From assembly GCA_963921275.4 (NCBI GenBank), contig OZ001293.3, positions 3,072,001-3,136,000 of the forward strand: 64,000 nucleotides of DNA, read 5' to 3'. This stretch comes from an uncultured Hormoscilla sp. Lineage in GTDB: Bacteria; Cyanobacteriota; Cyanobacteriia; Cyanobacteriales; Desertifilaceae. The position numbers and the translations under genes are program-made. This document shows positions 1-64,000 of this stretch, piece after piece (positions within the stretch are counted from its first letter, which is position 1; each line of letters starts with the position of its first letter). The notes under the pieces are model-generated. The model did not search any database, was not told the origin of the DNA, and saw only the letters and a program-made list of their open reading frames with translations.

Positions 1-70
1 AATATTAAGTAATTTTATGGTTTATTGTGCTCGTGTTATCATAATAAACCATAAAATTACTTGCTAAATT

Positions 71-1424
71 GGGTACATTTCAGTTAGGCGATGAGTAATT
101 ATACATAGTGCTTGTCTCCCTCAAAACGGTACATAATTTAGGCACTGTTGACCACCCTTGACCCATGAACTCCCAAAAGCAGGCTGAACTCCAGCAACAT
201 CTTGACGCGATTGCCGCGATTCTCTACCAGGAAGCCGACCCCACTGAACTCACCACCCTTGAAGGCATTGAGAAAAACGTTCGTGCGCTTGCCCAAGAAC
301 ACGTCTGGCCTCAACTAGGAATTTTTTTATCAACACGGCGACTTCCCGCCGCACCGGAAAACAGCGCACCCTGACCAGTATCCTGGGCAAACTAACCCTC
401 ACCACTGCTCAAGCCCAACAACTGCAAGTTAAACCGGGAACTCGTTGGAGTCCGTATGTGGAAAAATGTTGTTGGGTCGTCAGTGCCAATGCCTCTTACC
501 AGAGAGCCGATTTTTCGGGCCGTCCGCGGACCGTACAAGATCTCGCGATGCTGACTGGGGTGAGCATCTCCCACAGTACGCTCCAACGCTTTGTTCAACG
601 AGAGGACTGGTCTGAGGTAGAGATAGCTGAACCGATTCAGGAGCTCAGCTTGGATGGCGGCATGATTCGCCTTCGTACCGATTTTTCGGGCCGTCCGCGG
701 ACCGTGGAGGGTCAACCTGGTGAGTGGCGAGAATACAAAGCCTTAAATGTCCATGAGCAAGGCAGTGTGGCTTTCTTCAAGGATAATCAAGGGCTGCTTG
801 AGTGGGTGAATGCCCAGCCCCTCGGGGCGCAGTTCACCGGTCTCGGAGATGGTCATGATGGGGTGTGGAACATTTTCAGTGGTATCGGGACACCAGAACA
901 ACGTATCGAAGTGCTCGATTGGTATCACCTAATGGAAAATGCCAATAAGGTGCAAGGGACACCGGCTCAATCCGATTTTTCGGGCCGTCCGCGGACCGTG
1001 CAGATCCGATTTTTCGGGCCGTCCGCACTCCTGTGGCGAGGGGAGACCCAGAGGGCGATTAGTTATCTGCGCCAACAGCAATGTCGGGGAGCCACAGATC
1101 AACTACTTGAAGCACCATCAGACGCGCATCATTGACTACCAGGCTAGCCCTCCTGGCGTCGGGCCGCTGCGCGAACGGGCAGGCAGCTCGGCACTCGATT
1201 GGCTCTGGTCGGGTTGAGTCCCTGGTGAAACAAATTGGGTTAAGGGTGAAATTACCGGGGGCACAATGGCGAGCCGAGAATGTGCCGATTTTTCGGGCCG
1301 TCCGCGGACCGTAGGTGTTGAAGCATCGCTGTGCCTACCTGAATGGCGCATTAGTTGCCTAATCAGACTCAGTAAATCCACTTGTGCTGAGTAAATATAC
1401 TCATCGCCTAACTGAGATGCACCC
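71..1424 (+). mobile_element. ISKra4-family IS, transposase frameshifted and carrying mini-element insertions
   Basis: 27-bp imperfect IRs GGGTACATTTCAGTTAGGCGATGAGTA (71-97) / 1398-1424; 8-bp TSD GCTAAATT (63-70, 1425-1432); motifs LSLDGG, LGDGHDGVW, LDWYHL, IGSGRVES, HRCAYLNG. Confidence 0.9.
511..1312 (+). repeat. Five copies of a 24-bp insert TTTTTCGGGCCGTCCGCGGACCGT (511-534, 682-705, 976-999, 1010-1024 partial, 1289-1312)
   Basis: Exact repeats, each preceded by CCGA. Confidence 0.95.
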
Positions 1425-1755
1425 GCTAAATTGGTTAATTACATGCAAATTTTGAGGCGAAAGATAAGGCAAAAAGCAATGTTGAGCAAATTTTTTGAAA
1501 AAAGTATGTATAATCAAGGCTAAGTATAAATTAATTAACCTCGATACCATATTCCGCACCACAAGCTGTAACATGCTATGTAATACGTGATTGCTCGGGA
1601 AGATTGCCATTGCACTACATTTCGTAAGACATATATCTAGCAATTTGGCAAACACAAGGTATAAATATTTATACTGATATCAGCTTTTCGGTTTGCAAAA
1701 TCACCAAGCGTTTGTAATCAGTGCGTAATACATTTAGTCGTGCGGAATGTAGGTT
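1425..1755 (+). mobile_element. AT-rich IS end remnant (same terminus as the IS1634-like element at ~29335)
   Basis: TGCGTAATACATT..GTCGTGCGGAATGTAGGTT shared with 29305-29336. Confidence 0.5.
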
Positions 1756-1879
1756 GATTAATTTGGACTGGAGGCAAATAGTCTGCTTAGTAAAGGTAGA
1801 GCAATTTTGGCTCTCTGTTGACGATCATATGCCTCAAGCATGGCGATCTGGACTCATGTATGGCGGACCAACGCTAGCC

Positions 1880-1942
1880 AGTAAACACTAAAGTGTTTAC
1901 TACGAACGGCGGTAAACACTAAAGTGTTTACTACGAACGGCG
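1880..1942 (+). repeat. Tandem hairpin+TACTACGAAC short dispersed repeat; relatives at 4155-4210 and 12264-12314
   Basis: GTAAACACTAAAGTGTTTACTACGAACGGCG x2; AAGCACG..CGTGCTTACTACAAACG x2; ..AGCGTTTACTACGAAC x2. Confidence 0.8.
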
Positions 1943-1989
1943 AGACTTACAATGGTAACAAATCTGGAGATAATACTATAGCCGAGCTG

Positions 1990-2790
1990 ATGACCCCTGA
2001 GATGAAATCTGCAACTACCCCCGATCGAGACAGTAACACAGAATCGACTGCTAACCCTGAGATTGACGATGAATATCTTGATGAACTGCCAGATGATGTG
2101 GAGATGTCCTTGTTTGACCATTTGGAGGAGTTGCGCCAGCGGATTTTTTATGCTCTAATTGCTGTTCTCCTGGGAGCGATCGCCTGCTTCGCGACGGTAA
2201 AGCCGATCGTCGGGTTGCTCGAAATTCCCGCCCAAGGTGTAAAATTCCTCCAGTTGGCCCCGGGTGAATATTTCTTTGTTTCTCTGAAGGTCGCAGGTTA
2301 CAGTGGCCTCTTGGTAGCTAGCCCCTTTGTCCTCTACCAAATTATTATGTTTATCTTACCCGGACTCACCCGCCGGGAACTAAGGCTCATAGGACCGGTG
2401 GTTTTAGGATCCAGCGTGCTGTTTGTCGCGGGACTGGTCTTTTCTTTCTTGGTTCTCCTGCCAGCTGCTCTGAATTTTTTCATTAACTATGGCTCCGGTG
2501 TGGTAGAACAGTTGTGGTCGATCGACCGCTATTTTGAATTTGTCCTGCTGCTGATGTTCAGCACGGGTTTGGCCTTTCAAATTCCCGTGATTCAAGCCCT
2601 ACTGGGCCTGCTGGGCATTGTCTCTTCTAAACAAATGCTCTCTGGTTGGCGCTACATTGTCCTAGGTGCAGTCGTTTTGGGTGCTATTCTCACTCCTTCC
2701 ACCGACCCGGTAACTCAAAGTTTACTCGCCAGCGCGGTCCTGGGTCTCTATTTTGGCGGCATAGGTTTGGTGATGGTGCTGGGACATTGA
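1990..2790 (+). CDS. tatC: Twin-arginine translocase subunit TatC
   Basis: [29 protein letters not shown] motifs; ATG 1990 preferred over GTG 1924, which lies inside a repeat. Confidence 0.95.
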
Positions 2791-2831
2791 AATTTCCGAC
2801 GATGGGCGATCAATCTCGTCTGGACCCGGAC

Positions 2832-4142
2832 CTGGCTGCCTGACACAAGTGGCTGAAAGCTCGCAAATACGTGGTTTGTGAGAAAAAGGGCAGAGTGCTA
2901 TGCTTACGCTAGAGTCACTACACAACTAGCCATCAGAAGCATGTCTTACTCTACCCAACTTTACGATCAGCTATTGAGCTTTTTGCGTCAATACAGTCGC
3001 TACCGATATCTGCGTCATCTCAAAGCTCTAGCTTGGATGGTGACCGCCTTAATTTGTAGTGGTCAGTTGAGCCGCCTGGGAGCCCTATGTCCCCAGTCGT
3101 GCCAAGCAAGCCCAAAGTTTTGAACGCCGGTGGCACCGCTTTTTGGGTAATACGCTGATTTGTGTAAACTCGCTCTATATTCCACTGGTGCTACTAGCCC
3201 TCAAAGGTTGGCAGTCCCACCGTCTGTATCTTGCCCTCGATACCACAGTCCTGTGGAATCGTTACTGCATGATTCATCTATCGGTGGTCTGTTGTGGTCG
3301 CGCCTTGCCATTTCTATGGCGGGTGCTAGAGCACAGCAGCGCTACCGTAGCCTTCGATACATATAGACCCTGATTACGTCGAGCCCGGTGGCTATTGCGT
3401 CAACATCCCGATGTGATGCTGTTAGGAGACCGGGGCTTTGCCAATCACGATCTGATGAGTTGGTTACTTGCTAGTGGTTGGCACTACTGCCTGCGGCTGC
3501 CCTGTGATGTATTGCTGCATGGCCCTCGGCGCTATCCGATTGAAGTTAGCTATCTGTGACCACCTAAAGGCGAAGCAGTCTTTGATCGCAATGTCGGTCT
3601 ATGGCAAGATGGAGAACATCGCTGTAATCTTGTATTAGCCACTGTCAAAGGAGTCAAGGAACCCTGGGCGGTTATCACCGATGAGTCCCCCAGTTTACAA
3701 ACTCTGTGGCAATATGGTTTGCGCTTTCGGGTAGAGGAACTATTTTTGGATAGCAAGTCGGGGGCCTTTGAACTGGAAGACTCCCGCATCCGCTCAGTTC
3801 AAGCGCTTGAGCGGCTTTACTTAGTTGCTGCCATTGCCCTGCTTTACGCCACTACCCAGGGCATGGCTGTTCAACTTGAAGGCTTACGCCAGCAGGTAGA
3901 TCCCCATTGGCAACGAGGTCTCAGTTATCTCAAAATTGGTTGGCGCTGGCTCAAAGGAGTAGTCAATAAAGGTCGGCTACTTTTAATGCCAGTACCATTG
4001 TTGCCTAGAGATCCACAACCATGTTTTGCTTCCTTCAAAGCCAAGTATGATTACTACGACCAAATATGGTTTTCGCGTATCCGCTCAATACAGTGTAAAA
4101 CCTGATGCGCCTAGTTTTCATGCAGATGTGTCAGGCAGCCAG
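2832..4142 (+). mobile_element. IS4-family IS, transposase inactivated by stops and frameshifts
   Basis: 16-bp perfect IRs CTGGCTGCCTGACACA; 9-bp TSD GACCCGGAC (2823-2831, 4143-4151); LALDTT, GDRGF, RFRVEELFLDSKS. Confidence 0.9.
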
Positions 4143-4595
4143 GACCCGGACAGCAAGCACGAAGCGTGCTTACTACAAACGGCAAGCACGCTTCGTGCTT
4201 ACTACAAACGATTTGTATTCCAGATCGGCTAAATTCCTGTTGGCCTCAAATGTAAATAATTTGACCATTTTCGATGAACGATTACCTGACGATCGCCGCA
4301 CCTCTGGTTGCCATGCGCCTTCAGAGGCTGTTTTAAAAGTCTCTAAGTGTGAAAATAGTGGCGAGCGCTCCTTCTAAGTAGATACCATACAATTAGCGAT
4401 TAGCCATAAGCCAACCATATGATGAGAGAAGATGTAGGCTCTAATTAGTCTTTGAGGGAGTCGATGGCGAGCGCTCATGGAGCCAAGTCAAAATGAGTAA
4501 AAATAACTATTGACAGGAGGAGAAGAGAAGATGTAGGCTAGAAAAAGCCAAGTTCGGAGTAGTGGGTGGCCAGCAGGAAAATTGGGGACTCGGAA

Positions 4596-5412
<817 letters not shown>

Positions 5413-5621
5413 TAATTTGTCAAAATTACGTAGCGTATAGGTAAGAAACGGGGAACGGAGGGCGCTCCAGGGGCGATCGCGATAAGGTTGATCCTGTTGC
5501 ATTTTAATACTGTCAGATCCTTCCGATTTGGCGGGGGGCGATCTGGACCCTCAGGGGATCTAGCAGAGCCTTTTTTCCGTGATGCCTGATTTTTAGTGCT
5601 CCCTCAACGCTCTCTAGCGCC

Positions 5622-5850
5622 CTACATCGGTTGTGGCTTGGCTGTATAGTTCCATTGTGGGAGAATATTGTCAAAGACAATTTGCATATTTTCCTTAAAA
5701 CTTGAGCCAACTTTCATTCCTGTTTGATAAACCTTATCAATTACGATTGTAAATACCTTTAATCCTGTCTTTGTTGTCCTTGTGGCTATCAAATTTTTGA
5801 CCGTTTCCACCTTGTCGAATATTACCCCCTCACATGTCTGACATGGGGAA
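5622..5850 (-). mobile_element. ISAzo13-family transposase C-terminal fragment
   Basis: CEGVIFDKVETVK..TTKTGLKV..YQTGMKV..LPQWNY. Confidence 0.75.
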
Positions 5851-5854
5851 ACAA

Positions 5855-6390
5855 CCGATACTGATACTGTCCCAGCACTAGCAACCAGACCCGACCAAAG
5901 TAAGTCAATCTTCATCGCCAAGCAGCGTTCTCAAGATAAACCCCTGATTCTCATGGGAGATACTGTTAACACGTTACTTTCATTCTGTCAAGGGACGCCC
6001 GCAGAAATGGCAGTTTGGCAGCAGGTGGCGGAAAAATACTGGCCCGGTGCTTTAACCTTGGTGCTACCAGCGTCGGAACGGGTACACAGGGCCATGCACC
6101 AAAAGATCCAACCTCGATCGGGCTGAGGATCCCCAAGCACCCGATCGCCCGGCAAATTCTGGCCCAAACTGGCCCTCTAGCCACAACCAGTGCTAACCGG
6201 TCGGGAAGACCATCCCTGCTGTCAATGGCAGAAATAGCAGCAGAGTTTCCCCAAGTACTGACTCTATCCTATAGGAGATAAGCCAACTGTGCCACCAGCA
6301 ACCGAAGTACCCTCCACTGTGGCAAAATGGAACGGTTTGGGGTGGGAAATCCTGCGACAGGGAGCGGTCAAAGTGCTACCCTTACCCTAA
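5855..6390 (+). pseudogene. Sua5/YrdC (threonylcarbamoyl-AMP synthase) family, 5'-truncated and frameshifted
   Basis: TDTVPALA..KQRSQDKPLILM, YWPGALTLVL, GPLATTSANRSG, PSTVAKW across several frames. Confidence 0.8.
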
Positions 6391-6413
6391 AACGATTAGC
6401 GAAGGGCATTTTT

Positions 6414-7325
6414 ATGGGCTGGAGCAACTTGGTTTATTTCCTAGTCGGACTGGGGCTAGGCTTAGGAAGTAGGAGTATATGGCAGAGCATCCGCAGCCAG
6501 TTGGGTCTTGGCCTTACTGCCAGCGTTGAGATGGAAACTTGCGTAGAGCAACTTATACAGACTCAGTTAGCCTACCAGATGGCCTCGGAAATGAGCAAAT
6601 TTAAGGAAGGGTTTCTGGCCCGGTGTCCCACGAACTGCGAGCGCCCCTCAATGGGATCGTCAGTATACACCAGCTGATTACCGAAGGTTTATGCCAATCA
6701 AAGTCCGAAGAGCAGGAATTTCTTGAAGAAGCTCACCACCGCACCCGAAAGCTGCAAATCGTTCATCGACGAAATGGTGCTAGTCGCCAAAACCGAGCAT
6801 GGCAGGGAAACACAAGAAATTCAGCCCATCGATCTGGCTAGTATATTCGGGGAAGTCTATAAATTGACCCACAACCAGGCCGCTAATAGGAACCTGCAGC
6901 TGCTCGTAGTCAACCCAGAGCAGCATATTTACGTGCTAGCAGACCAGCGCCGAGTTTGTGACAGGTACTGGTGCATCTAGTAGATAGCACGATACTGCTG
7001 CGCAGTCGCTGCGCGAACGGCCAGATGCAAGAGGGTAGTATTCATTTGTGGAGCGAACCAGAATCCTCTGCTGGGGTAGTCCGCATCTTACTGGAGGATA
7101 GTCGTCCCGCCAGTGCCTGGAGTGACGAGCGTGAATTTGTTGACTTCACAGCAGGGGAAAGTTGACGCCCAACTAGATCCTCCTTCCCCCGGACTGACAT
7201 TGATGGCAGATAAAATCCTCCTAGAACTGATGCAGTCCAGTCTAGAAGTCCTGGCAGTCCCCGATAGGCAGTCGGAGGTGAGTCGCATTCAATGCACTCT
7301 TCCCCTGGCGATGATAGATCCTTAG
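6414..7325 (+). pseudogene. Membrane-anchored HisKA/HATPase-like protein, multiple frameshifts
   Basis: SHELRAPLNGI H-box; pieces 6327-6677, 6623-6841, 6723-6980, 6971-7165, 7113-7325. Confidence 0.75.
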
Positions 7326-7340
7326 CAGTCCGATATTGTA

Positions 7341-7808
7341 TTATTGAGAAACTGCTGTTGTGGCTGGAGTTTTGGGGATTTCTATGGCCTGATTGTACAG
7401 TATTATCGTAGTAGTGGAATTGCGCTGGAAACCGATGCGCTCGTAAAACTGTTGTTGATGGGTGGTCATCAGGTATACGCGCTCAACCCGACTCATCTTG
7501 GGGTGGCTCAAAACTGTCTCCACCAGCTTGCGCCCCAGTCCCGCACCTTGGTATTCTGGGTGCATGACTACATCCCAGATAGTGGCCCGGTATACTCCGT
7601 CGGAGGTAGCTCTGGCAAAGCCAATCAGGCGATCGCCATCCCAAACGGTAATCACCGGACAGCTGTTGGAGATCGCCTCCTGCAAATCGTCTGGCCGCCG
7701 CCCTTGGGCCCAAAAAGCCCCCAGATCGAACAGGTCCACCAGTTGAGTCAGGTCGAGCCCAGAAATATCGGCACAAAATTTAATATGGCTGCAATCCATT
7801 GCTGTCAT
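7341..7808 (-). CDS. GNAT-family acetyltransferase
   Basis: IGFARATSDG, WDVVMHPEYQGAGLGRKL, FYERIGF. Confidence 0.9.
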   Translation of the reverse strand: MTAMDCSHIKFCADISGLDLTQLVDLFDLGAFWAQGRRPDDLQEAISNSCPVITVWDGDRLIGFARATSDGVYRATIWDVVMHPEYQGAGLGRKLVETVLSHPKMSRVERVYLMTTHQQQFYERIGFQRNSTTTIILYNQAIEIPKTPATTAVSQ

Positions 7809-7936
7809 ACCAAGTGGGATTTGATATGTGATATTTTAGGTGGGAGTGCCACCCCAGTTTCGGTAAGGTTTGATCGCAGATGCCCTGGCGCTGCTCGTTT
7901 AATTGCCTCTGAGACGATAACAGTAGATACGATCCT

Positions 7937-9320
7937 ATGCCTTCTAGACAAAATCTCGATCCCGTGCAGACCAGGCCCTTGCCAAAGTACCTGGTCTTGC
8001 TGTTTTGTCTGAGCCTGTCATGGAGTCTCGCCTTCGCGATCGCCCCTCGGACAGTAGCATTAGATCCAGTTCCCGAACGCTATCAGCTAGGACTGGAACT
8101 GTACCTAAAAAATTGTGGCACTTGCCATAGGGCCCTGCCACCAGCGGTGATGCCCAGGGAAACCTGGCAACAGCTACTACAAGATGAGCAACATTATGGA
8201 GTCGGTGCGATTCGTTCTAGCCTAACGTGGTCAAACACGGAACGCTAGCCCGGTTTCATTAGCCGGGAACTCTGACCGCATGGGGGTTAAATTCCCCTCC
8301 CCCCAGGTACGGGGGTGACACCGGTCCTCGGTGCTACGAAGCGACATCATCGTGGTGCTAAGCGAGGACTCAAATGTAGGATAACTGGCAGCCTAAGCCG
8401 GTGACGCCGCTAGGAAAGATATCCAAGGTTAGAGCAGGCAAACATGTGCAAGCCTCGTTATAAGGAACCAGCGAAATAAGGCTATATGCGCTGGCCTAAA
8501 AAGGAAATGGTAGCTAGTATTAGTTTTAGACTCTGGCTAATATAGTACTCAAATAGCTCCCGGGGTATAGTGTGGACCTAAAGGTATCGCGAAATGTTGT
8601 TAGGGAACGAAGTAACCTCTCGTGTGCTGTCCATCAGGACAAGTTAGATGTTAAGCGCAAGCCACGGGGGGAGGGATGGCCCAAGAAGCGAATGCCCGGG
8701 GTAATTCCTGGGATAACATCTACAGTAATGTAGATGATGCTGGGTAGCCAGCGCTGACGTGGGTCGGTGATACTAGGAAGCTGCTGGAATGAGTAATCCT
8801 AAAAAGCCACGGAACTAATCCGAAACGCAAGTGGAGGATAAGGTATGGATAACTGGTAAAACTGACTTGAAAATGGTGATACTAACGGTTATCAGAACAA
8901 CCACTCGCTAAACCAGGAAAGGGAAGAAAAGACAGGCGGCAAGGGCTAACGGAAGTAATTCCTATTAAGTCTACCTATGAAAAGGGCCTAGTACCCAGTA
9001 GCCGGATGCGGTGAAAATCGCAAGTCCGGTTCCTCAAGGGAGGGTCGGGAAGCGATTCCCGGCTCGACCCCATCCGACTGCAACTCCCGATCGACCCATC
9101 CCGCCTGCTAATATGGCAATACCTGCAATTTGCCTCTCGTCCCCTAGCATCAGAGGACGAGACTCCTTATAGACTGAGGAACTCTCGTTATTTTCAAGCA
9201 CTTCATCCCCGAGTCAAGTTCACCTCGCCCATTACCATCAGCAGTTGTCTACAATGTCATCCAGATGCTATGAAGTATGACTTCCGTTCCCTCTCCCCCG
9301 AATGGCTTGATGCCCAATAA
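7937..9320 (+). CDS. Dihaem cytochrome c family protein split by a group II intron (exons 7937-8204 + 9076-9320; 170 aa spliced)
   Basis: Signal/TM segment, CGTCH in exon 1, CLQCH in exon 2; removing 8205-9075 gives an open frame ..HYGVGLQLPIDPSRLLIWQYL.. Confidence 0.88.
8205..9075 (+). mobile_element. ORF-less group II (IIB-like) intron, type A, 871 nt
   Basis: 5' GTGCGATTCG; domain V AGCCGGATGCGGTGAAAATCGCAAGTCCGGTT (~9000-9031); domain VI hairpin; no long ORF; near-identical copy at 18001-18871. Confidence 0.93.
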
Positions 9321-9412
9321 GCTAGCATTACGGGCAGGCGATCCGCCCGCCCTACGCAACAAAAGTGGTAAGATAAAAAATAGTCTGCCCTTAAATGTAT
9401 TGATATGCTGCC

Positions 9413-12223
9413 ATGCTGAAGAAATTGCTCGGCGATCCCAACGAACGCAAACTGAATAAGTATAAGCCTTTCGTTAAAGAAGTCAACCTGTATGAGGAGG
9501 AGATAAGGCCCCTATCAGATGAGAATTTGATCGCTAAGACGGCTCAATTTAAACAGCGGCTGTCGAAAGCATCCTCAGATAATGAGTTGAAGGAGATGCT
9601 GGACGAGCTGTTACCCGAAGCATTTGCGGTGGTCCGGGAAGCAGGACGCCGGGTGTTGGGAATGCGACATTTTGATGTCCAGCTGTTGGGCGGGATGGTG
9701 CTCCACGACAGACAGATAGCTGAGATGAAGACCGGCGAGGGAAAAACCCTGGTGGCTACCCTGCCATCCTACCTGAATGCCTTGACCGGAAAGGGAGTTC
9801 ATGTAATCACGGTTAATGACTACCTGGCACGCCGGGACGCGGAATGGATGGGACAGGTTCACCGGTTCCTGGGATTATCGGTGGGTCTGATTCAACAGGG
9901 GATGGGACCGGCAGAACGCCAGAAGAACTATGGTTGCGATATAACTTACGCTACCAACAGCGAGGTGGGGTTCGATTACTTGCGGGATAATATGGCTTCT
10001 GGAATGGCGGAGGTGGTGCAACGGCCGTTCAATTTCTGCATAATTGATGAAGTAGATTCGGTATTGGTAGATGAAGCTCGCACGCCGCTGATTATATCAG
10101 GTCAGGTAGACAGACCGAGCGAAAAGTATATCCAAGCAGCAGATGTGGCCAGGGCCCTGAACAAGGAAAACCATTATGAACTGGATGAAAAGGCCCGCAA
10201 TGTTCTGTTGACAGATGAAGGGTATATTGCAGCAGAGGAGTTATTAGGGGTAACAGACCTGTTTGACCCGAAAGACCCTTGGGCCCATTTTGTCTTCAAT
10301 GGGATCAAGGCGAAGGAACTGTTTATTAAGGATGTTAACTATATTGTCCGCAATGATGAAATAGTGATCGTAGATGAGTTTACGGGACGGGTGATGCCCG
10401 GACGCCGCTGGTCGGATGGCCTGCATCAGGCGATCGAGGCGAAGGAACGGGTAGAAATTCAACCGGAAACTCAGACTTTAGCGACAATAACATATCAAAA
10501 TTTCTTTTTGCTGTACCCGAAACTGTCGGGAATGACGGGGACGGCGAAAACGGAAGAGGCGGAATTTGAAAAGATATATAGTTTGGAAGTGACGGTGGTG
10601 CCCACAAACATGCTGACGGGTCGGCGGGATCTGTCGGATATGGTATATAAGACGAAAGCAGGTAAGTGGCAAGCAGTGGCCCAAAACTGCGCGGAGTTGC
10701 ACCAGCAGGGACGCCCGATTTTGGTCGGTACCACAAGCGTGGAAAAATCGGAGGTAATCTCAAGCTTACTATCCCAGCTGCAAATTTCCCATCAGTTGCT
10801 GAATGCTAAGCCCGAAAATGTGGAACGGGAGTCGGAAATTATTGCCCAAGCAGGACGGAAAGGGGCCCTGACGATCGCCACAAACATGGCCGGACGGGGT
10901 ACGGACATCATACTGGGGGGAAACTGCGACTACATGGCCAGGCTGAAGTTGCGAGAATATTTTATGCCCCGCATTGTCCAACCAGAAGATGAAGATGGTT
11001 TGGGTGCCCTGGGGGTGCCGGGAACTAAACTAAAGGGTAAGAAGGCTCAGGGTTTTGGTCCGGGACAAAAGGTGAAAACATGGAAGGTATCGCCGCAAAT
11101 TTTCCCCACGAAACTGTCCCCAGAAACAGAAAAACGGCTGAAAGAAGCGGTAGACTTCGCAGTCAGGGAGTACGGGGAACGGAGTTTGCCAGAACTCCAG
11201 GCAGAGGATATAGTAGCAGTGGCAGCAGAGTCGGCCCCCACAGATGACCCTGGGATCCAAAAGCTGCGGGATGTTTTCCAAGCCATTCGGAATGAATATA
11301 AGGAATTTACCGATCGCGAACATGAAGATGTGGTGCAACTGGGCGGTCTCTACGTGCTGGGAACGGAACGCCATGACTCGCGCCGGATCGATAATCAATT
11401 GCGGGGTCGCGCTGGTCGTCAGGGAGACCCCGGTTCCACCAGGTTCTTCCTCAGTTTACAGGATAATTTGCTGCGCATATTTGGGGGAGATCGGGTAGCG
11501 GGGATGATGGATATGTTCCGGGTAGAGGAAGATATGCCCATCGAGTCAAAGATGCTCACCCGTTCCCTGGAAGGGGCGCAAAAGAAGGTAGAAACCCACT
11601 ACTACGATATCCGCAAGCAGGTATTTGAGTACGACGAGGTGATGAATAACCAACGTCGGGCGATCTACGCAGAACGGCGTCGGGTACTGGAGGGTCAGGA
11701 CCTGAAGGAACAGGTGATTACATACGCTGAGAAAACGATGGATGAAATCGTTGAGGCTTATGTTAACCCAGAATTGCCCTCGGATGAGTGGGACCTGCCG
11801 AAATTAGTAGGTAAGGTGAAGGAGTTTGTCAATTTACTGGCAGACCTGGAACCGGAACATCTCGAAGACCTCAGCTTTGGGGAAATGAAAACGTTCTTGC
11901 ACGAACAGGTGCGGATCGCCTATGATATGAAGGAGGCTCAGATAGATAAAGTGCAGCCAGGTATGATGCGGCAGGCAGAGCGCTTCTTTATTCTCCAACA
12001 GATCGATACCCTCTGGCGAGAACATTTGCAACAAATGGATGCCCTACGAGAATCAGTAGGTTTGCGCGGTTACGGTCAGAAAGACCCGCTGATAGAATAT
12101 AAGTCGGAAGGCTATGAGTTGTTCCTGGAAATGATGATTTCTATTCGCAGAAATGTGGTATACTCGATGTTCCAGTTCCAACCTCAGCCCCAACCAACTG
12201 TGCAAACGGCAGAAATGGTTTAA
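9413..12223 (+). CDS. secA: Preprotein translocase ATPase SecA
   Basis: [35 protein letters not shown]; 936 aa. Confidence 0.98.
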
Positions 12224-12460
12224 AATTGGAGGTCGTAGGGCGGACGGATCGCCTGCCCGGGAACGCTTTAGCGTTTACTACGAACGGCAAACGCTAAAGC
12301 GTTTACTACGAACAGGGAAACTCTGGGGTCCGAAAAGGGGAGGATAGCCTCTGGCACATCGCCCCAAAGCTTACCCCAAAATAATGGGCTAGGCGAACTA
12401 CATCTTCCGGTCTCCTGACTATCTTTACCCCTAGCTGGCCCAGGAGTTCCTGAGCGCCTC

Positions 12461-14274
<1,814 letters not shown>

Positions 14275-14992
14275 TAGAAAGGAGCATGGAGATAAAACTC
14301 AAAAAGAGATGGCCATATTGTGGGGAGAGGAAGTTACGCAACCAAATATTAGTAGAACCATGCTTTGGTTAGGGATAAGCAGAAAAAAAAGACCTATGGA
14401 TATCGGGAAAGAGATGAAGAAAAACGTCAAGAGTTTTTGCGAAAACTAGATAATCTCGAAAAAAATAAGAGAATATACGTTGATGAGGCGATGTCTCAGG
14501 AGTAGTGCGATTAGCACTCTCCGGAGACATCGCAGGAATAGATAACAGAGAAGAATACCCCTATGGTTACTGCGATCCGAGGAGAAAGATTTTACGCAAT
14601 AAAATCCGGAAAACGAACCGAGAGAGTCAGTTGGATAGCGGCGCAGAGAGAAGATAAGGTCTTTGCTCCTTTAGTATTTAGTGGAGGTTGTAACAAGGAT
14701 TTATTTGAATTTTGGGTAGAATTCTGTTTAATCCCTCAACTTGAGGAGGGAGATGTAGTTATTATTGAAAATGCAAGTTTTCATAAGTCAATATTCGTTA
14801 GGGAACTAATTGAGTCGACTGGATGCGAGCTGTTATACTTACCAACCTCTTCTCCCGCTCTTAATAAAATAGAGCATTGGTGGTTTGTTCTCAAGAATTG
14901 GATGAAACAAAGGATAGACGAATTTGAGAATTTCTAAGACTTCATTGATGCTGCCTTTCGAAAATGTCCTAATGTATTTGCGTAATGCAATA
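14275..14992 (+). mobile_element. IS630-family transposase 3' part, degenerate
   Basis: KKKTYGYRERDEEKR, YVDEA(G), ENASFHK, YLPTSSPALNKIEHWW. Confidence 0.8.
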
Positions 14993-15390
14993 AAAACTCC
15001 TTCTCGGAAATCCTTCGGTCTAAACACTGTCGGCGTAAGACACTTAACTCGATTTCCGCCATATTCAACCAACTGCCATGTTTAGGAGTGTAATAAAATT
15101 CTAACTTATCCAGAATTCTACGAGCTGCCGATGGGCTAAAGGCTTTGTATAGGTGCGATTCGTTTAGCGTAAACTAACTTGACACAAGTCAAGGAGGGGG
15201 ACCGCTACCGGGATTTCGTAAGTCCCGAGAACTTACAGGTGATGGTGGTAAAAGCCCGCCCCTCCAGGTGCAGGAGTGACAGCACCCTCCCCACGGTAGC
15301 GATGGCATCAATCCGTGAAGCGGGAAGGAAAGGCGCTATGGCTGGGAGCCTAGACCGGTCATCGTCGAGCAAGTAACTATGATGAGCGTA

Positions 15391-16225
<835 letters not shown>

Positions 16226-16593
16226 AAGCGAAGGTTTGCAACGTCGTAAAGCCTATCCAGTGTAATAAGGCTGATACACTGGCCCAAAAAGGGAAAGGAT
16301 ACTGGTCATTGGCGGATGTATACCCGACCAATAAGCACTGACAATAAACCCGGCGTAGAGAACCCGTCTAAGGTTACGACCAATCATCTGTAGGAACGAA
16401 GTAACCCGGTTGTAGCACTCTCCATCACCGGTCGATAGATGGAGTAGCCACCACAGGCGTAACATCTGCTCTCCGGAAGGCAGGACGCAACTGGGGGAGA
16501 TTGAGTGGAGAAGCAAATGCCTGTCTGTAATGGATAGAATAAGCTGACGCCCTCACGGTCTCGTCAATTGTGAAGTTGTAAGTAGTAGTGAAT

Positions 16594-19255
16594 ATGTCAC
16601 GGAACTTAGTCGAAAGACAAGAGTATGAATGGAAGACTGTCGCCTGGCGAAAGCTGGAAAGGATAGTTTTTAAGCTGCAAAAGCGAATTTACAGAGCGGC
16701 ACTGGAAGGTAATAAGCAGAAGGTTCGTAAGCTCCAAGGATTACTAAATAGGTCATGGTCCGCGAAGATGATAGCGGTACGGCAGGTAACACAACAAAAC
16801 CAGGGAAAGAAGACGGCTGGTGTGGATGGTGTGAAAGCACTGACCCCAAAAGAACGTATCGAACTGGTAGGTCAAATTAAAGTTACTCGAAAGGCGAAGG
16901 CAAAAGCCACACGAAGAGTGTGGATACCGAAGCCACGAAGGGAGGAGAAGCGGCCATTAGGAATACCAACGATGCACGACCGCGCACTTCAGGGATTGGT
17001 TAAAGAAGCGCTAGAGCCTGAATGGGAAGCGTATATGGAAGCCAATTCCTACGGGTTTAGACCAGGTAGGGGATGTCATGATGCAGTTGCAGCGATATTC
17101 GCTAGCATCAGTCAAAAATCGAAATGGGTGTTAGATGCGGATATTGCGAAGTGTTTCGACGAAATTGACCATTCCGCGCTCCTAAAGAAATTGAATACTA
17201 CGTCACCAATCCGTAAACAAATACGGGCATGGCTAAAAGCTGGGGTGATGGACCGGGGAAGGATGGAATCCACAGAAGCCGGAACTCCCCAAGGTGGGGT
17301 TATATCTCCATTACTAGCCAATATAGCTTTACATGGGCTGGAAGGGGTAGTAATGGGTCTCGCTCACACAAAAAGAGAGAAGGAGAAGTTAACCGTAGTA
17401 AGATATGCGGATGACTTTGTGGTAATACATAATGACCGGTCGATGATTGAGGAAGCTCAAGGAGTGATTGAGGAGTGGTTGAAGGGAATAGGGCTGGAGC
17501 AAAAAGCCGAGAAAACGAAGATATCCCACACATTGGAAGGAGAGAGCCCTGGATTTGACTTCTTAGGGTTCAATATCCGACAATATAAAGTAGGGAAACA
17601 CAGAAGCGGCAAACTCTGTAACGGAACCCCCCTAGGATTCAAGACCCTAATCAAGCCTAGCGATAAATCCATAAGGAATCATAAAGAGCAGCTATCAGAG
17701 ATAGTTCGCCGCCATAAAGGGGCACCGCAAACGGCCTTAATAGCAAGACTAAACCCGATGATAAGGGGATGGAGCAACTATTATAGGACGGTGGTAAGTA
17801 AAGAAACTTACAGCTCTATGGATAACTACTTATGGAAGTTGTTATGGCGATGGGCAAAGAGAAGACATCCTAACAAAACGGGCAAATGAATTGCTAGTAA
17901 GTACTGGGGTATGACCGGGAAAGACCGGTGGAGGTTCGCTGGCAAGTCTAAAGAAGATGGAGGAATGAAGCTAAACCGATACTCTGAAACTGAAATAATC
18001 GGATGGGGTCGAGCCGAAAATCGCTTCCCGACCCTCCCTTGAGGAACCGGACTTGCGATTTTCACCGCATCCGGCTACTGGGTACTAGGCCCTTTTCATA
18101 GGTAGACTTAATAGGAATTACTTCCGTTAGCCCTTGCCGCCTGTCTTTTCTTCCCTTTCCTGGTTTAGCGAGTGGTTGTTCTGATAACCGTTAGTATCAC
18201 CATTTTCAAGTCAGTTTTACCAGTTATCCATACCTTATCCTCCACTTGCGTTTCGGATTAGTTCCGTGGCTTTTTAGGATTACTCATTCCAGCAGCTTCC
18301 TAGTATCACCGACCCACGTCAGCGCTGGCTACCCAGCATCATCTACATTACTGTAGATGTTATCCCAGGAATTACCCCGGGCATTCGCTTCTTGGGCCAT
18401 CCCTCCCCCCGTGGCTTGCGCTTAACATCTAACTTGTCCTGATGGACAGCACACGAGAGGTTACTTCGTTCCCTAACAACATTTCGCGATACCTTTAGGT
18501 CCACACTATACCCCGGGAGCTATTTGAGTACTATATTAGCCAGAGTCTAAAACTAATACTAGCTACCATTTCCTTTTTAGGCCAGCGCATATAGCCTTAT
18601 TTCGCTGGTTCTTTATAACGAGGCTTGCACATGTTTGCCTGCTCTAACCTTGGATATCTTTCCTAGCGGCGTCACCGGCTTAGGCTGCCAGTTATCCTAC
18701 ATTTGAGTCCTCGCTTAGCACCACGATGATGTCGCTTCGTAGCACCGAGGACCGGTGTCACCCCCGTACCTGGGGGGAGGGGAATTTAACCCCCATGCGG
18801 TCAGAGTTCCCGGCTAATGAAACCGGGCTAGCGTTCCGTGTTTGACCACGTTAGGCTAGAACGAATCGCACAGACACGTAAAGGTTAAGGGGACAGCTAG
18901 CCCGTTTGACGGTAATCTGGTTTATTGGAGCAAAAGACTGAGAAAAAGCCCGGATGTGAGCGCTAGAGTTATCAGACTGCTAAAAGAGCAGGATGGTAAG
19001 TGTGTGCACTGCGGACTGAAATTCAAAGATGGCGACAAATGGGAGGTTGACCATATTCTACCAGTTTCTAAAGGAGGTAAAGACTGGTATACCAACCTAC
19101 AGTTGCTGCATGATTATTGCCATGATGTAAAGTCTGCCAGAGATGGTGACAAAGGCCGTATCCATGACAAGGATGGCGAAACTGAGGAGCCGGATGAGGT
19201 GAAAGTCTCACGTCCGGTTCTGAAGACGAGTCGGCGGGGTGACCCGTTGGCTTAG
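16594..19255 (+). pseudogene. ltrA: Group II intron RT/maturase/HNH protein, inactivated by TGA at 17887-17889 and the insertion 18001-18871
   Basis: KRPLGIPT, SYGFRPGR, GTPQGGVISPLLAN, RYADD, domain X, CVHCG..EVDH..NLQLLHDYCH HNH. Confidence 0.93.
18001..18871 (-). mobile_element. ORF-less group II intron type A, second copy, antisense within the RT ORF
   Basis: Reverse complement of 8205-9075 with only a few substitutions seen; removal gives SETEII|RHVKVKG. Confidence 0.93.
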
Positions 19256-20351
19256 TTTAATAGAAGCTTTCACATGAGTATTAAGATGATCTTGAACGAC
19301 GAGAATTTTCCGCGCTTGAGGAAAACATTCATCAACCAAATACTTCATCTGGTGAGCATAGTCGTAAGAAGTCCGTTGGTCAGGGGTTCTCGTTTCTGAA
19401 ATTAACTGTTTGGAACATTCATCAAAACAAACCAAAGGGTAATCTGAATCATAAGCACGGGTGTACAGGTCTAAAACTTCTTCCATCTGACAGACAAATT
19501 CAGCACTTTCTTGAGGTGGAATTATCCAACATTCCTGAAACCAAGGTTTAATTTCGTTTTTTTTAATACCTGTCGTACCGTTTCATGGGAAAGGCTTTCT
19601 ACATATCCTAAAGCTACCATTTGATCGGCGAGGAGTCGTAAAGTCCAACGACTATACCCAGTCGGTGCTTGGCTGCAAGCTAATGCAATTAAATGAGCTT
19701 CGACTTCTCCATCGATACGCCGTAACTGAGATGAGAGGTGGGGACGGGTGGGTTATTGCTTTTTCTAAACCCTCTTCTACAAACCTTTGTCGAACTCTTT
19801 CAATCGTTCTGGTACTAATGTTCAAAGCTTGGCTAATTTCATTATCTGTCCACCCTCCATCGGTTTGATTAATATCGGCTTTAAGTAAGATGCGAGCATA
19901 ATTAATTTTCCTCGCCGCAGCTTTTCCTGTTGTAGTTAGCTTTTCTAGACTTTGGCGTTCTTCTTCTGTTAGGGAAACTATATATCGTTTGGCTGGCATG
20001 GTTTCTCACTCTTTGTTCTCTTCTCTTCTATTATCTGTCATTATTACTTGATAGACTAATAGCAATCGACAATATTTTTTGCAGACAACCCTTCTTTTTT
20101 TTCAATGCTGACCTGATGTACTATATTATTAAAAGGGAAAGGAGTAATTAGAGGATTGAAATTTATGAGGGGGCAAACCCCCTATTGTTGACAAAAACCG
20201 GGGTGATGGATTGAGGTAATTTTCAGATTAAACTCCAATTGAGAATTCAGGTGTCGGTAATACCCATAGCAGAAATCGTAAAGGTTGATCGCCCCCCGGC
20301 TCTGTGCCTAGAATAAACTTAAATAGACTAAGATGTTAGGAGTATTAAGCG

Positions 20352-22973
20352 ATGCAACCGAGTAATCCCAATCAGTTTACGGAAAAAGCCTGGGAGGCGA
20401 TCGCCCGCCTGCCGGACATTGCTAAGGCCAATGGCCAGCAACAGCTAGAAAGCGAACACCTGATGAAGTCCCTGCTGGAACAACCAGGACTGGCTACTAG
20501 CATTTTATCGAAGGCGGAGGTGAACGTGCAACATGTGCGCGATCGCACGGAATATTTCATTAAACGTCAACCGAAAGTATCGAACCCTGGTTCTGTCTAT
20601 CTGGGACGTTCTTTGGATATTCTCCTGGACGCTGCGGAAGCTTACCGCAAAGATTATGGCGACGAGTATATCTCCATCGAGCATCTGGTGCTAGCTTTCA
20701 TTAAGGACGATCGGTTTGGCAAAGAGTTATTGGGCTCATTTAAGCTAGATGAAGCTAAGCTGAAGCAGATTATCTCCCAAATCAGAGGCAACCAGAAAGT
20801 GACTGACCAAAACCCCGAAGGTAAGTACGAAGCGCTGGAAAAATATGGACGGGACTTGACAGAGGCAGCCCGCCAAGGTAAACTAGACCCAGTAATTGGT
20901 AGAGATGATGAGATTCGCCGCACGATCCAAATCCTCTCTCGCCGCACTAAGAATAATCCCGTACTCATCGGGGAACCGGGTGTCGGCAAAACCGCGATCG
21001 CCGAAGGACTGGCCCAACGGATTGTCGCCGGGGACGTACCCCAATCCCTCAAGGACCGCCGCCTGATCGCCCTGGATCTAGGGGCCTTAATTGCAGGGGC
21101 TAAATATCGGGGCGAATTTGAAGAACGCTTGAAAGCCGTTCTGAAGGAAGTTACTGATTCTCAAGGTAACATTATCATGTTTGTCGATGAAATTCACACC
21201 GTTGTTGGTGCCGGGGCGACCCTTGGGGCGATGGATGCGGGCAACTTGCTCAAACCCATGTTATCACGCGGTGAGTTGCGCTGTATTGGTGCCACCACCC
21301 TGGATGAATATCGCAAGTATGTCGAAAAAGATGCTGCCCTGGAACGACGCTTCCAACAAGTTTATGTGGATCAACCCACTGTCGAAGATACCGTTTCTAT
21401 TCTGCGGGGACTTAAGGAACGCTATGAAGTTCACCACGGAGTGAAAATCTCTGATAGTGCCCTGGTAGCAGCGGCGACTCTCTCTACCAGGTATATTAGC
21501 GATCGCTTCCTTCCCGATAAAGCGATCGACCTGATGGACGAGGCGGCGGCCCGGTTAAAGATGGAGATTACCTCTAAACCCGAAGAACTGGACGAAATTG
21601 ACCGGAAAATCCTCCAGTTGGAAATGGAACGCCTGTCCTTGCAAAAGGAATATGATGCTGCGTCCCAGGAACGATTGGAAAAATTGGAACTAGAGTTGAC
21701 GAACCTGAAGGAATCACAACGGGCCCTGAATGCTCAGTGGCAATCGGAAAAAGGTATTATCGACCAAATTCAGGGCATTAAGGAACAGATCGATCGGGTT
21801 AACATTGAAATTCAGCAGGCGGAACGTAACTACGACCTGAACCGCGCTGCGGAGTTGAAGTACGGTAAGTTAAATGAGTTGCAGCAGCAACTGAAGCAAA
21901 CGGAAACTCGTCTAGAGGAAACCCAAACAAGTGGAATTTCTCTGTTGCGGGAGGAAGTGACGGAAGCAGATATTGCCGAAATTATTTCCAAGTGGACGGG
22001 TATTCCCATTAGTAAGTTGGTGGAGTCGGAAATGCAAAAACTCCTCCACCTGGAAGAGGAACTGCATCAGCGAGTCGTCGGACAGGATGAGGCAGTGACA
22101 GCAGTGGCCGATGCCATTCAGCGATCGCGTGCGGGGTTAGCGGACCCGAACCGTCCCGTTGCCAGTTTTATCTTCCTCGGTCCCACGGGTGTCGGGAAGA
22201 CAGAGTTGGCAAAAGCACTTGCTGCTTACCTGTTCGACACGGAAGAAGCGTTAGTGCGAATTGACATGTCCGAGTACATGGAGAAACATACTGTTTCGCG
22301 GTTAATTGGTGCGCCTCCGGGATATGTTGGGTATGATGAAGGGGGACAGCTGACTGAGTCGATTCGCCGGCTTCCTTATGCGGTCATCTTGTTCGATGAA
22401 ATTGAAAAAGCTCATCCCGATGTCTTCAATATTATGCTGCAAATTCTCGATGACGGTCGCGTCACAGATGCCCAAGGTCATACCGTTGACTTTAAGAATG
22501 CGATCGTCATCATGACTAGCAACATCGGTTCCCAGTATATCCTGGATGTGGCAGGAGATGATAGCCAGTATGAAGAGATGCAAAAGCGGGTGATGGAAGC
22601 GATGCGATCGAGTTTCCGTCCCGAGTTCCTCAACCGCATTGATGAAGTGATCATCTTCCACTCCCTCAAGAAAGCACAATTGCGCGCGATCGTCAAGTTG
22701 CAAGTGCAGCGTTTAGAACAGCGGTTAGCAGAACGGAAGATGTCTCTCAAACTGGCCGAAGCTGCCCTTGACTTTTTAGCAGAAGTAGGTTATGACCCAG
22801 TCTATGGGGCGCGGCCCTTGAAGCGAGCAATTCAGCGGGAGTTAGAAACCCAAATTGCGAAAGCGATCCTGCGCGGCGAGTTTAAGAACGGAGACACTAT
22901 CTTTGTGGATGTAGAAAACGAACGTCTTTCCTTTAAGTGCTTGCCCGTGGGGTTACTAACTAAAGTAAATTAA
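20352..22973 (+). CDS. clpB: ATP-dependent chaperone ClpB
   Basis: Two Walker A motifs ([16 protein letters not shown]), coiled-coil M domain, 873 aa. Confidence 0.97.
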
Positions 22974-23059
22974 TCCCTGCGTGGGCGGTGCCCACCGGGT
23001 GCGGTCAAAAGTAGTTGTAGTAGAAAAGCTGAAACTCTTGGCGTGACAAGGTTTCAGAC

Positions 23060-23600
23060 AGGTCAGCTTCTAACCGTAAGCGCTCCATCGCCGCAGCGGA
23101 CAAAACGCTCGTGGCGTTGTTCGATGTGCTCTGCTGCTGTGTCTCCTGGGAGCTTGATTTCTCCCGGGAGCGCTAGGCGCACAAAAGGGAAGACATCATA
23201 GTCGCACAAAAGGGGAGACACAGCTCGCTACATGCGCTGCGCGCACACGGCTACGTCTGCGCGATCGCACTGCGCATCGCACATCCGCTGTTTCATTCTC
23301 GATCGCTGTGGTCAGACGCAGTAGGCGGTCTGTATTATTGATGGCAATTTCCAGCAGCCGCATATCTTGTGGAGGTAGGGAGCCTAGCTTGCCACTGAGC
23401 AAAAGACCCAAGGCTGCGCGAATTGAGGTCAGAGGTGTGCGCAGTTCGTGACTGACTAGTGAGGTTAATTCATCTTGCGATGTCTCCGGAGTAGTGCGAG
23501 TAGCGCAAGGCGTGGAGACATCCCCTCGGATAAGGGCGATAAATCCAATTGGTGCTTTTGGCAGGTGTCAATTTTTTTGGCCACGCCGATACTTGTCATA
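23060..23600 (-). pseudogene. HisKA-containing signalling gene remnant riddled with short repeats
   Basis: DELTSLVSHELRTPLTSIRAALGLL..NNTDRLLRL. Confidence 0.65.
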
Positions 23601-23757
23601 TTTGCTAATTTCCTATATTACCTGGACCCAGATCGGGCTGTTTTTGATCGTTACAAAAAGAATGTGAAAAACGAACAAGGCTATCCAATCATCAAAGCAG
23701 CTGCTGTCACCAGGTGAGTTATACTCCCACCAGGCGATCGGGCAATACTGGGCATCA

Positions 23758-23841
23758 ATGCCTCTCCGGTAGTGCGAATACGATGTCTTCTGGGTAGTGC
23801 GATTAGCGCTCCCAGAAGACATCGAACTCCCGAGAGGCATC
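23758..23841. repeat. Nested palindromic mini-elements (inner copy 23782-23823)
   Basis: ATGCCTCTC..GTAGTGCGAATAC[GATGTCTTCTGGG..CCCAGAAGACATC]GAAC..GAGAGGCAT. Confidence 0.85.
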
Positions 23842-24002
23842 GAATACTCCAGTCCCACCGGTCAGATATTATCGGATCCAGAGCATTTTCTATTTTGCCC
23901 GCAGGATCTGCGAAGATTGTATCATATATTATTACGCATGTCAAGCGATACTTATGCCCGATATCCGCCGATTATCAATTGACAATTTTCAATTAACAAT
24001 TT

Positions 24003-24467
24003 TTAATTTGATTGCCAGTCAGGGCAATTTTCAGAATCCCAACCGTAGGGATGCATGGCGCAGATGAACATATTACCCCCGTAAACTTGACCGTGGTAAT
24101 GACGACAACCTACGCAGGCTGGATGGCTGTTCTGGATCGGGTCTCCCGTGTCGCCTTCGGGGTAGTATGGTTCTTCGATGTCTCCGGAGTAGTGCGAGTA
24201 GCGCTCTTCGGAGACATCGAAGGGCAGTTCGCCATCATATTCTATATAAAGAACCACGATTGGCTCGAATATATCGTTTAAAAATTCTTCAAACTCGTTC
24301 AACTCACTGGAGAATGCTGACTGGAGTTCTTCAGATATTTCTTCAGAAATCTCGGCTAACGCATCGACAAACTCTGTGACTTCTTCAGTTACTTCACTAA
24401 AAAACTTTTCTACCTCGCTAGTCACCACTTCTAGAAGCCAAAAAAAATCTTTTTGCCAATCTTCCAT
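24003..24467 (-). CDS. Acidic cyanobacterial hypothetical protein with C-terminal Cys/His cluster; contains an in-frame 42-bp mini-element
   Basis: PACVGCRHYHG..CAMHPYG..CPDW. Confidence 0.85.
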   Translation of the reverse strand: MEDWQKDFFWLLEVVTSEVEKFFSEVTEEVTEFVDALAEISEEISEELQSAFSSELNEFEEFLNDIFEPIVVLYIEYDGELPFDVSEERYSHYSGDIEEPYYPEGDTGDPIQNSHPACVGCRHYHGQVYGGNMFICAMHPYGWDSENCPDWQSN

Positions 24468-24517
24468 AAGTTATCAGTTGTCTGTTGTCAATTGTCAATT
24501 TTTAATTTTGACTGACT

Positions 24518-24886
24518 CTAGTCCTGCTGAAGACGGCGGAGTTCTTCTTGCAGTTCTGTTACTTGATTGCGTAAGTCGTTCACATTTTCATCATCCTCTT
24601 GGGGAGAATCTTCATCTGAGATCTCAATCAAGCGAGGTTCCGATGGAATTTTTTTCTTGGGTGACTTTGGCGGCGGTACCTGTTGCTGCGCCGAAGCTAG
24701 CATCTCGTCAACTAGCTTACGGGCTTCTTCTGCAGTGATTTCACCCCGTTTTACCATTTCATCAGTAAGTTTTTGGGCTTGCTGTCGCAGTTCGCCTATG
24801 GTGCCACTTGCTTTCTCTCCCGCATAGGAAACTAGCCCCACTCCCAGGTAAAAAGCTTTTTTTACACTATCTCTTAAACCAGGCAT
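24518..24886 (-). CDS. Phasin-like / polyhydroxyalkanoate granule-associated family protein
   Basis: KAFYLGVGL..DEMVKRGEITAEEARKLVDEM; C-terminal coiled coil. Confidence 0.75.
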   Translation of the reverse strand: MPGLRDSVKKAFYLGVGLVSYAGEKASGTIGELRQQAQKLTDEMVKRGEITAEEARKLVDEMLASAQQQVPPPKSPKKKIPSEPRLIEISDEDSPQEDDENVNDLRNQVTELQEELRRLQQD

Positions 24887-24921
24887 ACCGACCGTCGTTC
24901 CTTTCAAGAGGTGACCCGGAG

Positions 24922-25567
24922 TCCACGCCTGCTACAAGCATCCCGTATTGCTGCCACCTTCCGGTCCTGACAAGGTTTGGGTGTTGTCACCGCATGAGTC
25001 CAGGTCTTCTCTACCATAACATGGGAATGCCTTTGTTGTGCAACTTTTCCGAAAAATTTGTTGCACATTCTCACCGATGATGGTGGATAATTGTGCAACG
25101 GCAAATTTGTTTATGGGGATTTCTTTATTGGTGACTGGTGCTTCGTCTAAATTCTGCCGGTGCGTTCGACGCGGAAGTTTGATAATCTTTTCGACAACGG
25201 GCCGCTTGGCTTTCAGGCAGAAGCAGCACAAGGGCTGTTGTAATGGAGTCCCGTTCTGGGGTGACTTCGGATCTATCTGTTGCTGGACCGAAGAGCCCAT
25301 CGCGTCTAATGGGGAGACCTGAATTCCACGCCTGCTACAAGCATCCCGTATTGCTGCTACTTCCGTCCTGACAAGGTTTTGGCGTTGTAACCGCATGGGT
25401 TCTCCAGGTCTTCTCCACTATAACATTAGACTGCCTTTGTCGTGCAACTTTTCTGAAAAATTTGTTTGTGGGGATTTTTGTTTGGGTGCTGGCGAGCTAT
25501 TTTTCATATGCCGGTGCTAACTAGCAGGACGTTGGATAATCTTTTCGACAACGGGCCGCTTAGCTTT
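24922..25567. repeat. Diverged direct duplication of the activase 3' end and downstream region (24922-25213 vs 25325-25567)
   Basis: TCCACGCCTGCTACAAGCATCCCGTATTGCTGC and GATAATCTTTTCGACAACGGGCCGCTT each occur twice. Confidence 0.8.
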
Positions 25568-26065
25568 GGGGTCGATGCCAATTATGCGCACGTATTCGCC
25601 GCTGTGTTCGGACAAGATAGCTGAGACTGTTTTGATCGCGTCGGACTGTGCAGAGGCAGTAATTGATTGGGCGCTTTTCCAGGAACTGGTGCGGAAACGG
25701 CGTCGATCTGCGTATTCTATCCCAATGTGATAACCAGTGCTGAGTAGCTGTTGCAGCTGTTCGACTACTTCTGGACTGAGTTGTTTACTCTGTAACAATC
25801 CATTACTGCTGCTAACTTGATGGGTTGCCTCCGGTTGTGGTACTGGCGGGGGATTCCCTGGCGCCATATCTGGGCGATCACCCAAGTACAAGTTTTGGTT
25901 ATACTCTCGCGATCGCCCCATGGTCTCTACCCGCTGCTGTTCGCTGGTCATCTGCTGGCCAAACTCCATTAATCTTTGGAGGCTGAAATCGGGCTTTTGA
26001 AATTCTGGCGGTTTGTCGGCACTGTTGACAACGCGGGATCCAACTCTCTCTATGCCTACATTATG
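25517..26065 (-). pseudogene. rca: 3' part of Rubisco activase-like protein with RbcS-like C-terminal domain
   Basis: HNVGIERVGSRVVNS..PPEFQKPDFSLQRLMEFG..EQQRV; SSUL motifs IGIEYADRRRFRTSSW, GEYVRIIGIDPKAKR. Confidence 0.8.
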
Positions 26066-26229
26066 ATTAAACTAAGCCAGGGAGTCACCTCCCCGACTCG
26101 TCTTCAGAACCGGACGTGAGACTTTCGCCTCATCCGGCTCCTCAGTAATGCCATCCTTGTCACGGATACGGCTACTACCATCGCTGGCAGTCTTTATATC
26201 ATGGCAGTGTTTGTGCAACAGTTGTAAGT
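26066..26229 (-). mobile_element. 3' remnant (HNH end, DV, DVI) of an RT-type group II intron
   Basis: LQLLHKHCHDIK; GAGCCGGATGAGGCGAAAGTCTCACGTCCGGTTC..GCTTAGTTTAAT. Confidence 0.9.
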
Positions 26230-26688
26230 CTGGCTGCCTGACACATCTGCATGAAAACTAGGCGCATCAGGTTTTACACTGTATTGAGCGGATACGCGAA
26301 AACCATATTTGGTCGTAGTAATCATACTTGGCTTTGAAGGAAGCAAAACATGGTTGTGGATCTCTAGGCAACAATGGTACTGGCATTAAAAGTAGCCGAC
26401 CTTTATTGACTACTCTTTTGAGCCAGCGCCAACCAATTTTGAGATAACTGAGACCTCGTTGCCAATGGGGATCTACCTGCTGGCGTAAGCCTTCAAGTTG
26501 AACAGCCATGCCCTGGGTAGTGGCGTAAAGCAGGGCAATGGCAGCAACTAAGTAAAGCCGCTCAAGCGCTTGAACTGAGCGGATGCGGGAGTCTTCCAGT
26601 TCAAAGGCCCCCGACTTGCTATCCAAAAATAGTTCCTCTACCCGAAAGCGCAAACCATATTGCCACAGAGTTTGTAAACTGGGGGACT
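26230..26688 (-). mobile_element. Partial second copy of the IS4-family element
   Basis: Near-identical to 3684-4142, including the IR. Confidence 0.9.
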
Positions 26689-26860
26689 TCCGGACAGTTT
26701 TTAGACCCTAAAACGACCACAACACAAGGGTTGCAGCCCTTCGCGCCTTATTTTTTTCAATGTCTGCCCCAGGGCTAACTTGCCTAAAATTGCTCTATCG
26801 AGCAAAGGCTGACGCTGCAAGGCTTGCAGCTACGTACAGCCAAAACGGTCCGGACTATTG
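26689..26860 (-). mobile_element. MITE with CAATAGTCCGGAC-type ends
   Basis: Reverse-complement homolog of 57041-57237. Confidence 0.8.
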
Positions 26861-27215
26861 CCAAATCGGCACAACGACGGGATGATAAGGGTTGTTAATT
26901 GTTAATTGTCAATGGTCAATTGAAATAGTCATAAATAGCCATAGATGGATGTCTGAACGTTTTTCAATTTTCAATTTTCAATTTTCAACCCTTGACTGCT
27001 ATCATCCCAAAAATGTGCAACGCCGCCAAATCTAATCCGCACCGATGGATAGTCTCAAGAGGATTCTCGCCTCACTGCTGTTTCCAGCAGGCCATTTCTA
27101 CAAACCCCCTTGCCAGTTTCTTGACCATTGATAGCCACCATTTTCGTGGTTTGCGGCCAAGTCAACTACACAAACCTGAGTCGGTACAGCCACTTGTCAG
27201 AGGGTACCCATCGCC

Positions 27216-27335
27216 GATGTCTCCTGTGTGCCGTATGTCCCCTGGGACAAGAGCAAGGAGCAGAGATATAGAGATGTCTCCTGTGTGCCGTATGTCCCCT
27301 GGGACAAGAGCAAGGAGTAGAAATATCGAGATGTT
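27216..27335 (+). repeat. 57-bp tandem repeat x2; a third, expanded copy at 27698-27795
   Basis: GATGTCTCCTGTGTGCCGTATGTCCCCTGGGACAAGAGCAAGGAG. Confidence 0.85.
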
Positions 27336-28126
27336 TCCGAGAGCATCTCAATGCAAGCATTTTGGCATTAAATACTGCTAATTGTGAAGAGCTAATTGCG
27401 TATATACGCCGTGCGCGCAGCGCTATGGAAAATGGAAAATAGCCCAATTCTCAATTCTTAATTAACAATTGCTCAATTTTCGATTCTCAAGAAGCCAAAC
27501 AGGGGATGCACCCGCGGAGGCATGCGCCTCCAGCACAGAGGTGCAAAGGCAATCTCCCCAGACTTGGATCTGGGGCATTTGGCCTACAGGAGCGAACTAT
27601 TTCCCGACTGGGGTGCGCGGCAGTGGTCACGCCCTGGCTTCTACACCAAGTATAAGTGGGTTGAAGGGTTCGATGTCCCCATGTCAATGCTAGTCTCGAT
27701 GTCTCCTGTGTGCCGTTCGCGTATCGCGTAGCGTGGCGCAGCCATGCGTGGCGCAGCCATGTCACCACCGGACAAGAGCAAGGAGCAGAGATATCGAAAC
27801 GGCCAGTCATCTTGCCAAAACAGCTTGACAACAGTCCCAACCAGCAACCACGGAGTTGAGTTTCTCCATTGCCGACTCTAAACGCGCGATTGGGAGCATA
27901 TGCATGAACTTATTTATTTCCTTGTTTGACCTGGAGCCAACGAGGATTAAATCTCACCGGAACTAGCAGAACCTGCTTGCCTACGGGGCCATAGCCTCCT
28001 AATTTTGTCCGGAGTATTGATATAATATTGCTTAATTTTTCAGTATAAATACTTAAAAAAAGAAAAAAAATCTGCCCCAAAACCAGAAAATTGAGTTAAA
28101 GTAGGAAGAGAAGAAAGTTCAGATAA

Positions 28127-29335
28127 TTGTATATGGAAATTACAAATCTAGATCATCTGGGATTAGTGGCAGGGATAATCGATGAAATAGGAATAGAATC
28201 GATAATTAACCGGCGCTTGGGAGAACACTCATCGGAGAAAATTAGCTCTGGGAAAGTAGTCAAAGCAATGATAATCAATGCTCTCGGATTGGTATCATCA
28301 CCTTTATACTTATTTTATAATTTTTTTGAAGGAAAATTCATCGAACACTGGAAAAAGAGTTAAGCCAGAGGATTTAAATGATGATAAATTAGGTTTCTGA
28401 TAAATTATATGATAGCGGGACTGGAGAAATTTTAGTAGTTTGATCGGCTGTGAAAAAATATCAAATAAAAACAGAAACATATCATTTGGATGCAAGTTCA
28501 TGTTCATGGAGAGTACAAATATTCAGAAAATGAAGTTGGAGAACCTAGAGCAATAAAGATAACTCATGGATCCTCGAGAGACTATCGACCTGATTTGAAA
28601 CAATTTACAATGGAGTTAATTTGTTCGGGTGATGGCGATATTCCATTGCTATGTCCCTTGACAGGCTTTGGAAACAATGCTGTATACATATAAAAATAAA
28701 CAACAGTCAGTATAACGATGTTTTGCTTTTCTGAAAGACCCAATGTTTTTGGCAGATAGCGTATTTTTTAAATCCCCAAAGCGGATAGAAGCTTTAGGCT
28801 TAATTATGGCCTTATCTTTGTTAGTGTATAAGGTAGCAGAGAGGCAAATAAGAAAGACTCCGGACAGGTTCAGGAATAAAAAATCAGTTAGGTCACCTGA
28901 CTTCTCGACTAACGTTGGATATTTCAATGTTTTCAATCCATACATATCCGCGCTGCGTTAAACAAATTTCAAATATTAATGAGTCGCGTTTACACATTTT
29001 GAAATTCTTTCCTCCAGCATGTCAGCGGTACTATTTACTGATTTAAACCTTGTTAAAAAACGCTACAGAAAAAGTATTGCTTGGGAGAATTGTACCTCTG
29101 AGTAGCTTGATGGTGAGCAATTTTAAGTAAATTTTAGTAATTTTATATCAAGTAGAGGTTGATAGTTGAAGGTAATTATAAATTTTGAGGTTAAATAAGA
29201 GAATCAGGAGTCATATTTGTCTAGATTTAATATGATAGAAGGGTTGATAATGCCCAATGTTCAATATGTCATACATTTGGATTACAAAAATAACTTGTAA
29301 TCATTGCGTAATACATTGTCGTGCGGAATGTAGGT
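28127..29335 (+). mobile_element. IS1634-family transposase remnant with a large internal deletion
   Basis: NLDHLGLVAGIIDEIG, ITHGSSRDYRPDLKQ, FLKDPMFLADSVFFKSPKRIEAL. Confidence 0.85.
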
Positions 29336-29358
29336 TATACCCGCCTACCTACCAGCGA

Positions 29359-29700
29359 TCAGCTATTCGATTGCCGGTTAATCGCTGCCATCAAGCGCCG
29401 ATCCAGCAGCTGATTAACCCAGGTCATCACGTCCGTGGCCCCGTCGTACTTGTCGATCTTGTGGCAAACATCAGAGAAAGTCTGATAAAGGGCCTTGTTG
29501 TAGACATCGGATGGAACGTTATATTTCTCCTGGCAGGAGATTTGGCTCGAGTGCTGGATGGCACAAATCAGCTTGTGGAGGGCGAACCGCCTTCGATGTC
29601 TTCGGGATGCTTCGCAAAAACCCCTCAGACATCGGTGATTACTTTGGGTTGGGTGCTTTTGAGCTTCCAAAGCTAACGGTTCAAGTCTTTAAGGTAGTTT
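29359..29700 (-). pseudogene. Sigma-70-like/HTH regulator N-terminal fragment with an in-frame 39-bp insert
   Basis: EAQKHP..RRFALHKLI..KIDKYD..VMTWVNQLLDRR. Confidence 0.5.
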
Positions 29701-30291
29701 CATTGCGATCGCTGAACTCGATAATCCCATGACAACAGACCCATCTTGGAGTTCAAGAAGGACAAATGAGGAGTTGCCCATGACTTATTACTGACTTAGA
29801 TTGCGCGCAAGGGAAGACAGCTATAATTGGTATAAGCTGATTTTTCCCATAAATAAGCCATCCACATTAACAACATCGATCGTGGAAAAGCGATACCGAC
29901 TGGTGCCGGTGTACGGCATGAGTGACATAGGTAACACTACTGTCGTTAGGCAGCTAGTAGAATAGATTCAGGATGGGTTTGATTTTGTGATTTGGCGTTC
30001 CCTGAGAAATGCCCCAAGCTCAAAAACCTCCTGACTGACACGATCCAATTTATGGCCCAGCAGCGGAAAACGAATTTACCAGACGGGGAAGATGAACTAA
30101 TCTTGCGGCTGATGAAGTATCTGCGCAAATATCGATGTATCCTAGTAATTGAGGATTGGTAGATGGCGATCAGCTGGGCAGCTGGCGATCGATGAACACC
30201 TTCAGTCCGCATGAAGTGAGGCTCATTCCCTTGAGACTTCCTCCTGTCTTTGTCTATTTGCTCAAATCTACCGATTCGATATATGACCGCA

Positions 30292-31400
30292 CAGAATGTA
30301 AAGATGAATAAACGAAATATAGTTTTAATAATAATTGCCGCCTGGTTGGGAATCGTAGGATTATCATGTAAACAAAAGCTACCAGTTGGTAAGAATGGAA
30401 AAGCTCATAATAAATATCATGTCGAACATGTTTGGTGTCCCCAAAAGTTTGGCGACAAGATCAGTTGTGGAGAAGAAATCCTATTTCCAGGAAATGCACT
30501 ACTAAAAAAGCAATCGGGGGTGTCAGCATTTGCGGCTGGTAAGTATAAAGAGGCCATTCGCTTATTAGAGGAGGCAATGAAAGAGCAGTCTAATGACCCG
30601 GAAACCCTAATTTACCTGAATAACGCTAGACTGGCAAAGGAAAAAGCAGAAGCTTATACGATCGCGGTAGCAGCCCCCCTCAACACTGGTGGGAATAGCG
30701 TGGACAATTCGGGGCTGGAAGTTCTGCGGGGGGTAGCTCAAGTCCAAAATCAAATCAATCAGGTACAAAAAATTAATGGCAAGGGTTTGAGAGTGGCGAT
30801 CGCGGATGATGCAGATAACTCTGACCAGGGTAAAAAAATAGCACAAGCTCTGACCGCACAAGATAATATAATAGGCGTCGTAGGTCACTTGTCTAGTGGA
30901 GTAAGTTTGCAGGCTGCTCCTGTTTACGCACAGGGTAAATTGCTATTAATTTCTCCGACAAGCACCTCGATGGAACTCTCAAAAGCGGGGGATTTTTTCT
31001 TTCGTACTGTCTCGACCGATCGGGACAGTGCGAAAGCTTTAATTACCATCCTGCCCAGAGTCCATTAAGGTAAAGTAGCAGTATTTTACAATTCCAATAG
31101 CGATCATAGTCGCTCTCTGCGGAATGAATTCCGCGATCGCTTTCGACCCGCAGGCGAGATCGTAGAGGAATTTGATTTATCTGACCCTGATTTTAATGCA
31201 GTCAGGGCGGTAAAGAAGGCACGCAGAGAAGGAGTCACAGCCCTGGGAAGGAGTCACAGCCCTGGTTTTACTTCCCAACACCTCGACTCGTGCTGAGGCT
31301 AGAGAGGTAGTCAAAGCCAATCAGGGCCGCTATTGTATGGTAGCGGGGGATAGCTTCTACAATTTTGATACTTTAACAAAGGTGGGCAAAGATGCCGTAG
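30292..31400 (+). pseudogene. Branched-chain amino-acid ABC substrate-binding (LivJ-like) protein, frameshifted
   Basis: DPETLIYLNNA, GVVGHLSSG, ISPTSTS, FFRTV; frameshift near 31050; 19-bp tandem duplication 31228-31265. Confidence 0.8.
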
Positions 31401-32132
31401 GCCGCCTCGTCTGTTTTTGGTTTGGGTGGATGGCGGCGGAGTGCGGCAATCCTTTCGGACAATGGGTGATGGATACGTTACACTGGGTTGTGATGGTTGT
31501 GTTGCGACCGGAACAGGCACCAATTGACAAGCAAGTTGTCGCCCACAACTTGGAGCAATAACTTCTGAACGAGTAGTGAAACCTGTACTTGCGTCAGACC
31601 TGCGGGAGCTATGGAAAAAGCTGAAACCTTTACTGTGACTGCCTTTTGACCAACCTGATTCCCTTATTTACTCAATGATATAGAGCATACAAACTAGATT
31701 ATACAAAGCGTTTATAAATTTTCAATTATGCGTCCAAATATAACTCATATTTATCGACTCAAAATTAAATTTTAAAATCTTATTATAGCAAAAATTTATA
31801 TTTTGGAGAGGTCTATTAGACCCATGGCTTAGCATAGTTTTTTACCTTCACAAACTTTTAAAACAGCCTCTAATATCTGGATGGCTTCAGCTTTCTCTGC
31901 GGGTGTTAAGTAGCTATGTTTCTAATTCTTTGACTGTCATCGGTACTGTTTGATTTGTGAATTATATCTCTCGTAAATTATATCTTATTATCGTCCCGAT
32001 CGGGGTTTGAAGAGCATCATATTTCCCCTCATTGCTAGTTCCGGCGGAAGCAGAGCCTCTTCTGTTCCCTGACTCTGGCAGGGAACGAGAGATAACCATT
32101 GTCTCCTATGGTAATGGTTAATTTTTCACCTC

Positions 32133-32586
32133 TCAAGTCAGCGGACCAAAATAAAAGGTATCGGTAGATGGATTAACCGCGTAGCAAATTCTTTCGAGAA
32201 AACTAATTTGACCGATAAACGAGGGAAAATTTCCCCAGTATTCCTCGACATCAGGAATAAACGCCGTAGCATCTACATCCAAATCTTCGCCCTCGTCATG
32301 GGGCAAAGTTATAGTCAGACGAATCACACTCCCCTCTAGTCGCATCCCTCTAATCAGCATGGTTAATCTTTCCAGGGGAGTAACGCGGTCCAATCGGACC
32401 TGTCTAGCAATTCTAGGTGCGATTATCGGATAAGGTGCGCCTGTATCAAGGATTCAGTTTTGATCCCTTCGATTTTCACAAGTAAAATAATCCGATTGGT
32501 GGTTTCACTGGGAGTTGCAGGAGCATAATCATAACGAATTGCGCCTGTAGCAAAGGTTTCACCGTCCGGCAAAAGTAGTAGAGCCA
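32133..32586 (-). pseudogene. Retropepsin-like (DTG) protein, frameshifted near 32455
   Basis: MALLLLPDGETFATGAIRYDY.., ILDTGAPYPII, FIGQISFLERI..VNPSTDTFYFG. Confidence 0.6.
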
Positions 32587-32949
32587 TTAATAAATCACCG
32601 TCACAAATACATCATTTAGATCGCCAATCTGCTCAACTAATTCATCAAGGGAACTGCCCGTAGCCAATAATTCCCCATCCCGGACTGCTACCCATTGATT
32701 TAGATAGTTACGGTTACGGCGTTGCTGCCTTACCCACTCTCGACTCTTTTGTAAACCTTTGTCAATTGGTCTTTTCACGGAAGTTGCTCGAGCTGGTTTC
32801 AAAATATTAACACAGTTCTGGATATATTCCCGATCGGGAAAATGCTCGATCTCCTGAATTGAAAGCTGCCGTGCCTTGAGGAAATCCCCGATCAACAATG
32901 CTTGTCGCATAGCTTGGATAAAATATTCTGGGCTGTTGTCATTCATCAT
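32587..32949 (-). CDS. Hypothetical protein with DUF5678-like C-terminus
   Basis: YLNQWVAVRDGELLATGSSLDEL. Confidence 0.65.
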   Translation of the reverse strand: MMNDNSPEYFIQAMRQALLIGDFLKARQLSIQEIEHFPDREYIQNCVNILKPARATSVKRPIDKGLQKSREWVRQQRRNRNYLNQWVAVRDGELLATGSSLDELVEQIGDLNDVFVTVIY

Positions 32950-33709
32950 ATCTAAATTGCTCTATCTTATTTTATTATAGGGCAGATCTCAAATAATGTC
33001 ATCCGCCTCGTATCGGGGTTTGATGAGCATCATATTTTCCCTCATTGCTAGTTCCAGCGTAGCGTGTCCGCAGAGCCTATGAATGGGCGGTTCCCTGCCT
33101 TCGTCAGGGAACGAGAGAATTAAGGGAACTCAAGCGTAAATAATCGGACAAAATTATCCAGTAGTCAAGATGCACCAGTTGGTACAGCGATATAAGTTGG
33201 GGAATTTATTTTTTGGAACTCCCTAAGCCCGCGCAGGCGGGCAAGGTTGCTCGTCGCCCCACCCCGGCGACGGGGGTCTCCCTAGGAACGGGTTCCAGCG
33301 TAGCGTGTGGTAGCTAAGCTAAGCTTGCGTCGGGATGCGCCTGGATATAGCGTCCATCTTCGCCCAGCCCAGAGGACAGTTGCATAAGTGTCTCCACACC
33401 TGCCAACCCTGGAACTTATCTTACTAGACTTGTTGTATCAGATAGATATGGTTTTCCCGAGTGGTAGCTATCCGGACTGCCTTCTGCTGATAGATGACTG
33501 TAATGCTGATGCTTGCAGTCCTCTCCTCTCCCACCGGCTACCCCGAGCGCTGCCCCTCTAGCAGCTATCTTGTCCGGATTACTACTTAGTCAAAATTACT
33601 ATGGCTTTCGGTATAAACACGATTTATTTGTTACCCAATCCGCCATCAGGAGTAAAAAAGCTCCCAACCCGATCGCACTAACACTAAGTAACTCAAACAG
33701 GAGACATTC

Positions 33710-33985
33710 ATGATGCTGAAAAAATTTATGTCAATTTTCTACAAGGTAAAGGACTTCCTAGAAGATCCCAGTCCTGATACCGAAACCCCACTGTCTGGCT
33801 TCACAGGAGAAGCCACAGTATCTGAGACCATCGTCGGTCCCGATCGAGAAGGGCGCGTGTATTTTCGAGGCACTTGGTGGCCCGCCCGCTGCGAGCAATT
33901 TGTCACTCTCAAGCCCGGCGATACAGTCCAAGTTATCGATATGAGCAACATCACCCTGCTCGTAGAACCAGTCCATTTTAGCTAA
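33710..33985 (+). CDS. NfeD-like OB-fold protein
   Basis: ATVSETI..GRVYFRGTWWPARC..V.VID..NITLLVEP. Confidence 0.85.
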   Translation: MMLKKFMSIFYKVKDFLEDPSPDTETPLSGFTGEATVSETIVGPDREGRVYFRGTWWPARCEQFVTLKPGDTVQVIDMSNITLLVEPVHFS

Positions 33986-34112
33986 TCCTAACTTATCCAG
34001 TAAAAAGTATGGTAGCTATCCGGACTGCCTTCTGCTGATAGATGACTGTAATGCTGATGCTTGCAGTACCCGATCGCACTAACACCAAGTAACTAAAACA
34101 GGACACATTTAT

Positions 34113-34370
34113 ATGATGCTGAAAAATTTTATGTCAGTTATCTACCAGGTAAAGGAATTCCTAGAAGATGCCAGTAAAGATGCCGAAACTCCACTGTTGG
34201 GCTTGACAAGAGAAGCAAAAGTGTCTGAGACCATCGTCGGTCCCTATCAAGGCGTTTATTTTCGAGGCACTTGGTGGCCCCGAGCAATTTGTCACTCTCA
34301 AGCCTGGCGATACAGTCCAAGTTATCGATATGAGCAACATCACCCTGCTCGTGGAACCATTCCCTTGTAG
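34113..34370 (+). pseudogene. Tandem duplicate of the NfeD-like gene, frameshifted
   Basis: High similarity to 33710-33985 with small deletions; upstream ~57 bp also duplicated. Confidence 0.8.
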
Positions 34371-34563
34371 CTAATTATAGCTGCTAATTAAAAAGTCAAG
34401 TAAATATCGTTTTACTTTTTACTTAAAAGCCATCGGGAACTAAGAAAACCAGATGGCCTTTTAAGTTCGTAGTTCGTAGTTCGAGATTGCTTCGTTCCTC
34501 GCAACGCTGCGCGGTTCGTAGTTATTTTAAAGTCAAGAATGAAAAACCTATCCAAGCTATCCC

Positions 34564-35292
34564 ATGAGGAAAGTTAAACCCGCGATCGCAGTCTGCAACC
34601 TCTGCTTCTCCTATCCAGACAAGCAGCATGTCTTACAGAATCTGAGTCTGACAATACAGCCAGGAGAACGGGTCGGACTAATTGGTCCCAATGGTGCTGG
34701 TAAAACCACCTTCTTTTTATTGATTTGCGGTGTCTTGCAGCCAACCGCTGGTGAAATTGTACTCTGGGACGAGCCAGTGGTAGCTGGGGAGTTTCGTCCC
34801 GAAATCGGCCTAGTATTTCAGAATCCCAACGATCAGTTATTTTCCGCATCAGTCCGAGATGATGTCGCATTTGGTCCGGAAAATCTTGGCTTGTCACCGG
34901 CGGAAGTAGATGACCGCGTACAAGCAGCCCTCTCCCTGACAGGTGTTTTAGAACTAGCTGCGCGAGTACCTCACCACTTGTCTGGAGGAGAAAAGCGGAT
35001 GGTCGCGATCGCCTCTGTCTTAGCGATGCACCCCCAGCTAGTGATTTACGACGAACCCAGCGCCAACCTGGATCTGCGAGCCCGGTGTCGCCTGATCGAC
35101 TTCTTGCAAGACTCAAACGAAACCCTAGTCATTTCCTCCCACGATTTAGAACTGATTCTGGAACTGTGCGATCGGGTCCTCTTACTTGACCAAGGCCAGA
35201 TCGTCGCCGATGGCCCCCCCCAGGAAGTGATGGCCGATTGGCAACTCATGCAGGATCATGACCTAGAGTGCGATTCGTTTAGCATAAACTAA
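34564..35292 (+). CDS. cbiO: ECF transporter ATPase (CbiO family); last codons supplied by an inserted intron
   Basis: GPNGAGKT, VFQNPNDQLF, DDVAFGP, LSGGEKR, DEP. Confidence 0.88.
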   Translation: MRKVKPAIAVCNLCFSYPDKQHVLQNLSLTIQPGERVGLIGPNGAGKTTFFLLICGVLQPTAGEIVLWDEPVVAGEFRPEIGLVFQNPNDQLFSASVRDDVAFGPENLGLSPAEVDDRVQAALSLTGVLELAARVPHHLSGGEKRMVAIASVLAMHPQLVIYDEPSANLDLRARCRLIDFLQDSNETLVISSHDLELILELCDRVLLLDQGQIVADGPPQEVMADWQLMQDHDLECDSFSIN

Positions 35293-36095
35293 CTTGACAC
35301 GAGTTAAGAAGGGGGACCGCTGGCAGGGTTTATTAGCCCTGACAACTTACAGATGATGGTGGTGAAAGCCCACCCCTCCAGGTGCAGGAGTGACAGCACC
35401 CTCCCCACGGTAGCGATGGCATCAATCCGTGAAGCGGGAAGGAAAGGCGTAATGACTGGCAGCCTAAACTGGTCATCGCTAAGCAAGTAGCTATGATGAG
35501 CATAATGCGAAGATTTGCAACGTCGTTACATGAAACCAGCGGAATAAGGCTAAACACGCTGGCCCAAAAGGGAAAGGATACAGGTCATTGGCGGATTCTG
35601 GACCGACCAATAAGCACTGACAACAAACCCGGCGTATGGAATCCATCTAAGGTTACGACCAATCATCTGTAGGAACGAAGTAAACCGGTTGCAGTACTCT
35701 CCATCACCGGTCGATAGATGGAGTAGCCACCACAGGCGTAACATCTGCTCTCCGGAAGGCAGGTCACAACCGGGAAAGATTGAGTGGAGAAGCAAACGCC
35801 CGTCTGTAATGGATGGGATAAGCTGACGCCCTCACAGTTTCGTCAATTGTAAAGTTGTAAGTAGTAGTGAACATGTCACGGAACTCAGTCGAAAGACAAG
35901 AGTATGAATGGAAGGAGGTGCCCTGGCAAGAGCTGGAGCGCCGAGTCTTTAAGCTACAAAAGCGAATTTACAGAGCGGCACAGGAAGGCAACAAGCAGAA
36001 AGTTCGCAAGCTCCAGGGACTATTGAACAGGTCATGGTCCGCGAAGATGATAGCGGTTTGTCAGGTAACGCAACAGAACCAAGGGAAAAAGACGG
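35268..36095 (+). mobile_element. 5' part of an RT-type group II intron (DI-DIV and RT start), truncated
   Basis: GTGCG at 35268; homologous to 15153-15390 + 16226-16816; RT N-terminus to QGKKT. Confidence 0.9.
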
Positions 36096-36465
36096 TCTTC
36101 CCAATCGATGACAGTTTTCTTGGAGACGTTAAGGTTCGTGCAACTGCATTGAGACCCATCCCTTCACTCCTGGCTTTGAGAACTTGGATAATCCGACTTC
36201 AGGGAGTTCGTAGACCCGCTAAGTGGCCAAGGTTTCACTGTAGTAAATGTCACACGCCTGGCAATGGTGGATGGTGCGCTACCGTTGTGTTGAGTCTCAG
36301 GGAGGGTGGTGAGGCTGTACCTCTTCACTCCCACAACAGGGACAACACTGCGAGAATAGTTCCATAACACACCTCTAATTCCGGAAAAGTCTCAGCCTCT
36401 CTATGATCATCTATAATTCATAGAGGGCAAGTCTTTGGGCTATCCTGTTCAGCGGAACCAGTGCC
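36090..36465 (-). mobile_element. IS1-family left-end fragment
   Basis: Reverse complement of 61198-61576. Confidence 0.9.
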
Positions 36466-37397
36466 CAAGATAGGGTCCCGGAAAAATCCATACCATGAAG
36501 ATATATTTGTTGACCTCTTTTTACTACTTGATTAACTTGGCTTCCACTTTTCAGGCGACGATCCGGATCGGATACCTATTATTGCATGAAAAATTTTCCG
36601 CTCGCGTACCCATTTAAGCATCTCAATACTACCAAAGCCAGTATCGGCTAAAATTCTAACCTGAAAACACTCTGTTAGCTTTTTCGGTATAGTTAAAATC
36701 AAATTTTGCGCCAAAGGGGTTTTCTCGCCCTTACCCCGATAAACTCTAAAACCCCAAGGTATACGAAAATCTCCGAGTAAAATATAAAGGACAAGAAGAT
36801 GGAGCCCCCGTTTACCATTGTAGACTCCGATAAAATTATTTAATCCTTTGAACTTCCCTACTTTCTCTAATGTTGTCAAGTCAATAACTACCTCCAAGAT
36901 CGGTTTGCGACCTTTGCGACCAGGAGGGCGTTTGGCTAATAACAGTTCAACAATCTTATTTCTTATAGCCCTAATCACTCTACGAGTTGGCCATTTGTAT
37001 ATATTTAGGAAACGGCTAATTGCACTTGGAGATTTGGTTTGACAGTGCTGGAGCAGGGGATATCCATTGGCTTGTAAAAATAGTCCAAGTAAGCTCTCAA
37101 GGCTCTCTGACTGGTAAATACTTGGCATTAATCCAAGTAGAAATTGAACTAATACCTGGGTATATTTAACTAGAATGTCCATTGATAGATTTGCCAATCG
37201 GTGTTAAGCGAGCAATCTTCTTTATTATACAACAATTATACAACAGTATGCTGTGTCAATTAATAGAGTATCTATGACTAATGGTCAGTTGTAAACGATG
37301 AGCGTCAAAACATGATAATTATTTTTACTCAAGGAATACCAGAGACAAGAAATTATAGCGGGCCATCGGGCTTGTTGAGAATGGTGCAAGATGTCAG
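36466..37397 (-). mobile_element. IS701/IS4-like transposase, 3'-truncated
   Basis: VIDLTTLEKVGKF, ILADTGFG; terminus CTGACATCTTGCAC. Confidence 0.75.
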
Positions 37398-37565
37398 TGA
37401 TAACATACTTGTTTCATACATTCGCACTTCCACGGTCACCACATACTTATCACTTAATTGGCGATTAAGTGAGTTGGCAATCTCAATAATTAGCCAATGA
37501 TGAACCCCTGGCCAAAACTCTGGATCTTCAAAATAAGGATTCATTCCTGGAAATGGTGAAGGCAT
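37398..37565 (-). pseudogene. DUF4058 family N-terminal fragment
   Basis: MPSPFPGMNPYFEDPEFWPGVHHWLI. Confidence 0.8.
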
Positions 37566-37674
37566 ATTTTTCTCTCCTTTTCCTCTATTTTAGCATTCTC
37601 GATCGAGTTGAACCAATAGTCAATCTCCTTGATATTTCGGACTACCGAGAGCCTGTTGGGACGGTGAGTATAAG

Positions 37675-38156
37675 TCAGTGATGAATTTCCAGATCGAGGA
37701 CGTAGCGACCCAGCTGCAACTTATCCGACCATAACTCGTATTCCAACCGTAAATGTTCCGGTATGGATTTGCCCGTCAAGGTCAGCGATCGGGTAAAATT
37801 ACGCAGAGTAATCTGACCGATACCATTTAAGCATCGCTCTGCAACCAATATCGCGATCGACCATACATCCGGTTTTGCCACAGGTGGCGATAGCTAAAAT
37901 TGCCATTGCCTTGCACGGTCATAATCACCCGGTAGAGGGAGATATCCAGCCATAACATCTGGGAGGTATCCACAGCAACTACTGGTTGCCCCTTAGCTGG
38001 AGTGCTAGCGGGCACCGCAGGGAAGTTCAGCAGCAGGTGGAAGCGAGAAAGCTCCTTTTGATAAAGAGTAGCGGAGGTATCAACGGCAGACCGGACAGGT
38101 AGGTCAAGAGAAATTAGGGAAAGACTTACAGGAAAACGGTGATGGGTAAGCATATT
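37675..38156 (-). pseudogene. Conserved cyanobacterial hypothetical protein, frameshifted
   Basis: Overlapping ORFs 37827-38159 and 37675-37881 read as one protein (..SYRHLW / SRYWL..LRNFTRSL..YELWS). Confidence 0.6.
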
Positions 38157-38251
38157 CAATAGAAAAGCTTTGCACTAAACACAAAAAAAGTCTTCGGATG
38201 ACTCTAGTCGCGGTAGAATCATCCTAGGTCATACCACCTCAGTCTAGCTTT

Positions 38252-39607
38252 ATGAAAGCCCCGATCGTCACCCTGAACAGTAATGTTGATGCTCAAGATT
38301 TAATCATCGCCAGACCGGCGGCGGGGCTATCCCTGCAAGGTCGCATCCAGGTTCCTGGAGATAAGTCGATTTCTCATCGGGCCTTGATGTTGGGCAGCAT
38401 CGCCCGAGGAGAAACTACTATAAGTGGCTTGCTTTTAGGAGAAGACCCCCGCAGCACGGCCAACTGTTTTCGGGCTTTGGGTGCTGAAATTTCCCCTCTG
38501 AATACAGAAAAAGTGCAAGTAGTAGGCATCGGTTTAGGAGAATGCAGTGAACCGACTGATGTCTTGGACTGCGGTAACTCTGGCACCACGATGCGCCTGA
38601 TGTTGGGCATTTTGGCATCTCATCCGGGTCGCTTTTTTACGGTGACGGGGGATAAGTCCTTGCGCGCACGCCCCATGTCCCGAGTAGTGCAGCCCCTCAG
38701 ACAAATGGGAGCGCAAGTCTGGGGGCGCAAAGAAGCAAGTCTGGCACCCCTGGCAATTCAAGGCACCCAGCTACAGCCGATTCATTATCACTCGCCCGTA
38801 GCCTCCGCTCAAGTTAAATCCTGCATTCTGCTAGCTGGTTTAATGGCAGCAGGAGAAACCACCGTCACCGAACCAGCACTCTCTCGGGACCACAGCGAAC
38901 GGATGCTGCAAGCTTTTGGCGCATCCGTCAGCATCGACCCAGAAACCAACAGTGTTACAGTAACTGGTCCGGCCCAGCTGCAAGGACAATCGGTAATAGT
39001 ACCAGGAGATATCAGTTCCGCTGCCTTCTGGTTAGTCGCAGGGGCGATCGTCCCTGGTTCGGAACTGATAATTGAAAATGTAGGCGTTAATCCCACTCGT
39101 ACAGGAGTGCTAGAAGCTTTGGAGATGATGGGTGCAGACATCACCCAAGAAAATCAGCGGGTAGTTGCTGGGGAACCCGTGGCAGATTTGCGAGTGAAGA
39201 CCGGATATCTTCAGGGTTGCTCCATCTCTGGGTCCATAATTCCGCGCTTGATTGATGAAATTCCCATTTTGGCAATAGCAGCTGTGTTTGCCAAAGGGAA
39301 AACCGCGATCAAAGATGCTGCAGAGTTGCGGGTGAAAGAGAGCGATCGCATTGCCGTCATGGCCGCACAGCTGAACCGCCTGGGGGCAAGAGTTACAGAA
39401 TTACCCGATGGTCTAGAAATCATCGGCGGCACGCCTTTAACTGGCACCGATGTCCAATCTGAATCGGATCACCGAATTGCTATGAGTCTGGCCATTGCTG
39501 CCCTGAACGCCACTGGCACTACCACCATCGGTGGTGCCGAAGCTGCTGCCATCTCCTACCCAGATTTCACAGCCACCCTACAACAGGTATCAATACCTCT
39601 CGGTTAA
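38252..39607 (+). CDS. aroA: EPSP synthase
   Basis: [41 protein letters not shown]. Confidence 0.97.
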
Positions 39608-39829
39608 GCAGGGAGCACCCGAGCACCTGAGTAGGGAGCAGGGAGATTGCTTCGAGGAGGTTAACTCAATTGAGCATAAGTTAATCGCGGTTGTTCCCCC
39701 CCTCACAATGACAAATGAAATCCTTAACCGAGAAGTATTGCAACAGGTGTTATGTATTTAAAGGATGTCTTGATTGCTCTTTAGCAGAAGTTAATTAGCC
39801 GTTGATATACCAGCACAAGGATAAAACCG

Positions 39830-40486
39830 ATGACAAAGATTTTGGTAATTGAAGACGATCCACCTGTACGTACCAACCTGCTCAAACTTCTGGAAGCCGA
39901 GGGGTTTGAAGTCAAGGGAGCTGAAAACGGTGAGGCTGGTGTCTCCTTGGCTATTGAGCAAGTTCTCGATTTGATTCTTTGCGACATTATGATGCCGGAA
40001 CTGGACGGACATGGCGTGCTCGAAGCCCTACGCAAAAACATAGCTACGGCGGCAATTCCGTTTATTTTTCTCACTGCTAAGGCCGAGCGATCGGATTGGC
40101 GTCAAGGAATGGAATTAGGAGCGGATGATTATCTGACTAAACCATTTACCAGAGATGAGTTGCTGGGAGCTATTGCTACGCGCCTTAAAAAACAGGAAGC
40201 AGCTATGATCAAATATCAAGCTGAGCGCAAACGAGCTGAATATCTGTCATAAAAATGCCTTGAACTCCAGGAGTTTGTTAATGCTAAAGATGAACTTTTG
40301 AATAGTCTATCCCAGGAGTTACGCCAGCCATTGTCTAATATCAATATGGCTCTGTATATACTGATCAACCAAGTGTCAGAACTGCAACAGTTTCTCACCC
40401 CTGAAAGTGTCAAGCTTCTCAGTCAATTTAAGCTTTTGAAGGGCCCAACAGGATTGGGGACTGAATTGCCCAAATCTTTGTCCTGA
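39830..40486 (+). pseudogene. Response regulator receiver (39830-40252) followed by an in-frame stop and a degenerate HisKA-like tail
   Basis: ILVIEDD, CDIMMP, FLTA, DDYLTKPF; then SQELRQPLSNI. Confidence 0.7.
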
Positions 40487-40740
40487 GTAGTCAGTTGCTC
40501 CCGACAGGCTCGGCGTCTCCTGAGAGCGCTAGCGCACTACCCAGGAGACACCGCCCGCCTGTCCGGGAGTTGTCAGTTGACGGTAGTTTAAGTATACCAG
40601 TGATTAAACCTTTTGTCAACCCTCTAGATCGAGAAAAACGCCGATTTTTAACCACCGGCAGCGGCTATGAGTGCGATCGCGCTCCTTTTTAGCCGCTGTA
40701 ATAATTATCTTGACAGATGCTTTAGCCTATGTGATGAATA

Positions 40741-40757
40741 TTGACTATAATTATCAA
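40741..40757. promoter_or_regulatory. Candidate Fur box
   Basis: TTGACTATAATTATCAA resembles the 7-1-7 TGATAATnATTATCA; upstream of an Fe-S protein gene. Confidence 0.45.
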
Positions 40758-40824
40758 TAGATCGAAGGCTCCGCGTTGGCGGTGGGCTAGATTGTCGAGG
40801 CAACCAGCCACCGACAGTACCGCA

Positions 40825-40904
40825 GTGTCTCCTGGGTAGTGCGACTACGATGTCCCCCGGGTAGTGCAGCGCTCCTGGAGAACATCGAGCGACCAGGAGA
40901 CACC
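40825..40904. repeat. Nested palindromic mini-elements (inner copy 40849-40886)
   Basis: GTGTCTCCTGGGTAGTGCGACTAC[GATGTCC..AACATC]GAGCGACCAGGAGACAC. Confidence 0.85.
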
Positions 40905-40936
40905 GGATGAAGCACAGTTAGAGAATCATAAAAAAT

Positions 40937-41515
40937 ATGGATAAATTAGAAACCCGATTCAATCTGGAAAGGCAGTTTCTGGGATTTGGGCTTAAAGATG
41001 GTTACAAAATCAAATACTTGCGGTTGGCCACCGCAACAGGGGAAGACTGGATCAAAATGGACAAAAGGTTACGTGCCTCTCTCTACGGCCATTCTTTCAC
41101 CCCAGGAGACTGGCTCCAGGTTTCTGGCGAGCAAAAATTTCAGCCCAAAACCGATCAATTCAAGCTCAAGGCCGATCGAGTAGTGGCGATCGCCGTCCCT
41201 AAAGGCCCCAGGACTGCCTCCACCCCAGTCAAGGCCAAATCAGGCAAAGCCCGGGTTTTAGTCTGTCAAAAATTAGATTGTGGCAAACGTGGCAGCTTGA
41301 GAGTCTGCCAAGCCCTAGAGTCGGCCCTGTGCGCCAGCGGTCTTGCTGACCAGGTAGAGATCAAGAAAACTGGTTGCCTGAAAAACTGCAAAGCTGGTCC
41401 CAACCTTGTGGTTATGCCTGATAAAACCCGCTATAGTCGCATTGGTACTCGCGAAATCCCAGCATTAATTGAAAGACATTTTTCACAGATCGCGAATGTG
41501 CGAACCCAAAATTGA
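40937..41515 (+). CDS. OB-fold + thioredoxin-like [2Fe-2S] ferredoxin domain protein
   Basis: VCQKLDCGKRG..TGCLKNCKAGPNLVVMP. Confidence 0.85.
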   Translation: MDKLETRFNLERQFLGFGLKDGYKIKYLRLATATGEDWIKMDKRLRASLYGHSFTPGDWLQVSGEQKFQPKTDQFKLKADRVVAIAVPKGPRTASTPVKAKSGKARVLVCQKLDCGKRGSLRVCQALESALCASGLADQVEIKKTGCLKNCKAGPNLVVMPDKTRYSRIGTREIPALIERHFSQIANVRTQN

Positions 41516-41656
41516 CAGATCCCAAAGTATCACTTGACTAGATGCGATCCGATTAGATCGCGCATGTCAAGTGATACTGCTGTCTAACAGAGTCACTTGA
41601 AGGGATGAGACATAAACCTGTAAAATCGGGGTACTGTAGCTGCATAGGTAATTTCT

Positions 41657-42763
41657 ATGAGTAATTCTTCCGATCCCGATCGACAGTCTTCTGGCAAAAA
41701 GCACCTCGATCTTGATGAGTGGGTGGCCATAATTGTGGCCTTATTAACTATAGGCACCATCTTCGCTTGGTCTATTAGGCCAAGGGGAGGAGGCTGGCGC
41801 TGGCCCTTCGCCTCAAAGGCTCCTCTGTCCCCATCAGCAACTCTGCCAGTTCCCATCTCCCCAGTAGACCCTCTAGTAACTCCTGGGGATATAGGAGACT
41901 CTACTCTAACTCCTGTATCCCCAGAAGACTCTGGGACAACTGAATCGACACTGGATGATGAGAAACCAGCATCATCAGTTTCCCCAGTTACGAAGATACC
42001 AGTACTGAGTCAAACTTCACCAGAAATAGGCTTACTACCAACCAAACGGCCCCAAACACCGGCGCCAACTGACTCAATAACCGATTCCACGGAAACACCG
42101 GCACCGACTGATTCAACAACTGAGTCGCCAGAAACACCGGCACCGACTGATTCAGATCGCGATCGAGGGGTGAAATTCAAAGATGTTCCAGATGACTTTT
42201 GGGCATTTCCTTTTATTACAGCTTTAGTTGAGCGTGACCTTTTTGATAGGGCGGCAGATACTGATATTTTCCAACCTAATGCACCGATGACCCGCGCTGA
42301 ATATGCCGTCGCCCTGCGAAAAGCCTTTAAACAAAATCCGACTCAGAATCAGTTGAATTTTCAGGATGTTCCAGGGGATTACCCAGTAGGTGAGCCCATT
42401 AAGAGAAGCACCGAAACGGGATTTTTAAGAGGCTATCCTGGACAAATATTCCGACCCAACCAACCCATTCCGCGAGTGCAGGTGATTGTCTCCCTAGCCA
42501 ATGGATTAGGATTGAAGGCCCCGTCTAATCCCAATCAAATCCTCCAGCGCTACCAGGATGCCAGTCGCCTACCGGCATATTCGGTCTCGGCGGTGGCAGC
42601 TGCAACCAAAGCGGGTCTTGTGGTTAACTATCCTAATCCCTCACGGCTTAATCCCAACCAAGTCGCTACTCGGGCTGATGTTGCTAGCTTGATTCATCGA
42701 GCCTTAGTTATCCAAGGAAAGGTGCCAGAAATTCCTTCCCAGTATATTGTTCAACCTGATTGA
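41657..42763 (+). CDS. Membrane-anchored SLH-domain protein
   Basis: N-terminal TM; Pro/Thr linker with TPAPTDS x3; three SLH repeats (FKDVPDDFWA, FRPNQPIPR, LNPNQVATRAD). Confidence 0.9.
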   Translation: MSNSSDPDRQSSGKKHLDLDEWVAIIVALLTIGTIFAWSIRPRGGGWRWPFASKAPLSPSATLPVPISPVDPLVTPGDIGDSTLTPVSPEDSGTTESTLDDEKPASSVSPVTKIPVLSQTSPEIGLLPTKRPQTPAPTDSITDSTETPAPTDSTTESPETPAPTDSDRDRGVKFKDVPDDFWAFPFITALVERDLFDRAADTDIFQPNAPMTRAEYAVALRKAFKQNPTQNQLNFQDVPGDYPVGEPIKRSTETGFLRGYPGQIFRPNQPIPRVQVIVSLANGLGLKAPSNPNQILQRYQDASRLPAYSVSAVAAATKAGLVVNYPNPSRLNPNQVATRADVASLIHRALVIQGKVPEIPSQYIVQPD

Positions 42764-43110
42764 TAGTATCAAACGGCGATGTCTCCCGGGTTTTCGCCGT
42801 GCGTCCGGGAGACATCGAACAACCCCCTTGTTGGGCTCTTCGGTCAGTATAACTTGACAAGACGATATCTAATATACGATCGCCCATGTCAAGTTATACT
42901 GCCCTCCGATGTGCTCTGCGCGGAGCACATTAATCGCACATCGATGACTGACTTGGGCGGTCCAGTCCCTAGGCGTTTCGATATCCCCAGAGGGGACGCG
43001 CTATTCGCACTACCCAGAGATATCGAGGGCCCGTCCCCATGCCCTCGCTGTGGGTCGGGCGCAGCCGGGGCCAGGACAGCGCTTCCAGGAGACACCGCAA
43101 GCCACGCAAC

Positions 43111-43584
43111 TTAGTCTTTTGGTTCTCTTCCACCCGTCACTTGATCTCCTAGGGCCTTGATATCCTCTATCAACTCCTTGCGAGTAGAGGCACGGGCTAA
43201 ATAGCGCCAAATAAACCAACCTGAGTACCCGAGCCCGATTACTTCAAAAAGCGGTGATAGCAGGGGAATATCATTAATAGCATTGATCGCTGCTAGGATT
43301 ACCTTAACTGCAACAAATGCCACCACAATCAGAACCAGCATGGTTATTGGTCCCTGGTATTTAGCAAAAAAATCGCCCAAGTAATCTAACTTACCCAAAT
43401 ACTCTAGCGCTTGCTGCCCATATTCCTTCCACGGCTGTTTGGCCCAGCCTACCGACTTGGGTTTACTGATTGAACCGGATGGTTCATCCACAAAATCGAT
43501 CGAGGTTTTCACATCGGGTTCGGCGGTGGGAGTTGTCGCCTCGGGCTCTTTAACTGGTCGATCTTTAGGTTCTGGATCTGCCAT
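43111..43584 (-). CDS. CAAD domain / CURT1-like thylakoid protein
   Basis: AINDIPLLSPLFEVIGLGYSGWFIWRYL..RKEL. Confidence 0.9.
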   Translation of the reverse strand: MADPEPKDRPVKEPEATTPTAEPDVKTSIDFVDEPSGSISKPKSVGWAKQPWKEYGQQALEYLGKLDYLGDFFAKYQGPITMLVLIVVAFVAVKVILAAINAINDIPLLSPLFEVIGLGYSGWFIWRYLARASTRKELIEDIKALGDQVTGGREPKD

Positions 43585-43974
43585 ATTGTTATCTCACTCA
43601 ATTACAACCTGTTTCTGGGGTGAATGGCGGGGAATGACGCCCCGGTGTCTCCTGGGTAGTGCGACTAGGGGTCGGGAGACACCGCTACTCAAACCATTCG
43701 TTAAATCAAAAACATACTTGACAGTAAAACAGAGCTGGATTATTTGCAAGCCTGGCTAATTACCATCAATTTTATGTTACAATAGCAACTTATCTCGACT
43801 TCCAAGGGCGGTGTCTCCTGGGTAGTGCGACTAGGGGTCGGGAAACACCGGAAGAATAAGGGTAGTGGTCAATATGCAGTGATTTGACTACAGTCTGCCC
43901 AGGGTTTCAGGTGCTAAAATCACTACTTGTACCCTCGCCTGACCCACTACCTAGACAAGCATGACTGGCTGCTG

Positions 43975-45006
43975 CTACTGGCTGCTGCTACTAGATTTGG
44001 CACTGACAATCCGTTGAGCCGTGACTTGATTTGGGCATGAACGGCCCTGCTCAAAGTCGGTGATGTTTGCGATCGTCGTCTCGGCAATCTTAGTCATGGC
44101 AGTTTCCGTGAAAAACGCCTGATGTCCGGTGATGAGCACATTGGGAAATGTCAGCAGCCGCCCAAATATATCGTCTTCAATTACGGTATCGGATAAATCC
44201 TCAAAAAATAAATCCTCTTCTTGCTCGTAGACATCTAAACCAAGATAGCCTATTTTACGGGATTTTAAGCCCTCAATCACCGCTTCAGTGTCAATCAATC
44301 CCCCGCGACTGGTGTTGATCAGCATTATCCCAGGCTTCATCTGGGTGATGGCTGACTTGTCGATCATATGGTACGTGGCAGGAACTAGGGGACAATGTAA
44401 AGTAATGATGTCCGAGGCCGGCAGTAGTGAGGGCAGGGAGACGTACTTAACACCTAGAGCTTCGCAATTGGGGTTATGTGCTACATCATAGGCTAGCAGC
44501 TGGCAGCCGAATCCTGTCAGAATTTGCGCCATGACCTCCCCAATTTTACCCGTCCCAACGATCCCGACTGTAGACCCGTGCAAATCAAACCCCAACAAAC
44601 CATTGATGGAAAAATTACCTTCCCGCACTCGTGCATGGGCGCGGTGAATTTTACGGTTCAGAGTCATGATTAGCCCGATCGCGTGTTCGGCAACGGCATA
44701 GGGCGAATAAGCGGGGACGCGCACCACTGTCATCCCTAACTCGGCGGCGGCCTTCATGTCTACGTTGTTAAACCCAGCACAGCGCAAGGCAATCAGGCGG
44801 ACGCCGGAGTCAGCTATTTTCTTTAAGGTCGTCTCATTGAGATTGTCGTTGACGAAGACGCAAACAGCTGCAAACCCTGATGCCAGCACAGTTGTTTCCG
44901 GCCCCATACGTGCTTCAAAAAATACCAGTTCATGTCCCTGGGATAAGCTTGCTGCCTCTAAAAATCGCCGATCGTAGGGTTTGGTGCTGAATACAGCCAC
45001 CTGCAT
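43975..45006 (-). CDS. ldhA: D-lactate / D-2-hydroxyacid dehydrogenase
   Basis: [39 protein letters not shown]. Confidence 0.92.
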
Positions 45007-45102
45007 AAATTTAACCTCCGTGAGTTTTGGCACTAGGCTGGGACGCACCCCTGGGATCCGTCGGGGTGCGTTTTGATGATGGGCAATTAACCTGACTTTA
45101 TC

Positions 45103-45465
45103 TTACTGAGCAATTTGGCGCTCGATGGGTGCTGCTTGTGCTGGAGTCTGCATTCTCTGTAACTGCTGCCTGCGAAATTCTGCTGCTACGTCATTGATTT
45201 GTTGGCGCTGTTGAGTCCTGAACTGATTCATGTTCATACCATTATTCAACCGCGCCCGGTGGATCAGATCGTAGACACTACTGGCATTGCTCGAACCGGA
45301 GAAGGGGTCGGAACTGCCATCGGTGGTGCGTAAGTCCTCTAAAGGATCGATCTTAGTAGCTTGCGATCGCCCTGGCATGGGCAATAATAGGGATGCTGTT
45401 GACAGTCCAGCCAGCAGACTCAGTGCTAGACGGGTGTAAGGTTTCATTGATGTTGGTGCTCTCAT
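45103..45465 (-). CDS. Secreted hypothetical protein
   Basis: Signal peptide; DLIHRA..FRRQQ. Confidence 0.7.
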   Translation of the reverse strand: MRAPTSMKPYTRLALSLLAGLSTASLLLPMPGRSQATKIDPLEDLRTTDGSSDPFSGSSNASSVYDLIHRARLNNGMNMNQFRTQQRQQINDVAAEFRRQQLQRMQTPAQAAPIERQIAQ

Positions 45466-45496
45466 TTTTCTTCCTCTGGTAACAGTAAGGTAAGCT

Positions 45497-46387
45497 TCAA
45501 GACAAGGTCCGACGCAGCAGGGGTTGAATGCCTAGTAGGGCTACGCCATCGAACAAGAGCAGAACTAATAGCGCTCCACCAAAGGTGACATCACCCCAAG
45601 GTGCTGACATGACAATGTTACTCAATCCCCAGTCACTGTGCAGATATAGATAACGAATGGGCTCGATCGCGTAACTCAGGGGATTGAGAGTGACAACTAC
45701 TTGTAACCAGTTGGGCATGAAGGATAGGGGGGCCAGGGCTGTGCTTGCGAACAACAGGGGCAAATTCGTAACAAAAATCACGGCTATCAGTTCTATGTGA
45801 CCCGGTAACGCAAAGGCTAGCCCCAAGCTTAAGCCTGTTACGCCCAATACTAATAAGAGAACAATCAGGGCGATCGTCCCTATACCTAGTAAATCTGGCA
45901 GGCCAGCACCCAGGAAAGCTCCCGCTGCGACAATTACTGCGGCTTGGATCAAACTCAGGGTAACGATATATATTGCCGATGCCAGGACAATGGAGAACCG
46001 GGAAGCTAACGGCGCTACCAGTAACCGGTTCAGGAAGCCAAATTCCCGATCGAACATCACTGGCAATCCGGCATTCAGAGCACCGGCGAAGGCTGTAAAC
46101 ACGATCACGCCAGCACCCAGAAACTGTTCGTAACTAACGATTTCTCCAAATAAGCCTTTGGGAGCATTTTGAAACAATGCGCCGAACAAAATTAACCACA
46201 TCAAAGGTTGAATAATGCCAGCGATCAGGGTTGAGGAACGACGTTGCAGCTGGATAAACAGGCGCTTGGTTAAAGCTAGGGTTTCTTGAGTTACTTCGCC
46301 GAAGCTGAACCCGGCCTTGATATTTTTTGCAGTTGCTGCGGACTGGATCTTTAAGTCTGGTTTTTCAGGGGTAACAGTGCTACTCAT
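45497..46387 (-). CDS. ABC-2 permease (Ycf38-like)
   Basis: MFDREFGFLNRLLVAP, NPLSYAIE. Confidence 0.9.
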   Translation of the reverse strand: MSSTVTPEKPDLKIQSAATAKNIKAGFSFGEVTQETLALTKRLFIQLQRRSSTLIAGIIQPLMWLILFGALFQNAPKGLFGEIVSYEQFLGAGVIVFTAFAGALNAGLPVMFDREFGFLNRLLVAPLASRFSIVLASAIYIVTLSLIQAAVIVAAGAFLGAGLPDLLGIGTIALIVLLLVLGVTGLSLGLAFALPGHIELIAVIFVTNLPLLFASTALAPLSFMPNWLQVVVTLNPLSYAIEPIRYLYLHSDWGLSNIVMSAPWGDVTFGGALLVLLLFDGVALLGIQPLLRRTLS

Positions 46388-46459
46388 CTTGGAATTTGGG
46401 ATGTTATATACTTCGATTTTTCTGCGGCAGGCGGGGACTACGCGGCAGGCGGGTAGGTT

Positions 46460-47479
46460 TTATCGCATATTCTGCTTTTTTTCTTTCTTCAGATCGCGGG
46501 TGCCTGCTGCTGCCAGTTCAGCATCGTTAATGGTTTGACCTGTGGCAGCGAGGTAAACATCATCTAAACTAGGGCGAGATTGAGCAATGCCAAAAGTGGG
46601 TAAACCAGCATCCTGCAATGCTTTCTGTACAGTCATCAAGGCGTCACTTTGCGGAGTTACCACTAAGTTCAGAGAGTTGCCTTGAGCCGTATTAATGATT
46701 GCCGACTGTACCATTGGTAGAGTAGAGAGCATCTGTTTGGCTTTTTCTGCTTCTTCGGCAGGGGAAAATTCCCGAATGCGCAGGGTGATGCGATCGCCTC
46801 CCACCCGGTCTTTCAATTGGGAGGGCGTCCCGGAGGCTATTACCACACCTTTATCTACGATCGCCACGCGGTCAGCTAAAGCGTCAACTTCTTCTAGATA
46901 ATGGCTGGTAATCAACACCGTTGTCCCATCCGATCGCAGTTTACGCAAAAAATTCCATACCGCCATCCTGCTTTCGATATCCAGTCCCACTGTCGGTTCA
47001 TCTAAAACCAGGACATCTGGTTTATGCAGTAGTCCTGCTGCTAAATCTAAGCGCTTCCGCAAACCGCCCGAGTAGGTGCCTGTCTTTTGATTAGCATACT
47101 CTTGCAGACCTAGCAAGTTGAGGGCAAAATTAATCCGTTCTGGAATAATTTTGCGGGGCAGATGGTAAAGTGCTGCTTGTAATTCTAGCAGTTCTCGTCC
47201 TGTGAGCACCTTATCCAGAGCCACTTCCTGCGCTACATAGCCCAGGAGTTGTCTCGCGACTTTGGGGTTGTCGAGAACCGAGATGCCTGATACTTCAATT
47301 AAGCCACTGTCGGGGGTGCTTAAGGTGCAAAGACAGCGCAAAGTTGTGGTTTTGCCCGCGCCATTGGGACCGAGGAGCCCAAATATCTCTCCCGGTTCTA
47401 CTTTTAGGGTAACGTCTTTCACCGCTGTCACGCTGCCGTAACGCTTTTGCAGATTTTCGATTAAAACAGCTGGAGCCAT
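46460..47479 (-). CDS. ABC transporter ATP-binding protein (DrrA-like)
   Basis: GPNGAGKT, YSGG, LDEPT. Confidence 0.92.
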   Translation of the reverse strand: MAPAVLIENLQKRYGSVTAVKDVTLKVEPGEIFGLLGPNGAGKTTTLRCLCTLSTPDSGLIEVSGISVLDNPKVARQLLGYVAQEVALDKVLTGRELLELQAALYHLPRKIIPERINFALNLLGLQEYANQKTGTYSGGLRKRLDLAAGLLHKPDVLVLDEPTVGLDIESRMAVWNFLRKLRSDGTTVLITSHYLEEVDALADRVAIVDKGVVIASGTPSQLKDRVGGDRITLRIREFSPAEEAEKAKQMLSTLPMVQSAIINTAQGNSLNLVVTPQSDALMTVQKALQDAGLPTFGIAQSRPSLDDVYLAATGQTINDAELAAAGTRDLKKEKKQNMR

Positions 47480-47689
47480 TGGTCTGGTGTCCTTTGGGGA
47501 TGCTACATAAATCTTAACATGCTTTTTCTCTATTGTAGGAGGTTGCCATATTTTATATATTTGACATTATTTGACTATTCTATTATGTTTAGTGGGCGAT
47601 CGCCCCAATAATAACACACATATCTAGGAATTTGTCAAGGTTCGCCTGGGGAAAGGCAAAGAAGGTGGGCCTTGCCCATCCTACATTTA

Positions 47690-50600
47690 CTATTCTTTTA
47701 CAACTTCTAGTAACCACTCTTTGATCTGGCTTCTTTCTTCTGAAGATGCTCCCGAAATATTCAACAGCTTCGGAAGCAGCGATCGCCTCTGCTCGAAATT
47801 TTTCTTAATTTGAGGATAGGATGGTAATTTGCCATCCACTGCCAGATGAGTTTCTGGCAAGATTCTGACTCGATCTCATATTTCTTGACTGAGAGTCACT
47901 CCAGTAGTATGCCATGCAACACACTGACTCAAACACGAGAGCAAGCATATAGTTTCTCTAGGATCTGTTCTGCGATCGTCTAGCTTATTGAGAACCAGTT
48001 GAGCAGCTTGCTCAACATCTGTTTGCTTAGCTTGCCATCTTTCTGGTTGACCTAGACTTATTAGCCTTCCTAAAGCCCACGCTGCTTTCATTCGTTGTCC
48101 TAAATGTTGACCATTTGCGATCGCATCATATAGAAAATTCAAGGTTGTTGGAGAAGGCTGTCCGCATTTTCCCAGAGAATTGATAAATGATTGGGATCTT
48201 TTTTGATGTTTGTCGGAATTAAATGCTTTGATTATCTCTAAATCAAAACCATGCCAAAACAATTTACCCGGCGTTTGTGCCAGTGTTTCATATAAAGCCT
48301 GTTTTGATTTATTCATTGTTGATAAGTCACTCGTAAGCTTACTCTTAATCCACTGCTGAAACCTTTTTTCCAAATTATTCGCGTCTGTCGAGTCAATTGA
48401 CTGAAAAATTGTGCTTAAAGCCATCGCCGCTAGTAAAGCTTTAGTCTCGCTCAATGAATTAACCATACCACTCATATCTAGCCATCTGAGCAGTTCGCCG
48501 ATAATAGAAAGACGGTTTTTGGCTATAGCCGTTGTTTGTTCAAGTTTTCTGCGTTCTTGATGCACCTCCTTCTTGATAGTATTACTTGTATCACTATTGA
48601 AGCTGTTTGCAAGTGCTTCCCACTGATTAAAATTTACTCGGACTATTTCAGTAATGGGCTTCCCTTTTCTGAGTCTGGGAATAGAGAAAATAGATATTTT
48701 TTTAATCGCCTGACGCGAAACAATAGATGGAGGCTTATCTAAACCCCCAGGAGATGCCACCTCTAGCTTAAATCGCGCCTCACTACTTTCTTTGGGCGTG
48801 AGTGTCAGCAAAAGCCGTTCGTCAAAAGTGTATTCTACTTCAAGATTGAGAGTACAATTGGGTGGTAGGTTGGCGGCATTAATCTCCTCAATAGCAACTT
48901 GACGTAGCCTTTGCAGTGTAGTATTATGGTTGGGCTTCGTTCCCATTCCCACCCAAACCTTAAAGCTCAAATAGCCACTGCTCGTATCGGGTAACTTTAA
49001 TCCTGATAATACAGTTCTGTAGGGGTATTTTTGCCCTTGGGCTACCAGCAAACGTAGGGATCTTTTACCTTCGAGTACCTCAAGATAAATGTTGGTCGGA
49101 TTTACCCTTTGAGTTGACTTGAGTACACCTGCTGCATAGAGCGCTGCTCCCCTGGCTACTGCCCGATCGGGGTTATGACCATCTATGATGGGCACATCTC
49201 CAAATAAGCTTTGCAGGCGATCGCGTACCAGTGGGAAATAAGTCATGCCACCATTTAAGAGCACTGCATCGATTTTCGGGATTTCACCGCTGCTTTGCTT
49301 GGCCTTGAGGATAACTTCCAGCACCGGCACGATAAAGGTGTTAAGTCGATCCGTAAATGGAGGTTCATCGAAAGCCTTTTGCGGATCCAAGGCCGTTCCA
49401 GAGGCTAACGTTAGCTCTTCACAGAGTAGAGGTGAGATAATTTCTGCCATCTGAGATTTACTGATGTAGTATCTGATGGGAAATTGTCCCTCTAACAATA
49501 TTGGTTGAAAGAGGTACTTGAAATTCTCCTTATCCCCGGTACTACCATATTCAGCGCCCCACATCTTCTTAAACTTCTCAGAAAAAATTAGCAGTTCGTA
49601 GGCCAGTTTTTGACCATCGGCTTCAGAGAGATTTTTACATGCAGACCAATTATCTAATATATAATTGGCAATTAGCCGATCTATAGTATCTCCTCCTACC
49701 CGGGTACGGGAGCAAATTGCTAAATCATCAATGATAAAATAGTTAGCCGATTGATCCCACAGTACATTGTGCAGGGTGACATCTAAGGTGCCGCCACCCA
49801 AGTCATAGACCAGGATATTAGATGGCTGCATCACATCGAACAAAGGTGTCAGTTCGCCCTTCTGCACGCGATGCAAGTAATCATATAAAGCCGCTTGAGG
49901 TTCTGGGAGTAATACAACTTCCTCCTCTTGCCATCCCGCTAGCACTGCTGCTTTGCGAGTCGCTTCAATGGCATCTGATTCATAGGAAGCAGGATGCGTT
50001 ATCACTGCACCCTGCACTGAACCATACTTCTGGATTAGCTTATCTCGACAGAAAGCTAGTACCTTAGCAGCCGCTTCTTCAGGAAAAATTGTTCCCTCCG
50101 TCAGATCGTAAGCAAACTGCTTGCCATTGGTCGATCGGCCCATGTCATGTTTCCAGGCCAGAATAGTCTGGTCGCGAAAAGCATAAGCCTGAGCTTTAAC
50201 ATATCCCCCTACCTCTGCTTCAGTTTGTCCCTTGAAGCGGACCGCAGAAGGAATGATATCATTGGTAACTAAACCCTGTTCTTCCCTAATCGAAACACCA
50301 ACTGCTGCCGCAGTCCATTGCTTCGTCATCAGATTGACATTCGCCAGAGCCATGACTGTATTCGTAGTTCCCAAGTCAATCCCTACATAGGTAGGTCGCA
50401 TGACTTCTTTGAGAGGTTCTACATAATCAGCCACCTCCCGCAATCTATTACCGATCCGATCGCCAATGACTAGGGTTTCGATCCCTTTGCGTTTTAACCT
50501 CCCAAACAAACTAGCATAACCATTGTCATTACTGACAACAGCAATCATTGAGACCTGATAATCTGCATTACCAGTAATTTCATCAGCCGTGCGCTCGATC

Positions 50601-50827
50601 AGTCGATCGACCTCTTGAGACACGGGTTTGAGTCCAGGAGTCAACTCAAAGCGATAGCCAAACTCGCGAAAAGCTCCACCATAAGCGGTAAGTACCGACG
50701 GCGTATTAGAGAAAGCCCGGCGAACTACAAGTTGTCCATGTTTCTCATGATGAGTTTGACAAATTCTTTCTATATCAGCCAGTTTCGGCTTGATATTATC
50801 CAAATCAAGTAAGACAGCAATACTCAT
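47690..50827 (-). CDS. NYN (LabA/DUF88) nuclease domain-Hsp70 ATPase-helical domain fusion; TGA at 47876-47878 is followed by 61 more open codons
   Basis: IAVLLDLDN..VD..VSNDNGY..G.ETLVIG..LREVAD; GIDLGTTN, AVITHPA, EPQAA, YDLGGGTLD, NGGMT, AVARGAALYA. Confidence 0.85.
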
Positions 50828-50852
50828 AATTTTCCTCCCTTCTAGTTTCCGC

Positions 50853-52700
50853 TTATTCCGTAACTTCCTTCACCCGAGCTGGCGTAATGACTTCTTCACC
50901 CACACGCCATCCCGGATGAATACAACGTACTACTTTTTTATCTTCTGAGTTAGCAAAAGCGGAGCCCTCAACATAAGCATATGCGGACAACTGCTCGCTC
51001 TGCAATTCAAAAACTTGATCCTCCTGGGCTGGATATCGTGTCACATTAAGTGAATTTAATGCTTGCAACAAATTTTCTAAAGCAATCAAAATGCCCAGAG
51101 AGTCGCTGGGAGACAAAGATAACTCCGAGTTTGACTCTGACATTTTATTTAACCGTTGGTACAGGAGCATAATTTGATCCAAAACTGGTTGATCCTGTTT
51201 CTGAAGAGTTGTGACCAATTGACAAACCGCTGATTGGAGTGCTTGAGAACGAATTTCTGACAGCTCTTTTTTCAATTTTTCATTTTCCTGCTGCAAAAGT
51301 TCCACTTGATTTGTGAGGTTAGCTTCAGTCTCTCCTAACTCCCAAACTAAATTCTGAGCGGCTTCCTCCTTAATTGCCGTCGGCGTGATGTTAAATTATT
51401 TTTGCAGTTGCAATCCTAACTCACCGAGAGACCAAGAAGCCCCCCACTTTAATAATGTTTTATAGCCATGAGATGAGTTAAGCAGATCGCGTACCTTTTG
51501 ATCTACTACTGAGGGAAGTTCCGCTAAAAATAAAAATGTTCTCTCTTGGGAATTTTTGAAATAGTCAATTACCTCACAAAACTCACTCAGCTTAGTCAAA
51601 TCCCGGTTTTCCGAATCCGCAGAATCCGCAAAAGCATATTCTGCTAGTTCGACAAACTTACTCAGATTTGCCTGAAGTTGCTGTCTAACTGTCTGGGGAG
51701 ACTCGCTATACTTTCTTGACAGGTAAAAAAAGAATTTTTCTGCCGTATCGTACTCAACTGAATCAAATTTTCGGTTAAGTATTTCCTTCCAGCTATCCCC
51801 TTCTTTCACAACTCTTACACATTTATGGTGAATAGGAGCAATAGCTTCCTGTCTTTCTTTATACTTCTGACTTTGCGGCACAAATCCCCTGTAGGAATAA
51901 TTGAGAAAATTCACTAATCTTCTCCAAGGAGATGATGCTAACTCCTTCTTCAAGAGTTCCACTTGCCGGTTGGCTTTCGTCTCTCCTAAATCCTGAACTT
52001 TCTTTATCTTGATATCCTTATTCACTTCCTTCTTTTCCTGCTTAACTTCCTTACGCGCGATCCCCAATCTCTCTTCCAGTTGCCATCCGAATTCATTCAG
52101 AAAGGGAGAAGCTCCCCACTGTAATAATGCTTGATATCCTGCCGATGAGTTAAGCATCTCCCGGTCCTTTTGCTCCAGAACGGAGGGAAGTTCTGACAAA
52201 AACCAATATGTTTTCTCTCGCGACTTTTTGAAATAGTCTATTACCTCACCCAACTCACTCAGCTTGGTCAAATCCCGGTTTTCCGAATCTGCCAAAGCAT
52301 ATTCTGCTAGTTCCACAAACTGACTCAGTTTTGCTTGCATTTGCTCTCTAACTTCCTGGGGAGACTCGCTGCTTGACAGGTCATCAAAGAATTTTTTGGC
52401 CGCCTCGTACTCAACTGAATCAAAATTTTGGTTAAGTATTTCCTCCCAGCTATCCCCTTCCTTCACAACTCTTACACATTTATGGTGAATAGGAGCAATA
52501 GCTTCCTGTCTTTCTTGATCTTTCTGGCTTTTCGGCATAATTTTTCTGTAGAAATCATTGAGACAATTCACTAATCTTCCCCAAGGGGATGCTGCCAACT
52601 CTTCTGGGGAAAATCCTGGTTGAACTGGTTTGTTTTTCTCTGGACGTGCCAATGCCTTATTTTCTGATGTCTTTTTCGGTTTTGGTTTTTCTGTCTTCAT
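50853..52700 (-). pseudogene. Protein with two ~205-aa tandem repeats and a C-terminal GrpE-like domain, split by one in-frame TAA (51396-51398)
   Basis: The two ORFs are in the same frame with 30 open codons between them; C-terminus VVRCIHPGWRVGEEVITPARVKE. Confidence 0.75.
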
Positions 52701-52744
52701 TGCTATTGCTTATACGGATTGCGTTGTGCTGCGCGGATGTGCCG

Positions 52745-52828
52745 ATGACTCTCGGAAGGTCATCTGTGACTCCGGGAGGGTCAGATCGTGACTCTCGGAA
52801 GGTCATCTGTGACTCCGGGAGGGTCATT
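52745..52828. repeat. Array of four ~21-bp hairpins (43-bp unit x2)
   Basis: TGACTCTCGGAAGGTCATCTGTGACTCCGGGAGGGTCA x2. Confidence 0.85.
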
Positions 52829-52831
52829 TAA

Positions 52832-53090
52832 CAATAGTCCGGACAGTTTTTGGGTAAACGGCTGAAACTGGCATTCTACCGTTGGTGAGTGAGAGCGTCA
52901 AATAATTCATGACGAATCTCTCTTAAAAGTAGGAATAGTTTAGCTTTTCGTATCCGTTTGGCCACTTGCCGCTCCGAAGATGAAAGTTCAATTGGGGGAT
53001 TCCAGGGGACTGGACGCATATGTCTACTCCTGTTTACATTTTTACAGGTTTTTATATTATACACACATTTTCGGTTTTTTGTCAACCCCC
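52832..53090 (-). mobile_element. IS1182-like transposase N-terminal fragment next to a CAATAGTCCGGACAG end
   Basis: MRPVPWNPPIELS..RIRKAKLFLLLREIRHELFD. Confidence 0.6.
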
Positions 53091-53099
53091 TCTACTGGA

Positions 53100-53303
53100 C
53101 CGACGCTCTAGCATTTCAATTATCGTCCGGGCTGAGTTGAGGGCGTTTCTGCCGGCTATCTGAGATTTTACCGACTCGGACAGGGTCTTGCCGTAGCGAT
53201 GGGCGATCGCCTGATAGACTTGAGCGTAAATAGGTTGTTCGGTATCTAGCAGCAGACCATCTAGATCGTAAATGATGTGAGTAATTTTTTTGAAGTCAGG
53301 CAT
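53100..53303 (-). pseudogene. HAD-family hydrolase N-terminal fragment
   Basis: IIYDLDGLLLDTE. Confidence 0.8.
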
Positions 53304-53570
53304 GGGCAGATGTCAGGTAAATCAGGTTTCTGGTAATTGTAAGCTAAAAGACCAGCCCTGTTGCTTGAAGCCCAAAGATTCGTAAACAGCATGGGCCCTC
53401 GCGCGTTTTAGACTAGAAGCAAAAGTCCGCCTGCTGCAAGCATATTCACTATCAATGCATCAGGGGCGACATGAGCCTTCAAACCCTTGCTATATAAGGC
53501 TTTGAGACGAATAAACCCGGGAACTCCTCTGTTATCGGGTTTCGTAATCTTTTGTGGAGATGCTTCCAAC

Positions 53571-54596
53571 CTAAAGGTTTTTGACTAAGCGAAAGCCAAT
53601 GTGAGTTGTTCCGGTATCGGGGGCTTGAGACTCCCGCGCTGCTGGTCGATAGCGACTACAATAATTCTGGGCACAGAGGTGAGAGCCACCTTTAATCACG
53701 TGCATTGCACCTTCATAGGGTTTTTTCGAATCGAAACTGTTAACTTTGTCAGGTCCGGATGGGTTGAGACTGTGACCTTTGCCATCGTGCCCCACCCGAT
53801 ACCAATCTGAGGTTAATTCCCAAACATTTCCCGTCATGTCATAAAGTCCATAGCCATTGGGGGGAAATGATTCTACTGGTGCCGTACCCAAATAGCCATC
53901 CTTTTTGGTGTTGAAGAATGGAAAGAAACCTTGCCAGGTATTGGCTTTTCGGGCCGAATAACTATCACCCCAACTGAATTCTTTATCTTTCAGACCGCCC
54001 CGGGCTGCATATTCCCATTGGGCTTCGGTGGGGAGAGATTTACCCGCCCACTTGGCATAAGCTACGGCATCATCGTAGGCTATGTGAACTACGGGATGGT
54101 TATCTTTGCCGATGATGTTGCTGTCTGGACCATAAGGATGTTGCCAGTTAGCACCGACTACCCAATGCCACCAGCTTAAATAAGCAATCTGCTGTATCCC
54201 TTCGGAGGGTGGCTGAAAGACGATCGAACCAGGTTGCCGTTCGGAGTCGGTTAGCCCGGGAAATTCTGCTTTCGGCAGAGGGATCTCGGCAATGGTTTTG
54301 TAGCCCGTGGCTTCCACAAATTTGCGGAATTCTGCGTTGGTGACTTCGTGGCGATCGATACAAAAACTATCCACGGTCACATCTGGCGCAGGAATCTCTG
54401 ACGGATAGTAACTCTTCGATCCGATGTTGAAAGTTCCTCCGGGAATAAAGATCATTCCTTCCGGACAAGAGGGATTGGAAGAGGAAGCGGCGATCGCATC
54501 TCCATTTAAAAGGCTAGGTAAAGCCAGAAATAGCGATACCGTCAGATAAAGCAGGGTAAGTTTATGGATTAAATAGGAAGCCCAGGGAGAATTCAT
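53571..54596 (-). CDS. Formylglycine-generating enzyme (sulfatase-modifying factor)
   Basis: HPVVHIAYDDA, LPTEAQWEYAARGG, YDMTGNVWE, KGGSHLCAQNYCSRYRPAAR. Confidence 0.93.
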   Translation of the reverse strand: MNSPWASYLIHKLTLLYLTVSLFLALPSLLNGDAIAASSSNPSCPEGMIFIPGGTFNIGSKSYYPSEIPAPDVTVDSFCIDRHEVTNAEFRKFVEATGYKTIAEIPLPKAEFPGLTDSERQPGSIVFQPPSEGIQQIAYLSWWHWVVGANWQHPYGPDSNIIGKDNHPVVHIAYDDAVAYAKWAGKSLPTEAQWEYAARGGLKDKEFSWGDSYSARKANTWQGFFPFFNTKKDGYLGTAPVESFPPNGYGLYDMTGNVWELTSDWYRVGHDGKGHSLNPSGPDKVNSFDSKKPYEGAMHVIKGGSHLCAQNYCSRYRPAARESQAPDTGTTHIGFRLVKNL

Positions 54597-54777
54597 GGTT
54601 CAGTGTAGTTTCTGTTAATGTCTTGTATAGTCTTGTATAGTATTGCAAATTGGGGGTGAAATAGGAAATTTTTAAAGACTGTGCTGCCAATGCCTCAAAA
54701 TCCCCATTGAGATCGAGCAATGGAAAATCATTGGCAATTGACAGCAACAGTCCTCAAAAGAGCCTACAAGTTTTAAA

Positions 54778-56700
54778 TTAGTCGTGAGGACTAATCAGTT
54801 GATGGGCAGGCTGGATATTTATTGATGGTTTTTCCGGCTCCCGATGGGGGAACTTTTCGATCAGCTTCAAGTGGGCGTCCAGTAGATTTTGGATGGGGGT
54901 GACTGTCCAGAGATAAGGGTACAGCTCGCCGTACTTCTCTCCAGGATCCCGCATCACGTTGAAAGCCTCCATTTCTGGCAAGCCACCAGAACTCTCCCCT
55001 GAGGGAAAAAACTTGAAGTCTTCATAGCGGATAGCTCCTACTTCCGAGCCATTGTAGTGGAACATATAGTTCCGGTGAGAATGCCCTTCACCCAACAGTA
55101 ACAGTGCCGTCTGGTCTACACCGTCGGTCACGCGATCGTTGGGGATGTTGTCCAGAGCCCCTCCGATCCTTGCTGCTGTGGTGTAGAGGTCGGTGAGATG
55201 GATGAAGTCAATCGGATCTTGATTGGGTTCGATCGTTCCCGGCCACCAAGCCATAGCGGGTACGCGAACTCCGCCCTCTAGCACATCTCCTTTACCACCT
55301 TGCAGCCAAGTGTATCCGGCGGTCGGCCAAAAGCCATACATGGGACCGTTATCACTCCACCAAACCACCAGCGTATTCCTTTCTATCCCTGCGTCTTTAA
55401 GGGCTTGCAAAAGCTGGCCCACATGCTTGTTGTGCATGGCCATAAAGGAGGCTTGAACATTGACGGGATCGACATAATCATCTTCCTGATGCTGCGCGGA
55501 ACCTGACAGTTGTTGCGCGTAGCTCGCCCAGTAGATGAAGAAAGGTTTATCGCCGTTGCCCTTTTCCTCGATATAATCTGTTATCCCCTTAATGGATCGT
55601 TCCTCAAATGCTTCTTGCCGTTTGGGTCCGAGAGTGCCTGCCAGTCCCCGAACTGCATGACGCTCTGTATCTCCATCATCTTTGTTGAACTGAAAAGCAG
55701 CCGGATCCAACTTAATTCCGGTTAATGCCGTATATTCTTCATCACCGGGGTAATCGTAAAACGGCGGCAAGATCGTGCTGGGTGCTTTAGCACCTTTCAG
55801 TTCGTCTTCGAGGTCTCCTGGAAGGGCATTCCCCAGTTTGGGCAGATTGGGAAATTTATTCAACAATCCGTAGGGGGTGGTGTTTTCAATGAACTCTGCA
55901 CTGGCATCCCACATATCTGGAGCCCCATTCCACAATCCGTAGTAGGTGCGATCGAACCCTTGCTTTTCCGGTGCCTGCCATGGCATCTCTCCCAGGTGCC
56001 ACTTGCCCCACATGGCGGTGTCATAGCCTGCTTCAGAGAGCACTTCAGCCAGGGTCTTTTCATCTGGAGACAAGCCATCACTCTGTCCCGGCCACAATAC
56101 AGAGAGGAGACCCGTCCGTACTGGATGCCGTCCTGTCATGATCGCCACCCGGGAGGGGGTGCAGGAAGGCTCGGAGTAAGCATGAAAGAACCGCATACCC
56201 TCAGAGGCCATCTGGTCTAATTCGGCGGAAGGGGTACCTCGATGCTTGCCGCCTCCTTGCCAGCCCAGTTCCCCCCAACCGACATCGTCCGTCAGGATAT
56301 AGATAATATTGGGTTTTTTCCCAAACTCTGCTTCCAGTGCGTCCAGCTTGTCCTGAACATCATCTTTATAGTCTGCCCATTCTTCTGCCTTCCGTTGAGC
56401 CAGTTTACAGAAAGGGGCATCAAAGATTGGCCCTGGTGAATTGACTTCCACATCCATATCTACTGTCAATTCTTCTGGCTCTGTCTCTGGCTTCAGTTGA
56501 CTCAGTGTGCAGTAAGGACCATTAAAGATGATTGGATCTACTGTACTGACCGCTACGGCCCGATCTGCTGGCGAGAACAAAAGCATGACCATTGCTATGG
56601 CAATTGTGACCGCACTGGTAAATAGTTCCCGTCCTGCTGTCTGGATCGCTAAGCACGGGAGCCGCGGTATACTTCCGGCCTTGTTCCAAGATTTCATCAT
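54778..56700 (-). CDS. Exported Cys-type arylsulfatase
   Basis: KPNIIYILTDDVG, CTPSR..MTGR, GKWHLG, SDNG, EGGVRVP. Confidence 0.93.
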   Translation of the reverse strand: MMKSWNKAGSIPRLPCLAIQTAGRELFTSAVTIAIAMVMLLFSPADRAVAVSTVDPIIFNGPYCTLSQLKPETEPEELTVDMDVEVNSPGPIFDAPFCKLAQRKAEEWADYKDDVQDKLDALEAEFGKKPNIIYILTDDVGWGELGWQGGGKHRGTPSAELDQMASEGMRFFHAYSEPSCTPSRVAIMTGRHPVRTGLLSVLWPGQSDGLSPDEKTLAEVLSEAGYDTAMWGKWHLGEMPWQAPEKQGFDRTYYGLWNGAPDMWDASAEFIENTTPYGLLNKFPNLPKLGNALPGDLEDELKGAKAPSTILPPFYDYPGDEEYTALTGIKLDPAAFQFNKDDGDTERHAVRGLAGTLGPKRQEAFEERSIKGITDYIEEKGNGDKPFFIYWASYAQQLSGSAQHQEDDYVDPVNVQASFMAMHNKHVGQLLQALKDAGIERNTLVVWWSDNGPMYGFWPTAGYTWLQGGKGDVLEGGVRVPAMAWWPGTIEPNQDPIDFIHLTDLYTTAARIGGALDNIPNDRVTDGVDQTALLLLGEGHSHRNYMFHYNGSEVGAIRYEDFKFFPSGESSGGLPEMEAFNVMRDPGEKYGELYPYLWTVTPIQNLLDAHLKLIEKFPHREPEKPSINIQPAHQLISPHD

Positions 56701-56730
56701 CGTTACTCCTAAATCATTAATGTGTACCTA

Positions 56731-56978
56731 GGGTGTGTCATCAATCAAATTGCTTGACAGAAATAGATGGATACGGTATGGAGTCCTTATCCAGCAATAA
56801 CAATCAAGAGGGCATGATATGAGACGCTATGGCTTGCGAGACGACCAGTGGGAACGGATCGAACACCTTTTACCTGGTAAGGAGGGTGACCCAGGCGCTA
56901 CAGATAAAACGGCTCGCAATTTCTTGGGTGCCATCTACCTCGCGGCAGCTGTAATATGGCTTAATTGATGACACGCCC
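56731..56978 (+). mobile_element. 248-bp MITE, an internal-deletion derivative of the IS5-family element at 60275-61147
   Basis: Same IRs GGGYGTGTCATCAAT; CTAG context at both ends. Confidence 0.92.
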
Positions 56979-57040
56979 TAGGGACTTGCAAAAAAAATAA
57001 AGTACCGGCTATAGCATATTAAATTGCTAGTCCCTTAGCT

Positions 57041-57237
57041 CAATAGTCCGGACAGTTCTGGTAACGTAGCTGTAAGGCTTACAGGGTAAGTCTTTGCTCG
57101 ATAGAGCAATTTTTGGCAAGTTAGCCCTGGGGCTGACATTGAAAAAATAGCGCTGCGCGCCGCTGCGCGATAAGACAAGTAGGCTGCAACCCTTGCATTG
57201 TCGTCGTTCTGGAGTCAAAAAACTGTCCGGAGTATTG
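57041..57237 (+). mobile_element. MITE
   Basis: IRs CAATAGTCCGGACAGTT / AACTGTCCGGAGTATTG; 6-bp TSD TTAGCT. Confidence 0.88.
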
Positions 57238-57468
57238 TTAGCTAGTTTGCCATTGAATGGCTAGCGTAATTCTATTTGCCTGTGATGTCAATGTCAACCC
57301 CCTAAATCAAAAATTTTTACTCCGAATATCTACTTATCATGGCCTCACTACAGGGATGGGCCAATTGCGCTCTGCCACCGTTCCGTTCCCACGGCTCTGC
57401 CTAGGAACGGGTGGAACTGGCGAGGCAAGCAAGGAGCGATCGCACTGTCCGCCGGACATCTTGCTATC

Positions 57469-58452
57469 TTAGGACCTACAAAGGATAGAGGCAATCGGAG
57501 TCTGGATATTCTCGGCACAGGCGCTAACCAAGTAATGGGTGACTGGCAAACTATCAATCACCATGGCAGTACAAAGTAGCATCATGTACAGGATGGAGTA
57601 TTTGAACAGGGATTTGGCCAAGGGTTTATCAGATGGATTTTGTAACAGCTGCCAGGCTTTTTTGAGAAAAATAGCGCCCAACAAGAGAGCGATCGCGCCA
57701 TAAACAAAACCAGAGGCACCCAAGGGATAAATCAGCAACAGGGAAACAGGCACCACTAACAGGGAGTAAAACCAGATTTGCACAGATGTAGACTCTTCAC
57801 CCTCGACTACAGGCAGCATCGGAATACCTACCTTAGCATAATCATCCTGAATCATCAACGCCAAAGCCCAGAAATGGGGAGGCGTCCACAGGAAAATCAG
57901 GGTAAACAGTAGCCAAGGGGTCCAACCCAGACCCCCGGTTACAGCAGCCCAACCTACCAGGGGCGGAATTGCACCAGCTGCACCGCCAATCACAATATTC
58001 TGGGTGCTATGACGTTTGAGCAAATGGGTGTAGACCAACATATAGAAGACTATACCAGACATGGCTAGTAAAGCCGCTAGCAAGTTGGCAAAAACAGTTA
58101 ACAGAGTAAAAGAAAGAAGTCCCAGAAGAATGGCAAAGATGAGGGCATTGCGCGGCTGTACTGTACCGGAAGGCAAAGGACGCTTGCGAGTGCGTTCCAT
58201 TGCATAGTCAATGTCGAGGTCGTAAATACAGTTAAGGGTTTGAGCAGATGCAGCTGCTAGGGTTCCCCCAGTCAGGGTCACCAACAGTAATATGGGGTCT
58301 ACCCTGCCGTCCGAGGCGATCCACATACTAGCAGCTGTGGTAATCAGTAGTAGCGGGATAATCCGAGGCTTTGTCAGCTGGTAGTAGCTGCGAATTGCTT
58401 CCAGAAAGTTCTGAGTGCGAGGGGATATATTCACCCCAATTAATTCTTGCAT
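57469..58452 (-). CDS. ctaB: Heme o synthase
   Basis: [34 protein letters not shown]. Confidence 0.95.
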
Positions 58453-58493
58453 GGATTCCTTTGTTGAATAAACTTCTTCTAGTCGCCGTGGGA

Positions 58494-59441
58494 CTATCGT
58501 CCTGAGACTGCTGATTCCCTGTCCGGGACGATCGCTTGCTGGAGATCCCTATCTCTTATTCCCACCACCGTAAAGGCTACCAATGTCCCCAGCAATGCAG
58601 CACCAATGGCTTGGTGAGCAACTGTCAGGGGTTCTACTTGCAGATGTAACCAGAAGGTAGCAACTCCCAAAATTATCTGCACAACTAACAAGCCACCTGC
58701 ACAGGAAGCTAGACGCCTCAGCAGCGGATGTAATGCCGCCGTTTTTAAAGCTAGAATCACTAGGATCCCAGTTGTGAGGGTAGGGGGGACAACACCAGCA
58801 ATGTGGCTATGCATCACTGCACATAGCTGCTGATATCCAAAACATTGATGCAATGCCCACTGAGAGGCAACCAGTCCGCCTAATATACTTTGTAGATAAA
58901 CCAGAATTGCCCCAGTTAAGCCGATCCAAGTTAATTTCCCAGCGGCACCCGTACCTTGATAAGGTTCTAATGCCATGACGATCGCTATCAGGGTGGTGAA
59001 AAATAACAGAGCACATCCCAGATGTGCGGCGACGATATCAAACCTCAGCAGTTCGGTAACGGTGAGTCCTCCTAAGACTCCTTGGAAGATGACTAACCCT
59101 AGTGCGCCAGTAGAGGCCCAGGGGAGCCAGTTCGGTAGTTGCTGGCGATACCACCAGCATAATCCGACTAGGGCGATCGCCATCAATCCAATCAACCCCG
59201 CATCCAACCGGTGAAACCACTCCAGAAATACCTGAAGATTCATCTCCTGCGCCGGTACTAGCTTGCCGTAGCACAAGGGCCAATCTGGGCAGGCCAGACC
59301 CGCATTCATCACCCGCGTGGCACTCCCGATCGCCATCAGCAGCAGCGTCGCGATCGCCATTTTCCAGGTTAGGCCACGGATACGGTCTTTAATTTCCTCT
59401 GGTGACAAGCCAAGATTTTGAGGCAGTACTGACTCAATCAT
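58494..59441 (-). CDS. ctaA: Heme a synthase (COX15/CtaA)
   Basis: [25 protein letters not shown]. Confidence 0.93.
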
Positions 59442-60274
59442 ACCACTTTTCAGCTAAATTGTCAAGCTCTATCAAGTTACGAATGCGCGAGCGCTCACAT
59501 CCCTCTTTACTTTAATCAGGCTGTCTCTAGAAGCCAAAAGGCTTTGTAATTTCTTCCGATTTTGACAAATTGTTAAGTTATATTTCGTTTAATTATCATA
59601 AATTTAAGAAAATTAACAAATAACTGGCGATCGGGAAGCAGATGGCCGGGGAAAAATCGGAAAAAAGTATTAAAATAGGTAAAAATTACTCCCACAATAG
59701 GCGATCGTTGCTTTAGGGTAGTAGGTAAGTGACTGGGCCCTGGTTCTGGTAAGTCAAAGCCCGTTCGAGATTGCTTCGTTTCCTCGCAACGCTTCGTGCT
59801 TCCCAGGCGCGATTGGCGCCTAGAGAGTTGGTCAAGTAGAACCGACGCTCTAGCAGTTTTTAGTCTTGTGGTTGGTTTATACCCAGAACGGGATAGACTT
59901 GCGCTCTCGTTCCCACGGCTCTGCCTGGGAACGTGCGATTAAATGTGTCCGGAGCGAGGGGGTTTTTGCGAGATTACTGGATACTCACACGGAAAGTCCC
60001 CCGTAGCGCTACCGTAGCGCTACGAGGGGGTTTACTCCACCAGACACAAAGCTCTCTCAATTATCCCCCCCCAAGTATCACTTAACATGCTTGATATGAT
60101 GTATTATCACGCTATGTCAAGCGATACTTGCCTCGCAATGACATATGGCCCTAAGAACAAAGGGACCCTTCGGAATATAGGACTACTGTTGAAGATTGTT
60201 GAGGCGATCGCATATTATGGCAGGACTTACGCAGATATAATATATATATGGTAATAGGGTGATTTATTCTCCTA

Positions 60275-61147
60275 GGGCGTGTCATCAATTAAGCCATATT
60301 ACAGCTGCCGCTAGGTAGATGGCACCCAAGAAATTGCGAGCCGTTTTATCGTAGCGTGTCGCCAGAGCCCTGTATTGCTTGAGTTTTTGGAATAGATTTT
60401 CAATTAGATGCCGCCACTTGTACATTTCTTCATCGTATTCTCTGTGTTCTGTGCGGTTACTTTTTGGAGGAATGACAGCCATCCAATCCGCCTCTTTCAG
60501 GCGCTCGAGCACACGTTGTTCCGCATCATAGGCTTTATCTGCAAGCAGCGCGCCAATCTCACCGATTTTATCCAATAGCACGTCAGCGCCTTTCCCGTCG
60601 TGGGCTTGGCCAGGGGTAAGATGAAATCCTGTGGGATTGCCTTGGGCAATCGCAAGTGGCATGAATCTTTGTCGATAGTCCCCCTTTACTACGGCCTATG
60701 GCTTGGGTTTCGCACGTATCTGAGGGTGTTTTTTTTTGCACCCGCACGCTCGTTGATGGGCACGCAGGATGGTGGCATCAATCGCGGCGTATTCGTTATC
60801 GGCGTCTGAGGCCAAGACATCGAATACCTGCTTCCAAACTCCCTTTTCAGACCAACGGGTATGGCGGGTATGAACAACCCGAAAATCCCCAAAACACTCC
60901 GGTAAATCCCGCCAGGGAATGCCAGCACGATATCGATATAACACGGCAGAACACGAATAATCTATTGTTCTTGGCTGTAGCGCCTGGGTCACCCTCTTTA
61001 CCAGGTAAAAGGTGTTCGATCCGTTCCCACTGGTCGTCTCGCAAGCCATAGCGTCTCATATCATGCCCTCTTGATTGTTATTGCTGGATAAGGACTCCAT
61101 ACCGTATCCATCTACTTCTGTCAAGCAATTTGATTGATGACACACCC
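60275..61147 (-). mobile_element. IS5-family element, frameshifted
   Basis: IRs; [50 protein letters not shown]. Confidence 0.92.
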
Positions 61148-61197
61148 TAGTTTCAGCCAACCTTTACGAATAGCGTATAGTAGCCGGTCGATAGCTG

Positions 61198-62407
61198 GGC
61201 ACTGGTTCCGCTGAACAGGATAGCCCAAAGGCTTGCCCTCTATGAATTATAGATGATCATAGAGAGGCTGAGACTTTTCCGGAATTGGAGGTGTGTTATG
61301 GAACTATTCTCGCAGTGTTGTCCCTGTTGTGGGAGTGAAGAGGTACAGCCTCTCACCACCCTCCCTGAGACTCAACACAACGGTAGCCGCACCATCCACC
61401 ATTGCCAGGCGTGTGACATTTACTACAGTGAAACCTTGGCCACTTAGCGGGTCTACGAACTCCCTGAAGTCGGATTATCCAAGTTCTCAAAGCCAGGAGT
61501 GAAGGGATGGGTCTCAATGCAGTTGCACGAACCTTTAACGTCTCCAAGAAAACTGTCATCGATTGGGAAGACCGTCTCGGGGAGTTCAAACCAGTTCTGA
61601 GGCTCTCTGCCTGGCTCCATCAGTTGATAGAATTGATGATTGAAGGAGATGAACTCTATACATTGGTGGAGAAAAATGAGCCGCCTGGCCTGAGTCAAGG
61701 GTGGACGATTGTTAGTCGGGATCTCCGGCCTCTTCCGCGTACTCTTGTCCTGAAGGACAAGAGTACGCGGAAGACACCGCCCAGTCGTTTTTTGTGGGAG
61801 TTGCACTGTGGCTCGAAAGACCAACAACTGTTGAAGCGAGCCTTAAATACTTTGGTTGAAGTGATTTCGCAAACCGAGGATCTTAGCCTGTTTACCGATG
61901 GGGAACGGCGTTATGGTAATTTGCTCTTTGACATTTGCCATGAGGTGATCCGAGATGGCAAACCCGGTCGTCCCCCCAAACCTCTGCCTAAAGGAATACG
62001 GGTCAGACTCAAGCATAAAGGAGCCAAGAAGCGAGTGGGTCGTCCTCGTAAGAAATATGAAGCTCCCGTGCCTGAGCATCCTCAGACAGAGACGAAAGTG
62101 GTAGAAAACGAGATTCATGCCAACCATGTTGAGGGATTCGATGCCTGAATGCGACGGCGAAATTCGGCTTTCCGTCGCCAAACCAACACCGATGCGAAGT
62201 CTCGTCAACATCTCCAAAGAACCCTGGATTTCTTCTGGGTCATCCACAACTTTGTACGGGTGCATTTCACGACTAAAGTTGTCCCTGCTGTCAAGTTAGG
62301 GCTCTTGGAAACCGGAATATCAAGGTCTCAATTATTTAGCATACGATCTGCTCTGTAATTCCCTAAATTCAGCAGCAAGACCCCAAACACTTAACGGAAC
62401 CAGTGCC
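61198..62407 (+). mobile_element. Full-length IS1-family element (transposase with stop/frameshift)
   Basis: 13-bp IRs GGCACTGGTTCCG; CPCCGS..CQAC zinc finger; GDELYT, TDGERRY, NHVEGF. Confidence 0.9.
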
Positions 62408-62773
62408 AGTTCAACTCATCTGGTAGAAATTGACTTACTCCGGAAAGGAGGAAGGATGGAAATTGTGCTGGATGCGATTAAAAGTGATTATCGGATTTTA
62501 GTCAGTCCCAGGAACAGATGACCTAAAGCTGATTTATATGCTTTTAATCTTCGAGAGGCAATTCCTGGTTTTCCTCTGCCTTTGCGCCCAGAAGATAGGG
62601 AACCGGTGCTGGATTTAAAGACTGTCATTGATGAGATATATGATAAAGGATATTACGATCGTATGCTAGATTACAGCCAAGACCCAGTACCAGCTTTATC
62701 AGAAACGGATGCAGTTTGGGCGGCTATTGCGCGATCGGGGTTTGCGGTGATGGGAGTTATGGATATGGTATGA
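62408..62773 (+). pseudogene. DUF4058 family C-terminal fragment
   Basis: STHLVEIDLLRKG, DYRILVS, FPLPLRPED.EPVLDL, LDYSQDPVP. Confidence 0.8.
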
Positions 62774-62815
62774 TTGATATATGGAAAAATAAATTCCTAT
62801 ATGATGCCGCACAAC

Positions 62816-63753
62816 TATAGCATTTCTCAAAATGGTGAGGTACAGTAGCAACGTAAAAAAGTTGTATAGGTCTGACAAACTAACATTTTCAAAACCATCA
62901 GTAATTGCATGGTTATCGGTGGCATTTTTTTCTTATAGCAGCTGCGACCAAAAGTTCTCAATTGGAGAAAAATCGGGAGAATAAGGAGGTAGATAGACTA
63001 ACCGCGCACCTACTTGTTCAATAGCTGCTCTTATGGCTTTTCCATTATGTATTGTACATCGGTCCATGACCAGGCTCCTTTCCATAAACGAGGAACTAAA
63101 TGTCTAACTATAAAAGCTTCAAAAGTTAAGCTATCATAAGAACCTAAAATCTTGAATGAACTCACTACTCTCTTAAGACGATCCGACTATCAAAACGTTT
63201 TTTACTCGCTTACTTGGCTTACTTCCATGGGCTCTTTGCGTGTTAGGTTAACTCGTCCAAGACGATTAAGTCAAAAGGGTCTATTCTTTCTATTTCTTTC
63301 CAGTAGTCTACCCTTAATTTTTGGACTCTATCACTTCTTTTCTCTGTTGGATGTAACGCTTTTTTTGACGGTAAATCCCAACTTCTTTATCATCCTATCT
63401 ATTGTCGAACGGCTGACCACCGGTCTCTTTTTCAAGACTAGATTGATATTCTTCTAAGGTCCAGTCATTATTTTCCTTTACTAAATTATGAATAATTGCC
63501 AGTTCTTCATCCTTAAGTTTTCGTGGACGACCAGGACTTTTCTTAGGTAACAAATTGCCGCCGCTCCTGCTGGATGATTTTGGTAACAAAACTTAGAGCT
63601 ACCCTAAATCTGCTCGCCAGTTTTCTTTGTGATATATTCTCATTTTTATAGACCGATTTTTTTGCCTAGATCTACTGAATAGGGTTTCATGGCTTTCTCC
63701 TCCATATATTCTTGACTCTCTTATTGTACCTCATGTTTTTGAGAAATGCTATA
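62816..63753 (-). mobile_element. IS630-family element, degenerate
   Basis: IRs TATAGCATTTCTCAAAA; MKPYSVDL, YLPPYSPDFSPIENFW. Confidence 0.88.
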
Positions 63754-64000
63754 AAATCGTTGTTCATCAGCTGCCAAAAAAACAGAAACCCTCTGGTTAA
63801 GGTTGCTGGGTCGGTAAAGCGTACAGAAACAAGCGATCAATGAACTAGAACTTAGTTGAGTAGAACAAATTTTGGCTAACATAATGAGGGTCGGAGGGAG
63901 GGAGAGGGAGAAGGGGAGACGAGAAGATGTTGATTTGACTTTGATTCACAGATGTTTTAATTTGTCAAGTATTATGAATGAACTGATGCTCTACTGCAAT

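Follow-up and report, generated by a model that had tools for sequence, protein, structure and literature searches.

The window analysed here is a 64,000-nt stretch of an uncultured Hormoscilla sp. (GCA_963921275.4, contig OZ001293.3, positions 3,072,001–3,136,000, forward strand). It contains seven group II intron copies or pieces: four ORF-less introns (A1, A2, B and C), an intron encoding a reverse transcriptase (RT1), the 5′ fragment of another RT-type intron (RT2) and one 3′ fragment (Table 1). In group II introns, EBS–IBS pairing is what aligns the ribozyme with its substrate, both in splicing and when it reverse-splices into DNA. Six group II 5′ ends were found in the window, compared to 0.26 expected, and all six begin with GTGCG. 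Six domain V/VI ends match Rfam RF00029 with 44.4–59.3 bits (threshold 40 bits), and the combination of a GUGYG start and a domain V/VI match identifies the elements as group II introns.

Table 1. Introns, guide sequences, exon targets and host genes in the window (window coordinates; minus-strand guides and targets are given in the direction of reading).
Feature	Coordinates	Strand	Details
Dihaem cytochrome c, first exon	7937–8204	+	Pfam DHC, tblastn, intron-less homologues
A1 exon targets	8192–8204	+	IBS2 CATTATG 8192–8198; IBS1 GAGTCG 8199–8204
A1, ORF-less intron	8205–9075	+	871 nt; 5′ end GTGCGATTCGTTCTAG; D5/D6 RF00029 44.4 bits at 8997–9073
A1 EBS2	8459–8465	+	TATAAGG; single-stranded in consensus fold, columns 262–271
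A1 EBS1 hairpin	8517–8543	+	EBS1 AGACTC at 8528–8533
Dihaem cytochrome c, second exon	9076–9320	+	Pfam DHC, tblastn, intron-less homologues
B, ORF-less intron in IS copy	12573–13440	+	868 nt; boundaries from two unoccupied paralogous sites; D5/D6 48.1 bits
B guides and target		+	IBS1 CTATTC 12567–12572; EBS2 12833–12839; EBS1 GGTTAG 12901–12906
RT1, RT-encoding outer intron	15153–19261	+	D5/D6 57.6 bits
RT1 guides and targets		+	IBS2 AGGCTTT 15140–15146; IBS1 GTATAG 15147–15152; EBS2 AAAGCCT 16248–16254; EBS1 GTATAC 16318–16323
C, ORF-less intron	15391–16225	+	835 nt; D5/D6 47 bits
C guides and target		+	IBS1 AGCGTA 15385–15390; EBS2 15643–15649; EBS1 TGCACT 15712–15717
RT1 protein, N-terminal part	16588–17889	+	433 codons to in-frame stop; Pfam RVT_N, RVT_1, GIIM
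A2, ORF-less intron	18001–18871	-	871 nt; D5/D6 44.6 bits
A2 guides and target		-	IBS1 GTGTCT 18877–18872; EBS1 AGACTC 18548–18543; EBS2 TATAAAG 18617–18611
RT1 protein, C-terminal HNH endonuclease part	18956–19255	+	Pfam HNH E 5.2e-14; tblastn L040 residues 466–596
3′ fragment of RT-type intron	26066–26206	-	HNH coding end, D5 and D6; RF00029 59.3 bits; tblastn
RT2, RT-type intron, 5′ part only	35268–36089	+	cut by IS
RT2 guides and target		+	IBS1 CCTAGA 35262–35267; EBS2 TACATGA 35527–35533; EBS1 TCTGGA 35597–35602
Unoccupied type B target	61300–61320	+	junction between 61309 and 61310
Second unoccupied type B target		-	junction between 36354 and 36353

A1 lies in sense orientation within a dihaem cytochrome c gene. 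Its 3′ end is fixed by the spliced reading HYGV-GL-QLPID, as in the intron-less homologues P0002 and P0003, relative to which the cytochrome reading frame is exact across the junction; this intact frame is an indirect argument that A1 still splices. Type A 3′ ends at 9078 or 9079, suggested by alignment to the GACT end of B and C, are excluded since the cytochrome homologues and the colinearity of the RT gene both require 871 nt. A2 is nested antisense in the RT1 reading frame, and taking out its 871 nt makes RT1 colinear with the ORFs of two relatives, L040 and L010. Archaeal group II introns reportedly home into related intron ORFs (Dai and Zimmerly 2003). The window resembles that case in that ORF-less and RT-encoding introns are nested in each other's ORFs, but A2, being antisense, cannot be spliced from the RT1 transcript.

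A1 and A2 differ at 3 of 871 positions, one of which lies within the 7-nt EBS2, and at least type A has therefore moved recently. Their sites are unrelated; each is one mismatch from the ideal target GAGTCT, and 12 of 19 positions (−15 to +4) are common to both (binomial p = 5e-4). The pair probably reflects a recent move in which one mismatch was accepted, powered by a protein whose gene would lie outside the window.

Mobile elements host several of the other copies. B interrupts an IS copy; as two further targets of identical sequence are empty, B is not saturating its sites. RT1 interrupts, in antisense orientation, a DDE_3 (IS630-type) transposase gene, the frame of which runs on across the site, with its C-terminal part matching DDE_3. 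C sits in the sense direction within domain I of RT1, forming a twintron, whereas RT2, L010 and L040 are uninterrupted at the same place. The RT1 ORF, itself the host of A2, is the sole long RT ORF in the window and is broken by both an in-frame stop and A2; a tblastn alignment with the intact L040 protein passes the stop and extends to residue 469. No intact RT gene was found within the 64-kb window. The 3′ fragment is 87.5% identical to positions 19118–19261 and is without domain I, hence without guide loops. RT2 lies at the 3′ end of an ABC ATPase ORF (ABC_tran), and no D5 was found downstream of it as far as 38000.

The best solved relative of the RT1 protein is the T.el4h maturase (6me0_C, E 5.7e-91). 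An intron-encoded protein with RT, maturase (X) and En domains and an EBS1–IBS1 pairing made from a terminal loop of domain I are both features of IIB or chloroplast-like introns, a class name that we infer from 6me0_C and from the plastid D5 families RF04357 and RF04356. A, B and C form a separate long branch, only 50–56% identical to the RT introns over 555 columns. A tblastn search with the L040 RT (E 1e-3) identified no ORF remnant in A, B or C, and their helper protein may be a different one from the RT-intron proteins of the window. No further copies of this lineage were present among the loci listed from the contig search or in the plasmid collection. For the RT-type intron, the plasmid relatives are distant only (19 records, 18 at 60–80% identity and one at 80–90%).

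Rfam searches with E up to 1 matched no domain I–IV family in the introns, and the domain I structure given here comes from our own alignments. RNAalifold places A, B and C, three distinct sequences only, in a six-domain consensus fold of 234 pairs, 55 of them compensatory, with D1 at columns 7–415, followed by D2, D3 and D4, D5 at 812–847 and D6 at 852–884. The EBS1 hexamer starts at the third loop base of a terminal hairpin in both families. In A, B and C, the stem of this hairpin shows compensatory pairs at 323:345, 324:344, 326:342 and 329:339. Across nine RT-type sequences, 98.6% of cells in the hairpin pair and four of its eight pairs change on both sides, compared to 14–41% pairing in slid controls.

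A sequence-only reading of this stretch had proposed five different EBS1 loops between 8517 and 35612, each matching its own insertion site. All five loop hexamers and six exon hexamers occur exactly as quoted there, the quoted span starts where the A1 hairpin starts and ends where the RT2 hairpin ends, and the loops do behave as EBS1. The five types at six sites each pair with their own 5′ exon at 5 of 6 positions when G-U is allowed. Watson-Crick pairs alone account for 5, 5, 4, 4, 5 and 4 of 6 in A1, A2, B, C, RT1 and RT2, so that three of the six need a G-U, and one position in each stays unpaired (in A1 the −1 base, an A.G mismatch). Non-cognate combinations score lower (n = 28, A1/A2 cross cells excluded): 25 score 0–3, two score 4 and one, the RT1 loop with the A2 exon, scores 5. 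With the register fixed by homology and 127,990 window hexamers as background, the per-site p values are 0.0155, 0.0155, 0.077, 0.020, 0.017 and 0.046 (Fisher 1.6e-5). Cognate matches also exceed those to shuffles of each site's own 30-nt flank (p 0.011–0.068 per site). When exons are permuted among the six introns, the observed sum of 30 is reached by 2 of 720 arrangements, the true order and the equivalent A1/A2 swap.

With the register left free within the loop, the per-site p rises to 0.07–0.42 and Fisher only reaches 0.067, and thus the window alone does not establish the register. It is settled by structure and relatives. A contig search with a 15-base 5′-end pattern gave at least 105 loci, many of them chance matches in unrelated bacteria, and 13 relatives from other cyanobacteria among the matches listed were added to the six local sites. 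Over these 19 sites, with free register, introns pair with their own exon at 5.21 positions compared to 4.21 when permuted (sd 0.17; 0/5000). Six of the 13 scored relatives (L040, L010, L024, L057, L025 and L020) pair 6/6 at the same place. As all six local pairings carry one mismatch, the local copies may not be clean retrohoming events, and may instead be ectopic insertions or drifting relics.

EBS2 is an unpaired stretch of the A/B/C fold, ∼65 nt upstream of EBS1. Its pairing with IBS2, a further mark of membership in the class, was found over 17 sites (own exon 4.35, permuted 3.06; 0/5000), with 7/7 in L024. In the window it is uneven, with 6, 3, 4, 5, 7 and 2 of 7 positions paired in A1, A2, B, C, RT1 and RT2; A2 and RT2 are poor in the fixed register and reach five base pairs only with a one-base slip. 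The check suggested earlier, to correlate EBS1, EBS2 and EBS3 with the flanks, gives a clear signal for EBS1 and EBS2. For EBS3, the best candidate column (A1 position 364) can pair with the base that opens the 3′ exon in 9 of 10 introns, a result equalled by 143 of 1000 label shuffles and so not significant.

The guides are also where related introns differ most. The proposal that the two RT introns are otherwise very similar but differ in this loop is borne out: RT1 and RT2 differ at 12 of 13 guide positions (EBS1 6/6, EBS2 6/7), compared to 98 of 816 (12.0%) elsewhere (Fisher 2e-10). Likewise, B and C differ at 10 of 13 guide positions and at 16.9% of positions elsewhere (p = 4e-6). Related introns have had their guides almost wholly replaced while the ribozyme core was kept, and each variant fits its own site.

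These observations are very probably best explained by two lineages of chloroplast-like (IIB-type) group II introns clustered together, one encoding RT, maturase and HNH domains and one ORF-less. Both guides lie in domain I; the six-base EBS1 stretch pairs with the final six 5′ exon bases (IBS1), and EBS2 with the bases just before (IBS2). Guide variants would have arisen by divergence of the guides and insertion at new sites, many of which are other mobile elements: an IS, the IS630-type transposase gene, domain I of RT1 and the RT1 reading frame.

The order of events could be reversed, with introns landing at poorly matched ectopic sites by rare retrotransposition and their loops then drifting, or being selected, toward the new exon; complementarity would then be adaptation after insertion and not retargeting before it. 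Mismatched insertion does occur, as the same EBS1 stands in A1 and A2 at two sites with one mismatch each. In the slipped register, the EBS2 difference between the two gives A2 an A-U with its own exon in place of a G-U. The type B exon, found unchanged in both empty IS copies, is therefore ancestral, which leaves the imperfect match on the intron side, and the −1 base of A1, within a conserved gene, is fixed by a Gly codon. Against this, most local copies lie in dead mobile DNA, with no obvious selection for splicing. In Thermosynechococcus elongatus, most copies mismatch at no more than one position and the EBS families each form a clade, which the authors read as divergence first, then retrohoming (PMC2882425). 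The copies per type in the window are too few to order the events, and we regard the reversed order as doubtful. It is a little less probable that all copies are immobile relics, inactive today, whose guides diverged long ago. RT1, with its stop and two nested introns, the fragmentary state of RT2 and of the 26-kb piece, the empty type B targets and the mismatch in every pairing would fit such a graveyard, but the near-identity of A1 and A2 and the intact cytochrome frame around A1 speak against it. Chance complementarity, on which unconstrained loop bases vary and 5/6 with G-U is easily found, could appeal to the free-register values and to high non-cognate scores such as that of the RT1 loop, but it is already disfavoured to the point of being scarcely credible by the common structural position of the hexamers in all introns, the exon permutations, the 19-site test, the independent EBS2 signal and the fully paired relatives.

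A further reading would make the ORF-less type A currently mobile, and this in a cyanobacterium that is presumably mesophilic. The driver, acting in trans, would be the protein of an intron whose RNA is about half identical, or that of a cognate RT intron; targets one mismatch from ideal would be accepted; and one jump, antisense into the frame of the RT intron, would have disabled that intron for good. This reading is unlikely to hold. If it did, the window would record conflict between intron lineages rather than simple co-proliferation.

The closest known system is that of the TeI3/TeI4 introns of T. elongatus (Mohr et al. 2010), for which EBS families, ORF-less introns, twintrons and insertion into IS elements are described (PMC2882425). 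The likeness to Thermosynechococcus that had been proposed is real. The relaxed protein specificity proposed along with it finds no support in the window, where RT1, the one long RT ORF, is broken, RT2 is cut by an IS and the ORF-less lineage is far from the RT introns. In addition to 6me0_C as best solved relative, both sets are chloroplast-like/IIB introns of a cyanobacterium, with families differing in EBS1 and EBS2 (in T. elongatus also in EBS3) at matching sites, ORF-less copies beside RT-encoding ones, twintrons, IS insertions and an RT ORF cut by an IS (PMC2882425). The two sets also differ. The T. elongatus ORF-less introns all derive from an ORF-containing intron by a single deletion and keep ORF remnants, in contrast to the more distant A, B and C, in which none was detectable; the inner introns there lie between the first two ATGs of the ORF, whereas here one is in domain I and one antisense in the ORF; and mobility and "driver" proteins were shown there by assay, whereas the window introns are known from sequence, with no intact RT seen (PMC2882425). 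A mismatch in all six local pairings also distinguishes the window from that comparison. The twintron of Trichodesmium erythraeum (Pfreundt and Hess 2015, PMC4649490) is likewise cyanobacterial, with the inner intron in domain I of its host intron. It lies in a protein-coding gene and both introns have ORFs, unlike our outer intron, antisense in a transposase gene, and ORF-less inner intron, and the ORF-less introns of T. erythraeum are believed to rely on maturases provided in trans (PMC4649490).

We conclude that the window holds a new example of the proliferation pattern described for T. elongatus, and not a new mechanism (PMC2882425). Among the papers listed for Hormoscilla group II introns, and for cyanobacterial EBS1 divergence and retrohoming from 2011, none was found to describe this intron set. 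The interest for targetrons that had been suggested is modest, as descriptions of the T. elongatus introns already cover this principle, and gene-targeting tools would gain little beyond them. The window brings together a distinct ORF-less lineage, a twintron in domain I and the antisense interruption of an RT gene. The near-identical A1 and A2 offer a natural target pair for asking how far reverse splicing tolerates mismatches. The set adds a second, independent natural example of group II intron spread by guide-sequence change, in a setting that is apparently other than the thermophile in which the idea was worked out.

EBS1/EBS2–IBS1/IBS2 pairing determines both the splice site and the site of DNA reverse splicing of group II introns. 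Seven intron elements were resolved in the window by self-comparison and alignments, and our analysis covers the copies within these 64 kb. They comprise four ORF-less introns (A1, A2, B and C), an RT-encoding intron (RT1), the 5′ fragment of an RT-type intron (RT2) and a 3′ fragment. Rfam gave six domain V/VI matches above threshold, and the common 5′ end GTGCGATTCGTT(C)TAG occurs 6 times versus 0.26 expected. The cyanobacterial character of the window is evident from presumed SecA and ClpB-like ORFs, an SRP RNA and the cyanobacterial relatives of the introns and of a cytochrome gene. A weaker SRP RNA copy lies ∼400 nt away; the 150 nt around both copies are 86.5% identical, which suggests that the ffs region was duplicated locally.

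Features of the window (a slash marks an insertion point)
Feature	Position	Strand	Description
A1	8205-9075	+	ORF-less intron
A1 3′ exon start	9076-9079		GACT
A2	18871-18001	-	ORF-less intron
A2 3′ exon start	18000-17997	-	GATT
Exon -16 to -14	8185-8189; 18891-18887 (-)		distal target positions
B	12573-13440		ORF-less intron; GACT at 13437-13440
Empty type B target	61309/61310	+	exact, other copy of same IS
Empty type B target	36354/36353	-	exact, other copy of same IS; this IS truncates RT2
C	15391-16225		ORF-less intron; GACT at 16222-16225
C insertion site	15385-15390 / 16226-16230		AGCGTA/AAGCG
RT1	15153-19261		RT-encoding intron
RT1 in-frame stop	17887-17889		in RT ORF
RT2	35268 to ~36089		5′ fragment, interrupted by IS
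3′ intron fragment	26206-26066	-	
SRP RNA gene	24910-25006	-	49.2 bits (Rfam)
Weaker SRP RNA copy	25319-25402	-	35.5 bits, below Rfam threshold
SecA	9413-12223		presumed from translation reading
ClpB-like ORF	20352-22973		presumed from translation reading
Tandem small paralogous ORFs	33667-33986; 34068-34375		86% identical, second apparently frame-shifted
ORF with internal repeat	51396-52700		51402-51949 / 52074-52605, 82% identity

A1 interrupts a dihaem cytochrome c gene, with positions 1–34 of the Pfam DHC profile in exon 1 and 42–116 in exon 2. Homologues lacking the intron read HYGV-GL-QLPID, which is recovered in the window only if A1 is 871 nt long and ends in ...CCCCATCC. Excision of the 871 nt of A2 makes RT1 colinear with the reading frames of its Hormoscilla relatives L040 and L010. 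A type A 3′ end 3–4 bases further on is ruled out by the cytochrome homologues and by this colinearity. The IS hosting B has two empty copies, reading ...CTATTC/TCGCAG.... C splits domain I of RT1 in the apparent loop of a small hairpin, a point at which RT2, L010 and L040 are unbroken; the corresponding place in L040 reads GC-GAAA-GC. A minus-strand transposase frame runs on across the RT1 insertion and its downstream part matches DDE_3, which puts RT1 antisense within a gene of IS630 type. B and C terminate in GACT and type A in ATCC, while the 3′ exon of A1 starts with GACT. This recurrence may be due to chance, to a 3′ exon preference that the introns have in common, or to a 3′ splice site that moved in the past.

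The sequence-only reading had assigned five EBS1 types (AGACTC in A1/A2, GGTTAG in B, TGCACT in C, GTATAC in RT1 and TCTGGA in RT2), each matching its own site. All loop and exon hexamers that it quoted are present in the window, and every loop indeed pairs at five of six positions with the terminal hexamer of its own 5′ exon (5, 5, 4, 4, 5 and 4 for A1, A2, B, C, RT1 and RT2 when only Watson-Crick pairs are counted). Non-cognate combinations mostly give 0–3 pairs, the exceptions being the RT1 loop with the A2 exon (5) or the B exon (4) and the B loop with the A2 exon (4). In the RNAalifold consensus of A/B/C, domain I closes at columns 7–12/410–415 and the hexamer is part of a terminal loop of nine bases (columns 330–338), whose stem has compensatory changes in pairs 323:345, 324:344, 326:342 and 329:339; columns 262–271, also variable, are unpaired. 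Among nine RT-lineage sequences (RT1, RT2 and seven relatives), the eight-pair loop stem is paired in 98.6% of cells, compared to 14–41% for shifted partners, with two-sided change in four of the eight pairs. The hexamer starts at the third loop base in both lineages. Thus, folding does not place the loops elsewhere: they are terminal, on covarying stems and in the same register.

With the 127,990 hexamers of the window as background, the EBS1 matches give per-site p values of 0.015–0.077 (Fisher 1.6e-5), and shuffles of each site's own flank yield p 0.011–0.068. When exons are permuted among the introns, the observed total is reached in only 2 of 720 orders, the true one and that with A1 and A2 exchanged. 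With any register allowed per loop, the window alone is unconvincing (Fisher 0.067); the register is settled by the pairing of relatives. A collection scan returned at least 105 loci, many of them chance matches, with a homologous domain I in at least about 16 (Hormoscilla, Microcoleus, Leptolyngbya, Nostoc, Crocosphaera and others). Over 19 sites, with free register in a ∼17-nt stretch, loops pair with their own exon at 5.21 positions versus 4.21 when permuted (sd 0.17; 0/5000); misaligned loci (L066, L055, L079) were left out, and L105 and L089 have no loop. Pairing is 6/6 in L040, L010, L024, L057, L025 and L020, and only 4/6 in L019 and L050. L057 (∼2211-3015, minus strand) is an ORF-less relative of ∼805 nt from an Oscillatoriales MAG, and L019 carries a CyVA-1 RNA match (2406-2483, 60.6 bits). 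The same RT intron occupies the same site (exon ...CTTTGA) in two Hormoscilla MAGs (L040, L105, L089), one of which has an extra copy at a different site (...CCTTGG). EBS1 TCAAGG would pair 6/6 with both exons, one G-U counted; L089 stops before the loop.

EBS2 consists of seven bases that directly follow a conserved CGT and lie ∼65 nt 5′ of EBS1; its partners are exon positions -13 to -7. It pairs 7/7 in RT1 (AAAGCCT with AGGCTTT) and in L024. In fixed register A1 has 6 pairs, C 5, B 4, A2 3 and RT2 2; a one-base slip gives A2 and RT2 five Watson-Crick pairs each. Over 17 sites (seven rows left out), own exons average 4.35 versus 3.06 when permuted (0/5000). For EBS3 the best candidate column is A1 position 364, within GTA-N-AG downstream of the EBS1 hairpin; in 9 of 10 introns it pairs with the first base of the 3′ exon, a result matched by 143 of 1000 label shuffles. 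An A is found at exon -15 in four of only six sites (A1, A2, C and RT1), and a C at -16 in A1; A-15 and C-16 are the two selected distal positions in target assays of the Thermosynechococcus elongatus intron T.el4h (PMC2882425).

The guides have diverged far more than the rest of the introns, as the sequence-only reading noted for EBS1 of the two RT introns. RT1 and RT2 differ at 12/13 guide positions, compared to 98/816 (12.0%) elsewhere (Fisher 2e-10), and only three 7-column stretches between them hold 6 or more differences, namely EBS2, EBS1 and one at positions 286–296. The corresponding values are 10/13 versus 16.9% for B and C (4e-6), 10/13 versus 30.9% for A and B (0.001) and 8/13 versus 30.6% for A and C (0.03). 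A1 and A2 have three differences, one in EBS2 (position 260) and two in domain VI.

The RT1 ORF contains RVT_N, RVT_1 and GIIM domains, with HNH on a separate C-terminal piece (Pfam), and the best solved relative of its protein is the T.el4h maturase (6me0_C, E 5.7e-91). The RT1 ORF carries an in-frame stop and, further on, is interrupted by A2, and only 75 codons remain in RT2; there is no intact RT gene within the window. No RT remnant was detected in A, B or C. Across 555 aligned columns these introns are 50–56% identical to RT-type introns, and they form a separate long branch.

Guides differ between related introns; each is complementary to the site that its intron occupies, and they change much faster than the ribozyme. 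Guide divergence probably gave access to new sites; many of these are within other mobile DNA, and insertion there may do little harm. A recent move of type A is indicated by its two copies, between which only 3 of 871 positions differ. Both type A sites are one mismatch off the ideal GAGTCT, and between -15 and +4 they agree at 12 of 19 positions (p 5e-4), which fits target-directed, mismatch-tolerant insertion. If the cytochrome is made, A1 must still be spliced, by self-splicing or with a maturase encoded elsewhere. The proposal of retargeting by guide-loop diversification is supported in part, for guides that match their own sites and change fast; on the evidence of these six sites, either guide divergence or ectopic insertion may have come first.

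According to Mohr et al. 2010 (PMC2882425), T. elongatus has six EBS families, each a clade, whose copies show at most one mismatch, taken as retrohoming after EBS divergence, together with ORF-less introns mobilised via 'driver' proteins, twintrons and IS-element insertions. The window cluster, known here from sequence, is of the same kind. It differs from T. elongatus in three respects: its ORF-less introns did not arise by recent deletion from the resident RT intron, one inner intron (C) lies within domain I and another (A2) antisense in the RT reading frame. A domain I position, beside a tertiary-contact element, is described for the inner intron of a Trichodesmium twintron (PMC4649490), and genome-scale expansions of CL-type introns are described in cyanobacteria (PMC8919778). 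The window introns add a further case, of modest significance, to a mechanism that is already known.

Follow-up and report, generated by a model that had tools for sequence, protein, structure and literature searches.

The window analysed, 64,000 nt of an uncultured Hormoscilla sp. (OZ001293.3, 3,072,001-3,136,000; all positions given here are window positions), contains four complete ORF-less group II introns within 11 kb, as the original prediction had claimed. Intron A1 (8205..9075, + strand, 871 nt) lies in sense within a dihaem cytochrome c gene, B (12573..13440, + strand, 868 nt) inside a repeated element, C (15391..16225, + strand, 835 nt) in sense within domain I of a larger intron, R1, and A2 (18001..18871, - strand) antisense within the R1 protein gene, where it separates the maturase part from the HNH part. 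These coordinates were borne out by Rfam RF00029 (domains V/VI), by nhmmer and by empty sites. RF00029 matched A1 at 8997-9073(+), B at 13362-13439(+), C at 16147-16224(+) and A2 at 18003-18079(-), and 4 of 4 copies scored 44.4-48.1 bits, above the gathering cut-off of 40 bits. An nhmmer profile built from the four introns found exactly these four full-length copies within the 64-kb window. Each copy begins with GTGCG, which satisfies the GUGYG rule. The 3' ends read ...AUCC or ...GACU, not a plain AY, and lie 1-2 nt past the last position matched by Rfam; even so, the empty site of B and the reading frame around A1 fix the boundary.

The dihaem cytochrome c gene consists of exon 1 (7937..8204, + strand; Pfam DHC profile positions 1-34) and exon 2 (9076..9320, + strand; Pfam DHC 42-116, E 4e-9; second CxxCH), and both the reading frame and the DHC profile run on across the A1 junction. 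This is indirect evidence for the excision of A1 from an otherwise complete, in-frame gene.

Copies, empty sites and the ORF-containing intron R1

The expected pair of near-identical type A copies is present: A1 and A2 show 3 mismatches over 871 positions, and their flanking sequences are unrelated. Insertion was precise and without target duplication, as seen from clean empty sites for B (two), C and A2. The uninterrupted target sites of B are exact, one at 61300-61315 (+), within a paralogue of the host element, and one at 36348-36363 (-). The near-identity of A1 and A2 at unrelated sites and the empty sites of B, C and A2 agree with the mobility that had been proposed. The repeat shared by A1 and A2 measures 888 nt and extends past the intron ends because of gapless extension. 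The identity between types A and B is 73% for DI-DIII, 64% for DIV and 80% for DV-DVI; for B and C the values are 84%, 88% and 88%. Between A and B/C, DIV as a whole thus changes faster than the core (63-64% vs 73-80% identity).

Both C and A2 lie within R1 (15153..19261, + strand), a 4.1-kb ORF-containing group II intron that the original prediction had overlooked. It begins with GTGCG at 15153, measures about 2.4 kb minus its two inserts, and its domains V/VI match RF00029 at 19185-19261 (57.6 bits). Since C is nested inside it, R1 is a twintron; the R1 sequence on either side of C is uninterrupted in a paralogue, R2 (35268 onwards), which thus provides the empty site for C. R1 is 83-86% identical to an intact intron in locus L045, and comparison with this homologue shows that A2 is a clean insertion that splits the R1 RT gene. 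Because A2 is antisense in the R1 ORF, it cannot be spliced out of the R1 transcript. The RT and maturase part of the R1 protein (16594..17889, + strand; Pfam RVT_N, RVT_1 and GIIM) is cut off by A2, and the HNH endonuclease part (18956..19255, + strand; Pfam HNH, E 5e-14) is encoded in a frame that continues through domains V and VI.

Two further R-type introns are present in the window: R2 (35268..36130, + strand), the 5' part of an intron that breaks off some 90 codons into the ORF and is 86% identical to L045 over 840 nt, and R3 (26066..26206, - strand), a 3' fragment (RF00029, 59.3 bits) with megablast matches to L045 and L081. R1, R2 and R3 are all damaged, and the window is without an intact intron protein gene; intact R-type protein genes exist in related genomes (L045).

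Class and relatives

The R1 protein scored 356 bits with NCBIfam TIGR04416, and its best PDB match was the maturase-RT 6me0_C (E 6e-91), which we take to be the TeI4h protein of Thermosynechococcus elongatus, of the chloroplast-like (IIB) class. Because this is the best solved relative of the protein, the nearest ORF-containing relatives look like ordinary chloroplast-like (IIB) introns; the protein lineage holds for R1 and not directly for A, B and C. The latter, 835-871 nt long, all group with the CL-type intron population, and their ribozyme groups with ordinary cyanobacterial introns. The Rfam D1-D4 model gave 22 bits on the ORF-less introns (cut-off 36), and the ORF-less DI-DIII profile matched ORF-containing introns (e.g. 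L067, 117.5 bits).

Among the matches listed, the closest relatives of A, B and C are introns in Hormoscilla genomes. The tree of these matches split off an ORF-less clade with support of 100/99, which includes one Okeania intron with an unrelated DIV; a Trichodesmium locus (L019) groups with the ORF-containing introns. The DI-DIII of A is 46-56% identical to every ORF-containing intron among the matches listed (55% to R2), and no close ORF-containing parent in the same genome was among them. Of the proposal of a long-lived lineage forming an undescribed subclass, the part that stood is therefore a separate, fairly deep ORF-less clade among the matches listed. The new subclass did not: the protein of the relatives is nearest 6me0 chain C, and the arrangement matches what the source on T. 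elongatus discussed below describes in the portion used here.

Domain IV of the ORF-less introns

DIV measures 229-247 nt in the four introns. That of A1 (8753..8999, + strand) comprises 247 nt from the GCTGACG junction, with 11 helices predicted by RNAalifold, and scored 253.9 bits with a covariance model of the ORF-less DIV; B (13131..13364, + strand) scored 253.5 bits and C (15923..16149, + strand) 245.1 bits.

As had been stated, no RT remnant was detectable in DIV by blastx, DNA-profile or alignment tests. Stops occur in all three frames, and there is no ORF of at least 50 aa on the intron strand. The best blastx E-value was only 0.23 (7 DIVs vs 17 intron proteins), and a DNA profile of 8 DIVs gave no match at E<=10 in 58,957 nt of ORF-containing introns. 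When the DIV interior was aligned locally with the N-terminal coding region, 6/100 (A) and 4/100 (L005) shuffles were as good, and 42-93/100 in the other five; globally, 19-107/200 shuffles were as good. The similarity is not significant in either test. An nhmmer profile of the N-terminal region gave E 0.062 for A, E 0.82 for L037 and no match in the other 5 DIVs.

The RNA fold, on the other hand, is kept. Pairs were counted on a MAFFT alignment of A, B, C and L101 using the RNAalifold helices, and 98% of the cells paired, with 21 of 50 pairs changed on both sides, in line with the claim of an alignable DIV with compensatory helices. None of 500 shuffles matched this pairing result, and slid controls gave at most 5 double-change pairs. 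An alignment of 10 distinct rows fitted to the covariance model was 94.9% paired with double changes in 33 of 50 pairs; E-values from such models are rough. One helix named in the claim, GATRACT/RGTTATC, did not hold up (85.7% paired, 102/500 shuffles as good, broken in L101). Instead, the two fixed blocks pair with each other (CUGGU/ACCAG and C.GA/UC.G, 100% paired, 10/500 shuffles as good). The 3' hairpin is capped by a GNRA-type loop in all relatives, with differing loop letters. The single-sequence fold of A DIV was no more stable than shuffles (z -0.49).

The original prediction saw in DIV an added module replacing the ORF. This reading is unsupported because the outer parts of DIV (basal stem, a nested pair of long-range helices, last hairpin) have counterparts at matching positions in ORF-containing cyanobacterial introns. 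When 11 ORF-containing cyanobacterial introns were folded by themselves, RNAalifold predicted a nested pair of helices, one at columns 29-35/192-197 and the other at columns 49-53/178-182; of their 11 pairs, 5 show double changes. Like helices 3 and 4 of the ORF-less DIV, they flank the AAGTA(G/A) motif and are spaced 9-10 nt apart on the 3' side. The position of helices 3 and 4 resembles that of the helices between the 5' UTR and the first codons in the ORF-containing relatives. A filter-free search of 72,782 nt with the ORF-less model picked out the corresponding position in two ORF-containing introns, that of L067 at 648-850 with 19.6 bits (E about 1e-4) and that of L065 with a weaker 9.3 bits (E 0.16). 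The reciprocal covariance model, built from ORF-containing introns, found no ORF-less DIV at E<=10. Of 94 domain V sites, 13 have a hairpin with an ATGACAA loop immediately upstream (0.003 expected per site); it is present in the ORF-less L101, L070, L021a and L037, as one- or two-base variants in A, B and C, and as protein-coding sequence in the ORF-containing R1, L045, L049, L065, L080 and others. The 3' side of DIV thus shares a hairpin that is coding in the relatives, and the 5' side corresponds to them in position and structure and through the 19.6-bit match.

An independent ORF deletion was found in L021 (3021-4095), a locus of a related genome, which relative to L006 has lost about 1.56 kb and kept a DIV of 210 nt. 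Judged from these sequences, the size of DIV in A, B and C is nothing unusual and is about what a simple ORF deletion leaves, and the domain looks mostly like the old scaffold of the region and not like a new invention.

What appears, from the DNA searched, to be lineage-specific in DIV is only a central block of about 80 nt, confined to one subclade. It lies at 8842..8923 (+) in A1 and at 13207-13288, 15993-16073 and 18153-18234(-) in the others. A profile of the block found only 6 copies in about 561 kb, the 4 in the window and one each in L101 and L070, both Hormoscilla loci. The block was absent from the ORF-less L037, L099, L005 and L021a, from all ORF-containing introns and from the other DNA searched, and no R-type element resembles it. 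The fixed blocks that had been described are conserved within this subclade, and among the other ORF-less relatives only L101 and L070 share them. Over the fixed block, A and B match at 31 of 34 positions (hand count), vs 73% in DI-DIII. One guess would be that the central block is a sequence-specific protein contact.

Discussion

The interpretation that we favor, with a probability of roughly two in three, is that A1, A2, B and C are non-autonomous, ORF-deleted chloroplast-like (IIB-type) introns whose DIV is mainly an ancestral remnant and which depend on a helper protein in trans. Both their splicing and their movement, through reverse splicing followed by reverse transcription, would rely on an RT/maturase supplied by ORF-containing introns of the same genome. 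The R-type introns are candidate helpers, all three window copies being damaged; given the distance of the ORF-less clade from the ORF-containing introns sampled, the R-type may not be the helper. DIV would then be what the ancestral domain kept after a coding loss of about 1.5 kb: basal stem, nested helices and terminal hairpin. In the ORF-containing relatives, the nested helices are predicted to join the 5' UTR/start-codon region to the stretch encoding a conserved KLQKRI(Y/F) motif and are probably the primary protein-binding site, domain IVa. The coding signal has eroded beyond detection and the pairing is kept by compensatory changes, a pattern that points to selection on the RNA fold; in the simplest case, such selection may have preserved the binding of the helper protein and held the ribozyme halves together.

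It is unlikely that DIV is instead a distinct RNA module in place of the ORF, carried by a long-lived lineage as a new subclass and able to recruit a foreign RT or to substitute for the maturase. Such a module would be consistent with the lack of significant RT similarity in DIV, with a central block more conserved than most of the ribozyme and absent from ORF-containing introns and the other DNA searched, with the separateness of the ORF-less clade (Okeania intron included, among the matches listed), and with the failure of the reciprocal model to join the two kinds of DIV. However, the outer two thirds of DIV have positional counterparts in ORF-containing relatives, its size is the leftover of a plain ORF deletion, the whole domain has diverged faster between A and B/C than the core has, and the ribozyme groups with ordinary cyanobacterial introns; the block is found in one subclade only, and the DIVs of other ORF-less relatives (179, 343 and 546 nt) are without it. 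A related version, which we consider doubtful, holds that the ORF-less clade of Hormoscilla and one Okeania intron is old, self-perpetuating and without an autonomous sister, with the block as a docking platform: a CUGGU...ACCAG core would enclose a conserved loop and borrow the reverse transcriptase/maturase of another intron family, much as a SINE depends on a LINE.

The opposite view, that DIV is decaying junk between the ribozyme halves and that the likeness of A, B and C reflects recent common descent, seems quite improbable. The range of DIV length among relatives (179 to 546 nt), an interior unconserved across the wider clade and a single-sequence fold no more stable than shuffles (z -0.49) would suit it, but 21 of 50 pairs keep pairing through two-sided changes (slid controls reach no more than 5), the central block hardly varies where the flanking DIV is 64% identical, and the GNRA-type 3' hairpin loop persists in all relatives though its letters differ. 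We regard as very improbable that the introns are independent of protein, self-splicing and perhaps reverse splicing into DNA as RNA alone, with a protein needed for cDNA only, or that they are now immobile. The A1 host gene needs splicing, the window is without an intact intron protein gene, and a modified mitochondrial class IIB1 intron is described, in the part of the source drawn on here, as carrying out full reverse splicing into DNA in vitro without protein (PMC11754743). Against this, near-identical copies at new sites imply completed retromobility and hence the need for a reverse transcriptase, and intact R-type protein genes exist in related genomes (L045).

Comparable arrangements exist in other prokaryotes. 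Dai and Zimmerly reportedly described in 2003 archaeal ORF-less and RT-encoding group II introns, with homing into the ORFs of related introns. Coexistence with RT-encoding introns and insertion into related introns are the same here; the host was archaeal there and is cyanobacterial here, with A2 antisense in the ORF. Another comparable case is Trichodesmium erythraeum, also a filamentous cyanobacterium with much non-coding DNA. According to the sections of Pfreundt and Hess (2015, PMC4649490) used here, 10 of its 17 in-vivo-spliced group II introns are without an ORF; ORF-less introns in protein genes are spliced in vivo, presumably with the help of maturases encoded in trans, large DIVs occur (215 and 317 nt plus ORF), and one intron is nested in domain I of another. 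In that twintron both partners have ORFs, whereas here the inner intron, C, is ORF-less.

By analogy, the arrangement appears to match the kind known from TeI3/TeI4 of T. elongatus, where ORF-less derivatives are spliced and moved by the protein of a relative. The excerpts of Mohr et al. (2010, PMC2882425) relied on here describe a deletion of about 1.5 kb in domain IVb with IVa retained, mobilisation by the proteins of relatives, and twintrons. In both systems the host is a cyanobacterium, ORF-less copies are numerous and accompany ORF-containing relatives, and DIV has lost (in the present case, probably) about 1.5 kb with the structured 5' part kept and covarying leftover elements. Both also have ORF-less introns nested in ORF-containing ones, and insertions in genes as well as intergenic DNA. 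For T. elongatus, the same excerpts call the ORF remnants at the N- and C-terminal ends 'clearly discernible' and trace every intron to one ancestor in the genome, whereas here there is no significant coding remnant and the ORF-less clade is separate (46-56% in DI-DIII) and, among the matches listed, deeper and without a close ORF-containing sister. The conserved 80-nt block occurs here in one subclade; TeI3/TeI4 were compared through the paper's description only.

If the block indeed docks a heterologous protein, it would provide a compact handle on the evolution of helper specificity; otherwise, the finding is an ordinary one for filamentous cyanobacteria. The usual model for the origin of spliceosomal introns and their common splicing machinery builds on ORF-less group II introns that rely on one protein between them. 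The locus is a well-resolved natural example, with an ORF-less intron in a splicing-dependent gene, a twintron, an antisense hit that disrupts the protein gene of the host intron, and exact empty sites, and it shows what appears to be coding sequence becoming pure RNA structure, the pairing kept and the reading frame lost.

ORF-less introns of the window and their insertion sites

A search with Rfam gave six matches to group II intron domains V/VI in the window, four of which fall where the original prediction had placed ORF-less introns: A1 (8205-9075, + strand), B (12573-13440, +), C (15391-16225, +) and A2 (18001-18871, -). The remaining two of the six belong to other introns, with ends at 19261 (+) and 26066 (-). 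All four ORF-less introns start with GTGCG and can be aligned over their full length, and a profile built from them found no fifth copy in the 64-kb window. The pair of near-identical type A copies at unrelated sites was borne out: 3 of 871 positions distinguish A1 from A2, and the sequences flanking the two copies are unrelated. A blastn search of a plasmid collection with A1, at a distant setting, gave no match.

The gene interrupted by A1 encodes a dihaem cytochrome c. Its first exon covers positions 1-34 of the Pfam DHC family, and the frame continues downstream of the intron in exon 2, which covers positions 42-116 and contains the second haem motif. The target of B is uninterrupted in two further copies of its host element, at 61300-61315 (+) and 36348-36363 (-). 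The EBS/IBS candidates found by a script in A1, A2, B and C were only 6 nt long, and their register was inconsistent among the copies.

ORF-containing introns of the window

C and A2 are both enclosed by an ORF-containing (R-type) intron, R1 (15153-19261), which also starts with GTGCG and had been overlooked in the original prediction. Its protein has an RT-maturase part (16594-17889; RVT_N, RVT_1 and GIIM) and an HNH part (18956-19255). The nearest solved maturase-RT is 6me0_C (E 6e-91), and the protein is 81% identical to that of L045, an R-type intron outside the window. C interrupts domain I of R1 in the same orientation, so that the two form a twintron; a second R-type intron, R2 (35268 onwards), runs continuously through the corresponding point and is truncated ~90 codons into its ORF. 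A2 lies antisense in R1 between the maturase and HNH parts, where the intact L045 homologue is continuous. The R1 protein gene is therefore broken, and A2 cannot be spliced from the R1 transcript. R3 (26066-26206, -) is a 3' fragment of an R-type intron.

In R1 (18956-19255), L006, L010, L045 and L065 the protein frame extends through domain V into domain VI, and the catalytic RNA thus overlaps coding sequence. The C-termini of such frame-extended proteins, from R-type and several other cyanobacterial introns, end ...EEPDEVKVSRPVLKTS...

Relatives and phylogeny

The domain V pattern used to search genomes was too general, matching at least 108 stretches, most of them from unrelated phyla. Among the matches listed, the nearest relatives come from three Hormoscilla genomes, which hold the ORF-less introns L037, L005, L021 (7501-8029, partial), L101, L070 and L097 as well as R-type ORF-containing introns, including L045. 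The domain IV of these ORF-less relatives varies in length (L021, 179 nt; L101, 240 nt; L037, 343 nt; L005, 546 nt). An Okeania contig carries a further ORF-less group II intron of 871 nt (L071, 25-895, +), with a domain IV unrelated to the Hormoscilla ones.

A maximum-likelihood tree of domains DI-DIII separated six ORF-less introns, L071 among them, from ten introns of R- or other ORF-type with support of 100/99; its 16 rows, taken from the window and the matches listed, are a thin sampling, and L071 stands on a long branch. Type A DI-DIII is 46-56% identical to the ten ORF-type rows. L080 was considered as an ORF-containing sister of the ORF-less clade and rejected, its DI-DIII being without similarity. 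Between type A and B or C, identity is lower in domain IV (63-64%) than in the ribozyme (73-80%); between B and C the two are about equally conserved.

Coding content and structure of domain IV

Domain IV is 247 nt long in type A, 234 nt in B and 229 nt in C, and has stops in every frame. The absence of a recognisable RT remnant, as originally predicted, held in every comparison made apart from one short match in L005. With blastx, seven domain IVs gave a best E-value of 0.23 against 17 intron proteins. With blastn, no match to intron genes had E <0.01, except for a 33-nt A-rich stretch in L005. A profile of eight domain IVs found nothing at E ≤ 10 in 58,957 nt of ORF-containing introns with nhmmer. 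The converse nhmmer search for an RT remnant with an N-terminal profile was not significant, nor were local and global alignments of the domain IV interior with N-terminal coding regions when compared with dinucleotide shuffles.

The L005 stretch (~3875-3907, in a domain IV at 3453-3998) shows 88% identity to part of the L045 protein gene close to the RT/maturase boundary (E 8.7e-5, with A-rich low-complexity sequence unmasked). The match may come from a remnant of the ORF interior or be due to chance, and we place no weight on it.

RNAalifold predicted 11 helices in domain IV from A, B, C and L101. In the MAFFT alignment of these four, 98% of cells were paired and 21 of 50 pairs showed changes on both sides, values somewhat favoured by the fact that the tested structure came from the same alignment. 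None of 500 shuffles equalled this pairing, and slid controls gave at most 5 double-change pairs. A covariance model built from this structure also recovered L070 (147.8 bits), L021 7576-7754 (124.4 bits) and L037 (63.2 bits), and in the model-fitted alignment 94.9% of cells were paired, with double changes in 33 of 50 pairs. The covariations originally claimed for the basal stem and the GNRA hairpins were confirmed; the claimed helix GATRACT/RGTTATC was not. The two fixed blocks are instead each other's pairing partners. Type A domain IV folded alone was no more stable than its shuffles (z -0.49), and A1 domain IV gave only chance snoRNA-type matches (E>2) in Rfam at relaxed thresholds.

Origin of domain IV

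Domain IV had been read in the original prediction as an extra RNA module in place of the RT ORF. Its outer parts are linked to those of ordinary ORF-containing introns by three lines of observation. In 11 ORF-containing cyanobacterial introns analysed alone, RNAalifold predicted two nested, covarying long-range helices, one joining the 5' UTR to the codons for a conserved K-R-I-(Y/F) motif and the other pairing the stretch just past AAGTAG with K-L-Q codons. The two nested long-range helices of the ORF-less domain IV (helices 3 and 4) flank the same AAGTA(G/A) motif, with a 3'-side spacing of 9-10 nt as in the ORF-containing set. In a filter-free search of 11 loci, the top match of the ORF-less model was the corresponding region of L067 (19.6 bits, E ~1e-4), and L065 gave a weaker match in the equivalent position (9.3 bits, E 0.16). 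Of the 94 domain V sites listed, 13 are preceded at 12-25 nt by a hairpin with an ATGACAA loop, where chance would give 0.003 per site; both ORF-less and ORF-containing introns have this hairpin, and in the latter it is C-terminal coding sequence. Finally, the intron at L021 3021-4095 (+) derives from an L006-type Hormoscilla intron by a separate and recent deletion of the ORF. It has lost ~1.56 kb and keeps the first ~50 codons, still readable, and the last ~55 nt in a domain IV of 210 nt. This intron also has an extra insert of ~137 nt in domain I.

The best-supported reading is that the outer parts of the ORF-less domain IV are a retained domain IVa scaffold. We keep this as an inference because the sequence tests were non-significant and the reciprocal covariance model, from the 5' domain IV of ORF-containing introns, matched no ORF-less domain IV.

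Of the relatives listed, only L101 and L070 also carry the central block of ~80 nt (8842-8923 in A), and 0 of 300 shuffles reached the observed score. It was not detected in L037, L099, L005 or L021a, for which 199-269 of 300 shuffles scored as well. A profile of the block found only six copies in the ~561 kb searched, four of them in the window.

Other repeats and RNAs in the window

The host element of B is at least 1.1 kb long, with three copies (12458-14274, 61195-62373 and 36090-36467, -) that are 97-100% identical; one carries B and another truncates R2. Pfam gave no match for its 213-aa ORF (61507-62148). The two arms of a perfect inverted repeat, 459 nt each, lie 22 kb apart (3684-4142 and 26230-26688); each has a 128-aa ORF without Pfam match, and one arm adjoins the R3 fragment. 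Seven palindrome-like repeats of ~42 nt (14489-14530, 23478-24217, 40823-40864, 43643-43850) form a family, perhaps of small mobile or regulatory elements. The window is cyanobacterial, and an 8-base repeat occurs in it in 34 copies (0.65 expected). A tandem duplication of ~660 nt (51363-52601, -; 77-88% identical) lies within a 434-aa ORF (51396-52700), and a Bacterial small SRP RNA was found at 24910-25006 (-) with 49.2 bits (Rfam cut-off 40).

Comparison with known systems

The ORF-less introns of T. elongatus are described as having one ~1.5-kb deletion in domain IVb, with domain IVa kept and its loops covarying; proteins of relatives mobilise them, and twintrons occur (Mohr et al. 2010, PMC2882425). 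In Trichodesmium, an ORF is missing from 10 of the 17 group II introns reported as spliced (Pfreundt and Hess 2015, PMC4649490). Another study reports the highest numbers of group II introns per genome in cyanobacteria and counts ORF-less introns among the types increasing in certain genomes (Miura et al. 2022, PMC8919778). Given these precedents and the closeness of the R1 protein to 6me0_C, the introns are of a kind already known. No literature on group II introns in Hormoscilla was found. Compared with T. elongatus and the other precedents, however, the ORF-less lineage here is deeper, among the matches listed, its domain IVs hold no detectable coding remnant, and one of its subclades has a conserved central block.

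What the first reader, a model, noticed from the sequence alone, without database searches (positions are those of the whole stretch)
47690..52700. NYN nuclease-Hsp70 fusion with a dedicated GrpE-like partner: candidate chaperone-gated defence/conflict system
Seen: an AT-rich two-gene operon with a 25-bp gap and GGAGGG RBS, next to IS debris. Gene 1: duplicated ~205-aa helical domain, coiled coil, GrpE-like C-terminus. Gene 2: N-terminal NYN domain, complete Hsp70 ATPase motifs, divergent beta region, long helical-repeat tail. Established: NYN is a PIN-fold RNase domain, and GrpE is the nucleotide-exchange factor of Hsp70. Inference: a sensor/exchange factor switches the Hsp70 nucleotide state to control an RNase effector, for example on detecting phage or misfolded proteins. 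I do not recognise this architecture as a named system. Caveat: one NYN acidic position appears substituted (SNDNGY vs SGDGDF).
Basis: partly seen in the sequence, partly recalled or inferred. Interest (0 to 1): 0.85.

Follow-up and report, generated by a model that had tools for sequence, protein, structure and literature searches.

The report
RNase-Hsp70 fusion with GrpE-like partner
A cyanobacterial two-gene cassette fuses a predicted RNA-cutting domain to an Hsp70 chaperone motor and pairs it with its own GrpE-type reset factor, probably a mobile switch that destroys RNA under attack or stress, but both genes carry stop codons in this genome.

Summary
Two minus-strand genes lie 25 nt apart. 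Gene 1 (50853-52700) has a tandemly duplicated ~215-aa helical domain, a coiled coil and a GrpE fold. Gene 2 (47690-50827) has an NYN domain, a complete Hsp70 NBD/SBD-beta and a helical-repeat tail. Each gene has one nonsense codon (TAA 51396-51398; TGA 47876-47878) where intact orthologues have Glu and Cys. The pair is a conserved, patchily distributed cassette: 57 protein clusters, mostly cyanobacterial, and adjacent in 3 of 3 loci with DNA in hand. Related operons in Epulonipiscioides, Petrotoga and a Fusobacteriales MAG keep the GrpE-like partner and tailed Hsp70. They replace the fused NYN with a separate MBL-fold hydrolase and sit beside MazF, a NERD-UvrD helicase or a CRISPR-Cas locus. 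Single proteins fuse MBL or RRM domains to the GrpE-like module. The pair is neither housekeeping DnaK/GrpE nor any PADLOC system. Best reading: an Hsp70 nucleotide cycle, reset by a dedicated exchange factor, gates an RNase. It is probably a mobile conflict or stress module, decayed here in a pseudogene-rich genome. Function is inferred, not shown, and NYN-type loci have no defence neighbours. New variant of chaperone-ATPase conflict systems.

The parts
50853..52700 (-). Gene 1, the GrpE-like partner. It reads through as 615 codons and is interrupted by one TAA.
   Evidence: ORFs and translation. Intact orthologues P0121 (601 aa, 79% identity) and P0122 (615 aa) exist.
52044..52700 (-). Copy 1 of the helical N-domain (aa 1-219), including a basic Lys/Pro-rich N-terminus.
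   Evidence: 63% identical to copy 2 over 214 aa. DNA repeats lie 657-672 nt apart. The equivalent domain is all-helical in the AlphaFold model of the Umezakia orthologue.
51399..52043 (-). Copy 2 of the helical N-domain (aa 220-434).
   Evidence: Both copies align to the single N-domain of the 415-aa Umezakia partner at 27-28% identity.
51396..51398 (-). In-frame TAA that breaks gene 1 between the N-domains and the GrpE-like part.
   Evidence: Sequence. Orthologue P0121 has Glu at this position.
50856..51395 (-). Coiled coil plus GrpE-like four-helix and beta domain.
   Evidence: Pfam GrpE E 1.6e-8. 36% identity to the Umezakia partner C-terminus. The model of that orthologue has GrpE chains as its 11 best PDB matches (ranks 1-12 as listed).
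50828..50852 (-). 25-nt intergenic spacer with the ribosome-binding site GGGAGG (50834-50839).
47690..50827 (-). Gene 2, the NYN-Hsp70-tail protein. It reads through as 1045 codons and is interrupted by one TGA after codon 983.
   Evidence: 89% identical to the intact 1040-aa P0002 over the whole length.
50414..50827 (-). NYN (PIN-like) domain, aa 1-138.
   Evidence: Pfam NYN 29.4 bits, above the cut-off. D8, D10, N11, D74, S99, N100 and D101 are invariant in 50 of 50 relatives. Position 103 is Gly here. The model shows an alternating strand-helix pattern.
49133..50389 (-). Hsp70 nucleotide-binding domain, aa 147-565.
   Evidence: Pfam HSP70. Motifs are invariant and align to the DnaK NBD of PDB 5obx. 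Foldseek top hits are DnaK and BiP.
48758..49114 (-). Hsp70 substrate-binding beta domain, aa 572-690, followed by a low-confidence linker (48632-48757).
   Evidence: Strands in the model. The alignment to full-length DnaK covers the SBD.
47693..48631 (-). Helical-repeat tail that replaces the Hsp70 lid (aa 733-1045 of the read-through).
   Evidence: Twelve helices between residues 733 and 975 in the model. Profile match to the tails of the L003-L005 Hsp70s at probability 77%, E 2e-5. No HEAT HMM match.
47876..47878 (-). In-frame TGA that removes the last 61 codons of gene 2.
   Evidence: P0002 has Cys here. The column is variable across relatives (Val 15, Cys 9, Arg 6 and others of 50), so this is a plain nonsense change.
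47666..47678 (-). Terminator-like hairpin with a T-rich tail, 12 nt after the natural stop of gene 2.
   Evidence: Consensus scan only: 8 sites found against 5.5 expected in the region.
52745..53085 (-). Upstream leader. It holds a 21-nt-period tandem repeat (52746 to about 52830), promoter-like hexamers (52873-52901 and a perfect TTGACA-18-TATAAT at 53056-53085) and a 47-aa ORF with no family match.
   Evidence: Promoter-like sites are not enriched (10 found against 10.1 expected).

Best explanation
This is a horizontally mobile two-gene module in which an Hsp70 ATPase cycle works as a conformational switch for a fused NYN endoribonuclease.

Parts.
- Gene 2 carries the effector (NYN), the switch (an ATPase-competent NBD coupled to an SBD-beta) and a helical-repeat tail that replaces the lid. 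The tail most likely binds the trigger or target, such as a foreign or misfolded protein, or a ribosome or RNP.
- Gene 1 is a dedicated GrpE-type nucleotide-exchange factor. It should bind the NBD as a coiled-coil dimer and reset ADP to ATP, which sets how long the RNase-permissive state lasts.
- The extra N-terminal helical domain of gene 1 sits where related partners carry MBL nuclease or RRM domains. It probably contacts the effector or RNA.

Role. The most likely role is a conflict or abortive-infection-type, or acute-stress-type, RNA-degrading response.

Shown by computation: the domain identities, conservation of catalytic residues, conservation of the gene pair, and swapping of the nuclease among relatives.

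Inferred: binding, nucleotide exchange, RNase activity, gating and the biological role.

Local state. In this genome the module is most likely inactive, because one nonsense codon interrupts each gene in a chromosome that is eroded overall.
For: Domains.
- Pfam NYN, HSP70 and GrpE all score above their cut-offs.
- The AlphaFold model of gene 2 has pLDDT 88.4, with DnaK and BiP as top PDB matches (E 5.5e-29, target TM-score up to 0.77).
- The model of the Umezakia partner has pLDDT 85.4. It shows a 61-residue helix, two further helices and a beta domain. Its 11 best PDB matches (ranks 1-12 as listed) are GrpE chains, with probability 0.97-1.00 (model).

Catalytic competence.
- The residues equivalent to the DnaK phosphate-1 and phosphate-2 motifs, Lys and Glu are invariant in 50 of 50 relatives.
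- NYN residues D8, D10, N11, D74, S99, N100 and D101 are invariant in 50 of 50.

Dedicated pair.
- The partner gene lies directly upstream in the window (25 nt), in Umezakia L001 (33 nt) and in the UBP9 MAG L002 (2 nt).
- Two further Hsp70/partner pairs share contig lengths (341399 and 34554).

Effector swapping.
- L003 and L004 encode an MBL-fold hydrolase, then a partner, then a tailed Hsp70. L005 encodes the partner and Hsp70 at a contig end.
- The partner C-termini are homologous (hhalign 96.9%, E 1.5e-10; HMM E 4e-13 and 3e-9).
- The tails are homologous (77%, E 2e-5).
- P0184 fuses an MBL domain to the GrpE-like module, and P0199 fuses an RRM to it.

Conflict context of relatives.
- MazF lies next to L003, and a NERD+UvrD helicase (PADLOC C3a187, E 2e-60) lies next to L004.
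- CARF-adenosine deaminase (E 1e-182), Cas6b and Cas1 lie next to L005.
- More distant beta-CASP / Hsp70 / HEAT operons sit on Priestia and Klebsiella plasmids.

Accessory character.
- Low G+C.
- Patchy spread that includes a Calditrichia and a UBP9 genome.
- A variable copy number of the partner N-domain: lengths of 384-615 aa among the 13 relatives listed. The P0121 alignment shows both copies.

Not housekeeping: DnaK and HscA equivalog scores are about 110 bits against cut-offs of 620-822. In the quick tree the NYN-type forms its own long-stemmed group (SH-aLRT 100), apart from the DnaK-like rows.
Against: - No defence-associated gene flanks any of the three NYN-type loci. The window has an ABC transporter, FGE-sulfatase and sulfatase. 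L001 has HisF, RuvB, pilus, TPR and P450 genes. L002 has subtilases.
- No PADLOC model matches any core protein.
- The fourth acidic position of the NYN motif is Gly here and in 18 of 50 relatives, so catalysis may be weakened or absent.
- A profile of the NYN domain finds its best solved relative (2qip) only at E 0.48, and the isolated domain was not put through a fold search.
- No J-domain protein is encoded in the operon, although Hsp70 cycles normally need one (established knowledge).
- The segment after the NBD reads VNPTNI rather than the hydrophobic DnaK linker. That comparison is recalled, not computed.
- Foldseek E-values for the partner did not reach 1e-3 (best 2.9e-3).
- In the tree the union of NYN-type and MBL-type Hsp70s is unsupported (41).
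- Both local genes are broken.
Confidence: 0.5

Rival explanations
1. The module is a housekeeping or stress-response RNA quality-control device, not an immune system. The Hsp70 part senses unfolded or stalled nascent proteins. The fused NYN then cuts the associated mRNA or rRNA to lower the translational load. GrpE-type exchange recycles the complex.
For: All three NYN-type loci sit among ordinary metabolic genes. The ATPase and SBD-beta look fully functional. RNA-linked domains recur with the GrpE-like module: NYN, RRM, and beta-CASP with the RMMBL RNA-specificity domain. From recall, cyanobacterial NYN proteins such as LabA have regulatory rather than defence roles.
Against: The distribution is sparse: 57 clusters in a 5.8-billion-protein set, including two non-cyanobacterial lineages. 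G+C is low. The partner N-domain copy number varies. The MBL-type relatives sit beside MazF, NERD-UvrD and CRISPR-Cas genes. The operon is lost to nonsense codons here.
Confidence: 0.25
2. The NYN domain is catalytically dead or only binds nucleic acid. The pair is then a specialised chaperone that remodels an RNA-protein complex or a specific client, with no nuclease effector at all.
For: Gly replaces the last acidic residue of the S-x-D-x-D motif here and in 18 of 50 relatives. The NYN match is modest: E 1.3e-6 here, and only 31 of the 57 family clusters carry a precomputed PF01936 call. The best solved relative is not significant.
Against: D8, D10, N11, D74 and D101 are invariant in 50 of 50 relatives, which is hard to explain without catalysis or metal binding. 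Relatives put bona fide hydrolase folds (MBL, beta-CASP) in the equivalent slot.
Confidence: 0.12
3. The two stop codons do not kill the local system. They could be assembly errors, or the truncated products could still work. Those products would be a 983-aa Hsp70 lacking 61 tail residues, and a GrpE-like piece re-initiated at the internal GTG at 51305.
For: The sequence after each stop is still highly conserved. The GrpE-like part is nearly identical to P0121, and the post-stop tail still aligns to P0002. A 150-aa GTG ORF covers 50853-51305.
Against: Two independent nonsense codons sit in adjacent genes. The window as a whole is eroded: ORFs of 100 aa or more cover only 59% of it, and it holds many gene fragments, six group II intron matches and transposase pieces. 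No relative is naturally split at these points.
Confidence: 0.15

Closest known systems
Canonical DnaK-GrpE chaperone pair (PDB 1dkg, 4ani)
   Same: The NBD plus SBD-beta fold and catalytic motifs match. The partner has the GrpE long helix, helical bundle and beta domain. The partner gene sits next to the Hsp70 gene.
   Different: About 18-22% identity to DnaK. NCBIfam equivalog cut-offs are missed by a factor of 6 or more. There is an NYN domain at the N-terminus. The lid is replaced by a roughly 310-aa helical-repeat tail. The partner carries one or two extra ~200-aa helical domains. There is no dnaJ in the operon.
CoCoNuT type III CnuD / CnuCD (Hsp70-like NBD/SBD plus HEAT-like repeats; Bell et al. 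2024, PMC11090510; passages and supplement search read)
   Same: An Hsp70 NBD/SBD is followed by helical repeats, in a predicted RNA-targeting conflict system with an RNase effector.
   Different: CnuD works with McrB-type GTPase and McrC homologues and HEPN RNases, and its ATPase motifs are described as degenerate. Here there is no McrBC neighbour, the ATPase motifs are invariant, the RNase is NYN, and a GrpE-like partner is present. NYN and GrpE occur nowhere in that paper's text or its held supplements. Direct sequence comparison with a CnuD was not done.
GAP1-N2 GTPase-centric conflict systems with HSP70 and GrpE genes (Kaur et al. 2020, PMC7159879; passages and supplement search read)
   Same: Hsp70 and its exchange factor GrpE are recruited together into a predicted NTP-dependent conflict system.
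   Different: Those systems are built around a GAP1-N2 GTPase with FNIII, DnaJ or TPR proteins, in actinobacteria and firmicutes. Here Hsp70 is the only NTPase, the nuclease is fused to it, and no GTPase is nearby.
EACC1-protease modules fused to DnaK-like chaperones (2025 preprint, PMC12642450; abstract and passages read)
   Same: A lid-less DnaK-like domain is fused to a death effector module. The authors propose that it senses misfolded proteins or infection stress.
   Different: That DnaK-like domain is about 50% identical to DnaK. It is coupled to a protease and a pore-forming effector, and no GrpE-like partner is reported.
MBL-fold hydrolase / GrpE-like partner / tailed Hsp70 operons (L003 Epulonipiscioides, L004 Petrotoga, L005 Fusobacteriales; unnamed, found here)
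   Same: The partner C-terminus, the Hsp70 and the tail are homologous. The gene order is the same.
   Different: The nuclease is a separate MBL-fold gene instead of a fused NYN. The partner N-termini do not align with the cyanobacterial N-domain. These loci are adjacent to defence genes.

Membership tests
Hsp70 superfamily (PF00012) | Actin-like nucleotide-binding domain with phosphate-1, phosphate-2 and adenosine motifs and the catalytic Lys and Glu | tested here: met
   Pfam E 8.4e-32. GIDLGTTNT, K226, E309, VYDLGGGTLD and NGG are invariant in 50 of 50 relatives and align to the same motifs of DnaK in PDB 5obx.
Hsp70 superfamily (PF00012) | Beta-sandwich substrate-binding domain after the NBD | tested here: met
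   The model shows strands at 572-690. Foldseek and phmmer alignments to full-length DnaK extend through the SBD.
Hsp70 superfamily (PF00012) | Alpha-helical lid (SBD-alpha) closing over the substrate pocket | tested here: not met
   After a disordered stretch (695-709), a helical-repeat tail of 12 helices follows. It is homologous to the tails of the L003-L005 Hsp70s, not to a DnaK lid.
Housekeeping DnaK or HscA (NCBIfam equivalogs) | Whole-protein score at or above the curated cut-off | tested here: not met
   109.8 bits against 648 (DnaK NF001413), 109.1 against 822 (TIGR02350) and 104.1 against 708 (HscA).
NYN domain (PF01936, PIN-like RNases) | Profile match above the gathering score across the whole domain | tested here: met
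   29.4 bits against 24.2, covering profile positions 2-141 of 145. 31 of the 57 family clusters carry the precomputed PF01936 call. The Umezakia copy falls just below the cut-off (23.3 bits).
NYN domain (PF01936, PIN-like RNases) | Set of conserved acidic residues that bind the metal, including both Asp of the S-x-D-x-D motif (motif recalled) | tested here: inconclusive
   D8, D10, D74 and D101 are invariant in 50 of 50. The last Asp is Gly in the window and in 18 of 50 relatives.
NYN domain (PF01936, PIN-like RNases) | PIN-like three-layer alpha/beta fold | tested here: inconclusive
   The model shows alternating strands and helices at residues 2-138 with pLDDT mostly 80-94. The domain was not searched alone. 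The profile search of PDB sequences gave 2qip only at E 0.48.
GrpE (PF01025) | Profile match above the gathering score | tested here: met
   Window C-terminal piece 34.8 bits against 25.8. Umezakia partner 42.5 bits. NCBIfam GrpE equivalogs are not reached (17 bits against 176 or more).
GrpE (PF01025) | Long N-terminal helix, helical bundle and C-terminal beta domain | tested here: met
   In the model of the Umezakia orthologue these are helix 238-298, helices 304-322 and 330-348, and strands 351-407. GrpE chains take the 11 best PDB matches (ranks 1-12 as listed), with target TM-score up to 0.71, although the best E-value is only 2.9e-3. The window's own protein was not modelled.
GrpE (PF01025) | Binds the Hsp70 NBD and accelerates nucleotide release | not testable with these tools
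   This needs binding and mant-ADP release assays. It is supported only indirectly, by gene adjacency.
Known or candidate anti-phage systems (PADLOC-DB v2.0.0) | HMM match of the core proteins to a system model | tested here: not met
   No family matches the gene 2 pieces. Gene 1 has one chance-level Cas8b hit (E 0.033). None matches the L001 pair or the L003-L005 core proteins. DefenseFinder was not available.
CoCoNuT type III (CnuD) | Association with an McrB-like NxD GTPase and CnuC/McrC, and degenerate Hsp70 ATPase motifs | tested here: not met
   There is no GTPase or McrC-like gene among the neighbours. The ATPase motifs are invariant. The features are taken from passages of PMC11090510.
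GAP1-N2 GTPase-centric systems with HSP70 and GrpE | GAP1-N2 GTPase gene in the neighbourhood | tested here: not met
   None among the Pfam-scanned neighbours at 38-62 kb. The feature is taken from passages of PMC7159879.

The most novel reading that the evidence does not exclude
NYN-Hsp70 plus GrpE-like partner, together with its MBL and beta-CASP relatives, is an undescribed class of prokaryotic immune or abortive-infection systems. In this class a complete Hsp70/nucleotide-exchange-factor cycle, rather than a STAND, AAA+ or GTPase module, is both sensor and timer. It detects foreign or unfolded protein through the SBD and tail, and licenses swappable RNases for a period set by the dedicated GrpE. 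The logic would parallel BiP-controlled IRE1 RNase signalling in eukaryotes.
Probability: 0.33. Interest if true: 0.85.

Novelty: new variant of a known kind. Interest (0 to 1): 0.6.

Why it matters
Hsp70 is the archetypal protein-folding motor. Comparative genomics has already hinted that it is recruited into conflict systems as an accessory to GTPases or McrBC.

Here Hsp70 would be the only NTPase. It would have a private exchange factor and a nuclease wired directly to its N-terminus. That makes a minimal, testable case of a chaperone cycle reused as a signalling switch.

If the function is confirmed, three things would follow:
- A new sensor logic would join the catalogue of bacterial immunity: unfolded or foreign protein leading to RNA destruction.
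- Hundreds of orphan 'Hsp70 family protein' and 'GrpE' annotations would be explained.
- There would be a simple bacterial analogue of chaperone-gated RNase signalling.

The local copy matters less, because it is a recent pseudogene pair. Intact orthologues are available for tests.

Tried and rejected
- Complex prediction (Umezakia NYN+NBD residues 1-570 with the partner residues 41-415, both as alignments) gave no verdict: score 0.01 against a mark of 0.32. It counts neither for nor against binding.
Only two true family loci (L001, L002) came back among 80, so a neighbourhood census was not possible.
- PDB sequence searches found no significant relative. This was tried for the partner profile (best uvsY, E 0.29), the single NYN sequence and the NYN profile (2qip, E 0.48).
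- Atlas look-ups gave nothing for the partner N-domain. For the tail they gave only sub-threshold leads, including HEAT families at scores of 0.87-0.90.
- A HEAT identity for the tail was rejected as unproven. There is no Pfam match, and hhalign to the plasmid HEAT proteins gave about 1%.
- The middle proteins of the plasmid operons are not shown to be GrpE-like. hhalign gave 2% for L081, and a weak HMM hit was seen for L082 only (E 1.2e-4).
- Reading the TGA as selenocysteine was rejected, although P0002 has Cys there. The column is variable and Rfam finds nothing in the operon.
- 'IS debris' could not be confirmed. The upstream 900 nt has no other copy in the window, and the 47-aa ORF has no family match.
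- Phage records hold only DnaK-level similarity. The partner has no plasmid match.
- Nine literature searches and two supplement searches found no description of this pair. The NYN and DnaK hit concerns separate families.
- The tree is only the quick version and the careful search did not finish.

Full report
WHAT IS THERE. Gene 1 spans 50853-52700 and gene 2 spans 47690-50827. Gene 1 ends in TAA at 50853-50855, and gene 2 starts 25 nt later at 50827, behind GGGAGG at 50834-50839. The operon is 43.0% G+C. The window as a whole is 47.5% and the flanking genes are 49.8%, which puts the operon in the lowest 3% of 5-kb windows. A terminator-like hairpin follows gene 2 at 47666-47678, but such sites are not enriched in the region.

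Each gene has one in-frame stop. Gene 1 has TAA at 51396-51398 and gene 2 has TGA at 47876-47878.

DOMAINS. The first 138 residues of gene 2 match Pfam NYN above the curated cut-off (29.4 against 24.2 bits, nearly the whole profile). Residues 148 onward match HSP70 at E 8.4e-32.

The AlphaFold model built on 50 relatives has mean pLDDT 88.4. It shows these segments:
- an alternating strand-helix domain at 2-138;
- an actin-like NBD at 147-565;
- a beta-rich SBD at 572-690;
- a disordered stretch at 695-709;
- twelve helices at 733-975.

Foldseek against the PDB returns full-length DnaK, BiP and Ssb first (E 5.5e-29, target TM-score up to 0.77, 17-22% identity). The Hsp70 motifs GIDLGTTNT, the Lys of AWKHDMG, the Glu of PEPQAA, VYDLGGGTLD and NGG are invariant in 50 of 50 relatives. 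They align to the same motifs of a solved DnaK NBD.

The last 179 residues of gene 1 match Pfam GrpE (34.8 against 25.8 bits). The model of the intact 415-aa Umezakia orthologue has pLDDT 85.4. It has a helical N-domain (46-233), a 61-residue helix, two more helices and a C-terminal beta domain. Its 11 best PDB matches (ranks 1-12 as listed) are GrpE chains with probability 0.97-1.00 and target TM-score up to 0.71. No E-value is below 1e-3, and the N-domain matches nothing convincing.

The N-domain is duplicated in the window. The DNA copies lie 657-672 nt apart at 77-88% identity, and the protein copies are 63% identical over 214 aa.

THE FAMILY AND THE BREAKS. The word-indexed search with gene 2 lists 57 clusters with E of 1e-191 or better, the window's own included. 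Most are 1030-1065 aa. The next hit follows only at 1.8e-50.

Named members are cyanobacteria: Scytonematopsis, Cyanobacterium, Geminocystis, Nodularia, Scytonema, Umezakia, Sphaerospermopsis, Dolichospermum and Anabaena. One Calditrichia MAG is also named, and a UBP9 MAG carries a copy.

The closest relative, P0002 (1040 aa), is 89% identical over the full read-through and has Cys at the TGA. That column is variable, so this is a nonsense change and not selenocysteine. P0121 (601 aa, 79% identity) has Glu at the TAA and also carries both N-domain copies.

In the NYN domain D8, D10, N11, D74, S99, N100 and D101 are invariant in 50 of 50 relatives. It is therefore a clade polymorphism.

The window is eroded overall. 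ORFs of 100 aa or more cover only 59% of it. It holds gene fragments, transposase pieces and six group II intron matches. The two stops fit this general decay.

A DEDICATED PAIR. In each of the three loci where I hold DNA, a homologous partner gene lies directly upstream of the NYN-Hsp70 gene: the window, Umezakia L001 and UBP9 L002. Two more pairs share contig lengths in the protein tables. That suggests adjacency but does not prove it.

The partner search found only 13 close relatives of 384-615 aa. The exhaustive profile search found 163 representatives at E of 1e-3 or better. Of these, 29 reach 1e-30 or better (many of them matching along most of the profile), and most of the remainder match only the C-terminal ~155 positions, in proteins with other N-termini.

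WIDER RELATIVES AND EFFECTOR SWAPPING. The next-best Hsp70 hits (P0058-P0067, 734-945 aa) lack NYN but have long tails.
- In L003 (Epulonipiscioides) and L004 (Petrotoga) the order is MBL-fold hydrolase, then a 245-357-aa protein, then Hsp70 with a tail.
- In L005 (Fusobacteriales) the contig ends 371 nt upstream of the middle gene.

The middle proteins are homologous to the cyanobacterial partner over the GrpE-like part (hhalign 96.9%, E 1.5e-10; HMM E 4e-13 and 3e-9). The tails are also related (77%, E 2e-5).

I scanned 54 of the 150 listed partner representatives with Pfam. Of these, 22 show GrpE at E of 1e-3 or better, and 8 reach the cut-off. P0184 joins an MBL domain to the GrpE-like module. 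P0199 joins an RRM to a C-terminus that matches the partner profile.

More distantly, plasmids of Priestia megaterium and Klebsiella grimontii carry a four-gene row: beta-CASP/RMMBL hydrolase, hypothetical protein, Hsp70 and HEAT-repeat protein. Their middle protein is at best weakly GrpE-like.

Neighbours of the MBL-type loci are conflict-related. They are MazF (L003), NERD+UvrD (L004), and CARF-adenosine deaminase, Cas6b and Cas1 (L005). Neighbours of the three NYN-type loci are not.

NOT HOUSEKEEPING AND NOT A NAMED SYSTEM. NCBIfam DnaK and HscA equivalogs score about 110 bits against cut-offs of 620-822, and GrpE equivalogs are missed. In a quick tree of 45 rows the NYN-type Hsp70s form one long-stemmed group (SH-aLRT 100). 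The tailed ones form another (93), and the DnaK-like rows lie beyond a 100-supported branch. The union of the NYN and tailed groups is unsupported (41), and the careful search did not finish.

PADLOC v2 matches none of the core proteins.

In the literature I read passages of three papers:
- Kaur 2020 describes GAP1-N2 GTPase systems with HSP70 and GrpE, and DO-GTPase systems with tubulin and HSP70.
- Bell 2024 describes CoCoNuT CnuD, an Hsp70 NBD/SBD plus HEAT-like repeats.
- A 2025 preprint describes EACC1-protease modules fused to DnaK-like chaperones.

None of the three mentions an NYN-Hsp70 fusion or this partner. Nine full-text searches found no such description. Subscription journals and bioRxiv supplements are outside that library.

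HOW IT MOST LIKELY WORKS. From established Hsp70 mechanism, ATP hydrolysis and GrpE-driven ADP release toggle the docking of the SBD on the NBD. Here an RNase is welded to NBD lobe I, and the lid is replaced by a repeat tail. I infer four steps:
- Trigger binding at the SBD or tail drives hydrolysis.
- The ADP state licenses NYN to cut RNA.
- The dedicated GrpE-like dimer resets the switch.
- The partner's N-domain contacts the effector or RNA. It occupies the slot where relatives carry MBL or RRM domains.

Domain identities, residue conservation, gene pairing and effector swapping are shown by computation. Every mechanistic step is inferred.

Three things speak for a conflict role: the defence-linked context of relatives, the patchy spread and the low G+C. 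The ordinary neighbours of the NYN-type loci speak against it. I put the conflict or stress-switch reading at 0.5, a housekeeping RNA quality-control role at 0.25 and a non-catalytic NYN at 0.12. Separately, I give about 0.15 that the local stops are errors or are tolerated.

VERDICT. This is a new variant of the chaperone-ATPase conflict systems already predicted by comparative genomics. It is represented here by a recently decayed copy. It is interesting mainly for the family, for which intact orthologues exist to test.

Noticed in passing
window 8997-9073, 13362-13439, 16147-16224, 18003-18079, 19184-19261, 26066-26143; ORFs 16588-17889 and 35867-36367: Six Rfam group II intron domain matches. 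There is also one intact reverse-transcriptase/maturase ORF and one RVT_N fragment. The chromosome is heavily colonised by group II introns.
   Followed up: partly
window, whole: ORFs of 100 aa or more cover only 59% of the window, and 43-56% in most 8-kb blocks. Many gene fragments are present, including AMP-binding, Peripla_BP_6, HAD and DDE_3 pieces. This looks like a genome with widespread pseudogenisation.
   Followed up: partly
window 52746 to about 52830: A tandem repeat with a 21-nt period (roughly a 42-nt unit, twice) lies directly upstream of the gene 1 start. Its function is unknown.
   Followed up: no
window 52876-53303: An N-terminal 73-aa fragment of a HAD/beta-phosphoglucomutase-type hydrolase is followed by a perfect TTGACA-18-TATAAT at 53056-53085 and a 47-aa ORF with no family match. 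This may be a scar of the insertion that brought the operon in.
   Followed up: partly
window 60285-61049: An IS4/IS5-type transposase is split into two ORFs, DUF4096 and DDE_Tnp_1. It is the nearest recognisable IS to the operon, about 7.6 kb away.
   Followed up: no
window 24910-25006: A bacterial small SRP RNA gene. It overlaps mechanically called ORFs on the same strand.
   Followed up: no
P0184 (771 aa) and P0199 (292 aa): These are natural fusions of an MBL-fold hydrolase, or of an RRM RNA-binding domain, to a GrpE-like C-terminal module. They act as Rosetta-stone links between the exchange factor and RNA-directed domains.
   Followed up: partly
L081 2642-9499 (Priestia megaterium plasmid pNCT2_2) and L082 1906-9515 (Klebsiella grimontii plasmid pNY3A): Both plasmids carry a four-gene row: beta-CASP/RMMBL hydrolase, hypothetical 476-527-aa protein, Hsp70 and HEAT-repeat protein. 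In L082 it lies next to an integrase and an HNH endonuclease, and the Hsp70 is annotated as two ORFs. This looks like an undescribed mobile system.
   Followed up: partly
P0070, P0074, P0079, P0084, P0085, P0118, P0120: A separate family of ~690-aa Hsp70 proteins is fused to vWA domains (PF00092, PF25106). It includes Epulopiscium and Defluviitaleaceae entries, one cluster of which was seen on 59 contigs.
   Followed up: no
L005 4255-11582: A CARF-adenosine deaminase (PADLOC CARF_ADA, E 1e-182), Cas6b and Cas1 lie directly downstream of the Fusobacteriales partner-Hsp70 pair.
   Followed up: partly
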